NCBI GenBank assembly: GCA_038087875.1
Contig: CM075994.1
Coordinates: 7,132,001 to 7,196,000, forward strand
Direction of reading: 5' to 3'
Length of the DNA stretch: 64,000 bases
DNA from: Malacoraja senta
Taxonomy: Eukaryota
Shown: positions 1 through 64,000 of the stretch, piece by piece
Layout of the letters: each line of letters begins with the position of its first letter
Numbering within the stretch: the stretch's first letter is position 1
Notes under the pieces: generated by a model
The model's input: the letters and a program-made list of their open reading frames with translations, nothing else
What the model was told of the DNA's origin: nothing
The model's database searches: none
Position numbers and translations under genes: made by a program

Positions 1-167
1 GTATTTCTACGCTGTATCTCTGAACTAAACTAAACTCATTAATTGTACATTTATGCAATTTGAGTGAATTGAACGTTGTTTAATATTTGGAAAACACATT
101 TTTAACTGGCATGGTGCCTAACAATCCCACAAGCTCTGATTGTGTTTACTAACCTGTGTAGGAGTAT

Positions 168-455
168 AGTTTAGAGACACAGCGTGGAAACAGGCCCTTC
201 GGCCCACCAAGTCTGTGACAACCAGCAGAACAACCTGTACACTAGATCTATCCGACACACAAGGTACAATTTACAGAACCCAATTAAGCTACAAACGTGC
301 ACATCTTAGGAATGTAGTCGGAAACCGGAGCACCAGGAGGAAATCCACATGGTCACATAAAAAAGGTACAAACTCTGTACAGACAGCACCCGAGGTCAGG
401 ATCGAACCCGGGTGTCTGGCGCTGAGAGACAACAAATGTACTGCTGCACCACTCT
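168..455 (-). mobile_element. HE1-type tRNA/V-SINE (degraded)
   Basis: tRNA-like head, V-domain core, CR1-like tail with (TAAAC)n. Confidence 0.75.
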
Positions 456-577
456 GCCATCTCTGCTGTATGTGTCTTATTATTGCACATGTTGTGTATT
501 CCAATATATCTCCAAATATTGATGTCAGGCTCAGCTCAGAACCCACCTGTTTTCTATGTCACTCCTTCATTAAATAG

Positions 578-694
578 GTAATGTTTAACACCAAGCTATC
601 TCCAAGAGGCATTCTGGAATCTACAATTTTGGAAGATGATCCCCCAGAGGATTCACTACTTGGATTATCCAGTTCTTTCAAAACTCTTGGTTGA
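578..694 (+). CDS. Possible terminal coding exon of an upstream gene (38 aa, unidentified)
   Basis: Pyrimidine tract plus TAG acceptor at 575-577. Open frame VMFNTKLSPRGILESTILEDDPPEDSLLGLSSSFKTLG* in non-repeat sequence. Confidence 0.25.
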   Translation, partial: VMFNTKLSPRGILESTILEDDPPEDSLLGLSSSFKTLG

Positions 695-2586
695 CTATAC
701 AGTCTATTTTTGTTGGTTTACTCTAATTCAGTGTTCCCAGTGGGATACTGATTGGGGATGATCAGCCATGATCACATTGAATGGCGGTGCTGACTCGAAG
801 GCCCGAATGGCCTACTCGTGCACCTATTGTCTATTGTCTTATCTCGTCCATGCCAACCAAGATGCCCCATTTAAGCTAATCCCATTTGCCAGTTTGGCCC
901 CTATCCCTCCAAACCATTCCTATCTATGTGCTGTCCAGGAAAATGTGTAGGAAGGAACTGCAGATGCTGGTTTAAATTGAAGATAGACACAAAATGCTGG
1001 AGTTACTCAGCAGGGCAGGCAGTATGCTGAACTCTAGTTGGAGAGAGCAATCAGTCTGAAGAAAGGTCTCGACCCGAAACGTCATCCATTCCTTCTCTCC
1101 AGAGATGCTGCCTGTTCCGTTGAGTAACTTCAGCATTTTGTGTCTATCCCTGTCCAGGAAAATGCTATTAAAATACCTGCCTCAAGTACATCCTCTGGCT
1201 GCTTGTTCTATATTCTCACCCCTCCCTGTGTGGAAAAAGTTGCCCCTCAGATTCCTATTAATCCTTGCCCATCTCAACAATGTCTCCTGGTGTTGTAGTT
1301 CTTCCCCACAAATTCTTTGTATTGGCTGCAGTTTGGAAACTTTCCGTCTTTGACTTCACGTTGTACTGAATGTCCAACAGGATTCAGGCAGACCAAAATG
1401 CTTCTTTCTCCAGGTTTGTGATGTTTCAGTTTACTTAAGATTCAGTCTTAGTTAACATCCCTGGAAGCAGCACGGATATCGGAGAGTCCTGTTACAAAGC
1501 TACTCAACATCAACCTCAACAAGGACCTAATCACCAGGACTTGAGGGCCTGGGCTATAGTGAGAGGTTGGGCAGGCTAGGACTTTATTTCTTGGAGCGCA
1601 GGATGATGAGGTGTGATCTTATAGAGGTGTTTCTGATCATAGGGTAGGTGAAGAGCTTTTTACCCAGAGTAGGGGAATCAATAACCAGAGGACATGGGTT
1701 TAAGGTGAGAGGGGAAAGATTTAATATAAGCTTGAGGGGTGGCCACAGAAGGTGGTGTGTGTATGGAATGAGCTGCTAGAGGTGATAGATGAGGCAGGTA
1801 CTATAACAGCATTTAAAATACATTTGGGCAGGTACATGGGGAGGAAATATTATGGGCCAGACACAGGCAGTTGGGACTAGTGTAGATGGGGCATCTTGGC
1901 AGATGGGCATGTTGTCTCTCTGGTCATTGCCTCAGGACTTCATTGCTGGTGAGTTCCTTCTTTCTCCAGACATGTCATTAATCCTGGCATGGTACAGTTG
2001 CTCTCTGTCTCTGCTGCAGATACCATTGCATGTTCCGTTGAACATGCCATCCTGTCACAACTCCATTACTCTTTCCACCCTCCACTTGCATGGTCGTAAG
2101 TGCCATGGGCGATTTTCGCATCATATCTGCAGTCCTCACCCTCATCCAAACATGAGCAAGAACATGAGGACTGAGCTTTCTCCACATCCACCCTCTGTAT
2201 CTCTCCACCTGCCCCTTTATCAGTCTTTAGTTTAGTTTAGAGATTCAGCGCAGAAACAGGCCCTTCAGCCCACGCCGACCAGTGATCACCCCGCACACTA
2301 ACACTATCCTACACACACTAGGGACAATTTACAATCATATCAAGCCAATGAGCCTACAAACCATTACCCTCCACAGATGCTGCCTGTTCCAGCAGCACTT
2401 TGTGTTCTGCTCATGTATCAGGGTATCTACAGTGGGGGTGTGTATCCATCTGGGTGTGTGTTGTTTTAGTGCTAAAGGCAGGGGTTCATCCTGACCACAG
2501 CACTAACAATGGACCTTTGCCTCAGTGTACAGTAACTTCACAGGGACATGATCAGAACTTTACACTATAATTAGCTGCACATAATT

Positions 2587-2880
2587 TTAGTTTAGTTTAG
2601 ACATGCAGCGCAGAAACAGGCCCTTCGGCCCGCCAACCAGTGATCACCCCGTACACTAGCACTATCCTACACACGGTAGGGACAATTTGCAATTTTTACT
2701 GAAGTCAATTAATCTACAAACTCCCAGGTCTTAGGAGTGTGGGAGGAAACCGGAGCACCCGGAGAAAACCCATGCAGATCATGGGGAGAACGTGCAAATT
2801 TCATACAGACAGCAGCTGTAATAATGATCAAACCCACGTCTCTGGCACTGTATGGCAGCAAATCTACCGCTGCGCCAGCG
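2587..2880 (-). mobile_element. HE1-type SINE
   Basis: Matches the window SINE consensus. Confidence 0.8.
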
Positions 2881-3445
2881 TGTCCCAGTTGTACCATCCT
2901 GTCACTGACTACTAACCCTTTGCCCTTCATTAAATCATATCATCATTGTTATTTTCCTATTTCACCACTCTGTTTCCTCTGGAGATTACTGTAACTGACT
3001 GCACCATTTACAGCAATTTTGATCAGAACGTTCTGAGAAATCACATGATATTTTGCTTTTTGCAGAAAGGGAATAACAACCAGACACTAGTATTGAGGCC
3101 TGTAAACATTTTATTTCATTTTATAAAGCATTTATTTGTTTGATTACTGAACACGTACAAAATAAAGCAGGGAAAGAGATTACTTGGTTCTGGAGGAGAT
3201 GTGTAGCTTCTAACTGGGGCTGCACTTCATTTAGTTGTGTCCTTGTATTTTGTTTACCCTTATTGGGCTGGAATTAGAAAAGGGAAACACAAGGATTGAG
3301 AAAGGCTGAAGAATGCAAGATGAACTAACAAAAAAAAACCGTGGGTCTTTATTAACCGGTTAACAAAGGTAGGAACTTATGCTGACCCAGGTCAGCTGGG
3401 GTATTGTGCCTTATTCTGGGCTCCATAAAGTGTACGGGGAATATG

Positions 3446-3760
3446 TTTAGTTTAGTTTAGTTTAGAGATACAGCACGGGAAACAGGCCCCTGGGCCCACC
3501 GAGTCTGCACCGACAAGCAATCCCTGCACATTAACACTACCCAACACACACTAGGGACAATTTTACGTTTACATTTATACCAAGTCAATTATCATACAAA
3601 TCTGTAGGTGTGTAGGTCTTTGGGATGTGGGAGGAAACCGAAGATCTAGGAGAAAACCCACGAAAGTCACGGGGAGAATGTACAAACTCCGTACAGACAG
3701 CACCCGTAGTCAGGATCGAACCTGGGTCTCTGGCGCTGTTCTACCGTTGCGCCACCATGC
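3446..3760 (-). mobile_element. HE1-type SINE
   Basis: Matches the window SINE consensus. Confidence 0.85.
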
Positions 3761-3787
3761 CGCCCTATTCTTCTATTTCCCTCTAAT

Positions 3788-4300
3788 GACTCTGTAATCT
3801 CTCTCACTGCCCCAGTCTCTGTAATCTCTCCCACTGCCCCACTCTCTGTAATCTCTTCCATTGCCCAACTCTCCGTCACCTCTCCTGTTGCACCACTCTG
3901 TCACTGCCCACTCTGTCACCTCTCCCCCTCTGTGTCTGCCCCTCTCTTTTTTTATCACCACTACCTATCTCTCTCTCTCTCCATGATCTCTCTACCACTC
4001 TCTCTGTTCCTCTCCATGACCTCTCTCCATTATTCCGACAACGCTCACCTCTCGTCATCACCTTTGCTTTCCTCTCTGCTGCTGACTCTGCCCCCTCTCT
4101 GTCACCCATCACCCTCTTGTCGCTTTTCTCCATCATCTTACCCGCTCACCAACACCCCTCTCTTTCCCAAATGTCTATCCCATGCTCTGATGTCTCTCGC
4201 TCATTCCTCTTTCTCTCTGCTGTGTCTCCCTCTCTTTCTGTCCAAATACCTCCTCCCTCTACCCCCTTCCCCCTTCCACCATGACTCCTCCCTCTACACA
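3788..4300. repeat. Degenerate 27-bp tandem repeat grading into CT-rich low complexity
   Basis: Units resembling CTCTGTAATCTCTCCCACTGCCCCACT at about 3790-3930. Confidence 0.8.
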
Positions 4301-4781
4301 CCCCCACTGTACAGATACCCTGATACATGAGCAGAACACAAAGTGCTGGAGGAACAGGCAGTATCTGGAAATGGACAGACGACATTTCGGGTCAAAGAGT
4401 AATAGAATTTTACAGCGTGGAAACAGGCCCTTCGGCCCAACTTGACCACACCTGCTAACATGTCCCATCTACACTAGTCCCACCTGCCCGCGTTTGGTCC
4501 ATATCCCTCCAAACCTGTCCTATCCATGTACCTTCGATAGTCCCTGCCTCACCTACATCCTCCGGCAGCTCGTTCCATGCACCCACCACCCTTTGTGTGA
4601 AAATGTGCCCCTCAGGTTCCCATCAAATCACCCCCTCCCCCCCCCCCCCCCCCCACACTTAAACCTATTAGGTCAGCACGGTAGCGCAGCAGTGGAGTTG
4701 CTGCCTTACAAATGATATTCCCTGATGGAAACACACGTTCTGCATCCCTGTTTTCAGATATCCTGATACTTCAAGGGAGAC

Positions 4782-5552
4782 TAGACACAAAAAGCTGGAG
4801 TAACTCAGCGGGACAGGCAGCATCTCTGGAGAGAAGGATCGAGTGATGTTTCGGGACGAGTCCCTTCTTCAGACTGAGAGTTAGGGGAAAGGGAAACAAG
4901 AAATATAGACAGTGATGTAGAGAGATATAGAACAAAGAATGAAAGATATGCAAAAAGTAACGGTGATAAAGGAAACGGGCCACTGTTGGGTGAGAACGAG
5001 AAGCTGGTGCAACTTGGGTAGGGGAGGAATTGAGAGAGAGGGAATGCCAGGGTTACTTGAAGTTAGAGAAATCAATATTCATACCCATGGATTGTAAGGT
5101 GCCCCAGCGAAATATGTGATGTTCCTCCAATTTGCATTTAGCCTCACTCTGACAATGGAGGAGGCCAAGGCCAGGTCAGTATGGGAATGGGTAGGAGAAT
5201 TAAAGTGTTCAACAACCGGGAGATCAATTAGGCCCAGGCAGACTGAGCAATGGTGTTCAGCAAAACGATCGCCCCGTCTACATATGATCTTGCCGATGTA
5301 TAAGAGTCCGCATCTTGAACAACGGATACAATAGATGAGGTTGGAGGAGGTGCAAATGAGCCTCTGCTTAACCTGAAGGGACTCTCGGGTCCCTGGACAG
5401 AGTCGAGGGAGGAGGTGCAGGGACAGGCGGTTGCAGTGGAAGGTACCTGGGGAGGGGGTGGGTTTGTGGGAAGGGATGAGTTAACCAGGGAGTTATGGGG
5501 GAACGGTCTCTGTGGAAGGCGGAAAGGGGTGGAGATGGGAAGATGTGACTAG
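4782..5552 (-). mobile_element. Penelope-like GIY-YIG/pLTR fragment
   Basis: Reverse-complement similarity to 61215-61930. Confidence 0.75.
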
Positions 5553-6440
5553 TCCTCCCTCAATAGAGAGTGTTCGTTATCCTTGATTTGTAGCTCCCGG
5601 TGACTCTACTCAATTCTCCCAGAACAAGAACCTGATTTCCCAACAAATCATCAAAGTTTACACACACACATTAATTAATCCAAGTGCATCTATGACGTTT
5701 AATTCAAAAATGTGTTTCTATTAGAATAAGCCATATATTAATTGCAATACAATGTCAACCAGGCCTACATGTTTTTAAATGCTGAAGCAATAACGTAGTA
5801 TCATCAGAAACAATAGTCTGTTGGAAAGTTACAGATTACTTCTGAAAGGATAATGCGTAGAACACAAAGTGCTGGAGTATCTCAGCGGGTCAAGCAGCAT
5901 TTCTGTAGGATGTGGGCAGGTGACGTTTCAAAATAGGCAGGAGAAAGCTGAAGGGATGGGGCAGGACAAAGCCTGTCAAGTATCCACCCCCCCCCCCCCA
6001 CTTTATTTCCAGCTTTCTCTCCCCTACTACATTAGTCTGAAGAAGGGCCCAACCTGAAATGTGTTCCAGAGACCTGTTGAATTACTCCAACACTTTGTTC
6101 TAAGCAAAAATCCAGCATCTACAGTTTTTTGTGTCTTCAGAAAGAATGGTTCAGGTGAAATATAATTGTTGTCACAGTATCGATGCCTGCAATTTATCCT
6201 ATTGGTTTTGAAAGAGAAATGTTATTAAGAATTGAATTAAAAGGGGGATGTATATAGAAGGAAAAGGGCATAAAATTGTATTAGAAGTATAGAGTGGAAA
6301 TTAAAAATTGATTACGTGCAAAGAACAATACAATGTAATACTGGCAGACAAGATTCAGAACAGGTCCAAAGCATTTTATGTTGATCCAGTAAAAGGATAA
6401 GACCCATTGGGGACCAATCTCTATGTGGAACCACGAGATG

Positions 6441-6750
6441 TAGTTTAGTTTTAGTTTAGAGATGCAGCACGGAAACAGGCCCTTCGGCCCACCGAGACTA
6501 CGCCGACCAGCTATCCCCGCACACTAACGCTATCTTACACACACCAGGGACAATTTACAATTATACCAGCCAATTAACCTACAATCCTGTACGTCTTCGG
6601 AGTGTGGGAGGAACCCAGAGATCCTGGAGAAATCCCACGCAGGTCACGGGGAGAACGTACAAACTCCGCACAGACAGCACCCGTAGTCAGGATCGAACCC
6701 GAGTCATTGGCGCTGTGAGGCAGCAACTCTACCGCTGTGGCACCGTACCA
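6441..6750 (-). mobile_element. HE1-type SINE (mirrored at 57712-58020, +)
   Basis: Consensus match; shared by both arms. Confidence 0.85.
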
Positions 6751-6865
6751 CCCAGGGTGAATGCTTCTAGTGTTAGACGTATAGAGCGGAAATAAAAAAA
6801 TGATAAGTGCAAAGAGTGACACAAAAGTATCACTGGCAGGCAATATTAAGGATAGGTCCAAAGCA

Positions 6866-7189
6866 TTTTATGTTTTAGATTAGTTTAGTTTAGAGATACA
6901 GCTCGGAAACAGGCCCTATGGCCCACCGTGTGCGCACCGACCAGCGATCCCCGCACATTAACACTATCCTACACACAATGGACAATTTTACACATACACT
7001 AAGCCAATTAATCTACAAACCTGTACGTCTTTGGAATATGGGAGGAAACCGAAGATCTCGGAGAAAACCCACGCTTTCACGGAGAGAACGTACAAACTCC
7101 GTACAGACAGCACCCGTATTCGGGATCGAACCTGGGTCTCTGTCGCTGCAAGTGCTGTAAGGCAGCAACTCTACCATTGTGCCACCGTG
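6866..7189 (-). mobile_element. HE1-type SINE, left-arm specific
   Basis: Empty site at about 57585. Confidence 0.85.
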
Positions 7190-8691
7190 TATCCAGTGAA
7201 AGGCTAGGACCCATTAGGGATCCATCTCTATATGGAACCACAAGGTATAGGTGAAGTCTGAAATGAAAACCTCTGTAGGAAGAAACATCAGATGCTGGTT
7301 TACACCGAAGATAGATACAAAAAGCTGGAGTAACTCCACGGGTCAGGCAGCATATCCGGAGAGAAGGAATGGGTGACGTTTCAGGTCGAGACCCTTCGTT
7401 AGACTGAATAGATCATTGTTAGCTCGGGGAAGGTGACAACAAAGCAAACGGATACATTGTAATCAGGGACAGTCAGACTGGTCGGAGAACTGGGAAGGGG
7501 GAGGGATGGAGAGAGAGGGAAAGCAAGGGTTACTTGAAGTTAGAGAAGTCTATATTCATACCGCTGGGGTGTAAGCTGTCCAAGCGAAATATGAGGTGCT
7601 GCTCCTCCAATTTGCGCTGGGCCTCGCTCTGACCTCTGGTCTGTATTTACTGAAGGGAAGGATATTGCATTTCTTGAACCTTAGAACATGTTACCGTTAA
7701 AAAGGGAATATTAGATACCTTGGAGGAGATTTACGATAGATGTAGCCCAGGATGCTATGGGAGGAGATTGCTTTGAGTCTGGCAGAGATTCTTACTGTTC
7801 ATTTTAACAAGTGAAGTGCAAGAAGTCAGGAGGACAACAAATGTGGTCCCTTTATTCGAGAACGGCAGCGGAGATAAACCAGGTAATTCCAGGGCTCTGA
7901 ACCAAACGTCAGTCCTGGAGAAGATATGGGGAAGTAAAGCTGAGGCACAGGACTGCTGTACACTTGCACAAAGGGAAGAGCTTTGTTTGGGGAAGCATTT
8001 GTTTCGAGAGGACTAGAATACAAAAACAGGGATGTAATGAATGATGAGGCTTTATATGGTGCTGGTCAGACCACATTTGGATTATTGCGAGCAATTATCC
8101 CCTTAGCTGATAGCCTCATATCTGAAGAAGGATGTGCTGGTGCTGGAGAGGGTCCAGAGGATGTTTACTAGAATGAGTGGGTTAACATATGATGAGCATT
8201 TGACAGCACTGGGCCTCTACTCGCTGGAGTTTAGAAGGATGAGGGGGAGACCTCATGGAAAATTACCGAATCAGTGAAAGGCCTGGATAGAGTGGATGTG
8301 GAGAGGATGTTTCCCCTAGTGGAAGAGTTTAGGATCAGAGGCCATAACCTCAGAATAAAAGGACGTACCTTTAGAAAGGAGACGAGGAGGAATGTTGTTA
8401 GTCAGAGGGTGGTGAATCTGTGGAATTCATTGCCAAGTCAATGGACATTTTTAAAGCGTAGATTTCTACTCCACCATTCAATCATGGCTGATCTATCTCT
8501 CCCTCCCAACCCCCATTCTCTTGCCTTCTCCACATAACCCCCGACACCCATACTAATCAAGAATCCATCTATCTCTGCCTTAAAAATATCCATTGACTTG
8601 GCCTCCAAAGCCATCTGTGGCAAAGAATTCCACAGATACGCCACCCTAAGACAAAGAAATGTCTCCTATCCTTAAAAGAACAACCTTTAAT

Positions 8692-11364
8692 ACGCAAGTT
8701 CGTTATTCCGACTGCGCATGCCCAGGTCATAGGTCACTTGCGATAAACTTTCACGGCAGCTGTGCTGCTGCGTGTGTGTAGGCCTGCGTTTCATCCATGG
8801 TTGGGGTCAGGCCCGGGTCTCCGGCACAGCGGGTATTGTCGAGTTTCTGCTGTGCTGTCCCCGTTCCCTCCCGGGTGTCCTGTCCCTGTCCAGGGGCGGC
8901 TGGAGGTGTCCGGAGAGGCCCTGGGCTGGCTGGGGCACTGGCCTGGGGTGTTGGCGGCCTTGCGCTTGCAGCCGGCGTGGAGGGGAGGGCGCTAGCTCCG
9001 GCTCGGCTCTGCTGCGGCTCCCAGGGGTGCTGTTCTCTGGTGGGCTGGGGACCGTCGGCTGCGCCTCACGCCTTGTCCAGTGGCTGTCGGTTGGCCCCTT
9101 GGAGCCGACGGGGTCTGAGCGCCGGTCATCGGTAGGGATACACACAGAGTGCTGCAGTGCCTCGACGGGTCAGGCAACATCTCTGGAGAAGGGTCTCGAC
9201 CCGAAATGTAACCCATTCCTTTTCTCCGGGGATACTGCCATCCCGCTCAGTCAAGCCATTGTCCCCACATGCCTCAAAACGTCTACAATAATACCCATAG
9301 CGAAGAAACCAGTTGTTGCCTGCCTAAATGACTACCGCCCTGTCGCCCTGACCCCAATAATAATGAAGTGTTTTGAACGCCTGGTGAAACCCCACATTAC
9401 TGCCAGCCTCCCCTCATCGTTAGACCCCCTCCAGTTTGCCTATCGCCCCAACCATTCTACAGAGGATGCCATCTCTACCACGCTGCACACAGTGCTCACG
9501 CATCTGGAAAACAGAAACACATACGCCAGAATCCTGTACATTGACTTCAGCTCAGCGTTCAACACCATCATCCCACAGAGACTTGTGGAGAAACTAACCC
9601 TGCTGGGCCTCAACACCACCCTGTGTCACTGGATCTTGGACTTTCTGACAGAGAGACCGCAGTCAGTCCGTGTTGGCAAGAACACTTCAGGCTCGATCAT
9701 GCTGAGCACCCGGCTCCCCTCAAGGCTGTGTGCTCAGCCCGCTGTTGTTCACATTGCTCACACATGACTGCTGCCAGATTCAGGGACAATAAGATCATAA
9801 CATTCGCGGATGACACAACAGTGGTGGGACTCATCAGCGGAGATGATGAATCAATGTACAGGGAGGAAGTAAAACAACTAGTGGACCTGGTGCGGCAAAA
9901 ATAATCTAGAATTAAATGTCGACAAAACAAAGGAGATGGTTGTCGACTTCAGGAGGGCGCAGCCAAAGCATGCACCCCTTAACATCAGTGGCGCCACAGT
10001 GGAGAGAGTGGAGACCATAAAGTTCCTCGGGGTGCAAATTACAGACAGCCTCACCTGGTCCAGGAACACCACTGGGACCGTCAAACGGGCCCATCAACGA
10101 CTGCACTTCCTGAGGAAATTAAAACAGGCCTCACTCCCCACCAACATCCTCAGGACTTTCTACAGGGGTACGGTGGAGTCTGTATTCACATACTGCATAA
10201 ATACGTGGTACTCGACCTGCAACTGCTCGGACAGGAAGGCTCTGCAGAGGGTAGTGAGGGGAGCAGAGAAGATCATTGGCGTCTCCCTACCCTCGGTACA
10301 AGTACTGTTCCAGAGCCGCTGTCGGAAAAAAAGCTCAGAGAATTGCTAAGGACAAACTGCACCCCCTCCACATACACCTGGATCTCCTGCCATCATGCAA
10401 GAGATATCGCAGCATCAAAGCCCGGACTACAAGACTGCGAAACAGCTTCCTGCCATATGCTGTGAGGCTGCTAAACAGCCACTCTGTACTCACAGTCACC
10501 TGATTCTGCGGCTTGGTACAGACACTTTAATAACTGGCACTAGCCACTTCAATAGCTGGCACTGGCCACTCAAATCAGCCATCCCGGACATGTTTATGAT
10601 TGGTTTTATTGTATTTTAACGTTGTTTTTACCTACTTTTAACCATTTATACTGTTCCATCAGGGACTGGATTGTTTTTAGTGTTATTATGTGTGAAATGT
10701 TTTAAATTTCATGTGCGATGCTCCGGTATTCCCTGGGAAACGTTTTTTTTCATTTTGCAATGTACAACTGTTGCTTGCAAGATGACAATAAAGGTTGATA
10801 TGATATGATATGATATGATATGCTGCAGCGTTTTGTGTGTGTGCCAGATGATGGATGGGGCTCGGCTTTTGCCAGCGCTGGGTGGGTGGGGGGTTGGTGG
10901 GAAGCCGTTGGGTAGGGTAGGGGGGATGGCGGGAAGCCGTTGGGTAGGGGGGGGTGCCGGTGACAGCCAACCCACCTGGGGGGCGGCGATAGCCGAGCAC
11001 CATCCATCAACAGGCACACTGGGGGGGGGGGGGCAGGGATGGTCCAGTGGTGGTTCGGGCAGCGCTTGCGGCGCTGGGCACCCGGGTTCGATCCTGGCTG
11101 TGGATGAGGCGCGGGTCTGTGTGCTCGCAGCAGTGCAGGCTGGCAATAATATCTCTCCGGCGGTCCAGTCTGTCCCAGCTCTCTCTCGCTATCTGGCACC
11201 CCCCGTTCCTCAGACTAAATATATTTTTACACATAAATTATGAATAAAGATAAGAATTTATACACGGTTTATACAACCAGCGCTTCGTTCGATTTTTCTT
11301 TATCGCGAATGACCTTTGACAAATCCCAGGATTCCTTGCGTTTTTTGGAATACCGAACTCGCTT
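8692..11364. mobile_element. Short-TIR non-autonomous DNA element (superfamily unclear) with nested Rex1 LINE
   Basis: Ends ACGCAAGTTCGTTATTCC / GGAATACCGAACTCGCTT match 15 of 18. Apparent AT duplication in a CR1 remnant (cctttaat|attctgagg). Absent from the right arm at about 52358. Confidence 0.65.
9252..10820 (+). mobile_element. 5'-truncated Rex1/Babar LINE, frameshifted RT
   Basis: [55 protein letters not shown]. 3' tail of aataaa plus (TGATA)n. Confidence 0.92.
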
Positions 11365-11775
11365 ATTCTGAGGCTGTGACCTCTGGTCCTTGACTCTCCC
11401 ACTAGTGGAAACATCCTCTCCACATCCACTCTATCCAGACCTTTCACTATTTGGTAAGTTCCAATGTGGTCCTCCCTCATCCTTCTAAACTCCAGCGAGT
11501 ACAGGCCCAGTGCCATCAAACGCTCATCCTATGTTAACCCACTCATTCCTGGGATCATTCTTGTAAACCTCCTCTGGACCCTCTCCAACACCAGCAAACT
11601 CTTCCTCAGATATGGCCCCTATGGGAATATGTTGAGAAGGACGCAGCTTCGAGGAAGGAAGGTTCGGGGTGAAAGTCTATGGGCAGATTGTGGAGGAGAA
11701 GGACGAGGAATTAGAACGAGGATTTGTGTATCGGTTGAGTGAAACACACTGGAAAACAGCTGGAATGTTTCTCAG

Positions 11776-13113
11776 TTACTTGTTGGAAAAGAACCAGTTC
11801 ATCACGTTTGACATTTTTCTCTTTAACTTTTCTCCAGTACTTTTCCCTCCCGCCGCACGTTCCTTCAAATACTCTGGTGACAGCTTCTCGTTGTTGGCGA
11901 TTATTTCTTTGAACTCTGCCTCCTTCACAGCGGTCAGTGCCTGAATTCGCTCAATGAAGCCTGGCTTTGTCTCATCTTTCTCACCCTGAATCAGGAGGTC
12001 AATGTAAGCCGAGGTGGACAACGGGTTTGGTCTCAGGGCTATTTCTTCAAGTCGTCTAATGCCCTGGGATAAATCTTGAATCAACTCCAGCACTGTGTTC
12101 CCCACCTCAGAACACTCCTGCTCAAGTGACTCCATAACCCTCTGCTGACTCATCTTCTCACCGTATGTCTTCTCATATTTTTCCTTCAGTTTGTTGTACA
12201 TCCTCTTCTCCTTTTTTGTTACACAGACATACCTTTACTTTTCCCTCAGGTGTTTTAGCACGCCGCACTTCCCCGGACAGACTTTACAATTTCCCCACCC
12301 ATCCATTGATGAGCACCAGTATTTGAAAATATAACCTGCAGACGTACAGGGGTCGTGACAACTGTATTCACAAACCGTACAGTTGTTTACAAATGGAGCA
12401 TCGCTGCCAAGTTTCCTCTTTTCTTTAACAGTCACATTGACCTCGTACTCAAAATCTTTATTTTCGTCCAGGTTGGACTGGTTTTGGTTCAGAACTTGTT
12501 GGGTTTTCTTGAGCTCCTCTAAGTTGGTCAGCCCTGCTTGGATCAGAATTTGCAACCCGGCCACTACAGACTCCAGCTGGCTGCGTTCCTTCAGAACCTC
12601 ATTGGTCAGGCACAGGCTTCTCGGCTGCATCGTGCTCAGAGCTGTGAAGAACTTCTTCATACTGTTTGTCCCCATCTTCCAGAACATCAGGTCAAAGTCA
12701 TTATCCTCTTCCCCGCTGTCGTCAGATCTTCCATCGTCACCAGAGGTCGGACACTGGGCAAAAATGGCAGAATTGTTAAACTTGAAGTGTGCTGGCAATC
12801 CCTTTTTGTCTTTGGGGCTGGGTACCTGGGCGGCTTTCAGGGTCTCCAGAACTGGGGGGCGCTGCCCGTCCGCGAACGTCACCAGTACCTGAATGTTCTC
12901 CGCAACATCTTTGCCAAAAATGGAAAGGATGGAATCAAAGACATATTTCTGTGTCGGTGTCAGGCGAGCCAAGGAGGCTTGGATGACGAAACAGATCGCG
13001 TCGATCTGATCAACGCCCTGTGGGGAAGCGAAGAACTCGCGGATGTGGTCAGTGATCTGTCGATCCCGGCTGATGCCCCTGGTGTCCCCGAATCCTGGCG
13101 TGTCGATGATAGT
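11776..13113 (-). pseudogene. Paralogous GTPase copy with in-frame nonsense codon; 5' part hidden in the assembly gap
   Basis: Frame is open from the gap edge (TIIDTPGFGDTRGISRD...) to TAA at 12235-12237 (TAC/Tyr in the right copy). It continues in the same frame to the native stop at 11776. I counted 36 differences in 244 aligned aa versus the right copy. Confidence 0.8.
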
Positions 13114-13313
13114 NNNNNNNNNNNNNNNNNNNNNNNNNNNNNNNNNNNNNNNNNNNNNNNNNNNNNNNNNNNNNNNNNNNNNNNNNNNNNNNNNNNNNNN
13201 NNNNNNNNNNNNNNNNNNNNNNNNNNNNNNNNNNNNNNNNNNNNNNNNNNNNNNNNNNNNNNNNNNNNNNNNNNNNNNNNNNNNNNNNNNNNNNNNNNNN
13301 NNNNNNNNNNNNN
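13114..13313. other. Assembly gap (200 N)
   Basis: Run of N. Its flanks map to about 50617 and about 43838 of the right arm. Confidence 0.99.
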
Positions 13314-13772
13314 TGTCCCTAGCGTGTGCAGGATAATGCTAGTATATGGGGTGATCACTGGTTGGCGGGCCGAAGGGCCCGTTTCCGCTCTGTATGTCTA
13401 AACTAAACGAAAAAATATATCCCTGTGGAGTTACTGTACACTGTACACTGTAGTGCTGTGGTCAGGATGAACCCCTGCCTTTAGCATTAAAACAACAACA
13501 CACATACAGATGGATACACCCCCTCCCCCACTGTACAGATACCCTGATACATGAGCAGAACACAAAGTGCTGGAGGAACAGGCAGCATCTGGAAATGGAC
13601 AGACGACATTTTGGTTCATAGTGTAATATAATTTTACAGCGTGGAAACAGGCCCTTCGGCCCAACTTGCCCACACCCGCTAACATGACGTTTCGGGTCGA
13701 GACCTTTTAGCTGAAGATTCCCCCACGATTCGTTTCTTTTCTATTCCAGGGAAACTAACCTGCATCACTCAC

Positions 13773-13965
13773 CGATCGAGGAAGAGACCGACTGCAGCTG
13801 TAAAGGGATTGCAGCGTTGGCGATGGGACGAATGGTCTTGCTTGGAGATCCTCCCCGACACAGAACCTCACTGGACCGACCAAAACCCCCCGGCGCTAGG
13901 AGCTGAGATGTACCGAGACTCCTTTCAGCAAACACAAGAATCGACTCCAACGCCAGCGGCGATAT
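13773..13965 (-). other. Mirror copy of the candidate 5' exon (left GTPase copy)
   Basis: Reverse complement of 43180-43371 with the same splice sites. It is 193 nt (1-nt indel), so the frame is not conserved. Confidence 0.45.
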
Positions 13966-14911
13966 CTGCAGAGAAAGGGTATTTATTCTCCAGTCATCTC
14001 CACACCAGAGATTGGAATGAATTCCGTGAAAATACACTTTAACTCTCGGTCTTAATGTGCAGAAACAATGAACAGTCTCTCATGTAGTAGGTGACCACAA
14101 ACGAGGGCGGTGCTCACCAGATGCAGCAAGCTGGCTTGTGTATAGGTTTCTTCAACTTTAAGTAACCCTTGCTTTGCCTCTCTCTCCACCCCCACCCCCC
14201 AGTTCTCTGACTAGTGCCACTATCCTTAGTGTCAACGAGATGAGGAAAACCTTTTCGCCCAGAGAATTGTGAATCTGTGGAATTCTCTGCCACAGAACGC
14301 AGTGGAGGCCAATTCACTGGATGTTTTCAAGAGTTAGAAGAAGGGTCTCGATCCGAAACGTCACCCATTCCTTATCTCTAGAGATGCTGCCTGTCCCACC
14401 GATTTACTCCAGCTTTTTGTGTCTATCTTCAGAGAGTTAGATTTAGCTCTTAGGGCTGACGGAATCAAGGGCTATGGGGAGAAAGCAGGATCGGGATACT
14501 GATTTTGGATGATCAGCCATGATCATATTGAATGGCTCGAAGGGCTGAATGGCCTACTCCTGCACATATGTTCTAGATTTCTATGTCCTTTTGATTACTT
14601 TGTGCAGGAAAGAACTGCAGAAACTGGTAAACACTGAGGATAGACACAAAATGCTGGAGTAACTCAACGGGACAGGAAGCATCTCTGGAAAGAAGGAATG
14701 GGTGATGTTTCAGGTCGAGACCCTTTTTCAGACTGAGAGTCAGGGGAGAGGGAGACACAGAGATAAGGAAGGGTAAGGTGTGAAAATTACAGATGAAGTC
14801 AGGAAGGTGGTCAGTCTGAAGAAGGGTCTCGACCCGAAACACCACCCATTCCATCTCTCCAGAGATGCTGCCTGTCCCGCTGAGTTACTCCAGCATTTTG
14901 TGCCAAACCGC

Positions 14912-15597
14912 AGTTTAGTTTAGTTTAGAGATACAGCATGGAAACAGGCCCTTCGGCCCACCGAGTCCGCACTGACCAGCGATCACCCTATACACTGACA
15001 CTATACTACACACACAAGGGACAATTTACAATTATACCAAGCCAATTAGCCTACAAATCAGTACGTTTGTTGTATCGGAGGAAACTTGAGCACCTGGAGA
15101 AAACCCACACAGATGACGGGGAGAATGTAGAAACTCCGTACAGACAGCACCTGTAGTCAGGATTGAACCTGAGTCTCTGGCGCTGTGAGGCAGCAATTCT
15201 ACCGCTGCGCCACCGTGCCGCACAGTTGCGTGGGTTTAGTCACCCTCCACGCCCACAGTAATCGGTCGAGACTCAAGTTTCTTTCCTCGTCAGTTTTTTT
15301 GGAGCACTGTGGCGCAGAGGTAGGGTTGCTGCCTCACAGCGCCAGAGACCTGGGTTCAATCCTGACTACAGGTGCTGTCTGTACGGAGTTTGTACGTTCT
15401 CTCCGTGACCGCATGGGGTTTCACTGAGATCTTCAGTCTCCTCCCACACTCCAAAGACCTTCAAGTTTGTAGATTAGGCTTGGCATAAATATAAATTGCC
15501 CCTTGTGTGTGTAGCGTGGTGTTTATGTGCGTGGATCGCTGGTCGGTGCGCTCGGTGGGCTGAAGGGCCTGTTTCCGCGCTGTATGTCTAAACTGAA
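14912..15597. mobile_element. Head-to-head pair of HE1-type SINEs
   Basis: Minus copy 14912-15220 and plus copy 15305-15597. Confidence 0.85.
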
Positions 15598-17598
15598 AAA
15601 AAACCTCAACACAGGAAGGAAACTAGCAGTGGTTTGAGCTAACATGAAGCCACAGAGTTCAGAAATTGCAGTTAAAAATAGACAGTGGATGTTGGAACAA
15701 AATATAGACATAGATGAGTTAGATAGAGCTCTTAAAGATAGTGGAGTCAAGGGATATGGGGAGAAGGCAAGAACGGGGTACTGATTGTGGATGATCAGCC
15801 ATGATCACAGTGAATGCCGCTGCTGGCTAGAAGGGCCTAATGGCCTACTCCTGCACCTATTGTCTATTGTCTATAAACAAACTGCTGGAGGAAGTCTGCA
15901 GGAAGGAACTGCAGCTGCAGGTTTACACCAAAGATAGACACAAACTTACCGAATGGTGAACGGCCTGAATAGAGTGGATGTAGAGAGGATGTTTCCACTA
16001 GTGGGAGAGTCTAGGACCTCACTAAAGAATGTTCCTTTAGGAAGATGAGGAGGAATTTCTTTAGTCAGAGGGTGGTGAAACTGTGGAATTCATTGCCTCA
16101 GAGGGCTGTGGAGGCCGTCAATGGATATTTTTAAGGCAGAGATAGATAGATTTTCAGTTTGTATGCGTGCCAGAGGTTATGGGGAGAAGGCAGGAGAATG
16201 GGGTTAGGAGGGAGATAGATCAACCATGATTGAATGGCGATGGACCGAATGGCCTGATTCTGCTCCTAGTACTTATGAACATTAAAATACTGGGAACTTT
16301 GCAGGTCGGGCAGCATCTCTGGAGCCATTGAGTCATATAGCATGGAAACAGGCCCTTCGGCCTAAGTTGCTCCCACCAGCCAACATGTCCCATCTACTGG
16401 GCCTGTACTCGAGTGTAGAAGGATGAGGGGGCACCTCATGGAAACATACTGAAAGGCCTGGATAGAGTAAATATTTACAGGATGTTTCCACTAGCGGGAG
16501 AGTCTAGGACCAGAGGGCACAGCCTCAGAATAAAAGGGCGTACCTGCAGAAATGGAGATGAGGAGGAACTTCTATAGCCAGAGGGTGGAATTTTATTGCC
16601 ACAGACGGCAATGGAGGCCAAGTCAATTGGGTATTTTTACAACAGAGGTTGATAGTTTCTTAATTAGTTACTGCATCAAAGATTATGGGGAGAAGGCAGG
16701 AGAATAGGGTTGTGAGGGAAAAATAGATCAGCCATGTTTGAATGGCGGAGCAGACTCGATGGGCCAAATGGCCATGTTCTGCTCCTATGTCTTATGAACA
16801 TAAGACTTCTTAAAATGATTTTCAACTTAGATTTACTGGGCTAGATATTTTCATTTAGTGAGAGGTGACGGTAATTAACAGTACAGTCCAAAATGCTTAT
16901 CACTACTCTGTTTTTAAACACGACAGTAAAACAAACAAACATGGGACTAAAGCCAAGGAAAATAGTATCGACCATTGTTAACTCGGGGACGTTGGCAACG
17001 AGGCATACAAACATAAAATTTAATCAGGAGGAGAGTAAAACTGGTTGGAGAACTGGGAAGGGAGAGGGATGGAGAGAGAGGGAAAGCAAGGTTTAATTGA
17101 AGTTAGAGAAGTCAATGTTCATACCACTGGGGTGTAGCTGCCCAAGCGAAACATGAGGTGCTATTCCTCCAATTTGCATTTGGGCTCACTCTGACAGTGG
17201 AGGAGGCCCAGGACAGAGAGATCAGTGTGGGAATGGGAGGGGGAGTTAAAGTGATTAGCAACTAGGAGATCACGTAGGTCCAGGTGGACTGAGCAAAGGT
17301 TTTCAGCGAAATGATCGACCAGTCTACGTTTGTTCTCGCCAATGTAAGTTTCTCAGTCTGGAGAAGGGTCTCGACCCGAAACGTCACCTATTTATTTTCT
17401 CCATAGATGCTGCCTGACCTGCTGAGTTACTCCAGGTTTTTGTGTCTATTTTCATTGAAGAATAATCATGTACAGCAAGGTGAACAAGTTTTATTTAATA
17501 ACTTTATTAAATGTGGCAAAGATCTTAAGGATGAAAGTACATGTGATTAGAGTAAACAATAAATGTTAAAATCATCTCAAATAAAAGTTTTCTTTAGA

Positions 17599-17890
17599 CA
17601 TTTAGAGATACAGCGTGGAAACAGGCCCTTCGGCCCACCGAGTCCATGCCACCCCGCACACTAACACTACTCTACACACTGGGGATAATTTACAAATTTT
17701 TACCAAAGCCAATTAACCTGCAAACCTGTACGTCTGTGTAGTGTGGAAGGAAACCGGAGCACCCGGAGAAAACCCACGCAGGTCATGGGGAGAACGTACA
17801 AACTCCGTACAGACAGCACCCGAGGTAAGGATCAAACTTAGGTCTCCGGCGCTGTGAGGCAGCAATGCTACCGCTGCGCCACCTTGCCAC
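17599..17890 (-). mobile_element. HE1-type SINE (mirrored at 40285-40575, +)
   Basis: Consensus match. Confidence 0.85.
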
Positions 17891-17966
17891 ACTCGGTAAG
17901 CAAGTCCCAAAACTACCGCAATTAATGACGTTGTTTGGCTCCGTAAATCTGAACCCAGCCCTTTAT

Positions 17967-18186
17967 GGTTGAGAAACTCAGCGGGTGTGGCAGCATCTAT
18001 GGAGCGAAGGAAATAGGCAACGTTTTGGGCCGAAACCCTTCTTCAGACTGCTGGAGTCTAAAGAAGGGTTTTGGCCCAAAACGTTGCCTATTTCCTTCGC
18101 TCCTTAGATGCTGCCGCACCCGCTGAGTTTCTCAACCAATTTTGTCTACCTTCGATTCTCCAGCATCTGCAGTTCCTTCTTGAACA
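17967..18186. mobile_element. Penelope pLTR with inverted partial pLTR (hairpin), left-arm specific
   Basis: 17967-18049 pairs with 18055-18138. Empty site at about 40205. Confidence 0.75.
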
Positions 18187-19238
18187 TGTTCAATCCATGG
18201 ACTGGAACCCAGTTCTGAGCACTTCTTATTAATGACACCCCTCCCTCCTAGTGAAAGGCAGAGGGTGGATGTGGAGAGGATGTTTCCCCTGGTGGCAGAG
18301 TCTAGGAGCAGAGGTCACAGTCTCAGAATTAAAGGGCGCTCTTTTAGAAAAGAGGTGAGGAGGGTGGTTAACCTGTGGAACTCATTGCCACAGAGGGCTC
18401 TGGAGGGCAAGTCAGTGGATAGTTTTAAGGCAGAGACAGACACATTCTTGATTAGAACGGGTGTCAAGGTTTATGGGGAGAAGGCAGGAAAATGGGACTT
18501 AGGAGGCAAAGATCAGCTATGAATGAATGGTGGAGTGGACTCGATGGGCTGAATGGCCTAATTCTATTCCTACAACTTGTGAACTTCCCTCCCTCCCTCC
18601 AACTTTGAAGCGAGTCTTGAACAAAACAACAAAGTGCAGGAAGAACGCAGCGGGTCAGGCAGCATCTGCGGAGGCAAAAAGGACGGTAAGAATTTCATTT
18701 TGTTCCATTTCGGGACCTTTGACAATAAAACACTCTTGACGGCCGACATTTTGTGTCGCGACCCTTCTTCAGACTGATAGAAAAGCATGGAGAAAGGTCC
18801 CGAACCAAAACATCATCTGTCCGATTCCACAGATGCCAGCTGACCCGCTGAGTTCCTCCAGCACTTTGTGTTTAGCGCAAGATTCCAGCATCTGCAGTTT
18901 CCTGCTGAGGTGCTACAAGGCGCTGGTCAGGCCGCATTTGGAGCATTGTGAGCAGTTTTAGGCCCCATATCTGAAGGATGTGCTGGCCAGTGATGGAAAT
19001 GGGTTTTAGGAACTAGGGGTACCCTAAGGTCCGTGAGGCTGAGGTTGGGATGGAAGGGTGGGGGAATTTTTTTAATGTGCGGTCATACCCATGTATTACT
19101 ACAAGAATGTATAACTTGTTTATTGTGTATTTCTAATACAGTTTATTGTGTATTATATGTTATAGCTGCTTTCTTGCATCTCTCTCTCTCTGTGTTGACT
19201 CTAGCCATCGTCTGCTTCGGTGACGGAAGCAGGTCGGT

Positions 19239-19585
19239 GATTGGTCACAACGCCCATCTGAGACAGTGATTGGCCGCCGAGTGACCAACGCATTATGTGA
19301 TTGGACACATTGCCCTTGGAGACAGCGGCTGATTGGATGGGGGAGTCCGATTTGTTGATTGGACGGTAATTTTAAGGGAAGCTGGTCGGAGATTGGACAC
19401 ATCGCCCCTCAGAGACTGTGTCTGATTGGCCACCGAGTGACCAGCGCATTATGTGATTGGATACAATGCCCTTGTAGACAGCGGCTGATTGGACGGGAGG
19501 AGACCGATTTGCTGATTGGATGGGAATTTTAAGGGAAGCTGACCGGTGATTGGAAGCAACCCCCTTAGAGACAGCGGTTGATTGG
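19239..19585 (-). promoter_or_regulatory. Array of 12 phased CCAAT boxes (GATTGG on +)
   Basis: GATTGG at 19239, 19268, 19299, 19331, 19357, 19391, 19424, 19455, 19487, 19514, 19548 and 19580 (26-34 bp spacing). Function not shown. Confidence 0.6.
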
Positions 19586-19984
19586 CCGCCAAATAATCGG
19601 GCACAAAAAATTGACAAATAGAAAAAAATCTGCACTTCCAGAGTAGTCTATCATGTTGTTTCTTCAGCGGACCACAGATTTATTTTAAGAGCTAAACATA
19701 AAGTGCTGGAGAACTCAGCAGGCCAGGCTGGATCTATGGAGGGTCCGAAGAAGGGTCTCGACCCAAAACGTCACCTATTCCTTCTCTCCAGAAATGCTGC
19801 CTGACCCGCTGAGTTACTCCAGCATTTTGTGTCTATCTATGGAGGGAATGGCTAGGCAACATTTAGGGTCGGGTACCTTCTTCAGACATTTTTTAAGGGG
19901 TTGGGAAAGATCGAAAAGTTCATGTATTTAAATATGTTGTTACGAATATAACTAATAGTGTGGAAGAAAATTCCATCAGCCATA

Positions 19985-21968
19985 AGTCAAGTCAAGTCAA
20001 GTGAGTTTATTGTCATGTGTCCCTGGTAGGACAATGAAATTCTTGCTTTGCTTGAGCACAACAGAACATAGTAGGCATTTACTACAAGACATTCTATAAA
20101 TATATACACAATGGTCAATATACTGATAAAATGCAAATAACAGTATTGGCTAGTAAAGTTCAGTGTTATGTCCGAGCCAGGTTTAATAGCCTGATGGCTG
20201 TGGGGAAGTAGCTGTTCCTGAACCTGGTCGTTGCAGTCTTCAGGCTCCTGTACCTTCTACCTGAAGGTAGTAGGGAGATGAGTGTGTGGCCAGGATGGTG
20301 TCGGTCCTTGATGATGCTACCAGCCTTTTTGAGGCAGCGACTGTGGTAGATCCCCTCGATGGAAGGGAGGTCAGAGCCGATGATGGACTGGGCAGTGTTT
20401 ACTACTTTTTGTAGTCTTTTCCTCTCCAGGGCACTCAAGTTGCCGAACCAAGCCACGATGCAACCGGTCAGCATGCTGTCTACTGTGCACCTGTAGAAGT
20501 TAGAGAGAGTCCTCCTTGACAAACCAACTCTCCGTAATCTTCTCAGGAAGTAGAGGCGCTGATGTGCTTTCTTAATAATGGCATCATTATTCTCGGACCA
20601 GGAAAGATCTTCAGAGATGTGCACGCCCAGGAATTTGAAGCTCTTGACCCTTTCAACCATCGACCCGTTGATATAAACGGGACTGTGGGTCCCCATCCTA
20701 CACCTTCCAAAGTCCACAATCAGTTCCTTGGTTTTGCTGGTGTTGAGGGCCAGGTTGTTGTGCTGGCACCATATGGACACTTGCTCGATCTCTCTTCTAT
20801 ACTCTGACTCATCACCATCAGTGATACGTCCCACAACAGTGGTGTCATCAGCGAACTTGATGATGGAGTTCGCACTATGTCCGGCTACGCAGTCATGAGT
20901 ATAGAGTGAGTACAGCAGGGGACTGAGCACGCAGCCTTGAGGTGCTCCCGTGCTAATTATTATCGAGTCTGACACATTTCCACCAATACGAACAGACTGT
21001 GGTCTGAGAGTGAGGAAGTCGAGGATCCAATTGCAGAGGGATGCGCAGACCCAGTTCTGCGAGTTTGGTAACCAGCTTGGACGGATGATTGTGTTAAATG
21101 CCGAGCTGTAATCGATGAATAACAGCCTGACATATGAGTTTTTGTTGTCCAAGTGGTCCAGAGCGGAGTGGAGGGCCAGCGAGATCGCATCCACCGTTGA
21201 TCTGTTGTGGCGGTAAGCGAACTGCAGTGGGTCCAGGTTTTTGTCGAGGTAGGAGTTGATCTGCGTGATGATCAACCTCTCAAAGCACTTCATCACCACA
21301 GGCGTTAGTGCCACAGGTCGATAGTCATTGAGGCACGTTACCTTACTCTTCTTGGGCACTGGTATAATTGATGCCCTTTTGAAGCAGGTGGGGACCTCAG
21401 ACCTCAGAAGTGAGAGGTTGAAAATGTCTGTAAAAACTCCAGCCAGTTGGTCCGCACAGGTTTTTAGAACGCGACCAGGTATACCATCAGGTCCAGGCGC
21501 TTTTCGAGGGTTCACCCCTCTGAAGGATTTCCTGACGTCGGCCTCTGTGACTGAGACTGAAATACCATCACAGCGAATGGGGGCTCGGCAAGGCACATCG
21601 GTGTTCTCCCTATCAAAGCGTGCGTAAAGCGCATTGAGCTCATCAGGGAGTGATGTTTCGCCGACATTCGAGCTGCCTCCTGATTTCGCCTTGTAAGAGG
21701 TGATTGCATTCAGGCCCTGCCACAGCCGCCGAACATCAGTCTCTTCCTCCAGTTTGGAGCAGAAGTCCCTTTTGGCCTTTTTGATGGCCTTACCAAGGTC
21801 GTATCTGGACTCCTTGTAGGCCACTGTATCATCAGACATGAATGCCCGGTGTCTGGACTTCAGAAGAGTGCGGATCTCAAAGTTCATCCAAGGTTTCTGA
21901 TTGGGAAACGCTCGGAAGGTTTTGGTGGGGATGCAGTCCTCCACACACTTCTTAATTAAGTCTGTAAC
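19985..21968 (-). mobile_element. 5'-truncated Rex1/Babar LINE, near-intact RT ORF
   Basis: ORF 20166-22007: [41 protein letters not shown]. (CTTGA)n tail. Inserted in hAT copy 2, with the empty site at about 46025. Confidence 0.93.
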
Positions 21969-22392
21969 TGCCACATACATACCCAAAAGTAGAAATGTAC
22001 CAATCAAACGCCAAATTCAAAATTCTATATTTTGAAAATGGGCAAAGCAAAAAGTAGCATGTTCTCTAGAAAGGCTTATCCTAAAATAATTGTTCGGAAG
22101 GGTGTGATTTTCAGTCAGGACATCTGTATCATTCAGTCAGTGAGCTCGCGGTCCAGAGCCCTTCTCTATTACCCCCCTACATAAAAACAAAGTGTCAATG
22201 TCTCTTCAAGGTCTACTAATCCACCCGTAGTTTCAGTTGCAGGTACAGCTGAAGGGATTTGGCTCTCGGGCAGCGCTATGGATTAGTGCTACGTGGATCT
22301 TGGACAAGCAGCAATCAAAGAGAAGCAGGGAGAAGAGCTAATTGGCTGAAACCCGTGGGAAGGGTGAGTCAGAGGGGAAAAACAGTTTTAAA

Positions 22393-23648
22393 AGATTCAC
22401 GATTCAAGCGGGTTTATTGTCATTACAGCTGTATACACAGTACACAGTGGAATGAGATAGCGTTTCCCTAGAACCTCGGTGCTACATAGAACACAATTGG
22501 TCAACATGCTACATATATAGATATACTACATTATACACATGGTGCTAAACCTTCCTTACTAAAGTGCAACAAAGTAAACAGAAAATGTACAAAACAGCAA
22601 CGCAGGACAGTAGACAACAGTGCAACCGAGTGCAATGTACACAAACCAAGTGTGCCCAGGGTGCAGTGCAGAGTTTACATAGCAGCAGAGATGGGGGGGG
22701 GGTGTACTCAGATCAGTCCCTGAGCGTTGAGGAGTCGGATGTCCTGGGGCAAGTAGCTGTTGCATAGTCTGGATGTGAGAGACCGTATCCTTTGGTACCT
22801 TCTGCCAGATGGGAGGGGGATAAAAGTTTATGTGAGGGGTGGGTGGGGTCCTCCACAATGCTGGTTGCTTTGCGGATGCAGCGTGTGGTGTAGATGTCTG
22901 AGATGGGGGGGAGAGAGACTCCGATGATCTTTTTGGATGTCCTCACTACTCGCTGCAGGTTCTTGCAGTCCATGCTGGTGCAGTTTCCAAACCAGGCAGT
23001 GATGCAGCTGCTCAGGATGGTCTCTATAGTCCCTCTGTAGAATGTGATGAGGATGGGGGGCGGGAGGTGGGCTTTCCTCAGCTTCCTCAGGAAGTGGAGA
23101 CGCTGCTGGGCTTTCTTCACAGTGGAGCCAGTGTGGAGGTACCAGGTTAAGTTTTCCGCCAGGTGGACACCAAGGAATTTAGTGTTCTTCACGATCTCCA
23201 CTGGGGAGCAGTCGATGTCCAGTGGCACATGGTCCCTCTGTGCTCTCCTAAAGTCAACAACCATCTCTTTGGTTTTGTCTACGTTCAGAGACAGGTTGTT
23301 GACTTTGCACCAAGTTGTCAGTTGTTTCACCTCCTCTCTGTATGCTGACTCGTCGTTCTTGTTGATGAGACCCACCACGGTCGTGTCATCGCCGAACTTG
23401 ATGCGATTCGAGCTGTGCAGTCATGAGTCAGCAGTGTGAACAGAAGTGGACTGAGCACACAGCCTTGGGGGGGGGGGGGGGGGGGGGCTGTGCTCAGTGT
23501 GGTGGTGCTGGAGGTGTTGCTCCCAATCCGAACTGTCTGGGGTCTCTCCATCAGGAAGTCCAGGATCCAGTTGCAGAGGGAGGTGTTCAGGCCCGACAGG
23601 CTCAGCTTCCTGGTCAGGTGCTGGGTGATGATAGTATTGATTGCTGAA
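22393..23648 (-). mobile_element. Rex1/Babar LINE 3' fragment
   Basis: [42 protein letters not shown]. Confidence 0.88.
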
Positions 23649-23669
23649 AGAGTGCCAAAAAGCCAGTAT

Positions 23670-26600
23670 TAGCCCAGTGCTTACGTGGATCTTGGACAAG
23701 CAGCAATCAAAGAGAAGCAGGGAGAAGAGCTAATTGGCTGAAACCCGTGGGAAAGGTGAGTAAGTCACAGGGGAAAAACATTTTAAAACTGAGGAATTGT
23801 AAATTAGGCATTTTATCAGTCAATATAAGCAAGGCTGCTCTAGGGGAGCGGCAGTGAGGGAGCGGCCTTGTGAGTAAAGTGTGAGACTTTGGCTCGAGAG
23901 TTTTCAGCAAGGAGGCTGAGGAGAGGAGGCTTTGCAAAAAGTTGGAGAGGACAGGACGCAGTGAACACATGACAGGACAGATGAGATAGTGTGATTCTTG
24001 CAGGATGTGGGAGGCCAGGGTCACGGATGGAGCCTCTGGCTGCTCCAACTGTGGCAAGTGCGTCCAGCTTCAACTCCTGAAGGACCATGTTGGGGCACTC
24101 GAGAAGCAGCTGGATGACTTCAGGGCCATCCGGTAAAATGAGAGTTTCCTAGACAGGACCTACAGTGAGGTTGTCACGCCGAGGATACGGGAAGAAGGAA
24201 GGTGTGTGACGGAGGGAAAGGGTGGTAATCGTGGAATGCAGGAGACCCAGGTGGCTGTGCCTAATGAAAACAGGTACTCCCTCTTGGGAACTGTCGGGGG
24301 AGACGATGTTTCCAGTCTGAGCGGCGGACACGTCAGTGGCTCCAATCCTAGAGATGGGACTCAACCGGCGAGACAAACGTCGGGCAGACCCATAGTGGTG
24401 GGTGACTCCATTGTCCGAGGAGCAGACAGGAGATTCTGTGGTGGCAGACGAGACGCGAGGATGGTCTGTTGCCTTCCTGGTGCCAGGGTTCAGGATGTCA
24501 CGAGACAAATTCAGAACATCCTCGAGAGAGAAGGTGAACAGCCGTCAGTAGTTGTGCACATAGGAACAAATGACATCGGGAAGAAGAGCAGAGAGTTGGG
24601 ATGAAGACTGAAAGGCAGGACTTCTTGGGTAGTTATCTCTAGATTGCTTCCAGTACCTCGTGCTAGTGAGGACAGGAACATAGAGATAGGGGATCTGAAT
24701 GTGTGGCTGAGGGGCTGGTGCAGGGAGCAAGGATTTAGATTTATAGACCACTGGGATCTCTTCTGGGGTAGGGGTGACCTGTACAAAAGGGACGGGTTAC
24801 ACCTTAACTGGAAGGGGACCGACATTCTGGCAGACAGGTTTGCTAGAGCTACACGTGTGGGTTTAAACTAAATAGTGGGGGGGAGGGATTGACAAATTGG
24901 GAGTATAAAGATGGAGTTGATGGGGAAGTGGCTACACAAGAAATTACAAAAGATTCTTGAATTAATGGGAAGGAAAGTTCTAGAAGGGATAAGAGAGTAA
25001 GGTCAGGGCCAATTGCAAGCGGTGCGAGGAGGGACGTGAATACGGAGGTCAAAGTGTTGTATATGAATGCACAAAGTATAAGAAATAAAGTGGACAAGCT
25101 TGAGGCTCAGTTAGAAACTGGCAAGTATGATGTTGTGGGAATTACAGAGACATGGCTGCAAGAGGGCCAGGGCTGGGAATTGAATATTCAAGGATATACC
25201 TCCTATCGAAAAGACAGACAGGTGGGCAGAGGGGGTGGGGTAGCTCTGTTGATGAGGAACGAAATTGCAAGGGGTGACATTGAAACAGGAGATGCGGAGT
25301 CAGTATGGATAGAACTAAGGAATTGTAAGGGTGAAAAGACCCTAATGGGACTTATCTACAGGCCCCCAAACAGTAGCCAGGACGTAGGATGCAAGTTGAA
25401 TCAGGAGTTAAAATTGGCATGTAGCAAAAGTAATGCTGTGGTTGTTATGGGAGATTTCAACATGTACGTAGACAGGGAAAATCAGGTTGGTACTGGACCC
25501 CAAGAAAGGAACTTTGTAGAGTGCCTTCGTGGTGGATTCCTAGAGCAGCTTGTATTGGAGCCTACCAGGGAGAAGGCAATTCTGGATTTAGTGTTATGTG
25601 ATGAACCGGATTTGATAAAGGAACTTGAGGTTAATGAGCCATTAGGAGGTAGTGACCATAAAATGGTCAGGTTTAATGTACAATTGGAGAGGGAGAAGGG
25701 TAGATCGGAGGTGTCAGTGTTACAGTTGAATAAAGGGGACTATGGGGCCATGAGGGAGGAGCTGGCCAAAGTTGACTGGAAAGATACACTAGCAGGGATG
25801 ACAGTGGAACAAAAATGGTAGGTATTTCTCGGAATAATACAGAAAGTGCAGGATCCGTTCATTCCTAGGAGGAAGAAAGATTCCAAGGGGAGTAAGGGGC
25901 GACCGTGGCTGAGAAGGGTCGTCAGGGACAGTATAAAAATAAAAGAGAAGTACAACGTAGCAAAGATGAGCGGGAAGCAAGAGGATTGGGTAATGTTTAA
26001 AAATCAACAGAATATAACTAAAAAGACAAAATGGGGAGAAATGATGAGGTACGAAGGTAAGCTAGCCAAGAATATAAAGCAGGATAGTAAAAGCTTCTTT
26101 AAGTATGTGAAAAGGAAAAAATTAGTTAAGACCAAAGTTGGACAGTTAAAGACCGAAAAAGGTGAATTTATTATGGGGAACAAGGAAATGGCAGATGAGA
26201 TGAACAGGTACTTTTGGATCTGTCTTCACTAAGGATGACACAAACAATCTTCCTGATATAGTAGTGGCCAGAGGATCTGGGGTGACGGAGGAACTGAAGG
26301 AAATCCACATTAGGCAGGAAATGGTGTTGGGTAGACGGATGGGACTGAAGGCTGATAAATCCCCAGGGCCTGATGGTCTGCATCCCAGGGTACTTAAAGA
26401 AGTGGCTCTAGAAATCGTGGATGCATTGGTGATAATTTTCCAATGTTCTATGGACTCAGGATCAGTCCTGTGGATTGGAGGGTAGCTAATGTTATCCAAC
26501 TTTTTAAGAAAGGCTGGAGAGAAAAAACAGGGAATTATAGACCAGTTAGCCTGACATCGGTGGTGGGGAAGATGCTGGAGTCAATTATAAATGATGAAAT

Positions 26601-27890
26601 AGCCACACATTTGGATAGCAATAACGGGATCGGTCCGAGTCAGTATATATTTACGAAGGGGATATCATGCTTGACTAATCTGGAATTTCTTGAGGATGTC
26701 ACTAGGAAAATGTACAAGGGAGAGTCAGTAGATGTGGTGTACCTGGACTTTCAGAAAGCATTTGATAAGATTCCACATAGGAGATTAGTGGGCAAAATCA
26801 GGGCACATGGTATTGTGGGTAGAGTGCTGACATGGATAGAAAATTGGTTGGCAGACAGGAAACAAAGAGTAGGGATTAACGGGTCCCTTTCAGAATGGCA
26901 GGCAGTGATTAGTGGGATACCGCAAGGCTCCGTGCTGGGACCGCAGCTATTTACAATCTACATCAATGATTTGGATGAAGGGATTCAAAGAACATTAGCA
27001 AATTTGCAGATGACACAAAGCTGGGTGGCAATGTGAACTGTGAGGAGGATGCTATGAGAATGCAGGGTGACTTGGACAGGTTGGGGGAGTGGGCAGATGC
27101 ATGGCAGATGAATTTTAATGTGGATAAATGTGAGGTTATCCACTTTGGTAGCAAAAACAGGAAGGCGGGATCTGGGGGGTCCTTGTTCATCAGTCTATGA
27201 AAGTAAGCATGCAGGTACAGCAGGCAGTGAAGAAAGCGAATGGCATGTTGGCCTTTATAACAAGAGGAATCAAATATAGGAGCAAATAGGTCCTTCTGCA
27301 GTTGTACAGAACCCTAGTGAGACCACACCTGGAGTATTGTGTGCAGTTTTGGTCCCCTAATTTAAGGAAGGACATTCTTGCTATTGAGGGAATGCAGCGT
27401 AGGTTTACAAGATTAATTCCCAGGATGGCTGGACTGTCAAATGCTGAGAGAATGGAGCAGCTGGGCTTGTACACTCTGGAGTTTAGATGGATGGGAGGGA
27501 ATCTTATTGAAACATAAGATTGTTAAGTGTTTGGACACGCTAGAGGCAGGAAACATGTTCCCGATGTTGGGGGAGTCCAGAACCAGGGGCCACAGTTTAA
27601 GAATAAGGTGTAAGCCATTTAGAATGGAGACAAGGAAACACTTTTTCTCACAGAGAGTTGTGAGTCTGTGGAATTCTCTGCCTGAGAGGGCGGTGGAGGC
27701 TTTCTCTGGATACTTTCAAGGGAGAGCTGGATAAGGGCTCTTAAAGATAGTGTAGTCAGGGGATATGGGGAGAAGGCAGGAATGGGGTACTGATTGGGGA
27801 TGATCAGCCATGAAAACATTGAATGGTGAGCCTGGCTCGAAGGGCCGAATGGCCTACTCCTGCACCTATTGCCTATTGTTTGTTGTCTAT
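23670..27890 (+). mobile_element. Near full-length degenerate CR1 (HER1-type) LINE: ORF1 SGNH esterase, ORF2 APE-RT
   Basis: ORF1 VVGDSIVRG and VVVHIGTND. APE YMNAQSI, GITETW, IYRPP, MGDFN, SDH. RT YRPVSLTS, YLDFQKAFD, PQGSVLGP. CR1 3' tail. Many stops and frameshifts. Confidence 0.93.
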
Positions 27891-28517
27891 TTCATAGGAA
27901 CCCGAAGGGCAACTTTTTCTCACAAAGAGTGGTGTGTGTATGAAACGAGCCGCTGGGAGAGGTAGATGAGGCTGGCACTATCTCAACGTTTATGACTCTG
28001 ACGTTTCGGATCGAGGCCCTTCTTCAGACTGGACAGACCAAGTGGTGGTGTTCGGCCCAAAGTGAACACCAGCACCTTGACAGGACCTTCAGCAGATACA
28101 TTGTGTTCTGGAGAGCAGTGTTATAGCTTGCTGTTAAATGTGACTACCCACGTGCCTGTGGCCTTCTTGCTACACTGTTCCAGTCAAACCAAGCTTTTCT
28201 AGGTCGTTTTGTAGCGCAGGTTCACCAGGTTAATTCCCGGGATGGTGGGTCTGACATGTGATGAAAGAATGGATCGACTGGGCTTGCATTCACCGGAATT
28301 TAGAAGGATGAGAGGGCATCTTTTGGAAACATATAAAATTCTTAAGGGGATGCAGGGGAAATGTTCCTGATGTTGGGGGAGTCCAGAACCAGGGGTCACA
28401 TTTTAAGGATGAGGGGTAGGCCATTTAGGACTGAATTGAGGGAAAACTTTTTCACCCAGAGAGTTGTGAATCTGTGGAATTTTCTGCCGCAGTGGAGGCC
28501 AATTCAAGGGAGAGTTA

Positions 28518-28666
28518 AGGGCCTGTCCCACTTGGGCATCATTTGCGCGTCACGCAGGTGGCGTGCAAAGATTTTGTGGACGTGACGCGTAAATGATGGT
28601 GCGTCGTGACGCGTAACTGATGTCGTATAAATGACGCGCAAATAACGCCCAAGTGGGACAGGCCCT
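28518..28666. mobile_element. PIF/Harbinger-type MITE (149 bp)
   Basis: TIR AGGGCCTGTCCCACTTGGGC.. / ..GCCCAAGTGGGACAGGCCCT. TSD TTA/TGA inside a CR1 remnant (gagagTTAgatgcagc). Confidence 0.85.
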
Positions 28667-28989
28667 TGAGATGCAGCTCTAAGGGCTAATGGAATCAAGG
28701 GACATGAGGAGAAAGCAGGAAAGAAGGGTTTCGGCCCAAAACGTTGCCTATATCCTTCGCTCCATAGATGCTGCTGCACCCGCTGAGTTTCTCCAGCATT
28801 TTTGTGTACCTACTGATTTTTAATGTTCAGCCGTGATCATATTGCATGGTGGTGCTGTCTCAAAGGGATACTCCTCCACCTATTTTCAATGTTTCTATTA
28901 ACTATTTAATATTAACCATAGCCCTCACTTTGACCAGGCCTGTAATTGTAATAAGTATTGGAAATTGTAGTCAATGAGTCATACTGTAT

Positions 28990-29525
28990 ATTGAAACAGC
29001 GTGGATACAGGCCCTTTGGCCCAACTTGCCCACACATGACAACGTCCCAGCTACACCAGTCCCACCTGCCCACTTTTGGTCCATATCTCTCCAAACCTGT
29101 CCTATCCATGTACTTGTCCAACTGTTTCTTCAATGTTGGGATAGTCCCTGCCTCAACTACCTCCTCTGGCAGCTTGCTCCATACACCCACCACCCTTTGT
29201 GTGAAAAAGTTACCCCTCAGATTCCTATTAAATCTTTTCCCCTTCACCTTAAACCTATGTCCTCTGGTCCTCTATTCACTTACTCTGAGCAAGAGACTCT
29301 GTGCATCTACCCGATCCATTCCTCTCATGATGTTATACACCTCTATAAGATCATCCCTCATCCTCCAAGGAATAGAGTCCCAGCCTACTTAACCTCTCCC
29401 TATAGCTCACACCCTGTAGCCCTGGAAACATCGTTGTAAATCTTCTCTGTACCCTTTCCAGCTTGACAACATCTTTCCCATAATATGGTGCCCAGAACTG
29501 AACACGATGTGGTCTCACCAACGCC
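28990..29525 (-). mobile_element. CR1 LINE 3' fragment
   Basis: RFNRNLRGNFFTQRVVGVWSKLP and the conserved 3' tail. Confidence 0.8.
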
Positions 29526-32500
29526 TGAGGGGGACCGATATCCTGGCGGGGAGATCTGCAAAGGCTACTAGGGAGACTTTAAACTAGAATGGTTGGGGGG
29601 AGGGACTCAAATAGAGAATGCTATTAGACAGTGTGTGAGGCAGGAGGCAGAGAAGGAAAGCACTCAGACCCAACATGTAGGGGGGAAAGAAGAAAACAAT
29701 AATAAACAGAGAATAAGAGGTGGTGGGGTTCTTAAATGGGTGAGCAGAGAAACAGAGGGGTGTAAGATGCGGGCGGAAGCAATAGGTAGCAAGGTGAAAA
29801 GTAAAAGTGGCAGGCAGACAAATCCAGGGCAAAAATCAAAAAGAGCCACTTTTCAACATAATTGTATAAGGGGTAAGAGCGTTGTAAAAACAAGCCTGAA
29901 GGCTTTGTGTCTCAATGCAAGGAGCATTCGTAATAAGGTGGATGAGTTGAACGTGCAGATAGCAATTAATGATTATGATATAGTTGGGATCACGGAGACA
30001 TGGCTCCAGGGTGACCAAGGCTGGGAGCTGAACATCCAGGGATATTCAATATTCAGGAGGGATAGAGAGAAAGGAAAAGGAGGTGGGGTAGCGTTGCTGG
30101 TTAGAGAGGAGATTAACGCAGTGGAAAGGAAGGACATTAGCTTGGAGGATGTGGAATCGGTATGGGTAGAGCTGCGAAACACTAAGGGGCAGAAAACGCT
30201 GGTGGGTGTTGTGTACAGGCCACCTAGCAGTAGTAGTAAAGTTGGGGATGGCATCAAACAGGAAATTAGAAATGCGTGCAACAAAGGCAAAACAGTTATA
30301 ATGGGTGACTTCAATCTACATATAGATTGGGTGAATCAAATTGGCAGGGGTGCTGAGGAAGAGGATTTCTTGGAATGTATGCGGGATAGTTATCTAAACC
30401 AAATTGTAGAGGAACCAACGAGAGAGCAGGCTATTCTAGACTGGGTAATGAGGAAGGGTTAGTTAGCAGTCTTGTTGTGCGTGCCCCCTTGGGCAAGAGT
30501 GACCATAATATGGTTGAGTTCTTCATTAGGATGGAGAGTGACATTGTTAATTCAGAAACAACGGTTCTGAACTTAAAGAAAGGGAACTTTGAGGGTATGA
30601 GATGTGAATTGGCCAAGATTGACTGGCAATTAGTTCTAAAAGGGTTGACGGTGGATATGCAATGGAAGGCATTTAAAGACTGCATGGATGAACTATAAAA
30701 ATTGTTCATCCCAGTTTGGCAAAAGAATAAATCAGGGAAGGTAGTGCATCCGTGGATAACAAGGGAAATCAGGGATAGTATCAAAGCAAAAGATGATGCG
30801 TACAAAGTAGCCAGAAAAAGCAGCATACCAGAGGACTGGGAGAAATTCAGAGACCAACAGAGGAGGACAAAGGGCTTAATTAGGAAAGGGAAAATAGATT
30901 ATGAAAGGAAACTGGCAGGGAACATAAAAACTGACTGCAAAAGTTTTTATAGATATGTGAAGAGAAAGAGATTAGTTAAAACAAATGTAGGTCCCTTGCA
31001 GTCAGAAACAGGTGAATTGATCATGGGGAACAAGGATATGGCGGACCAATTGAATAACTACTTTGGTTCCGTCTTCACTAAGGAAGACATAAATAATCTG
31101 CCGGAAAATGCAGGGGGCCGCGGGTCAAAGGAGATGGAGGAACTGAGTGAAATCCAGGTTAGTCGGGAAGTGGTGTTGGGTAAATTGAATGGATTAAAGG
31201 CCGATAAATCACCAGGGCCAGATAGGCTGCATCCCAGAGTACTTAAGGAAGTAGCTCCAGAAATAGTGGATGCATTAGTGATAATTTTTCAAAACTCCTT
31301 AGATTCTGGAGTAGTTCCTGAGGATTGGAGGGTAGCAAACGTAACCCCACTTTTTAAGAAGGGAGGGAGAGAGAAAACGGGGAATTACAGACCAGTTAGT
31401 CTAACATCGGTAGTGGGGAAACTGCTAGAGTCAGTTATTAAAGATGGGATAGCAGCACATTTGGAAAGTGGTGAAATCATTGGACGAAGTCAGCATGGAT
31501 TTACGAAAGGTAAATCGTGTCTGACGAATCTTATAGAATTTTTCGAGGATGTAACTAGTAGAGTGGATAGGGGAGAACCAGTGGATGTGTTGTATCTGGA
31601 CTTTCAGAAGGCTTTCGACAAGGTACCACATAAGAGATTAGGATACAAACTTAAATCACACGGTATTGGGGGTTCAGTATTGATGTGGATAGAGAACTGG
31701 CTGGCAAACAGGAAGCAAAGAGTAGGAGTAAACGGGTCCTTTGCACAATGGCAGGCAGTGACTAGTGGGGTACCGCAAGGCTCAGTGCTGGGACCCCAGC
31801 CATCTACAATTTATATTAATGATCTGGACGAGGGAATTGAAAGCAACATCTCCAAGTTTGCGGATGACACTAAGCTGGGGGGCAGTGTTAGCTGTGAGGA
31901 GGATGCTAGGAGACTGCAAGGTGACTTGGATAGGCTGGGTGAGTGGGCAAATGTTTGGCAGATGCAGTATAATGTGGATAAATGTGAGGTTATCCACTTT
32001 GGTGGCAAAAACGGGAAGGCAGACTATTATCTAAATGGTGGCCGATTAGGAAATGGGGAGATGCAGCGAGACCTGGGTGTCATGGTACACCAGTCATTGA
32101 AAGTAGGCATGCAGGTGCAGCAGGCAGTGAAGAAAGCGAATGGTATGTTGGCCTTCATAGCAAGAGGATTTGAGTATAGGAGCAGGGAGGTTCTACTGCA
32201 GTTGTACAGGGTCTTGATGAGACCACACCTGGAGTATTGCGTACAGTTTTGGTCTCCAAATCTGAGGAAGGACATTATAGCCATAGAGGGAGTGCAGAGA
32301 AGGTTCACCAGATTGATTCCTGGGATGTCAGGACTTTCATATGAAGAAAGACTGGATAGACTTGGCTTATACTCGCTAGAATTTAGGAGATTGAGAGGGG
32401 ATCTTATAGAAACGTACAAAATTCTTATGGGGTTGGACAGGCTAGATGCAGGAAGATTGTTCCCAATGTTGGGGAAGTCCAGGACAAGGGCTCACAGCTT

Positions 32501-32790
32501 AAGGATAAGGGGGAAATCCTTTAAGACCGAGATGAGGAAAAACGTTTTCACACAGAGAGTGGTGAATCTGTGGAACTCTCTGCCACAGAGGGTAGTTGAG
32601 GCCAGTTCATTGGCTATATTTAAGAGGGAGTTAGATGTGGCCCTTGTGGCTAAGGGGATCAGGGGGTATGGAGAGAAGGCAGGTACGGGATACTGAGTTG
32701 GATGATCAGCCATGATCATATTGAATGGCAGTGCAGGCTCGAAGGGCCGAATGGCCTACTCCTGCACCTATTTTCTATGTATCTATGTAA
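29526..32790 (+). mobile_element. Young CR1 (HER1-type) LINE with ORF2 APE (29593-30462) and RT (30702-32696)
   Basis: CLNARSI, GITETW, VYRPP, MGDFN. 664-aa RT/C-terminal ORF with FADD and FTQRVVNLWNSLP. Few disruptions. Confidence 0.95.
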
Positions 32791-33519
32791 TACATCTGCA
32801 ACATGACCTCCCAACTTCTACACTCAATACTCTGACTGATGAAGGCAAATGTGCCAAACACCTTTTTGGCCGCCCTATCAACCTGCGACTCCACCTTCAA
32901 GGAACCATACGCCTGCACTTCTAGATCCATCTGCTCTACAACACTCCCCAGAGCCCTACCATTCACTGAGTATGTCCTGCCCAGCAAAGAATTCACCACC
33001 CTCTGACTAAAGAAATTTCTGCTTATCTCCTTCCTAAAGAACGTCCTTTAATTCTGAGGCTATGACCTCTAGTCCTCGACTCTCCCACTAGTGGAAACAT
33101 CCTCTGCACATCCACTCCATCCAAGTCTTTCACTGCTCTGTATGTTTCAACGAGGTTCCCCCCTCATTCTTCTAAATTCTATTCCTGGGATCATTCTTAT
33201 AATCCTCCACTGGCCCCTTTCTAGAGCCAGCACCTCCTCAGATATGGTGCGCAAAATTGCTCACAAGGACATGTTTATCCACTTTTGAAAAACTATTGTG
33301 CAACTCAAACCTGAGGTTCAATCAGCATGACAAGTTAAGCAACTAGGCTGTGGAATGTCCTGGGCTTGCGAGTGTCAAGAGTGTTTTATTGTCATATGTC
33401 CCAGATAGAACAATGACATTCTTACTTGCAGCAACACAACAGAATATGTAAACATAGTACACTGTAAACAATATAATAAATGAGAAAATAAACATTCAGT
33501 GGGTCTATATACACATATA

Positions 33520-34410
33520 TATATAGCCAAATCTGACTGAACCTGCAAAACATTGCAAGAGACAACATTCTCGGCTCTCCAGCCCAGCGGTTGATGTCCC
33601 ACCGGACGTCCTCCACTGCCTGTCTCCCAGCAACAGCCAAACAGCTACGACCAAAAGTCTGCCCCCCTGTCGTAATACAGAAGCGTGTACAGTTTAATTG
33701 AGACACGCAGAAGCGCTTTTATGACAAGACCAGCAAACCACTTAAACCACAAGGTCAAGTGGTACGACTGCAAACAGATACAGGACATACCATACTGGGA
33801 CACATTCATGGCCGTCTAAGGAACCACGCTCCTACCTGGTCGAAGTCGATGCTGTCCTCCATAGACGCAACCGTCAACCTCTCCTTCCTGTGAAGGAACG
33901 TCGTCCAGCGTCCCCGGGTCCTGATGCCCCACCGCTCAAGTTTAAACCAACACCTGTTGCAGCCGTTCCAGCGCCTACCGCTACCGGGTCCGCCCACTCC
34001 CCGTGTCGGTGTGTCCCTGCGTCCCCTGTTGTAACCGGCACCCGCGCCGGTCCACCCCAGGTTCCCCTGTGGCGGTCTCCCCCCACACACCCAGTGGGTC
34101 CCCCGCGGTTTTACCTGCCCCAGCCCTCATCTTTTCGGAGGAAAAGGTTGATGAGACAGCCCCATACCATAGGAGGACCGGGCGGGTTAGCAAGCCACCC
34201 ATTAGATATGGCGATTATGTTTAACCCCATTATTATTTACTCGGTTTATAGTTTGAAATGCCTTAGTTGCTTTTTCATTTCTACAAGAAGAGATGTAGAT
34301 TGGCTATTGCATGTTAGCCAATCAGAATGCTTAGTAATTATAATGATTTACAAGAACCTTCCTTTCAACTTCTCACAACCTGGTCACTGACTTTGGATTG
34401 AAAAACATTT
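33520..34410 (+). mobile_element. Gypsy LTR-retrotransposon remnant (integrase C-terminus, PPT, start of 3' LTR)
   Basis: Translates LGSPAQRLMS, QKRFYDK, EPRSYLVEVD..RRNRQPL and RTGRVSKPPIRY. Purine tract aagaagaga followed by TGT at 34294. Confidence 0.75.
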
Positions 34411-34549
34411 CTAACCAGTCTGGCGCTGTGAGGCAGCAACTCTACCGCTGCGCCACCGTGCTGCCCTTGTAAAAGACAGAGCAATAATTTCCCAGAAAGT
34501 AGCTTGAAAGTGAAGAATTCTCAGCCAACCCTCTCCACTCCACCAACTA

Positions 34550-35465
34550 CCAGCGGGCGGCAGTCTTCGCCTTACCTGAGTCCCAGGCCCAGCAACGGGC
34601 CCACAGTCTCCAAGATGCAGACTCCCACAGTACGGGGCCTGACCGTGCTGGGTCTTACTGCTCCTTCCCCTCCTACTGGGAAGCTCAGGAGGAGTTCCAC
34701 TGGGTCTTCCCCTTTTAGCCAGGTGACCCCTACTACTCCCCACCCATACATTAGTCCTCATACCCCCCTCCTCTCTGAACACTACCATGCTCCCCCCACC
34801 AGACATCGCCTCGGCCTCCATCTACTCACCTGCTCTCATCCGACCCCAACCTCCACCCTTACCGTGTGTTCACCATCCCCCCTGATATCCCCCTTTCTGA
34901 TACAGAACGGTCTGTCCTCAACAGAGACCTCACCTTTGTTCCCATCTGCCCCCACCTCAACGAGTTCCCGGTCCGCCACGATGTGGAGCTCTTCTTCCAT
35001 CGCCCCCGCCTCCGGGCCTTTTTCTATCGGAACGAGTCCTCACCGCCCAGTGATGACCCCGTCTCCCGTCTCCACCGGACCCCCTCCTCTTGGACTTCCC
35101 CTCATGGCCATCTACCTTCTTTAGACCTTTTCATTTCCAACTGCCTGCGGGATATCAAACGCCTCAAATTTTCCACTCCCCTTACTCAATCTAAGCTCTC
35201 CCCCCTTGAACGTACAGCCCTCCGCTCACTCTGTAGCAACCCCCACTGGATAATCAAACCTGCCGACAAGGGAGGTGCCGTGGTAGTCTGGCACGCTGAC
35301 GTCTACCGGACTGAGGCCAGGTGACAACTCTCAGACACCTCCTCCTACTTATCCTTGGACCATGACCCCACAGACGAGCCGAATCTCAAGCACCATTACT
35401 AATTTCATCACTTCTGGCTCTCTGCCATCTAAAGCCTCCAACCTCATCATTCCACAGCCCGCATA
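34550..35465 (+). mobile_element. Penelope-like element, N-terminal/RT fragment
   Basis: LSDTERSVLNRDLTFVP, RLRAFF, ERTALRSL, IIKPADKGGAVVVW. Confidence 0.85.
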
Positions 35466-35469
35466 GTGC

Positions 35470-36430
35470 GATTATTTATGATATTAATAATTTGGACGAG
35501 GGAATTGAATGCAACATCTCCAAGTTTGCGGATGACACGAAGCTGGGTGGCAGTGTTAGCTGTGAGGAGGATGCTAGGAGGCTGCAAGGTGACTTGGATA
35601 GGCTGGGTGAGTGGGCAAATGCATGGCAGATGCAGTATAATGTGGATAAATGTGAGGTTATCCACTTTGGGGGCAAAAACAGGAAAGTAGACTATTATCT
35701 AAATGGTGGCCGATTAGGAAAAGGGGAGATGCAACAAGACCTGGGTGTCATGGTACACCAGCCATTGAAAGTAGGCATGCAGGTGCAGCAGGCAGTGAAG
35801 AAAGCGAAGGGTATGTTAGCATTCATTGCAAAAGGATTTGAGTATAGGAGCAGGGAGGTTCTACTGCAGTTGTACAGGGTCTTGGTGAGACCACACCTGG
35901 AGTATTGCGTACAGTTTTGGTCTCCAAATCTGAGGAAAGACATTCTTGCCATAGAGGGAGTACAGAGAAGGTTCACCAGACTGATTTCTGGGATGTCAGG
36001 ACTTTCATATGAAGAAAGACTGGATAGACTCGGCTTGTACTCGCTAGAATTTAGAAGATTGAGGGGGGATCTTATAGAAACTTACAAAATTCTTAAGGGG
36101 TTGGACAGGCTAGATGCAGGAAGATTGTTCCCGATGTTGGGGAAGTCCAGGACAAGGGGGTCACAGTTTAAGGATAAAGGGGAAATCCTTTAGGACCGAG
36201 ATGAGAAAAACATTTTTCACACAGAGAGTGGTGAATCTCTGGAACTCTCTGCCACAGAAGGTAGTTGAGGCCAGTTCATTGGCTATATTTAAGAGGGAGT
36301 TAGATGTGGCCCTTGTGGCTAAAGGGATCAGGGGGTATGGAGAGAAGGCAGGTACAGGATACTGAGTTGGATGATCAGCCATGATCATATTGAATGGCGG
36401 TGCAGGCTCGAATGGCCTACTCCTGCACCT
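35470..36430 (+). mobile_element. CR1 LINE 3' fragment, same subfamily as 29526-32790
   Basis: SKFADDTKLGG...RPHLEYCVQFWSP; highly similar to 31810-32770. Confidence 0.92.
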
Positions 36431-36431
36431 A

Positions 36432-36797
36432 CAGTGGCTTGCAAAAGTTTTCATACCCCTTGAACTTTTCCACATTTTGTCACGTTACAACCACAAATGT
36501 AAATGTATTTTATTGGGATTTTATGTGATAGACCAACACAAAGTGGTGCATAATTGTGAAGTGGAAGGAAAATGATACATGGTTTTCAAATTTTTTTACA
36601 AATAAAAAACTGAAAAGTGTGGCGTGCAAAGGTATTCAGCCCCCCTGAGTCAATACTTTATAGAACCACCTTTCACTGCAATTACAGCTGCAAGTCTTTT
36701 GGGGGGTATGTCTCTACCAGCTTTGCACATCTAGAGACTGAAATTTTTGCCTATTCTTTGCAAAATAGCTCAAGCTCAGTCAGATTGGATGGAGAGC
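36432..36797. mobile_element. Tc1-like IR/DR transposon end
   Basis: TA|CAGTGGCTTGCAAAAG terminus. Outer DR gcaaaagttttcatacccc and inner DR gcaaaggtattcagcccc lie about 190 bp apart. Confidence 0.85.
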
Positions 36798-36799
36798 AA

Positions 36800-38670
36800 T
36801 ATGTGGGAAGATTTTATTTAGTTTTATTTTGGAGTAATGTAATCTGTGTAAGACTTTAAATTGTATTAAAGCATGTCTGGCATTTAACGAGCATTGATGT
36901 ATATGTTGTAAACTTTCGTCCCAAATATCTTTCGTTATAGGATGACCTAACTCATTTTCCCATGTATGTCTATATAGTTCCATCGGTGGTACCTCGTTAT
37001 TTAAGAGGGTGTTATAAATATAAGGTATTAATTTTTCAGTGTTAGGATGCTTATTCAAACATTCATCAAGAATTTCTGGTTCCCTAGTCCTATAAACTTG
37101 TGTATTGGATTTAACATAATCTCTAATTTGTAAATATCTGAAAAAGTTATTTGAGTGTAGTCCATGATTCTGTTGTAACTCTTGAAATGACAGAAAGATG
37201 CCTCCCTATAAAGGTCCAATCTTTTTAATTCCATAATTTTTTCATATTCCACTATGTATTATAGGGTTTTCCTTATAGGTTTTTTAATGCAGTTTTGTGG
37301 GAGCAAATATAATCGAACCTATTTCAAAAGGTAAACAGTCTTCCTTTTCCATCCTTAACCATTCTGGTTGTTGATCAATTTCTTCCAGCCAGAAATTCAT
37401 GTTTTTAATATGGACTGCCCAAAAATAAAATAAGAAATTTGGCAAGGCCAACCCTCTTTGACTTATATAAATGTTTTTTACTTATTCTATGATTCTTATA
37501 ATCCCAAATAAAGCTTGTAACAATGGAATCAACTTTTTTGAAAAAGTTTTTGGGGATATATATCGGAATTAATTGAAATAAGTATAGTAGTTGCGGTAAG
37601 AAAATCATTTTTATAGCATTAATTCTACCAAGCATTGAAATGGGAAGTGTTTTCCAGTACTGAATATGCTTGTGTAATTTATTAAGTAAGGATGGAAAAT
37701 TTAGTTTAAATAAAGAGGTATATGTCTTAGTTACGTAGATTCCTAAATATTTAAGTTTATCTTTAACTATTTTAAAAGGGAATTGTTGTATTGTATTTAA
37801 ATTGATTTTTGTTATTGGCATGATTTCACTTTTATTCCAGTTAATTCTATATCCTGAGAACTGACCAAATTGTGTTATTAGATTTAATAGATTTGGAATA
37901 CTAGTTTCTAACTTTGTAATATATATTAGTACATCATCTGCATATAAGGAAATGTTATTCCTTGTATCTCTAGTGTTGTATCCATGTATTCCTGGATGGT
38001 TTCTAACGCTTTCTGCTAATGGTTCAATTGCAAGAGCAAATAATAGTGGGGATAGTGAACATTCTTGTCTACAACCTCTAGAAAGATTAAATTTAGCTGA
38101 TAACATTTGGTTTGTTAATATTCTAGCTGTTGGATTAGAGTATAACAATTTAACCCATGTACAGTACTTCTCTCCCAATTGAAATTTTTTCATTACCGAA
38201 AATAAATATGTCCATTCTACCTGGTCAAATGCCTTTTCAGCATCTAACGAAATAATTGCTAGATCTGCATTAGGAATTCTATTTGTATATATAATATTGA
38301 ATAGTCTTCTCAAATTATAAAATGAGTAACGTTTTGGAATAAAATCTGTTTGGTCGGGGTGTATTAATTTGTTAATCACTAAGCTCAGTCTATGAGATAG
38401 GATTTTGGTTAATATTTTCTGATCAGTATTTAATAGAGCTATTGCTCTATATGAACCTGGGTCTTCAGGGTCCTTATCCGGTTTCGGTATAAGTATGATT
38501 GTAGATTCACTTAGAGTTTCTGGGAGTTTCTGTTGAGTGTAAGCTTGTTTGTAAAGTGTCTGTAGGCGTGGAGAAATCAGATCGTAATTTTTTAAATAAA
38601 ATTCAGAGCTTAGACCATCAGGACCTGCGGCCTTTCCGTTTTTTAAAGATCTGATTGACTCTTCGATGTC
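36800..38670 (-). mobile_element. L1/Tx1-clade LINE ORF2 (RT) fragment
   Basis: GKAAGPDG, YRAIALLNTD, SLDAEKAFD, LYADD, SGYRINWNKSE, KYLGI. AT-rich. Confidence 0.92.
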
Positions 38671-39396
38671 TTTTACTGTATAACACATCACACCTTGAAT
38701 GAATTAATGGGGTTAGATTATTTTTTTTCAATCAGTTGTCTAGAATTAATCGATACCCTCCCTACTTAGAATAAAGAGGCCATTTAAGACTGAGGTGAAA
38801 AATAACTTTTTCACCCAGAGAGTTGTGTACTTGTGGAATTCCCTGCCTCAGAGGGCAGTGGAGTCCAAATCACTGGATGGATTTAAGAGAGAGTTAGATA
38901 GAGCTCTAGGGGCTAGTGGAATCAAGGGATATGGGGAGAAGGCAGGCACGGGTATTGGATTGGGAACGATCAGCCGTGATCACAATGAATGGCGGTGCTG
39001 GCTCAAAGGGCCGAATGGCCTCCTCCTGCACCTATTTTCTATGTTTCTATCTACCTTATATAAGATTTAAATCGGAATTCCGATTTTTTGTTTTCCTATT
39101 TGTCACTTTTTTGTGCCCGATTATTTGGCAGCCAATCAACCGCTGTCTCCAAGGGGCGTTGTGACTAATCTCCGACCAGCTTTCCTTAAAATTCCCGTCC
39201 AATCAACAAATCGGTCTTCTCCAGTCCAATTAACCGTTGTCTCCAAGGGCAATGTCCAATCACATAATGCACTGGTCACTCGGCAGCCAATCAGACACAG
39301 TCTCCATTGGGCGTGTGACCAATCACTGACCTGCTTCCCTCACCGAAGCAGACGATGGCTAGAGTCAACACAGAGAGAGATGCAAGAAAGCAGCTA
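38670..39396 (-). mobile_element. Third, truncated and inverted copy of the hAT element (mirror of the 18988 copy)
   Basis: Reverse complement of about 45245-45680, interrupted by a CR1 3' fragment (about 38765-39050). Left TIR removed by a deletion of about 325 bp relative to the left arm. Confidence 0.8.
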
Positions 39397-41249
39397 GCAT
39401 CTGTGGAATCGGACAGATGATGTTTTGGTTCGGGACCTTTCTCCATGCTTTTCTATCAGTCTGAAGAAGGGTCGCGACCCAAAATGTCGGCCGTCAAGAG
39501 TGTTTTATTGTCAAAGGTCCCGAAACGGAACAAAACGAAATTCTTACCGTCCTTTTTGCCTCCGCAGATACTGCTTGACCCGCTGCGTTCTTCCTGCACT
39601 TTGTTGTTTTGTTGAAGACTCGCTTCAAAGTTGGAGGGAGGGAGGGAAGTTCACAAATTGTAGGAGTAGAAATAGGCCATTCAGCCCATCGAGTCCACTC
39701 CGCCATTCATTCATAGCTGATCTCTGCCTCCTAAATCCTAGTTTCCTGCCTTCTCCCCATAACCCTTGACACCCATTCTAATCAAGAATTATTTGTTAGT
39801 TGTAATCAAGAATCAAGAGTTAGATAGAGCTCTAGGAGCTAGTGGAGTCAAGGGATATGGGGAGGAGGCAGGTACGGGTTATTGATTGGGGACGATCATC
39901 CATGATCACAATGAATGGCCTCCTCCTGCACCTATTTTCTATGTTTCTATGTCTATCTCTGCCTTAAAACTATCCACTGTCTTGGCCTCCAGAGCCCTCT
40001 GTGGCAATGAGTTCCACAGGTTAACCACACTCCTCACCTCTTTTCTAAAAGAGCGCCCTTTAATTCTGAGGCTGTGACCTCTGGTCCGAGACTCTGCCAC
40101 CAGGGGAAACAACCTCTCCACATCCACGCTCTGCCTTTCACTATGAGAGAGGGGTGTCGTTAATATGAAGTGCTCAGAACTGGGTTCCAGTCCATGCATT
40201 GAACATAAAGGGCTGGCTGGGTTCAGATTTACGGAGCCAAACAAAGTCAATAATTGCAGTAGTGTTGGCGCTTGCTTACCGAGGGTGGCACGGTGGCGCA
40301 GCGGTAGCGTTGCTGCCTCACAGCGCCAGAGACCCAGGTTCGATCCTTACTTCGGGTGCTGTCCGTACGGAGTTTGTACGTTCTCCCCATGACCTGCGTG
40401 GGTTTTCTCCGGGTGCTCCGGTTTCCTCCCACACTCCACAGACGTACAGGTTTGCAGGTTAATTGGCTTTGGTAAAAAATTGTAAATTATCCCCAGTGTG
40501 TAGGGTAGTGTTAGTGTGCGGGGTGGCATGAACTCGGTGGGCCGAAGGGCCTGTTTCCACTCTGTATCTCTAAAAGTCTAAAGACAACTTTTATTTAAGA
40601 TGATTTTAACATTTATTGTTTACTCTAATCACATGCACTTTCATCGTTAAGATCTTTGCCAAATTTAATAAAGTTATTAAATAAAACTTGTTCACCTTGT
40701 TGTACATGATTATTCTTCAATGAAAATAGACACAAAAACCTGGAGTAACTCAGCAGGTCAGGCAACATCTATGGAGAAAATTAATAGGTGACGTTTCGGG
40801 TCGAGACCCTTCTCCAGACTGAGAAACTTACATTGGCGAGAACAAACGTAGACTGGGCAATCATTTCGCTGAAAACCTTCGCTCAGTCCACCTGGACTTA
40901 CGTGATCTCCTGGTTGCTAAACGCTGTAACCCCCCCTCCCATTCCCACACTGATCTTTCTGTCCTGGGCCTCTTCCACTGTCAGAGTGAGGGCAAATACA
41001 AATTGGAGGAACAGAACCTCATGTTTCGCTTGGGCAGCTTGTACCACAGCGGTATGAACATTGACTTCTCCGACTTCAAGTAACCCTTGCTTTCCCCCTC
41101 TCTCCATCCCTCCCCCTTCCCAGTTCTCTGACCAGTTTGACTCTCCTCCTGGTTAAATTTTATCTTTGTATGCCTCGTTGTCACCTTCCCGGAGCTAACA
41201 ATGATCTATACTACATTCCCTTGGCTTTCGTCCCATTTGATCTTTCCTT

Positions 41250-41510
41250 TCCGATCCCGACTACGGGTGCCGTCTGTACGGAGTTTGTACGTTTTCCCCG
41301 TGACCGCTTGGGTTTTCTCCGGGATCTTCAGTTTCCTCCCACACTCCAAAGATGTACAGTTTATAGCAGGTTAACTGGCTTGGTGTAAGTGTAAATTGTC
41401 CCCAGTGTGTGTCGGGTAGCGTTAATGTGCCGGGGATCGCTGGTCGACATGGACTAAGTGGGCCGAAGGGTCTGTTTCTGCGCTGTATCTCTAAATTAAA
41501 ACTAAATTAA
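41250..41510 (+). mobile_element. HE1-type SINE (5'-truncated)
   Basis: Consensus match. Confidence 0.8.
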
Positions 41511-43179
41511 AAAGCAATAAACATTTTGAACATTTTTGTTTGTTTGTTTGATTGTCGTGTTTAAAAACAGAGTAGTGATAAGCATTTTGGACTGGACAGT
41601 TAATTACCGTCGCACCCATCACCTCTCACTAAGTGAAAATGTCCAGCCCAGTAAATCTAAGCTGAAAATCATTTTGAGAAGTCTTATAAGTTGATAAGAC
41701 ATCGGAGCAGAATAAGGCCATTTGGCCCATCGAGTCTGCTCGGCCATTCAAACTCTCCCACTAGTGGAAACACCCTCTCTACATCCACTCTATCCAGGCC
41801 GTTCACCATTCGGTAAGTTTGTGTCTATCTTTGGTGTAAACCTGCATCTGCAGTTCCTTCCTGCAGACTTCCTCCAGCAATTTGTTTATAGACAATAGGT
41901 GCAGGAGTAGGCCATTCGGCCCTTCGAGACAGCAGCGCCATTCACTGTGATCATGGCTGTTCATCCACAATCAGTATCCCGTTCTTGCCTTCTCCATATC
42001 CCTTGACTCCACTATCTTTAAGAGCTCTAAGAGCTCTATCTAACTCATCTATATCTATATTTTGTTCCAACATCCACTGTCTGTTTTTCACTGCAATTTC
42101 TCAACTCTGTGGCTTTATGTTAGCTCAAACCACTGTGCGGTATCTGCTAGTTTCCTTTCTGTGTTGAGTTTTTTTTTTCAGTTTAGAGATACAGCGCGGA
42201 AACTAAACTAAACTGCGGTTTGGCACAAAATGCTGAAGTAACTCAGCAGGACAGGCTGCATCTCTGGAGAGAAGGAATGGGTGATGTTTCGGGTCGAGAC
42301 CCTTCTTCAGACTGACCACCTTCCTGACTTCATCTGTAATTTTCACACCTTACCCTTCCTTATCTCTGTGTCTCCCTCTCCCCTGACTCTCAGTCAGAAC
42401 AAGGGTCTCGACCCTGAAACATCACCCATTCCTTATCTCCAGAGATGCTCCTGTCCCTGAGTTACTCCTGCATTTTGTGTCTATCTTCAGAGTGTTTAAG
42501 ATTCTGCAGCTTCTTTACTGCTCACGGTAATCAAAAGCGACATGGGGAGAAAACAGGATCGGGGTACTGATTTTGGATGAAGCAGCCATGATCATATTGA
42601 ATTTCAATATGATCATGGCTGATCATCCAAAATCAGTACCCCGATCCTGCTTTCTCCCCATATCGCTTGATTCCGTCAGCCCTAAGAGCTAAATCTAACT
42701 CTCTGAAGATAGACACAAAAAGCAGGAGTAACTCGGTGGGACAGGCAGCATCTCTAGAGATAAGGAATGGGTGACGTTTCGGGTCGAGACCCTTCTTCTA
42801 ACTCTTGAAAACACCCAGTGAATTGGCCTCCACTGCGTTCTGTGGCAGAGAATTCCACAGATTCACAATTCTCTGGGCAAAAGGGTTTTTCCTCATCTCG
42901 GTGACACTAAGGATAGTGGCACTAGTCAGAGAACTGGGGGGGGGGGGGGGTGTGGGTGGAGAGAGAGGCAAAGCAAGGGTTACATAAAGTTGAAGAAACT
43001 TATACACAAGCCAGCTTGCTGCATTTGGTGAGCACCGCCCTCGTTTGTGGTCACCTACTCCGTGAGAGACTGTTCATTGTTTCTGCACATTAAGACCGAG
43101 AGTTAAAGTGTATTTTCACCGAATTCGTTCCAATCTCCGGTGTGGAGATGACTGGAGAATAAATAGCCTTTCTCTGCAG

Positions 43180-43371
43180 ATATCGCCGCTGGCGTTGGAG
43201 TCGATTCTTGTGTTTGCTGAAAGGAGTCTCGGTACATCTCAGCTCCTAGCGCCGGGGGTTGTGGTCGGTCCAGTGAGGTTCTGTGTCGGGGAGGAGCTCC
43301 AAGCAAGACCATTCGTCCCATCGCCAACGCTGCAGTCCCTTTACGGCTGCAGTCGGTCTCTTCCTCGATCG
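43180..43371 (+). other. Candidate non-coding 5' exon of the right GTPase copy
   Basis: Unique CpG-containing 192-nt block bounded by tttctctgcag| and |gtgagt, upstream of and on the same strand as the CDS. Both splice sites are conserved in the left-arm copy. Confidence 0.5.
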
Positions 43372-43741
43372 GTGAGTGATGCAGGTTCGTTTCCCAAGGA
43401 TAGAAAATAAACGAATCGTGGGGGAATCTTCAGCTAAAAGGTCTCGACCCGAAGCGTCATGTTAGCGGGTGTGGGCAAGTTGGGCCGAAGGGCCAGTTTC
43501 CACGCTGTAAAATTCTATTACTCTATGACCCGAAATGTCGTCTGTCCATTTCCAGATGTTACCTGTTCCTCCAGCACTTTGTGTTCTGCTCATGTATCAG
43601 GGTACCTGTACAGTGGGGTGGGGGTGTATCCATCTATGTGTGTGTTGTTGTTTTAGTACAAAAGGCAGGGGTTCATCCTGACCACAACACTAACAATGGA
43701 CCTTTGCCTCAGTGTACAGTAACTCCACAGGGATATATGTT

Positions 43742-44045
43742 TTCGTTTAGTTTAGACACACAGCGCGGAAACGGACCCTTCGGCCCGCCAACCAGTGACC
43801 ACCCCATATACTAGCATTATCCTGCACACGCTAGGGACAATTTGCAATTTTACCGAAGCCAATTACCCTACAAACCCGCACGTCTTTGGAGTGTGGGAGG
43901 AAACCGCAGCACCCGGAGTAAACCCACGCAGGTCACAGGGAGAACGTGCAAACTCCGTCCAGACAGCACCCGTTAACGGGATCGAACCCGGGTCTGTGGC
44001 GCTGTAATGCAGCAACTCTACCGCTGCACCACCGTGTAGTGCCGC
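43742..44045 (-). mobile_element. HE1-type SINE
   Basis: Consensus match; its mirror begins at the right edge of the gap (13314). Confidence 0.85.
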
Positions 44046-45250
44046 CACTAGACCACAATCAGGTAAAGCAAGTATTGAAGGTACACAAAAATGCTGGAGA
44101 AACTCAGCGGGTGCAGCAGCATCTATGGAGCGAAGGAAATAGGTAACGTTTCGGGCCGAAACCCTTCTTCAGACCAGTAATTAAGGCGTGTTGGGTTTTA
44201 TAGCATGAAACAGCAGGGCTTTGAGCGATGAGGATACATGTCATGCGTAGGTAGGAACTGCAGATGCCGGTTTACACCAAAAGACAAACACAATGTACTG
44301 GAGTAACTCAGCGGGACGGACGTCGTCTCTGGAGAGTGTGTAGGAAGGAACTGCAGATGCTAGTTTAGACACAAAAAGCTGGAGTAATTCAGCGGGTCAG
44401 GCAGCATCTCTGGAGATAAGGAATGGTTGGTGTTTCGGGTCGAGACCCTTCTTCAGTACTTTGTTTCAATAGATTTCACTTTGTTTTCGAAATCCAAAAA
44501 TAAAACACAGCCCCGCTTTTGGTCTCTGTGTTTGTCGCTTCGATGCACGTTTCCTTTATAGTAACAGATCTCCGGATGGGTGGGGGGAGATATTGATTTA
44601 TAATGCTGATGTCGCGTCACGCAAGATGCTGTGAGAGGCGGGAGGAATCCATTTGTTAGACTCAGGCTCAAGCCTACAATCATTGGTGGGCGAGTATTTT
44701 GTTTACTTCAAATGTAAACTTTGTTCGGAATGAAAAAAAGATGTGCAGACAAAAAAACTCTGCAAACCACTTCAGACATTCTCTATACATTTAATAGTGT
44801 CACGCTATGTACCTTGTGTTTAAAGAAAACAGAAAGATAGACACAAAAAGCTGGAGTAACTAAGTGAGTCAGGCAGCATCTCTGGTGAAAAGGAATAGGT
44901 AGACACAAAATGCTGGAGTAACTCAGCGGGCCAGGCAGCATCGCTGGAGAGAAGGAATGGGTGAGGTTTGGGGTCGAGACCCTTCTTCAGACTGATGTCA
45001 GGGGAGCGGGAGGTATATAGATAAGGAAGTGTAGAATAGATCATTGTTAGTTGGGAGAAGGTAACAACCAGTGATGGAAATGGGTTTTAGGAACTTGGGG
45101 TACCATAAGGTCCGTGAGGCTGAGGTTGGGAAGGAAGGGGGGGGTGGGGTTATGTGCGGTCATACCCATGTAAGAGTACAAGAATGCATAACTTGTTTAT
45201 TGTATATTTGTAATACAGTTTATTGTGTATTATATGTCACAGTTGCTTTC

Positions 45251-45288
<38 letters not shown>

Positions 45289-45330
45289 TGGCTCTAGCCA
45301 TCTATGCTTCGGTGAGGGAAGCAGGTCGGT

Positions 45331-45523
45331 GATTGGTCACATCGCCCCTCGGAGACTGTCTGATTGGCCGTTGAGTGACCAGCGCATTATGTGATTGGAC
45401 GCAATGACCTTGGAGACAGCGGCTGATTGGACAGGAGGAGACCGATTTGTTGATTGGACTGGAATTTTAAGGGAAGCTGACCGGTGATTGGACGCCACCC
45501 CCTTAGAGACAGCGGTTGATTGG
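45331..45523 (-). promoter_or_regulatory. Array of 7 phased CCAAT boxes
   Basis: GATTGG at 45331, 45362, 45393, 45425, 45452, 45486 and 45518. Confidence 0.6.
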
Positions 45524-46231
45524 CTGCCAAATAATCGGGCACAAAAAATTGACAAATAGGAAAACAAAAAAATCGGAATACCGATTTAGATCTGATAAGG
45601 TTCTGATATAAGACAACAGATTTTAAAAAATAATCTAACCCCATTAATTCACTCATTATGATGTGTTCTACAGTATGAAGTGTACAGCAAAACCTGCACC
45701 TCCAGAGTAGTCTATCGTGTTGTTTCTTCAGCAGACCATGGATTCATTTTAAGAGCAAAACATAAAGTGCTGGAGAACTCAGCAGATCCGGCTGGATCTA
45801 AAGAGGGTCCGTCACATATTCCTTCTCTCCAGAGATGCTGCCTGACCCGCTGAGTAACTCCAACATGTTGTGTCTAGTTATGGAGGGAATGGTTAGGCGA
45901 CATTTAGGGTCGAGTCCCTTCTTCAGGCATTATTTAATGGTTTGGAAATATTGAAAATTTCACGTATTTAAATATGTTGTTACGAATATAACTAGTAGTG
46001 TGGGAGAATATTCCATGAGCCATAATTGCCACATATATACCCCAAAGTAGAAATGTAGAAAGTTAGTGTGTAAAAAAATAGTTATTACGAGCTTTGTAGT
46101 CTCCTTGTACCAATCAAACACCAAATTCAAAATTCTATATTTTGAAAATGGGCAAAGCAAAAAGTATCATGTTCTCAAGAAATGCTTATCCTAAAATAAT
46201 TGATCGGAAGGGTGTGATTTTCAGTCAGGAC

Positions 46232-46786
46232 ATCAGTAATAATACTTGGAGAATCAGAACAAAGTCTAACACTCATAACAAGCCAAAGAAACTTCCTAGA
46301 CTACAGTATAATAACTGGGAAAAATGTAATATTAAAATTTTGGAAAGGTCCTATAACCCCCACAATTAAAATGTGGATTATGGAAATGTCGGAGACCCTA
46401 CACCTGGAAAGAATCAGACTTGTCTTAATGGACAAACAAGAACTTTTTGTTAGAATATGGTCTCCATTCATTGACTATTTGAAGGGGTAGATCGGTTCGG
46501 CACGGGAACCTAACTGAAGCTTGAACTTAGGATTAGATGAAAAGTTATACTTAATAACCTACGAACCTATCTCCAATGATGTATTATTAGTAAATTATTC
46601 CACTCTTTTTTTTTCTTGACTGTGTTTTTTTCTCTCTTTCTTTCTTACTTTCTATCTATATAAAAAAAAAACTAGAAGCAGAATCAATCCACAATTGATA
46701 ATATTAATAATGTATGATTGATATACATGAAATGTTTTTACCATAATATCTTTGCTTCCAATAAAAATATTAATTTAAAAAAAATA
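46232..46786 (+). mobile_element. 5'-truncated L1 insertion with A-rich tail and about 24-bp TSD
   Basis: LKFWKGPITPTIKMWI..LHLE..IWSPFIDYLKG*. aataaa plus A-tail. AAGGGTGTGATTTTCAGTCAGGAC is duplicated on both sides and single-copy in the paralog at about 22100. Confidence 0.85.
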
Positions 46787-47648
46787 AAGGGTGTGATTTT
46801 CAGTCAGGACCTCTGAATCATTCAGTCAGTGAGCTTGCGGTCCGGAGCCCTTCACTATTACCCCTCTATATAAAAACAAAGTGTCAATGCTTCTTCAAGG
46901 TCTACTGATCCACCCGTAGCTTCAGTTACAGGTACAGCTGAAGGGATTTGGCGCTCGGGCAACGCTATGAATTTATGTGAATTTAAATAATCCGATCCGA
47001 ATCGTTCAAAAGCTACAACCACAACGTGATAAATAACACTAAATAAAACTGAAGCAAATAAAGGCAAACAGAAGCACTAACCTTGAAGGAGAGGGAGAAA
47101 CAACACGCATACATTTATTCTTTTAAAATTCATATAAAATCCCTAAATGACGAGTACAAATTACCAAATAATGTGGGTGGACAAAAATGCTGGTGAAACT
47201 CAGCGGGTGAGATGCTGCCTCATGCGCTGAGTTTCTCCAGCATTTTTGCCTACCTTTGATTGTTCCAGCATTTGCAGTTCCTTCTGAAAATAGGGTGAAT
47301 GACTGTAAAAGTGGGTGAATGACTGTACCTGCACACCAGGAAGAAGCCCGTGCTCGCGGTCCAGAGCCCTTAATGATAGTAAGTTTTAAATTAATTCTCC
47401 CGTGAATTTTATTCAAAAGAACGCGGCGTCATTAATACTTGGTCAAAACACAATTATATTTACTGAGGAATGTGGATCGATGTATAATTACGTGTTAACT
47501 ACTGGCTGTTAAAAAGTGCTAACAGTAGTAGTTAACAAATCAGTTTCGTCTCATGGCAGTGACTCGTTGTAACGATTATCCATGGTCGTTTTTTAAAATC
47601 CGTTTTTTTTAAACTCTCCCTTCTAGAACAGAAATTTGACATAAACTG

Positions 47649-47661
47649 GAAACTGAAAAGT
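47649..47661 (+). promoter_or_regulatory. ISRE/IRF-E-like motif
   Basis: GAAACTGAAAAGT matches GAAANNGAAA. It is followed by kB-like GGGGAACGCC and lies 2.4 kb upstream of the GTPase coding exon. Confidence 0.35.
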
Positions 47662-48683
47662 AGGGGAACGCCGTCCCCCTTGCGTACCCCCCCCCCCCCA
47701 TTTCCTTCACTGGTAACAACAAAGCAAACTGAGATAAAATGTAAGACTGGTCGGTAAACTGGGAAGAGGGTGGGATGGAGAAAGAAGGAAAGCAAGGGTT
47801 ACTTGAAGTTCAAGAAGTCAATGTTCATACCGCTGGGGTGTAAGCTGCCCAAGCAAATATGTGGTGCTGTTTCATATTCATAAGGAATATGTTTCACAAG
47901 GAATAGGTGACAGTTTTGGATCGAGACCATTCTTCAGACCTTTGCCACACTTGTGGGCCACTTGCTTTGTTTAGTCATAGAGTGAGACAACGTGGAAACA
48001 GGCCCTACATCCCAACCGGCCCACACTGGATAACATGTCCCAGCTACACTAGTCCCACCTGCCTGCTTTTGGTCATAAGCGATAGGTGCACCATTCATTC
48101 TCCAGCCTTCTCCCCATAACTTCTGACACCCGTACTAACCAAGAATCTATCTATCTCTGCCTTAAAAATATCCACTGACTTGGCCTCCACAGCCTTCTAC
48201 GGCAAAGAACTCCACAGATTCACCACACTCTGACTAAAGAAATTCCTTGTCCTGAAGGGAAACTGGAAGAGAGGTGGTGATGGGACGAAGACTGGCGAGT
48301 GATAGGTGGATACGGGTGAGAGGGCTTCTCATCTCCTTCCTAAAGGAACGTCCTTTAATCCTGAGGCTATGACCTCTAGTCTTAGACTCTCACACTAGTG
48401 GAAACATCCTCTCCACATCCACTCTTACCAAGCCATTCATTATTCTGTACGTTTCAATGAGGTCCCCCCTCATTCTTCTTAACTCAAGACGTTAAGAATG
48501 GTCCATATCTCTCCAAACCTGTCCTATCCATGTACCTGTTTGTTAAGAAACTGTTGGAATCCCTGCCTCAACTACCTCTTCTTGCCGCTTGTTTCATACA
48601 CCCACCACCCTCTGTGTGAAAAGGTTATCCCTCAGATTCCTATTAAATCTTTTCCCCTTGGATAGAGTGGATGTGGAGAGGAT

Positions 48684-48908
48684 GTTTGCTTTTAGGCGAT
48701 GCAGCCTTCGGTTCGTAGGCGTTTAGACGTCCCGCCCTTTCGGTTAGTTAGCATTTAGGCGTCCCATCCTTTCGGTTAGTAGGCGTTTCGTCTTCGGACT
48801 CTTTCGGTTCATTGGCGTTTCGGCCTTGTTTCTATTTGGCCTCTATTTCTCTTTGGCTTTGGCTTCTTTGCTTCGACTTCTTGTCTATCGGCGCCGCATC
48901 CGCACACG
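48684..48908 (-). mobile_element. Solo terminal fragment of the foldback TIR
   Basis: Matches 54440-54643 and is flanked by a 97-bp direct duplication (48591-48687 / 48909-49005). Confidence 0.8.
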
Positions 48909-49674
48909 GTTCCATACACCCACCACCCTCTGTGTGAAAAGGTTACCCCTCAAATTCCTATTAAATCTTTTCCCCCTGGATAGAGTGGATGTGGAGAGGA
49001 TGTTTCTACTAGTGGGAGAGTCTAGGACGAGAGGTCATAGCCTCATAATGAAAGGACGTTCTTTTGGGAAGGAGATGAGGTGGTATTTTGTTCGTCAGAG
49101 GGTGGTGAATCTGTGGAATTCTTTGTCACAGAAGGCTTTGGAGGCAAAGTCAGTGGATATATATAAGGTAGAGAAAGATTCTTGATTAGTACGGGTATCA
49201 AACGTTATAGGAAGAAGGCAGGAGAATGGGGTTATTAGGGAGACAAGGATGAATGGCGGAATATACTTGATGGGCCAAATGGCCTAATTCTACTATCACT
49301 TATGATCTTCACCTTGTTTCCCTTCACTTGTTTGAGGGGTATCTCCACCGGACCCTGCCCCCCAATGTACAGCAGCGGTAGGACCCTAGACAGTGGTCCT
49401 CCCCCACCGAGCCTTGGCGTTGGCTGCACCAAGCTTCACTGCGTCCCTCAGCACGTACTCCTGCAGTCTGGAGCGGGCCAGTCGGCAACATTTCCTGATG
49501 GATTTCTGGCTGAAATTCCCTTCCTGAAAGGAAGGAATTTTCAAGGCAGGTTGTGGGACCAGATGGATTGTTCTTACCCAGAGTTTGTAGGGACTCAATG
49601 GGCAGAATGGCCTTCATCCTCACGAAAATCATACTGTGATTCTCAGTGTAATAATTAACATCTCTCTACATAAG

Positions 49675-49970
49675 CACTGGCGCAGGGGTAGAGTTGCTGC
49701 CTCACAGCGCCAGAGACCCGGGTTAGATCCTGACCACGGGTGCTGTCTGTACGGAGTTTGTACGTTCTCCCCGTGACCTGCGTCGATTTTCTCCAAGATC
49801 AACGGTTTCCTCCCACACTCCAAAGATGTACAGGTTTATAGGTTTATTGGCTTGGTATGAATGTAAATTGTCCCTAGCATGTGTAGGATAGTGTTAATGT
49901 GCGGGGATCGTGGCCGCCACAGACTCGGTGGGCCGAAGGGCCTGTTTCCGCACTGTATCTCTAAACTAAA
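49675..49970 (+). mobile_element. HE1-type SINE just upstream of the GTPase splice acceptor
   Basis: A-box-like TGGCGCAGGGGTAG, B-box-like GGTTAGATCC, V core and tail. Confidence 0.85.
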
Positions 49971-50085
49971 CCTTTCTGCTCACGTCTTCAAAAAGCCGTG
50001 CGTCAAGTGGATTCAGCTTCATATTTTATTCCCTTTTCTGTTTCAGATCACTGGATTTCGTTGAGTGTCCACTTCCGGTTTACTG

Positions 50086-51957
50086 ATGAGTGCGAGTAGT
50101 GATGAGGGACCAAGTCATAGTGGAGCCGACGTATTTCATTACAGGAATGAATACAAGGAAGTACCTTCGATCGAGTCCATCGCATTGGACGGATCATGGG
50201 AGAAGATTCAGACAACAGACAGACAATGCCACTATAGTTCACACAGACCAAAGAGAATTGCCCTGAAACTTCGCGAACAAGCTGAATTAATATCCAGAAA
50301 AAACCCTTTCATTTACAAGCTCAACCTAGAAAGGGAGGTGTTTAATCAGTGCAAGCATCTTGTGAAATGCTCCTTAGGAAAGCCCACCACTATGCACAAG
50401 ATGAAGACAATTATGTTGCTGGGGGCAACTGGGTCAGGAAAGACAGCCCTCATCAACGGGATGATCAACTACATCTTGGGCGTGGAGTGGGAGGACAACT
50501 TCAGATACAAGTTAATACAGGAGGAGATGGGAAAATCCCAGGCTGAGAGCCAGACATCCTCCATCACTGCCTACCATCTCCACCACCAGGTAGGGTTTAA
50601 CATTGACTGCTCACTGACTATCATCGACACGCCTGGGTTTGGGGACACCAGGGGCATCAGCCAGGATCAACAGATCACTGACCACATCCACGAGTTTTTC
50701 ACTTCCCCACAGGGCATTGATCAGATCGACGCGGTCTGTTTCATCGCCCAAGCCTCCCTGGCTCGCCTGACCCCAACACAGAAATATGTCTTCGAATCCA
50801 TCCTTTCCATTTTTGGCAAAGATATCGCGGAGAACATTCAGATACTGGTGACGTTTGCAGACGGGCAACACCCCCCAGTTCTGGAGGCCCTGAAAGCCGC
50901 CCAGGTACCCTGCCCCAAAGACAAAAAGGGATTGCCAGTACACTTCACGTTTAACAATTCTGCCATTTTTGCCCAGCGTCCGACCTCTGGCGACGATGGA
51001 AGATCTGAAGACAGCGGGGAAGAGGATAATAACTTTGGTCTGATGTACTGGAAGATGGGGACAAACAGTATGAAGAAGTTCTTCACAGCTCTGAGCACGA
51101 TGCAGGCGAGGAGCCTGCTCCTGACCAGAGAGGTTCTGAAGGAACGTAGCCAGCTGGATTCTGTAGTGGCCGTGCTGCAGACTCTGATCCAAGCAAGGCT
51201 GACCAAATTAGAGGAGCTCAACAAAACCCAACAAGTTCTGAACGAAAACCAGTCTAACCTGGACGAAAATAAAGATTTTGAGTACGAGGTCGATGTGAGT
51301 GTTAAAGAAAAGAGGAAACTTGGCAGCGATGCTCCATTAGTAAACAACTGTACGGTTTGTGAATACAGTTGTCACGACCCCTGTCCATATGCATGCTATA
51401 TTTTCAAATACTTCTGTTCATCAATGGACATACGGGGAAATTGTGTAGTTTGTCCGGGGAAGTGCACCTTTCTTAAACACCTAAGGGAAGAGTACAGGTA
51501 TGTCTGTGTAACAAAAAAGGAGAAGAGGACATACAACGAACTGAAGGAAAAGTATGAGAAGGCGTACGGTGAGAAGATGAGCCTGCAGAAGGTTATGGAG
51601 TTACTTAAGAAGGATATTACTGAGGTGGAGAACACAGTGCTGGAGCTGATTCAAGAATTATCCCATGGCATTAGACGACTTGAAGAAATAGCCCTGAGAC
51701 CAAATCTGTTGTCCACCCCGGCTTACATTGACCTCCTGATTCAGGTTGAGACAGACGAGGCGAAGCCAGGCTTCATTGAGCGAATCCAGACACTGACCGC
51801 TGTGAAGAAAAAGGCAGAGTTCAGAGAAAAGATCGCCAACAACGAGAAGCTGCTACCAGAGTATTCGAAGGAAGATGCAGCAGGAGGGAAAAGTACTGGA
51901 GCAAAGTTAACGAAAAAAATGCCAAACGTGATGGATTGGGTCTCTTCCAATAAGTAA
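50086..51957 (+). CDS. Septin/AIG1-like TRAFAC P-loop GTPase (623 aa) with Cys/His-rich cluster and coiled coils; single coding exon
   Basis: Uninterrupted ORF with G1 GATGSGKT, G2 SQT, G3 DTPGFGD, G4-like TFAD and FNNS. C-terminal CTVCEYSCHDPC...C...CVVCPGKC...H cluster is flanked by heptad-like helices. Splice acceptor (ttttattcccttttctgtttcag) ends at 50046. An in-frame TGA at 50062-50064 precedes the first ATG at 50086. Confidence 0.88.
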   Translation: MSASSDEGPSHSGADVFHYRNEYKEVPSIESIALDGSWEKIQTTDRQCHYSSHRPKRIALKLREQAELISRKNPFIYKLNLEREVFNQCKHLVKCSLGKPTTMHKMKTIMLLGATGSGKTALINGMINYILGVEWEDNFRYKLIQEEMGKSQAESQTSSITAYHLHHQVGFNIDCSLTIIDTPGFGDTRGISQDQQITDHIHEFFTSPQGIDQIDAVCFIAQASLARLTPTQKYVFESILSIFGKDIAENIQILVTFADGQHPPVLEALKAAQVPCPKDKKGLPVHFTFNNSAIFAQRPTSGDDGRSEDSGEEDNNFGLMYWKMGTNSMKKFFTALSTMQARSLLLTREVLKERSQLDSVVAVLQTLIQARLTKLEELNKTQQVLNENQSNLDENKDFEYEVDVSVKEKRKLGSDAPLVNNCTVCEYSCHDPCPYACYIFKYFCSSMDIRGNCVVCPGKCTFLKHLREEYRYVCVTKKEKRTYNELKEKYEKAYGEKMSLQKVMELLKKDITEVENTVLELIQELSHGIRRLEEIALRPNLLSTPAYIDLLIQVETDEAKPGFIERIQTLTAVKKKAEFREKIANNEKLLPEYSKEDAAGGKSTGAKLTKKMPNVMDWVSSNK

Positions 51958-53419
51958 CTGAGAAACATTCCAGCTGTTTTCCAGCATGTTTCACTCAACC
52001 GATACACAAATCCTCATTCTAATTCTTCGTCCTTCTCCTCCCCCATCTGCCTGTAGCCTTTCACACCGAACCTGCCTACCTCGATGCTGCCTCCTTCTCA
52101 ACATATTCCCATAGGGCCCATATCTGAGGAAGGGTTTGCTGGCATTGGAGAGGGTCCAGAGGAGGTTTATGAGAATGATCCCAGGAATGAGAGGTTAACA
52201 TATGATGAGCGTTTGATGGCACTGGGCCTGTACTCGCTGGAATTTAGAAGGATGAGGGGACACCTCATTGAAACTTACCGAATAGTGAAAGGCCTGGATG
52301 TGGAGAGGTGGTTTCCACTAGTGGGAGAGTCTAGGACCAGAGGTCATACCCTCAGAATTAAAGGATGTTCTTTTAAGAAGAAGATGAGGAGGAATTTCTT
52401 TCATCAGAGGGTGGTGAATGTGGAATTCTTTGTCGCAGACGGCTGTGGAGGCCAAGTAAATGAATATTTTTAAGGCAGAGATAGATGGATTATTGTTTAA
52501 TACAGGTGTCGGAGATTATGGGGAGAAGGCTCGAGAATGGGGTTGGGAGGGAGAGATCGATCAGCCGTGATTGAATGGTAGAGTGGAAATCTACGCTTTA
52601 AAAATATCCATTGAATTGGCAATGAATTCCACAGATTCACCATCCTCTGACTAACAACATTACTCCTCGTCTCCTTTCTAAAGGTACGTCCTTTTATTCT
52701 GAGGTTATAGCCTCTGATCCTAGACCCTCCCACTAGGGGAAACATCCTCTCCACATCCACTCTATCCAGGCCTTTCACTGATTCGGTAAGTTTCAATGAG
52801 ATCCCCCCCTCATCCGTCTAAACTCCAGCGAGTAGAGGCCCAGTGCCATCAACTGGTTATCATATGTTATTCATTCCTGGGATTATTCTAGTGAACATCC
52901 TCTGGACCCTCTCCAACCGTATGCGGACCTGGCACCGACAGACAAGAAGCCGAAGCAAAGAAGTCGAAGCCAAAGAACCGAATGGAAATGAGGCCGAAAC
53001 GCCAATAAACCGAAAGAGTCCGAAGACGAAACGCCTACTAACCGAAAGGATGGGACGCCTAAATGCAAACTAACTGAAAGGGCGGGACGCCTAAAAGCCA
53101 ATGAACCGAAAAGCTGCATCGCCTAAAAGCAAACTTACCGAATGGCCTCTCTGTCGAAACGCCACCTACCCGAAAGGCGTCGTCGCCTACAGGCCAAAGG
53201 ACCGACTGCCGCTCAACAGAAAAGTCCAATAACGGACATGACATTGCCGGGTGGCCGGACTTGTCAGCGAGTGGTCCAGACCCCCACGTCCATCACTTCA
53301 CTGTGAAGGCATGAAGATTATCCCAAACCTCCGCTCCACTTTCGGCCACTTTCAACTTGGTGCTTGCGTTCAGATTGCCCAGTCACCTATGGCTTGTGTG
53401 GAAAAATGAACCCCACGCT

Positions 53420-53610
53420 CCCGTCTCCCCCTTCTCTCTCTCCCCCTCTCTCTCTCCCTTCTCTCTCTCCCTTCTCTCTCCTCCTCTCTCTCCCCTCTTC
53501 TCTTTCTCCTCCTCTCTCTCCACTCTTCTCTCTCTCCTCTCTCTTCCCCTCCTCTCCCCCCCCACTCTCTCTCCCTTCTCTCTCTCTCCCCTTCTCTCTC
53601 TCCTCTGTCT
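53420..53610. repeat. CT-rich low-complexity tract
   Basis: Almost pure pyrimidine run. Confidence 0.9.
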
Positions 53611-53940
53611 CCACCCGCAGGAGCGTCCCTCAGTCACTGACCGCGATGCACCGCCATCGGACCCCAACCTCCACACCAGGGTGATTTCCCCTCCCCCCCT
53701 CCGACCCCCGGACCCCGACACCCACACCGGGTGCTTCACCCCGTCCGCGGGAACAGATGTTTTATTTATTACTGTCTCAGTGCTTGCGGAACGCACCCCA
53801 GCTCCCACGCACAAAACAGGCAGCATCTCTGGAGAGAAGGAATGGGTGACGTTTCGTGCCGAGACCATTCTTCAGAGTGCTTCTGAAAGGTCTCGACCCG
53901 AAACGCCACCCATTCCTTCTCTTCAGAGATGTTGCCCGGT

Positions 53941-54255
53941 GAGGCTGCTGTCACACAGCGACCCAGCCGGTGAGACCACTATCACACAGTGACCCAGCCG
54001 GTGAGACTGCTGTCACACAGTGACCCAGCCGGTGAGACTGCTGTCACACAGTGACCCAGCCGGTGAGACTGCTGTCACACAGTGACCCAGCCGGTGAGGC
54101 TGCTGTCACACAGCGACCCAGCCGGTGAGACCACTATCACACAGTGACCCAGCCGGTGAGACTGCTCTCACACAGCGACCCAGCCGCTGAGACTGCTGTC
54201 ACACAGTGACCCAGGCGGTGAGACTGCTGTCACACAGTGACTCAGCCAGTGAGAC
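53941..54255. repeat. 31-bp minisatellite, 10 copies
   Basis: Unit GAGACTGCTGTCACACAGTGACCCAGCCGGT. Variant units 1-2 recur as units 6-7. Confidence 0.95.
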
Positions 54256-55462
54256 AATGTTCATGCCTTCACAGTGATGTGATGGACGTGGGGGTCTGGA
54301 CCAATTGCTGACAAGGCCCGCCCCCTGGCATCGTCATGTCCGTTATTGGACTTTACTTTTGGGCGGCAGTCGGTCCTTAGGCCTGTAGGCGACGACGCCT
54401 TTCGGGTAGGTGGCGTTTCGACAGAGCGGTCATTCGGTAAGTTTGCTTTTAGGTGACGCAGCATTTTGGTTCGTTGGCTTTTAGGCGTCCTGCCTTTTCG
54501 GTTAGTTTGCATTTAGGCGTCCCATCCTTTCAGTTCGTAGGCGTTTCGTCTTTGGACTCTTTCGGTTTATTGGCGTTTCGGCCTCATTTCCATTCGGTTC
54601 TTTGGCTTCGACTTCTTGTCTGTCGGCGCCACGTCCGGGTACCTCTCCAACACAAGCACATCCTTCTTCAGATATGAGGCTATCTGCCAAGGAGATAATT
54701 GCTTGCAATAATCCAAATGCAGTCTGACCAGCAGCATATAAAGTCTCATCATTACATCCCTGTTTTTGTATTCTGGTTCTCTAGAAACAAATGGTTCTCC
54801 AAACAAAGCTCTTCCCTCTGTGCAAGTGTACAGCAGTCCTGTGCCTCAGCTTTACTTCCCCATATCTTCTCTATGACTGGCGTTAGGTTCAGAGCCCTGG
54901 AATTACCTGGTTTGTCCCCGCTGCCCTTCTCGTTTAAAGGGACCACATTTGCTGTCCTCCTGATTTCTTGCACTTCACTGAACAGTAAGAATCTCTGCCA
55001 GGTTCAAAGCAATCTCCTCCCATAGCAGCTTGGGCTACATCCATCGTAAATCTCATCCAAGATATCTAATATTTCCTTTTTAATGGTAACATGTTCTAAG
55101 GTTCAAGAAATGCAATATCCTTCCCTTCAGTAAATACAGACCAGAGGTCAGAGTGAGGCCCAATGCAAATTGGTGGAGCAGCACCTCATATTTTGCTTGG
55201 GCAGCTTACACCTCAGCAGTATGAATTTAGACTTCTCAAACTTCAAGTAACCCTCGCTTTCCCTCTCTCTCCATCCTTCACCCTTCCCAGTTCTCCCACT
55301 AGTCCCTGACTGTCCCTGATCACATTGTATCTGTTTGTTTGTTGTCACCTTCTCCGAGCGAACAATGATCTATTCAGTCTGAAGAAGGCTCTCGACACGA
55401 AACGTCACCCATTCCCCCTCTTCAGAGATGCTGCCTGACCAGCTGAGTTACTCCAGCTTTTT

Positions 55463-57444
55463 AGACAATAGGTGCAGGAGTACGCCTTTCGGCTCTTTAA
55501 GCCAGCACCACCATTCAATGTGTTCATGGCTGATCATCCCCAATCAGTACCCCGTTCCTGCCTTCTCCCCATATCCCCCGACTCCGCTATCTTTAAGAGC
55601 ACTATCTAGATCTCTCTTGAAAGTATCCAGAGAAGCGGCCTCCACTGCCCTCTGAGGCAGGGAATTTCACACTCACAACTCTCTGTGTGAAAAAGTGTTT
55701 CCTCGTCTCTGTTCTAAATAGCTTACCCCTTATTCTTAAACTGTGGCCCCTGGTTCTGGACTTCCCCACATCGGGAACATGTTTCCTGCCTCTATCGTGT
55801 CCAAACCCTTAATAATCTTATATGTTTCAATAAGATCCCCTCTCATCCTTCTAAACTCCAGAACAAACAAGCTCAGCTGCTCCATTCTCTCAGCATATGA
55901 CCGTCCCACCATCCCGGGAATTAACCTCGTAAACCTACGCTGCACTCCCTCAATAGCAAGTATGTCTTGAATCAAAATTCATACCGCTGTGTTATAAGCT
56001 GCTCAAGCGAAATATGAGGTTCTGCTCCTCCAAATTGCGCTGGGCCTCACCCTGACCTCAACCAAAACTGCACACAATACTCCAGGTGTGGTCTCACTAG
56101 GGCCCTATACAACTGCAGAAGGACCTCTTTGCTCCTAAACTCAACTCCTCTTGTTATGAAGGCCAACATGCCATTCGCTTTCTTCACTGCCTGCTGTACC
56201 TGCATGCTTACTTTCATTGTCTGATGAACAAGGACCCCCAGAACCCGTTGTACTTCCCCTTTTCCCAATTTGACACCATTTAGATAATAATCTGCCTTCC
56301 TGATTTTGCTACCAAAGTGGATAACCTCACATTTATCCACATTAAACTGCATCTGCCATACATCTGCCCACTCACCCAACCTGTCCAAGTCACCCTGCAT
56401 TCTCATAGCATCCTCCTCACAGTTCACACTGCCCCACAGCTTTGTGTCATCTGCAAATTTGCTAATGTTACTTTGAATCCCTTCATCTAAATCACTGATA
56501 TATATTGTAAATAGCTGCGGTCCCAGCTCCGAGCCTTGCGATACCCCACTAGTCACTGCCTGCCATTCTGAAAGGGACCCGTTAATCCCTACTCTTTGTT
56601 TCCTGTCTGCCAACCACTTCTCTATCCATGTCAGCACTCTACCCCCAATACCATGTGCCCTAATTTTGCCCACTAGTCTCCTGTGTGGGACCTCATCAAA
56701 TGCTTTCTGAAAGTCCAGGTACACTACATCCACTGGCTCTCACTTGTCCATTTTGCTAGTTACATCCTCAAAAAATTCCAGAAGATTAGTCAAGCATGAT
56801 TTCCCCTTCGTAAATCCATGCTGACTCAGACCAATCCTCTTACTACTATCCAAATGTGCTGCTATTTAATCTTTTATAACTGACTCCAGCATCTTCCCCA
56901 CCACCGATGTCAGGCTAACTGGTTTGTGATTCCCTGATTTATCTCTCCCGCCTTTCTTAAAAAGTGTGATGACATTAGCTACCCTCCAATCCACAGGAAC
57001 TGATCCTGAATCTATGGAATATTGGAAAAGAATCACCAATGCATCCACAATTTCTAGAGCCACTTCCTTAAGTACCCTGGGATGGAGACCATCAGGCCCT
57101 GGGGATTTTTCAGCCTTCAGTCCCATCAGTCTACCCAACACCATTTTATGCCTAATGTGGATTTCCTTCAGTTCCTCTGTCACCCCAGATCCTCTGGCCA
57201 CTACTATATCAGGAAGATTGTTTGCGTCCTCCTTAGTGAAGACAGATCCAAAGTACCTGTTCAACTCATCTGCCATTTCCTTGTTCACGCTAATAAATTC
57301 ACCTTTTTCAGTCTTCAAGTGTCCAACTTTGGTCTTAACTATTTTTTTTCTCTTCACATACCTAATATCCTCCTTTATATTCTTTGCTAGCTTACCTTCT
57401 TACCTAATCTTTTCTCCCCGTATTGCCTTTTTAGTTATGTTCTG
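55463..57444 (-). mobile_element. 5'-truncated CR1 LINE, right-arm specific
   Basis: RT ORFs 56047-56733 and 56866-57357. 3' tail at 55463. Empty site in the left arm at about 7320. Confidence 0.9.
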
Positions 57445-58338
57445 TTTTGTGTCTATCTTCGGTGTAAACCAGCATCTGCAGTTCCATCCTACACAGCGGA
57501 AAGGTATTCATTTCAGACTTCACCTATACCTTGTGGTTCCACATAGAGATGGGTCCCTAATGGGTCCTATCCTTTTACTGGATACACATAAATAGCTTTG
57601 GACCAGTTCTTAATATTGCCTACCAGTGATACTTTTGTGTCCCTCTTTGCACTTATAATCCAATTTTAATTACCACTCTATACGTCTAACACTAGAAGTA
57701 TTCACCATGGGTGGTACGGTGCCACAGCGGTAGTGTTGCTGCCTCACAGCGCCAGAGACTCTGGTTCGATCCTGACTACGGGTGTTATATGTGTGGAGTT
57801 TGTACGTTCTCCCCGTGACCTGCGTGGGTTTTCTCCAGGATCTCCGGGTTCCTTCGACATGCCAAAGGCATACAGGTTTGCAGGTTAATTGGCTGGTATA
57901 ATTGTGAATTGTCCCTAGTGTGTGTAAAATAGCGATAATGTGGGGGGTTCACTGGTTGGAGCGGTCTCGGTGGGCTGAAGGGCCTGTTTCCCTGCTGCAT
58001 CTCTAAACTAAAACTAAACTACATCTCGTGGTTCCACATAGAGATTGGTCTCCAATGGGTCTTATCCTTTTACTGGATCAACATAAAATGCTTTGGACCT
58101 GTTCTGAATCTTGTCTGCCAGTAATACTTTGTATTGTTCTTTGCTCTAATCAATTTTTAATTTCCACTGTATATTTCTAATACAATTTTACCCCCTATTC
58201 CTTCTATATACTTCCCCCTTTTAATTCAATTCTTGATAACTTTTCTCTTCCAAAACCAAAAGGATAATTGGCAAACATCGATAGCGTGACAATTATCTCA
58301 CCTGAACCAGACATTATTCTTTCTGAAGACACAAAGAA

Positions 58339-58990
58339 TCCACCGGGTGGAGCCACCAATGGCTGCCTCGACAACAGTCTGTCTGTCCTTTCCTTCTTTG
58401 TGTTTTTAATTGTATGTGTTAAATGTATGTTTTTAGTGTTCTTTATTTTTTTTAATGTGGGGGTGGGGGGGGGGAGGGGTTGGGTTGGGGGAAACTTTTT
58501 TCTAACCTTTTACCTCGACGGGGATGCGATTTTGTTCCGTATCTTTGCTGGAGACCGTTTTTGAGAGCTCCAACTGTGGTCGCCTACGGGACTTTCACAT
58601 CACAGAGCCCGCGTTCCCTTTGCCATCCAACCGTGGGTGCTTGCGGACTTAACATAAAAAGCTTGCGGTCTCTGGTCAGAGACCAACTTCGGGAACTCCA
58701 AGCTGCAGGACCTTCGACCGCCCCAACACGAGGGCTTCGACCGCCGGCTGCGGGAGCTTCGATCGTCCCGATTGCGGATGGTTTGACTGCCCCGACCGAG
58801 GGAGAATAAAGAGGAAGAAGCTTGGACTTTTTTTGGCATTCCATCACAGTGAGGAACGTGGAATCCACTGTGGTGGATGCTTATGTTAACTTTGATGTAG
58901 TTGTGTATCTTGTTGCTTTTTTCCCATTGTGGGTGTATGGTAATTCGCATATCACTCTACCTTAATTGGTACATGTGACTATAAAGACCT
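58339..58990 (+). mobile_element. Unclassified insertion, probably a non-autonomous retroposon with Rex1-like 3' end
   Basis: Absent from the left arm (about 6122). Ends ..catgtgactataaagacctt, like the Rex1 tails elsewhere in the window. Confidence 0.5.
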
Positions 58991-60054
58991 TTGCAGATGC
59001 TGTATTTTTGTTTAGAACAAAGTGTTGGAGCAATTCAACGGGTCAGGCAGCATCTCTGGAAGACATGGATAGGCGACGTTTCAGGTTGGGACCCTTCTTC
59101 ACACTAATGTAGTAGTGGAGAGAAAGCTGGAAATAAAGTGGCGGGCGGGCGGGGCTGCTTGACGGGCTTTGTCCTGCCCCATCCCTTCAGCTTTCTCCTG
59201 CCTATTTTGAAACGTCACCTGTCCACATCCTACAGAAATGCTGCTTGACCCGCTGAGTTACTCCAGCACTTTGTGTTCTATGCATTATCCTTTCAGAAGT
59301 AAACTGTAACTTTCCAATGGACTATTGTTTCTGATGATACTACGTTATTGCTTCTGCATTTTAAAGCATGTAGGCCTGGTTGACATTGTATTGCAATTAA
59401 TATATGGCTTATTCCAATAGAAACACATTTTTGAATTAAATGTCATAGATGCACTTGGATTAATGAATGTGTGTGTGTAAACACTTTAATGCTAAACACT
59501 TTAATTCTCCTTCCCATTCCCACCCTTACATTTCTGTTTTAGGCTTCCTCCATTTTTATAGTGAGGCTAAAAGCAAATTGGAAGAACATCTCATATTTTG
59601 CTTGGATTTCTCGAACTTCATTTCCTCTAACTTCTCTAAATTCACGCAACCCCTGCATTTCCTCTCTCTCCATACCCCTCCCCCACCCACCCAAATCGCA
59701 CCAGCTTCTCGTTCTCACCCAACAAACAGTCAACAATGGCCTGTTTCCTTTATCGTCATTACTTTTTTTTGCATATCTTTCATTCATTGTTCTATATCTC
59801 ACTACATCACCATCTATATCTCTCGTTTCCCTTTCCGGATAACTCTCAGTCTGAAGAAGGGTCTCAACCAGAAACAACACCCGTTCCTTCTCTCCAGCAA
59901 TGCTGCCTGTCCCGCTGAGTTACTCCAGCTTTTTGTGTCTACTCTCTCTTGAGTATTGATCAGGATATCTGAAAACATGGAGGCAGAACAACATGTGTGT
60001 TTCCATCAGGCAAGATCAGTGAGGGAAAGGTAATGAAGAGAGGGCAACAGAGAG

Positions 60055-63000
60055 CAGGGCCGGATTTAGATGAAGAGAAGCCCTAAGCTGTTCCAATTGT
60101 GAGGCCCCTCCCAAACCACCACCCCCACGACTAGAGAAAGATGGTCCACCAGATTGACACCGATTTGCAGCAGAGCGTGGCCAATGAGATAAGGGGCTGG
60201 AAAGCTGCGCTTTATTTATTTATTTATTTATTGCCTGTGCTAGTGTCGAGTTATTGGCTTAAAACACTATTATTCTGAAATGGAGGGCAAGGAAAATTAC
60301 TGATGGGTTGTTTAGAGACTACAGTGCGTTGTGACAGCATATGTAAGAAAGGCCTATGACAGTGTCAAAAATATGATACACCTTGCAGGGCTCTCACTTA
60401 ATTGTTTTTCTCTGTTGTCAGCCGGGCAACCTTGGCAGCTTTTTAAGTTGCCAAATGACAGTTTAGGTGGTCATTTAAGATGGCTTGCATGACGCGTGCG
60501 ATAATGTGCTTGGACGAAGTGCGTAGTTACCAGTTGGAATTATGCTCAATCAAGCATTCACAGATTATTTCTGCTTCAAATAAAGTCACAAACTAAACAT
60601 ATTCACCAATCAAGACATGATATATACAATGACATGCAGCAAAATTATAATACAGTATCTCAACTCTTTTTACACGTTGCAATGAATGCAATTTCTATTA
60701 TTTCTTTCCACTTCCAAACAAAAATGTGGTTGGATTATTCAGCGTATGATCAACCTCGGTGAGACCAAGCGCAGGCTTGGCGATCACTTCGCACAACACC
60801 TCCACTCAGTTCGCAATAACCAACCTGATCTCCCGGTGGCTCAACACTTCAACTCCCCTTCCCATTCCGAATCCGACCTTTCTGTCCTGCGCCCTCTCCA
60901 TGGCCAGAGTGAGGCCCACCGCATATTGGAGGAGCAGCACCTTATATTTGCTTGGGTAGTTTACACCCCAATGGTATGAACATTGGCTTCTCTAATTTCA
61001 GGTAGTCCTTGCTTTCTCCCTCCTTCCCCTCCCATTCCCAGCTCTCCCACAGCCTACTGTCTCCACCTCTTCCTTTCCTTTTCGTGTCCCCCCCCCCCCC
61101 CCGACATCAATCTGAAGAAGGGTCTCGACCCGAAATGTCGTCTATACCTTCGCTCCATAGATGCTGCCTTATCCGCTGATTTTCTCCAGCTTTTTTGTCT
61201 ACCAATGGGATCCCACCACTGGCCACATCTTCCCATCTCCTCCCTTGTTCGCTTTCCGCAGAGACCGCTCCCTCCATAACTCCCTGGTCAATTCGTCCCT
61301 TCCCACCCAAACCACCCTCTCTCCTGGCACTTGCCCTTGCAACTGCAGGAAATGCTACACTTGCAGCTTTACCTCCCCCCTTGACTCCATTCAAGGACCC
61401 AAGCAGTATTTCCAGGTGCGGCAGAGGTTCACCTGCACCTCCTCCAACCTCATCTATTGCATCCACTGCTCTAGGTGTCAGCTGCTCTACATCGGTGAGA
61501 CCAAGCGTAGGCTTGGCGATCGCTTCGCCCAACACCTCCGCTCGGTCCGCAATAACCAACTCGATCTCCCGGTAGCTCAGCACTTCAACTCCCCCTCCTA
61601 TTCCGAATCTGACCTTTCTGTCCTGAGCCTCTTCCATGGCCAGAGTGAGGCCCACCATAAATTGGAGGAGCAGCACCTCATATTTCGCTTGGGCAGTTTA
61701 CACCCCAGCGGTATGAACATTGACTTCTTCAATTTCAGGTAATCCCTGCTTTCTACTCCCCTTCCCAGCTCTCCCTCAGCCCACTGTCTCCGCCTCTTCC
61801 TTTCTCCTTCCCATCCCCCCCCACTCTCACATCAGTATGAAGAAGGGTCTCGACCCGAAACGTCGCCTATTTCGTTTGCTCCATAGATGCTGCCTCATCC
61901 GCTGAGTTTCTCCAGCATTTTTGTCTACCCATTCACACAAGCTCTGTTATCCCACTTTCCTCACCCACTCCCTACACATTAGGGGCAATTTTACAGAGAC
62001 AAGTTAACCTACAAAGCCAATGCGTCTTTGGGATGTGGGAGGAAACCCACACGCTTGCAGGGAGAATGTACAAATTCAACACAGACAGTGCCCGAGGACA
62101 GGATCGAACACAGATCTCTGGTGTGTGAGGCAGCAAGTCTACCAGCTGTGCTAATATATTTTGTTTTCCAACACACAAAAAATTATATGTTGATAACTTT
62201 GGTTACTAAAAAAATGAAAATATCCATTTTAAGTTTTAAATCTCCAAATTACGCTATGTCCCCCTTTACAGCTACTGTATGATTTGATTAAGTTCAAGAC
62301 TATGGGGCAGTATATTGGCCATAAAGTTGCTGTCTAAAAGTGCCAGAGACCCAGAATTGATCCTGAATATGGGTGCTGTCTGTATAGTTTGCTCCTTTTC
62401 CCTTTGATCGCATGGGTTTTCTCCGGGTGCTCTTGTTTCCTTCCACATTCCAAAGGTGTGCAGGAACCTATTTCAGACCCAACCCAAAACATTATATTTT
62501 CCTTTTGTCCAGAGATTCTGTCTGACCTGTTGAGTTACTCCAGCTTTTTGTGTCTACAGTATCTTCAGTTTAAACCAGCATCTGCAGTTCCTTCCTACAC
62601 ACACAATACCATACGATAGACCTTTATTAATCCCAGGAGGATTAATACACACACACACACACACACACACATTTATATATTTATATAGTTATATATTCAT
62701 ATATAAATATACACTGTTTTGTTTTCTCGTTTATAACATTGTTTACAGAGTACTATGTTTACATATCCTGTTGTGCTGCTGCAAGTAAGGATTTCATTGT
62801 TCTAACTGGGACGTGAGAGAATAAAACACTCTTGACTCTTGACTTACTCCGCTAATTGTGGGATAGAACTAGTGTACGGGTGATCGGTGGTCGGCGTGGA
62901 CTCGGTGGGCCGAAGGGCCTGTTTCTACGCTGTATCTTTAAATTAATCTAAAACACTAAAACCAGAGGGAGTCTAAAGAAGGGTCTCTACCCGAAACATT

Positions 63001-63963
63001 ACCCAATTTCTTCTATCCAGAGTTGCTGGCTGCTCCATGGAGTTCCCCCGCACAATTAAAGCATGGAATAGTCTTCACCCTACCAAAGTTACTCAACCAG
63101 ACGCAACTAAATTTAAGGTACCTCTTTTTTCCCCAAGAACCCTTGTTTGCTTAAGTCCAAGTCAAGAGTCAAGAGAGTTTTATTGTCATGTGTCCCAGAT
63201 AGGACAATGAAATTCTTGCTTGCTGCAGCACAACAGAATATGTGAACATAATACAGAACAGGAGATAAAAGTTCAGTGTGTTTATATACCATAGACCATA
63301 TATATACACAATAAATAAACAGATACAATGCAATAGGCTGTTATTGTTCAGCCCTCCACCACCTCCAGTTTAAAAATTCCATTTAGAATATTTATGGAGG
63401 ACCAGGAAACCAGAAGCAAGAGTTACTCCAGGGAGTTACTCCAGATCCAGGGTCAGGGAGTGATTCTGCGTTGGTTTTCAGCAGTCGCGGCGAGGTGGCG
63501 ACCGGACAGCAATGGCGGCCAGATCTCCCACAATGCAAAGGGAGGGAGAAAGTGCCCAGCGCCGACCAGTTGCCGTGGCAGTGCGCATGCGCACGGTGGC
63601 CGATGATGTGCTGGCCGTGGTTGTGCACATGTGCAAGGGGAGGATGTGTTGGCCATAGCAGTGCGCATGTGCAAGGCGGCCGGCCGTGCCGGCGGATGAG
63701 GAGCGAGTGGAGAATGGAGACCCGGACACGGATACGGATGGCGGGCGGAGACAGAGATTAACAGACAGAGAGAGATAGAGATAGAGAGGGGGGCCGCCCA
63801 GAGTTGAACGGCAGGTGTCCTGCCTTGGCCGGAGGCCGCCTAGAATTCGAGGCCCTGGGCTTCAGCCTATGAAGGCTAGTGGTAAATCCGGCTCTGCGAG
63901 GCCCCCCTTGATCTCGAGGCCCTAAGCTTAAGCTTGTCAAGCTTATACGTAAATCCGGCCCTG
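60055..63963. mobile_element. Non-autonomous hAT element filled with nested retroelements
   Basis: Perfect 14-bp TIR CAGGGCCGGATTTA (60055-60068) / TAAATCCGGCCCTG (63950-63963). 8-bp TSD ACAGAGAG at 60047-60054 and 63964-63971. Subterminal GAGGCCC motifs near both ends. Confidence 0.9.
60750..61930 (+). mobile_element. Penelope-like element 3' part: GIY-YIG endonuclease and tandem pseudo-LTRs
   Basis: FTCTSSNLIYCIHCSRCQLLYIGETKRRLGDRFAQH..VAQHFN. Partial tandem copy at 60750-61200. Confidence 0.92.
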
Positions 63964-64000
63964 ACAGAGAGAGAGGAGCAAGAGAAGGAGGGAAAAGTGA

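Follow-up and report, generated by a model that had tools for sequence, protein, structure and literature searches.

Birth-and-death immune clusters with mixed gene orientation include the NLR, TRIM and GIMAP families of fish, and conversion-maintained palindromes are exemplified by the ampliconic type of mammalian Y and X chromosomes. The structure of stonustoxin was reportedly described by Ellisdon et al. in PNAS in 2015. According to published accounts, stonefish toxin genes are clustered, and in them a long exon follows a short coding exon (PMC10566576), an immune role of stonustoxin-like (SNTX-like) proteins before their use in venom has been argued (PMC12107551), and reptiles have proteins that combine an SNTX-like part with MMR_HSR1 and with FN3 instead of SPRY (PMC7579844). 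The SNTX-like/FN3/GTPase fusion is not treated in the accessible parts of two further sources (PMC11258412, PMC8225006), and the papers found contain no functional test of it. A literature search outside subscription papers and supplements returned nothing on the skate cluster, GTPase-only derivatives or junction described below.

Here we analyze a window of 64,000 nucleotides from Malacoraja senta (GenBank assembly GCA_038087875.1, contig CM075994.1, positions 7,132,001 to 7,196,000). The inverted stretch of the window consists of two neighbouring units of a large skate gene cluster, without a special single palindrome. In the explanation that we consider probable, these are two head-to-head units of an array of stonustoxin-like/FN3/GTPase genes, the left one joined over a scaffold gap, and the right gene is a GTPase-only chimera produced by in-frame deletion; it is likely still working and probably encodes an interferon-induced immune GTPase.

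Gene cluster and full-length members

Based on the intervals examined in C18:7.00-7.64 Mb, the array holds 14 GTPase-bearing copies over 640 kb, nine of which carry stops or frameshifts in the present assembly. These clustered paralogues, intact and broken, agree with the original prediction of a birth-and-death family, probably an immune one. Each gene unit spans 15-25 kb and contains a promoter, a non-coding exon 1, a short exon 2 with the start codon, and one long exon 3; 16 exon-2 copies were found, of which 13 continue normally and three are fused. Six of the 13 neighbour pairs are inverted. Gene units have been duplicated repeatedly on either strand, so every pair of opposed units produces an anti-diagonal; inverted neighbours with anti-diagonals as long as that of the window or longer are common in the cluster, and one gap-free inverted pair has a longer one.

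A typical member is a protein of ~1,250 aa with stonustoxin-like MACPF, helical and thioredoxin domains, FN3, and a Toc34/GIMAP/septin-like GTPase; long-type genes have two FN3 domains. Full-length members matched the Pfam families Stonustoxin_helical, Thioredoxin_11, fn3 and AIG1/Septin above cut-off; MACPF_SNTX scored 19-28 bits (cut-off 27), and the helical and thioredoxin matches lay far above their cut-offs. Their best PDB sequence match was stonustoxin alpha/beta (4wvm, E 1e-84 or better), and they are predicted to be pore-forming. PRYSPRY was absent from their C-terminus, which carries FN3 and the GTPase instead. Among the 120 family matches listed of 1,120, we found proteins of sharks, rays, chimaera, bony fish, amphibians, reptiles and ratites; the label "uncharacterized" is attached to nearly all of them.

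Inverted layout of the window

Alignment of the window with its own reverse strand gave a collinear chain (4713-19430 with 60018-39131) that includes low-copy blocks; the best same-strand chain consists almost entirely of repeats. The predicted recurrence of unique blocks in reverse order and strand was thereby recovered, as was one outward-pointing GTPase reading frame in each arm. The anti-diagonal comprises 13 blocks of ≥200 nt, with 9,221 nt aligned at 89.9% identity. The inner arms are 91.7% identical over 4.3 kb, and the inner and outer parts (Table 1) also differ in their nearest relatives. Amino acid identity between the left and right GTPase frames is 82.7% (367/444), so the arms are diverged as anticipated, with a measured figure below the ~85% first given.

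Table 1. Features of the window (positions within the 64,000-nt stretch).
Feature	Position	Strand	Description
Outer left arm	4713..13113		3' flank and 3' part of short-type paralogue; 88.2% identity over 4.9 kb to 50617-60018
Left gene	11776..13113	-	3' 445 codons only, G3 motif to end; 5' part absent here in assembly
Scaffold gap	13114..13313		200 N inside left gene; N count need not equal true size
Inner left arm	13314..19630		Promoter/upstream unit
Non-coding first exon copy	13773..13940	-	GT donor, points into gap; 5' end approximate
Spacer	19631..39058		~19 kb, mostly retroelements; reverse-transcriptase frames 20166-22016 (-), 29572-32696 (+), 37405-38703 (-)
Inner right arm	39059..43839		Upstream region, promoter and first exon of right gene
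Predicted core promoter	43098..43165	+	Degenerate IRF-element-like site, GAS-like 43115-43123, TATA-like 43158-43165
Exon 1, non-coding	43190..43371	+	Donor GT at 43372; 5' end approximate; from loose ends of relatives' RNA-like contigs
Intron 1	43372..50046	+	GT..AG; closest to intron 1 of long-type (two-FN3) genes
Exon 2 remnant	50047..50092	+	39-nt leader, ATG at 50086, 7 coding nt to 5' breakpoint
Junction filler	50093..50106	+	14 nt; 9 nt repeat sequence around start codon
Right gene	50086..51957	+	Open 623-aa GTPase-only frame
Outer right arm	50617..60018		3' part and 3' flank of right gene; short-type lineage

The longest exact match between the arms is 111 nt and the top 200-nt window reaches 98%; no tract of near identity or gene conversion was found across the aligned arms. 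Together with the overall identity, these figures rule out a conversion-maintained palindrome (arms >99% identical, or with recent conversion tracts). The many arm-specific insertions that had been predicted proved to be a mixture, as the 12 arm-specific length differences comprise ~5 insertions (6874-7186, 8692-11364, 17968-18185, 52916-54641 and 55463-57444) and ~7 deletions in the opposite arm, the latter recognized because other cluster units carry sequence at the same site. One insertion has a convincing target-site duplication (52916-54641, 10 nt); the search otherwise gave mostly 5-6 nt chance repeats. The retroelements of the spacer presumably belong to the Rex1/RTE, CR1 and L1-like families, and the window has no Rfam match at gathering score.

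Structure and chimeric origin of the right gene

The original prediction had correctly recognized a pair of GTPase genes; it missed that they are halves of stonustoxin-like/FN3/GTPase genes and that the right one is GTPase-only through an in-frame deletion. This deletion begins 7 nt into the coding sequence, and the filler sets the ATG in frame with the GTPase half. Contigs of relatives break off exactly at 50092 and 50107, the borders of the filler; none of those listed (seven runs of relatives) bridges the junction, which is uninformative either way. The splice sites are intact, and the base at -3 before the ATG is C, where paralogues have G. Neither the right gene nor the other fused proteins gave a Pfam match to MACPF/CDC, helical or thioredoxin domains, and tblastn found no trace of the toxin-like domains within the window.

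The promoter of the right gene forms a clade with long-type genes (support 95/93), and its grouping with short-type promoters was rejected (p-AU 0.0007 and 0.018, for groups named after the first tree had been seen). Intron blocks likewise are 88-96% identical to the long type versus 81-90% to the short type, whereas the coding part is 90-92% identical to the short type versus 74% to the long type. The right gene is a chimera, with its 5' side from the long-type lineage and its 3' side from the short-type lineage; whole-side gene conversion is a possible alternative route to this pattern. A single double-strand-break repair between two same-strand neighbours, by end joining with templated filler, could have taken away the toxin-like half of one gene together with the front part of the following gene. 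The deletion would predate the split of the skate lineages that share the junction, and selection would then have kept the fused frame open.

The core promoter was predicted from IRF-element-like, GAS-like and TATA-like motifs. A GAS-like site occurs in 12/16 units and a perfect IRF-element-like site in 5/16; the IRF-like site is degenerate in the copies of the window. Based on these motifs, the right gene is probably interferon-induced.

The GTPase domain

The right-gene product is laid out as an FN3 remnant linker, a beta-rich lead-in, a G domain (~50401-50973), a helical stalk, a Cys-rich insert and a coiled coil. In the Cys-rich insert, some pairs have dN/dS up to 2.9 with very few synonymous changes, a possible sign of positive selection.

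G1, G3 and G4-like motifs are intact in both fused copies of this genome. The P-loop (G1), the DxxG motif (G3) and the closest fold place the protein among the TRAFAC GTPases of the Toc34/AIG1/septin group. It scores 36.7 bits against the AIG1 profile (cut-off 27), over positions 1-127 of 212 only, and the profile search also matches septins. A septin proper has the full domain with the septin unique element and an AKAD-type G4; this identity was rejected, as the match covers only positions 6-78 of 280 of the septin profile and the G4-like motif is TFAD. The predicted structure of the right gene (pLDDT 76) has Toc34/Toc33 (E 5e-7), GIMAP2 and septin 3 as its best Foldseek matches; its C-terminal half matched nothing among solved structures. 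The product, a GTPase of the Toc34/GIMAP/septin group, may be a GTP-binding switch in the cytosol that would act with no pore attached. It could be a stand-alone immune GTPase associated with membranes, resembling the GTPase-only relatives of other vertebrates, or it could partner or damp full-length paralogues.

Retention of the fused frame in skates

The N-terminal junction peptide of the right gene also occurs in A. radiata (XP_032903417.1, 619 aa) and L. erinacea (XP_055487978.1, 623 aa), that is, in two of 240 database proteins compared, and the junction pattern occurs twice in this genome. A single origin of the four fused genes was not rejected (p-AU 0.45), and adding the left gene of scaffold C1992 to them was marginally rejected (p-AU 0.049); the free tree gives the four no supported clade. 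Scaffold C1992 carries a second GTPase-only gene, formed by a different in-frame deletion with other breakpoints, and this second junction was found in none of the 240 database proteins. Both deletions are in frame, each ≤11 nt from the frame start.

The four fused genes are open over 620 codons, with in-frame length changes only. Their proteins have at least 179 amino acid changes and no stops, where 9-11 stops would be expected under neutrality; this expectation includes the Amblyraja and Leucoraja proteins, which are ascertained (they are in the database because their frames are open), falls to ~4 stops for the unascertained pair alone, and is to be read knowing that conversion from paralogues can raise the number of changes while introducing no stop. 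The G-domain dN/dS is 0.3-0.5, like that of full-length pairs, and the density of changes in the fused proteins is slightly lower in the G domain (0.22 per site) than in the linker (0.28). A clean in-frame deletion common to two other skate species suggests that the right gene is likely a working GTPase-only immune gene.

Alternatively, the right gene could be a slowly decaying pseudogene, open by chance and through gene conversion from intact paralogues. Such decay would fit the dN/dS of 0.74 that this genome's two fused copies show over the whole frame, their coding divergence of 6% (above the 2-3% of the intron, with patches closer to other paralogues), the broken state of most neighbours (9/14), and the lesions near switch II in both foreign orthologues, namely a changed G3 glycine in Leucoraja and a 4-residue loss just after G3 in Amblyraja. 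We consider it rather doubtful; against it stand the open frame of four lineages, the kept promoter, exon 1 and splice sites, and the second, again in-frame, origin of a like product beside the frame start.

Left arm and scaffold gap

The left arm consists of an outer, ordinary paralogue piece and an inner promoter piece of another lineage, joined over the gap. Other gaps in the regions examined are likewise 200 N, and exactly opposite the left-arm gap the right arm carries an additional 6,777 nt. The left gene has one in-frame stop (12235-12237); it is 90.1% identical to the right gene and 91.0-92.4% identical to six other paralogues, and the two genes are not sisters in trees. The outer left arm has equal or higher identity to other units than to the right arm. 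That the arms are mutual closest relatives from one event was rejected, as outer blocks were closer to other units in 5/5 tests; the result for inner blocks was mixed. The inner left arm groups as sister with two upstream regions, that of the right gene and that of the long-type gene at C18:7,632 kb, and the insertion 17968-18185 is common to the inner left arm, C18:7,642 kb and C1992:98 kb. The ends of the left gene and of a gap-broken C1992 gene overlap by 44 nt; this has no diagnostic value, since one mismatch is typical of paralogues at that place.

The position of the gap inside the left gene raises the question of an assembly artefact, in which two haplotypes or paralogous contigs were scaffolded in opposite directions. 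The 70-kb contig to the right of the gap is gap-bounded and 95.0% identical to C1992 over 51 kb, the contig to the left is only 88-92% identical to it, and one C1992 gene is also cut short by a gap, at the same conserved motif. An artefact is nevertheless unlikely: the inner mirror lies within one contig, the whole head-to-head layout is present gap-free on C1992, and arm identity (88-92%) lies well below that of alleles, which is 99.6% for a different duplicated piece of this family. Given the C1992 layout and the arm divergence, the join may be wrong, but the architecture is not, and the earlier judgement of an old duplication rather than a collapsed-read artefact holds.

One old inverted duplication of the whole gene unit, with ~6.8 kb matching 43839-50617 hidden in the gap and the left gene as the mirror of the right, is very improbable: the chain is collinear on either side of the gap, the exon-1 copy of the inner left arm points into it, and left and right genes as one clade are tolerated (p-AU 0.20), but identity differs between outer (88%) and inner (92%) arms, in all five outer blocks tested some other unit is nearer to the left arm than the right arm is, the inner left arm is sister to a long-type upstream region while the left gene is short type, the inner arm on gap-free C1992 lacks a gene or exon 1 and lies 27 kb from the left gene, the C1992 left gene has its own promoter and a different junction, and the junction occurs only twice in the assembly. 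With a left arm in two pieces, arm genes that are not sisters and no conversion, the single palindrome first proposed gives way to two opposed units of the array.

Significance and comparison with known systems

In a cluster of this kind the inverted repeat is nothing unusual; the significance lies in the gene family and the junction. The toxin-like/FN3/GTPase fusion occurs across jawed vertebrates, almost everywhere as "uncharacterized," and the locus supplies an exon map and interferon-type promoter motifs for it. Two separate in-frame deletions have removed precisely the half that is predicted to form a pore, and three skate species have kept one of them. This natural experiment allows one to test whether the GTPase half is functional by itself and whether the pore-forming half is under its control. 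The junction would also be an example, dated and resolved to the base, of how end-joining between neighbouring paralogues can give rise to a new domain architecture. A speculative and quite improbable extension is that jawed vertebrates have a system, induced by interferon, whose septin/GIMAP-like GTPase is fused to a perforin-like pore-former and gates it. Skates would then have repeatedly, under selection, cut off the pore half, yielding GTPase-only proteins that act as partners of the full-length ones and tune or damp them; the sensor/decoy logic would resemble that of paired NLRs, with a pore-forming GTPase as the building block.

The full-length skate neighbours have the same architecture as vertebrate SNTX-like/FN3/GTPase proteins, whereas the right gene of the window is without any toxin-like domain. 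Stonustoxin and verrucotoxin share with the full-length skate paralogues three homologous N-terminal domains, short-then-long exons and clustering; however, the skate members have FN3, GTPase, Cys-rich and coiled-coil parts and no PRYSPRY, and the stonustoxin-like half is absent from both window genes. The G-domain fold and Pfam AIG1/Septin matches are shared with GIMAP/AIG1, Toc34 and septins, although the skate GTPase matches only the first half of the AIG1 profile and the first quarter of the Septin profile.

Mammalian Y/X ampliconic palindromes likewise have inverted arms, outward-facing genes and a spacer; the skate arms differ in their identity of 88-92%, composite origin and lack of conversion tracts. 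GTPase-only relatives of 500-650 aa and ~50% identity are widespread, from corals to platypus. Fish "septin-type G domain" proteins (si:ch73-170d6.2 type, DUF8206-bearing) are likewise GTPase-only, whereas in skates the GTPase-only state arose secondarily, on two occasions, from the toxin fusion. Like fish NLR, TRIM and GIMAP clusters, the skate cluster has many copies, a star-like tree, broken copies, patchwork similarity and a deeply diverged duplicate block; in contrast to them, a deletion between skate neighbours made a new domain architecture that has been kept across genera.

Mirror-image arms of the window

In a self-comparison of the window, positions 4713-19430 align with 60018-39131 as a reverse-strand chain, in agreement with the original observation that blocks recur in reverse order and strand; its 13 blocks of 200 nt or longer sum to 9,221 aligned nt at 89.9% identity. 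This chain includes low-copy sequence; the best same-strand chain of the window consists of repeats. Each arm carries an outward-facing GTPase frame, with identical residues at 367 of 444 positions. The longest exact match between the arms is 111 nt, in keeping with the age proposed for the duplication, and a sliding comparison of arm-to-arm identity found no gene-conversion tract between them. The mirror is thus real and old. However, a run of 200 N at 13114-13313 breaks the left gene at the very point where 6,777 additional bases lie in the right arm. Only the 3' 445 codons of the left gene are present, with an in-frame stop at 12235-12237. Many arm-specific insertions had been claimed; judged against the cluster's other units, the 12 length differences comprise ~5 insertions and ~7 deletions in the opposite arm.

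A 156-nt tandem unit (2.3 copies) closes the left arm on its inner side (19235-19587), and a same-strand relative lies inside intron 1 of the right gene (45068-45564). A young retroelement at 29524-32786, which we take to be CR1-type, has a 665-aa reverse-transcriptase frame; it is 97-98% alike to copies at C18 (contig CM075994.1) 7,015-7,018 kb and on scaffolds C170 and C2774, and is missing from the matching site on scaffold C1992. Pfam identified a GIY-YIG endonuclease frame at 61161-61742, presumably from a Penelope-like element.

Origin of the head-to-head layout

The 1.94-Gb genome contains 56 GTPase matches (75 candidates scored), and the closest proteins belong to Amblyraja and Leucoraja, both skates (81-88%). 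In the stretches sampled, C18:7.00-7.64 Mb holds 14 GTPase-bearing copies (8 plus, 6 minus), with 6 of 13 neighbor pairs inverted. Three copies are full length and intact, one is the intact right gene, and one is open but lacks the tail; the other nine have stops or frameshifts in this assembly, the frameshifts possibly reflecting errors in it. Another group is found at C18:1.04-1.42 Mb, and further copies are on unplaced scaffolds. One gap-free inverted pair (C18:7,265-7,342 kb; 11,731 nt aligned, 87.4%) exceeds the window pair in length, and three further opposed pairs gave anti-diagonals of 5.7-8.9 kb.

The two arms do not stem from one duplication event: in each of the five outer blocks, the left arm has a nearer relative than the right arm; identity differs between outer (88.2%) and inner (91.7%) arms; and the inner left arm has long-type (two-FN3) kinship. 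It is a unit of upstream and promoter sequence with an insertion in common with the region 5' of a long-type gene at C18:7,632 kb, to which it is up to 97.7% identical. The left coding part is 90.1% identical to the right gene vs 91.0-92.4% to six other copies. Eight short-type (one FN3 plus a remnant) coding sequences form an unresolved star tree in which the sole pairing is the right gene with its C1992 counterpart (100/99); a clade of left and right genes is without support in the tree, yet it is not rejected (p-AU 0.20).

Across 51 kb, C1992 matches the contig on the right side of the window's gap at 95.0% identity; it has the same head-to-head layout and is free of gaps in that span. With the contig on the left side of the gap, its identity is just 88-92%. 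The architecture is therefore real, the mirror is composite, and the join across the window's gap is tentative. The C1992 inner arm has no exon 1 and no gene; 27 kb separate it from that scaffold's own left gene, which has a separate promoter. Another duplicated piece of the family, scaffold C999:33.7-38 kb, is 99.6% identical to C18:1,045.7-1,050 kb and is probably an unpurged haplotig; by this allele-level yardstick, C1992, at 95%, is either a paralogous segment or a haplotype of great age. The original observation of a giant inverted duplication is partly confirmed and its interpretation partly supported: such a layout is a commonplace outcome of a gene array with mixed orientation, and here a scaffold join has inflated it.

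The gene at C1992:210786-213148 stops at a gap in the same conserved G3 stretch where the left gene starts (window 13113); a 44-nt overlap between these two gene ends was considered and is not diagnostic. On C2774, 125-159 kb and 168-197 kb form near-mirror arms (95.5-97% over ~23 kb) that are separated by a 200-N gap and carry two long-type genes placed tail to tail; this is either a palindrome of recent origin or a pair of haplotypes that scaffolding joined back to back. In a third subfamily (C18:7,050, 7,270, 7,333, 7,421, 7,461, and 7,616 kb), the genes keep their toxin-like half together with FN3 domains and the G domain and end shortly beyond the latter, their Cys-rich and coiled-coil tail having decayed; one copy is open over 1,002 codons.

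In-frame loss of the toxin-like half

Features of the right gene in window coordinates
Feature	Position	Strand	Basis
Promoter-like motifs	43115-43165	+	Motif search
Exon 1 end	43371	+	Relatives' contig ends
Intron 1 (GT-AG)	up to 50046	+	Splice sites
Start codon (ATG)	50086	+	Sequence

The right gene abandons exon 2 after 7 coding nt and, following a 14-nt filler of which 9 nt copy bases around the start codon, resumes in frame at 50107 in the pre-GTPase linker (623 codons in total). Contigs of relatives part from the right-gene sequence exactly at 50092 and 50107, running on into normal exon 2 and exon 3. The junction occurs in two places in the assembly, the window and C1992:147,152; among 16 exon-2 copies found, 13 are normal and three are fused. 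Upstream of the junction, the right gene clusters with long-type genes (95/93), and a short-type grouping was rejected in tests whose groups were defined once the tree had been inspected (p-AU 0.0007 and 0.018); its intron blocks are 88-96% identical to the long type vs 81-90% to the short type. Downstream, it groups with short-type genes (100/100; 90-92% vs 74% to the long type). The simplest reading would be one deletion between two same-strand neighbors, mended by end joining. Templated filler is a mark of end-joining repair.

The C1992 left gene (C1992:64115-65845) is a third fused copy, GTPase-only and open (577 aa). In its junction, known from one contig, 11 coding nt are retained and exon 3 is re-entered ~130 nt further in. 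Since the deletions in this copy and in the right gene are not nested in either direction, and the tree test marginally rejected a single clade of fused genes including this copy (p-AU 0.049), two separate fusion events are likely. A second deletion laid over the first is a less likely alternative. The promoter of this gene has a perfect IRF-element-like site.

Probable retention of the fused gene

The same junction peptide opens Amblyraja radiata XP_032903417.1 and Leucoraja erinacea XP_055487978.1 (2 of 240 proteins fetched). The four fused proteins differ by at least 179 amino-acid changes with no stops, where 9-11 would be expected without selection, a count that overstates selection because the two foreign proteins were sampled as open frames and the number of changes can be raised by conversion. 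For the G domain, pairs with fused genes give a dN/dS of 0.3-0.5 and full-length pairs 0.35-0.6; this genome's two fused copies give 0.74 across their entire frame. In the Leucoraja protein the G3 glycine is changed, and four residues following G3 are missing from the Amblyraja one, alterations that would count against function as an active enzyme.

In the predicted structure of the right-gene product (pLDDT 76), residues 1-50 are disordered, and the model includes a G domain, long helices, and a Cys-rich insert. Profile and structure comparison matched the G domain to Toc34/Toc33, GIMAP2, and septins; the rest had no match among solved structures. GTPase-only relatives of equal size are widespread, so the truncated form resembles a viable, probably ancestral, architecture. 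In the Cys-rich insert (window ~51310-51495), dN/dS exceeds 1 in some paralogue pairs, with few synonymous changes; it is a candidate variable, ligand-facing part.

We consider the structural account of the locus very likely to be correct and the account as a whole probable; judged from sequence, a present function for the fused gene is somewhat favored.

Comparison with full-length and known relatives

Full-length members have a single long exon of ~1,200-1,270 codons, preceded by a short exon with the start codon and 30 codons; non-coding exon 1 was placed with the help of RNA-like contigs of relatives, which stop at the acceptor and leave loose ends. Pfam identified Stonustoxin_helical, Thioredoxin_11, one FN3 domain (short type) or two (long type), and an AIG1/Septin-type GTPase, with MACPF_SNTX scoring around the cut-off. 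Among 16 family promoter units, which are not independent, 12 have a GAS-like site (12% of shuffles) and five a perfect IRF-element-like site (3% of shuffles; degenerate in the window's copies), ~45-60 nt 5' of a TATA-like site.

Recurrent in-frame removal of the toxin-like half was not described in the literature searched. Its significance lies in its recurrence within a little-studied toxin-like/FN3/GTPase family, with one GTPase-only product common to three skates. Among 120 listed of 1,120 hits, this architecture spans chimaera to ratites, and PMC7579844 already records it for reptiles. The best solved relatives of full-length members are stonustoxin alpha and beta; sntx genes are described as clustered, with three exons (PMC10566576), and growing evidence is cited for stonustoxin-like proteins in fish defence (PMC12107551).
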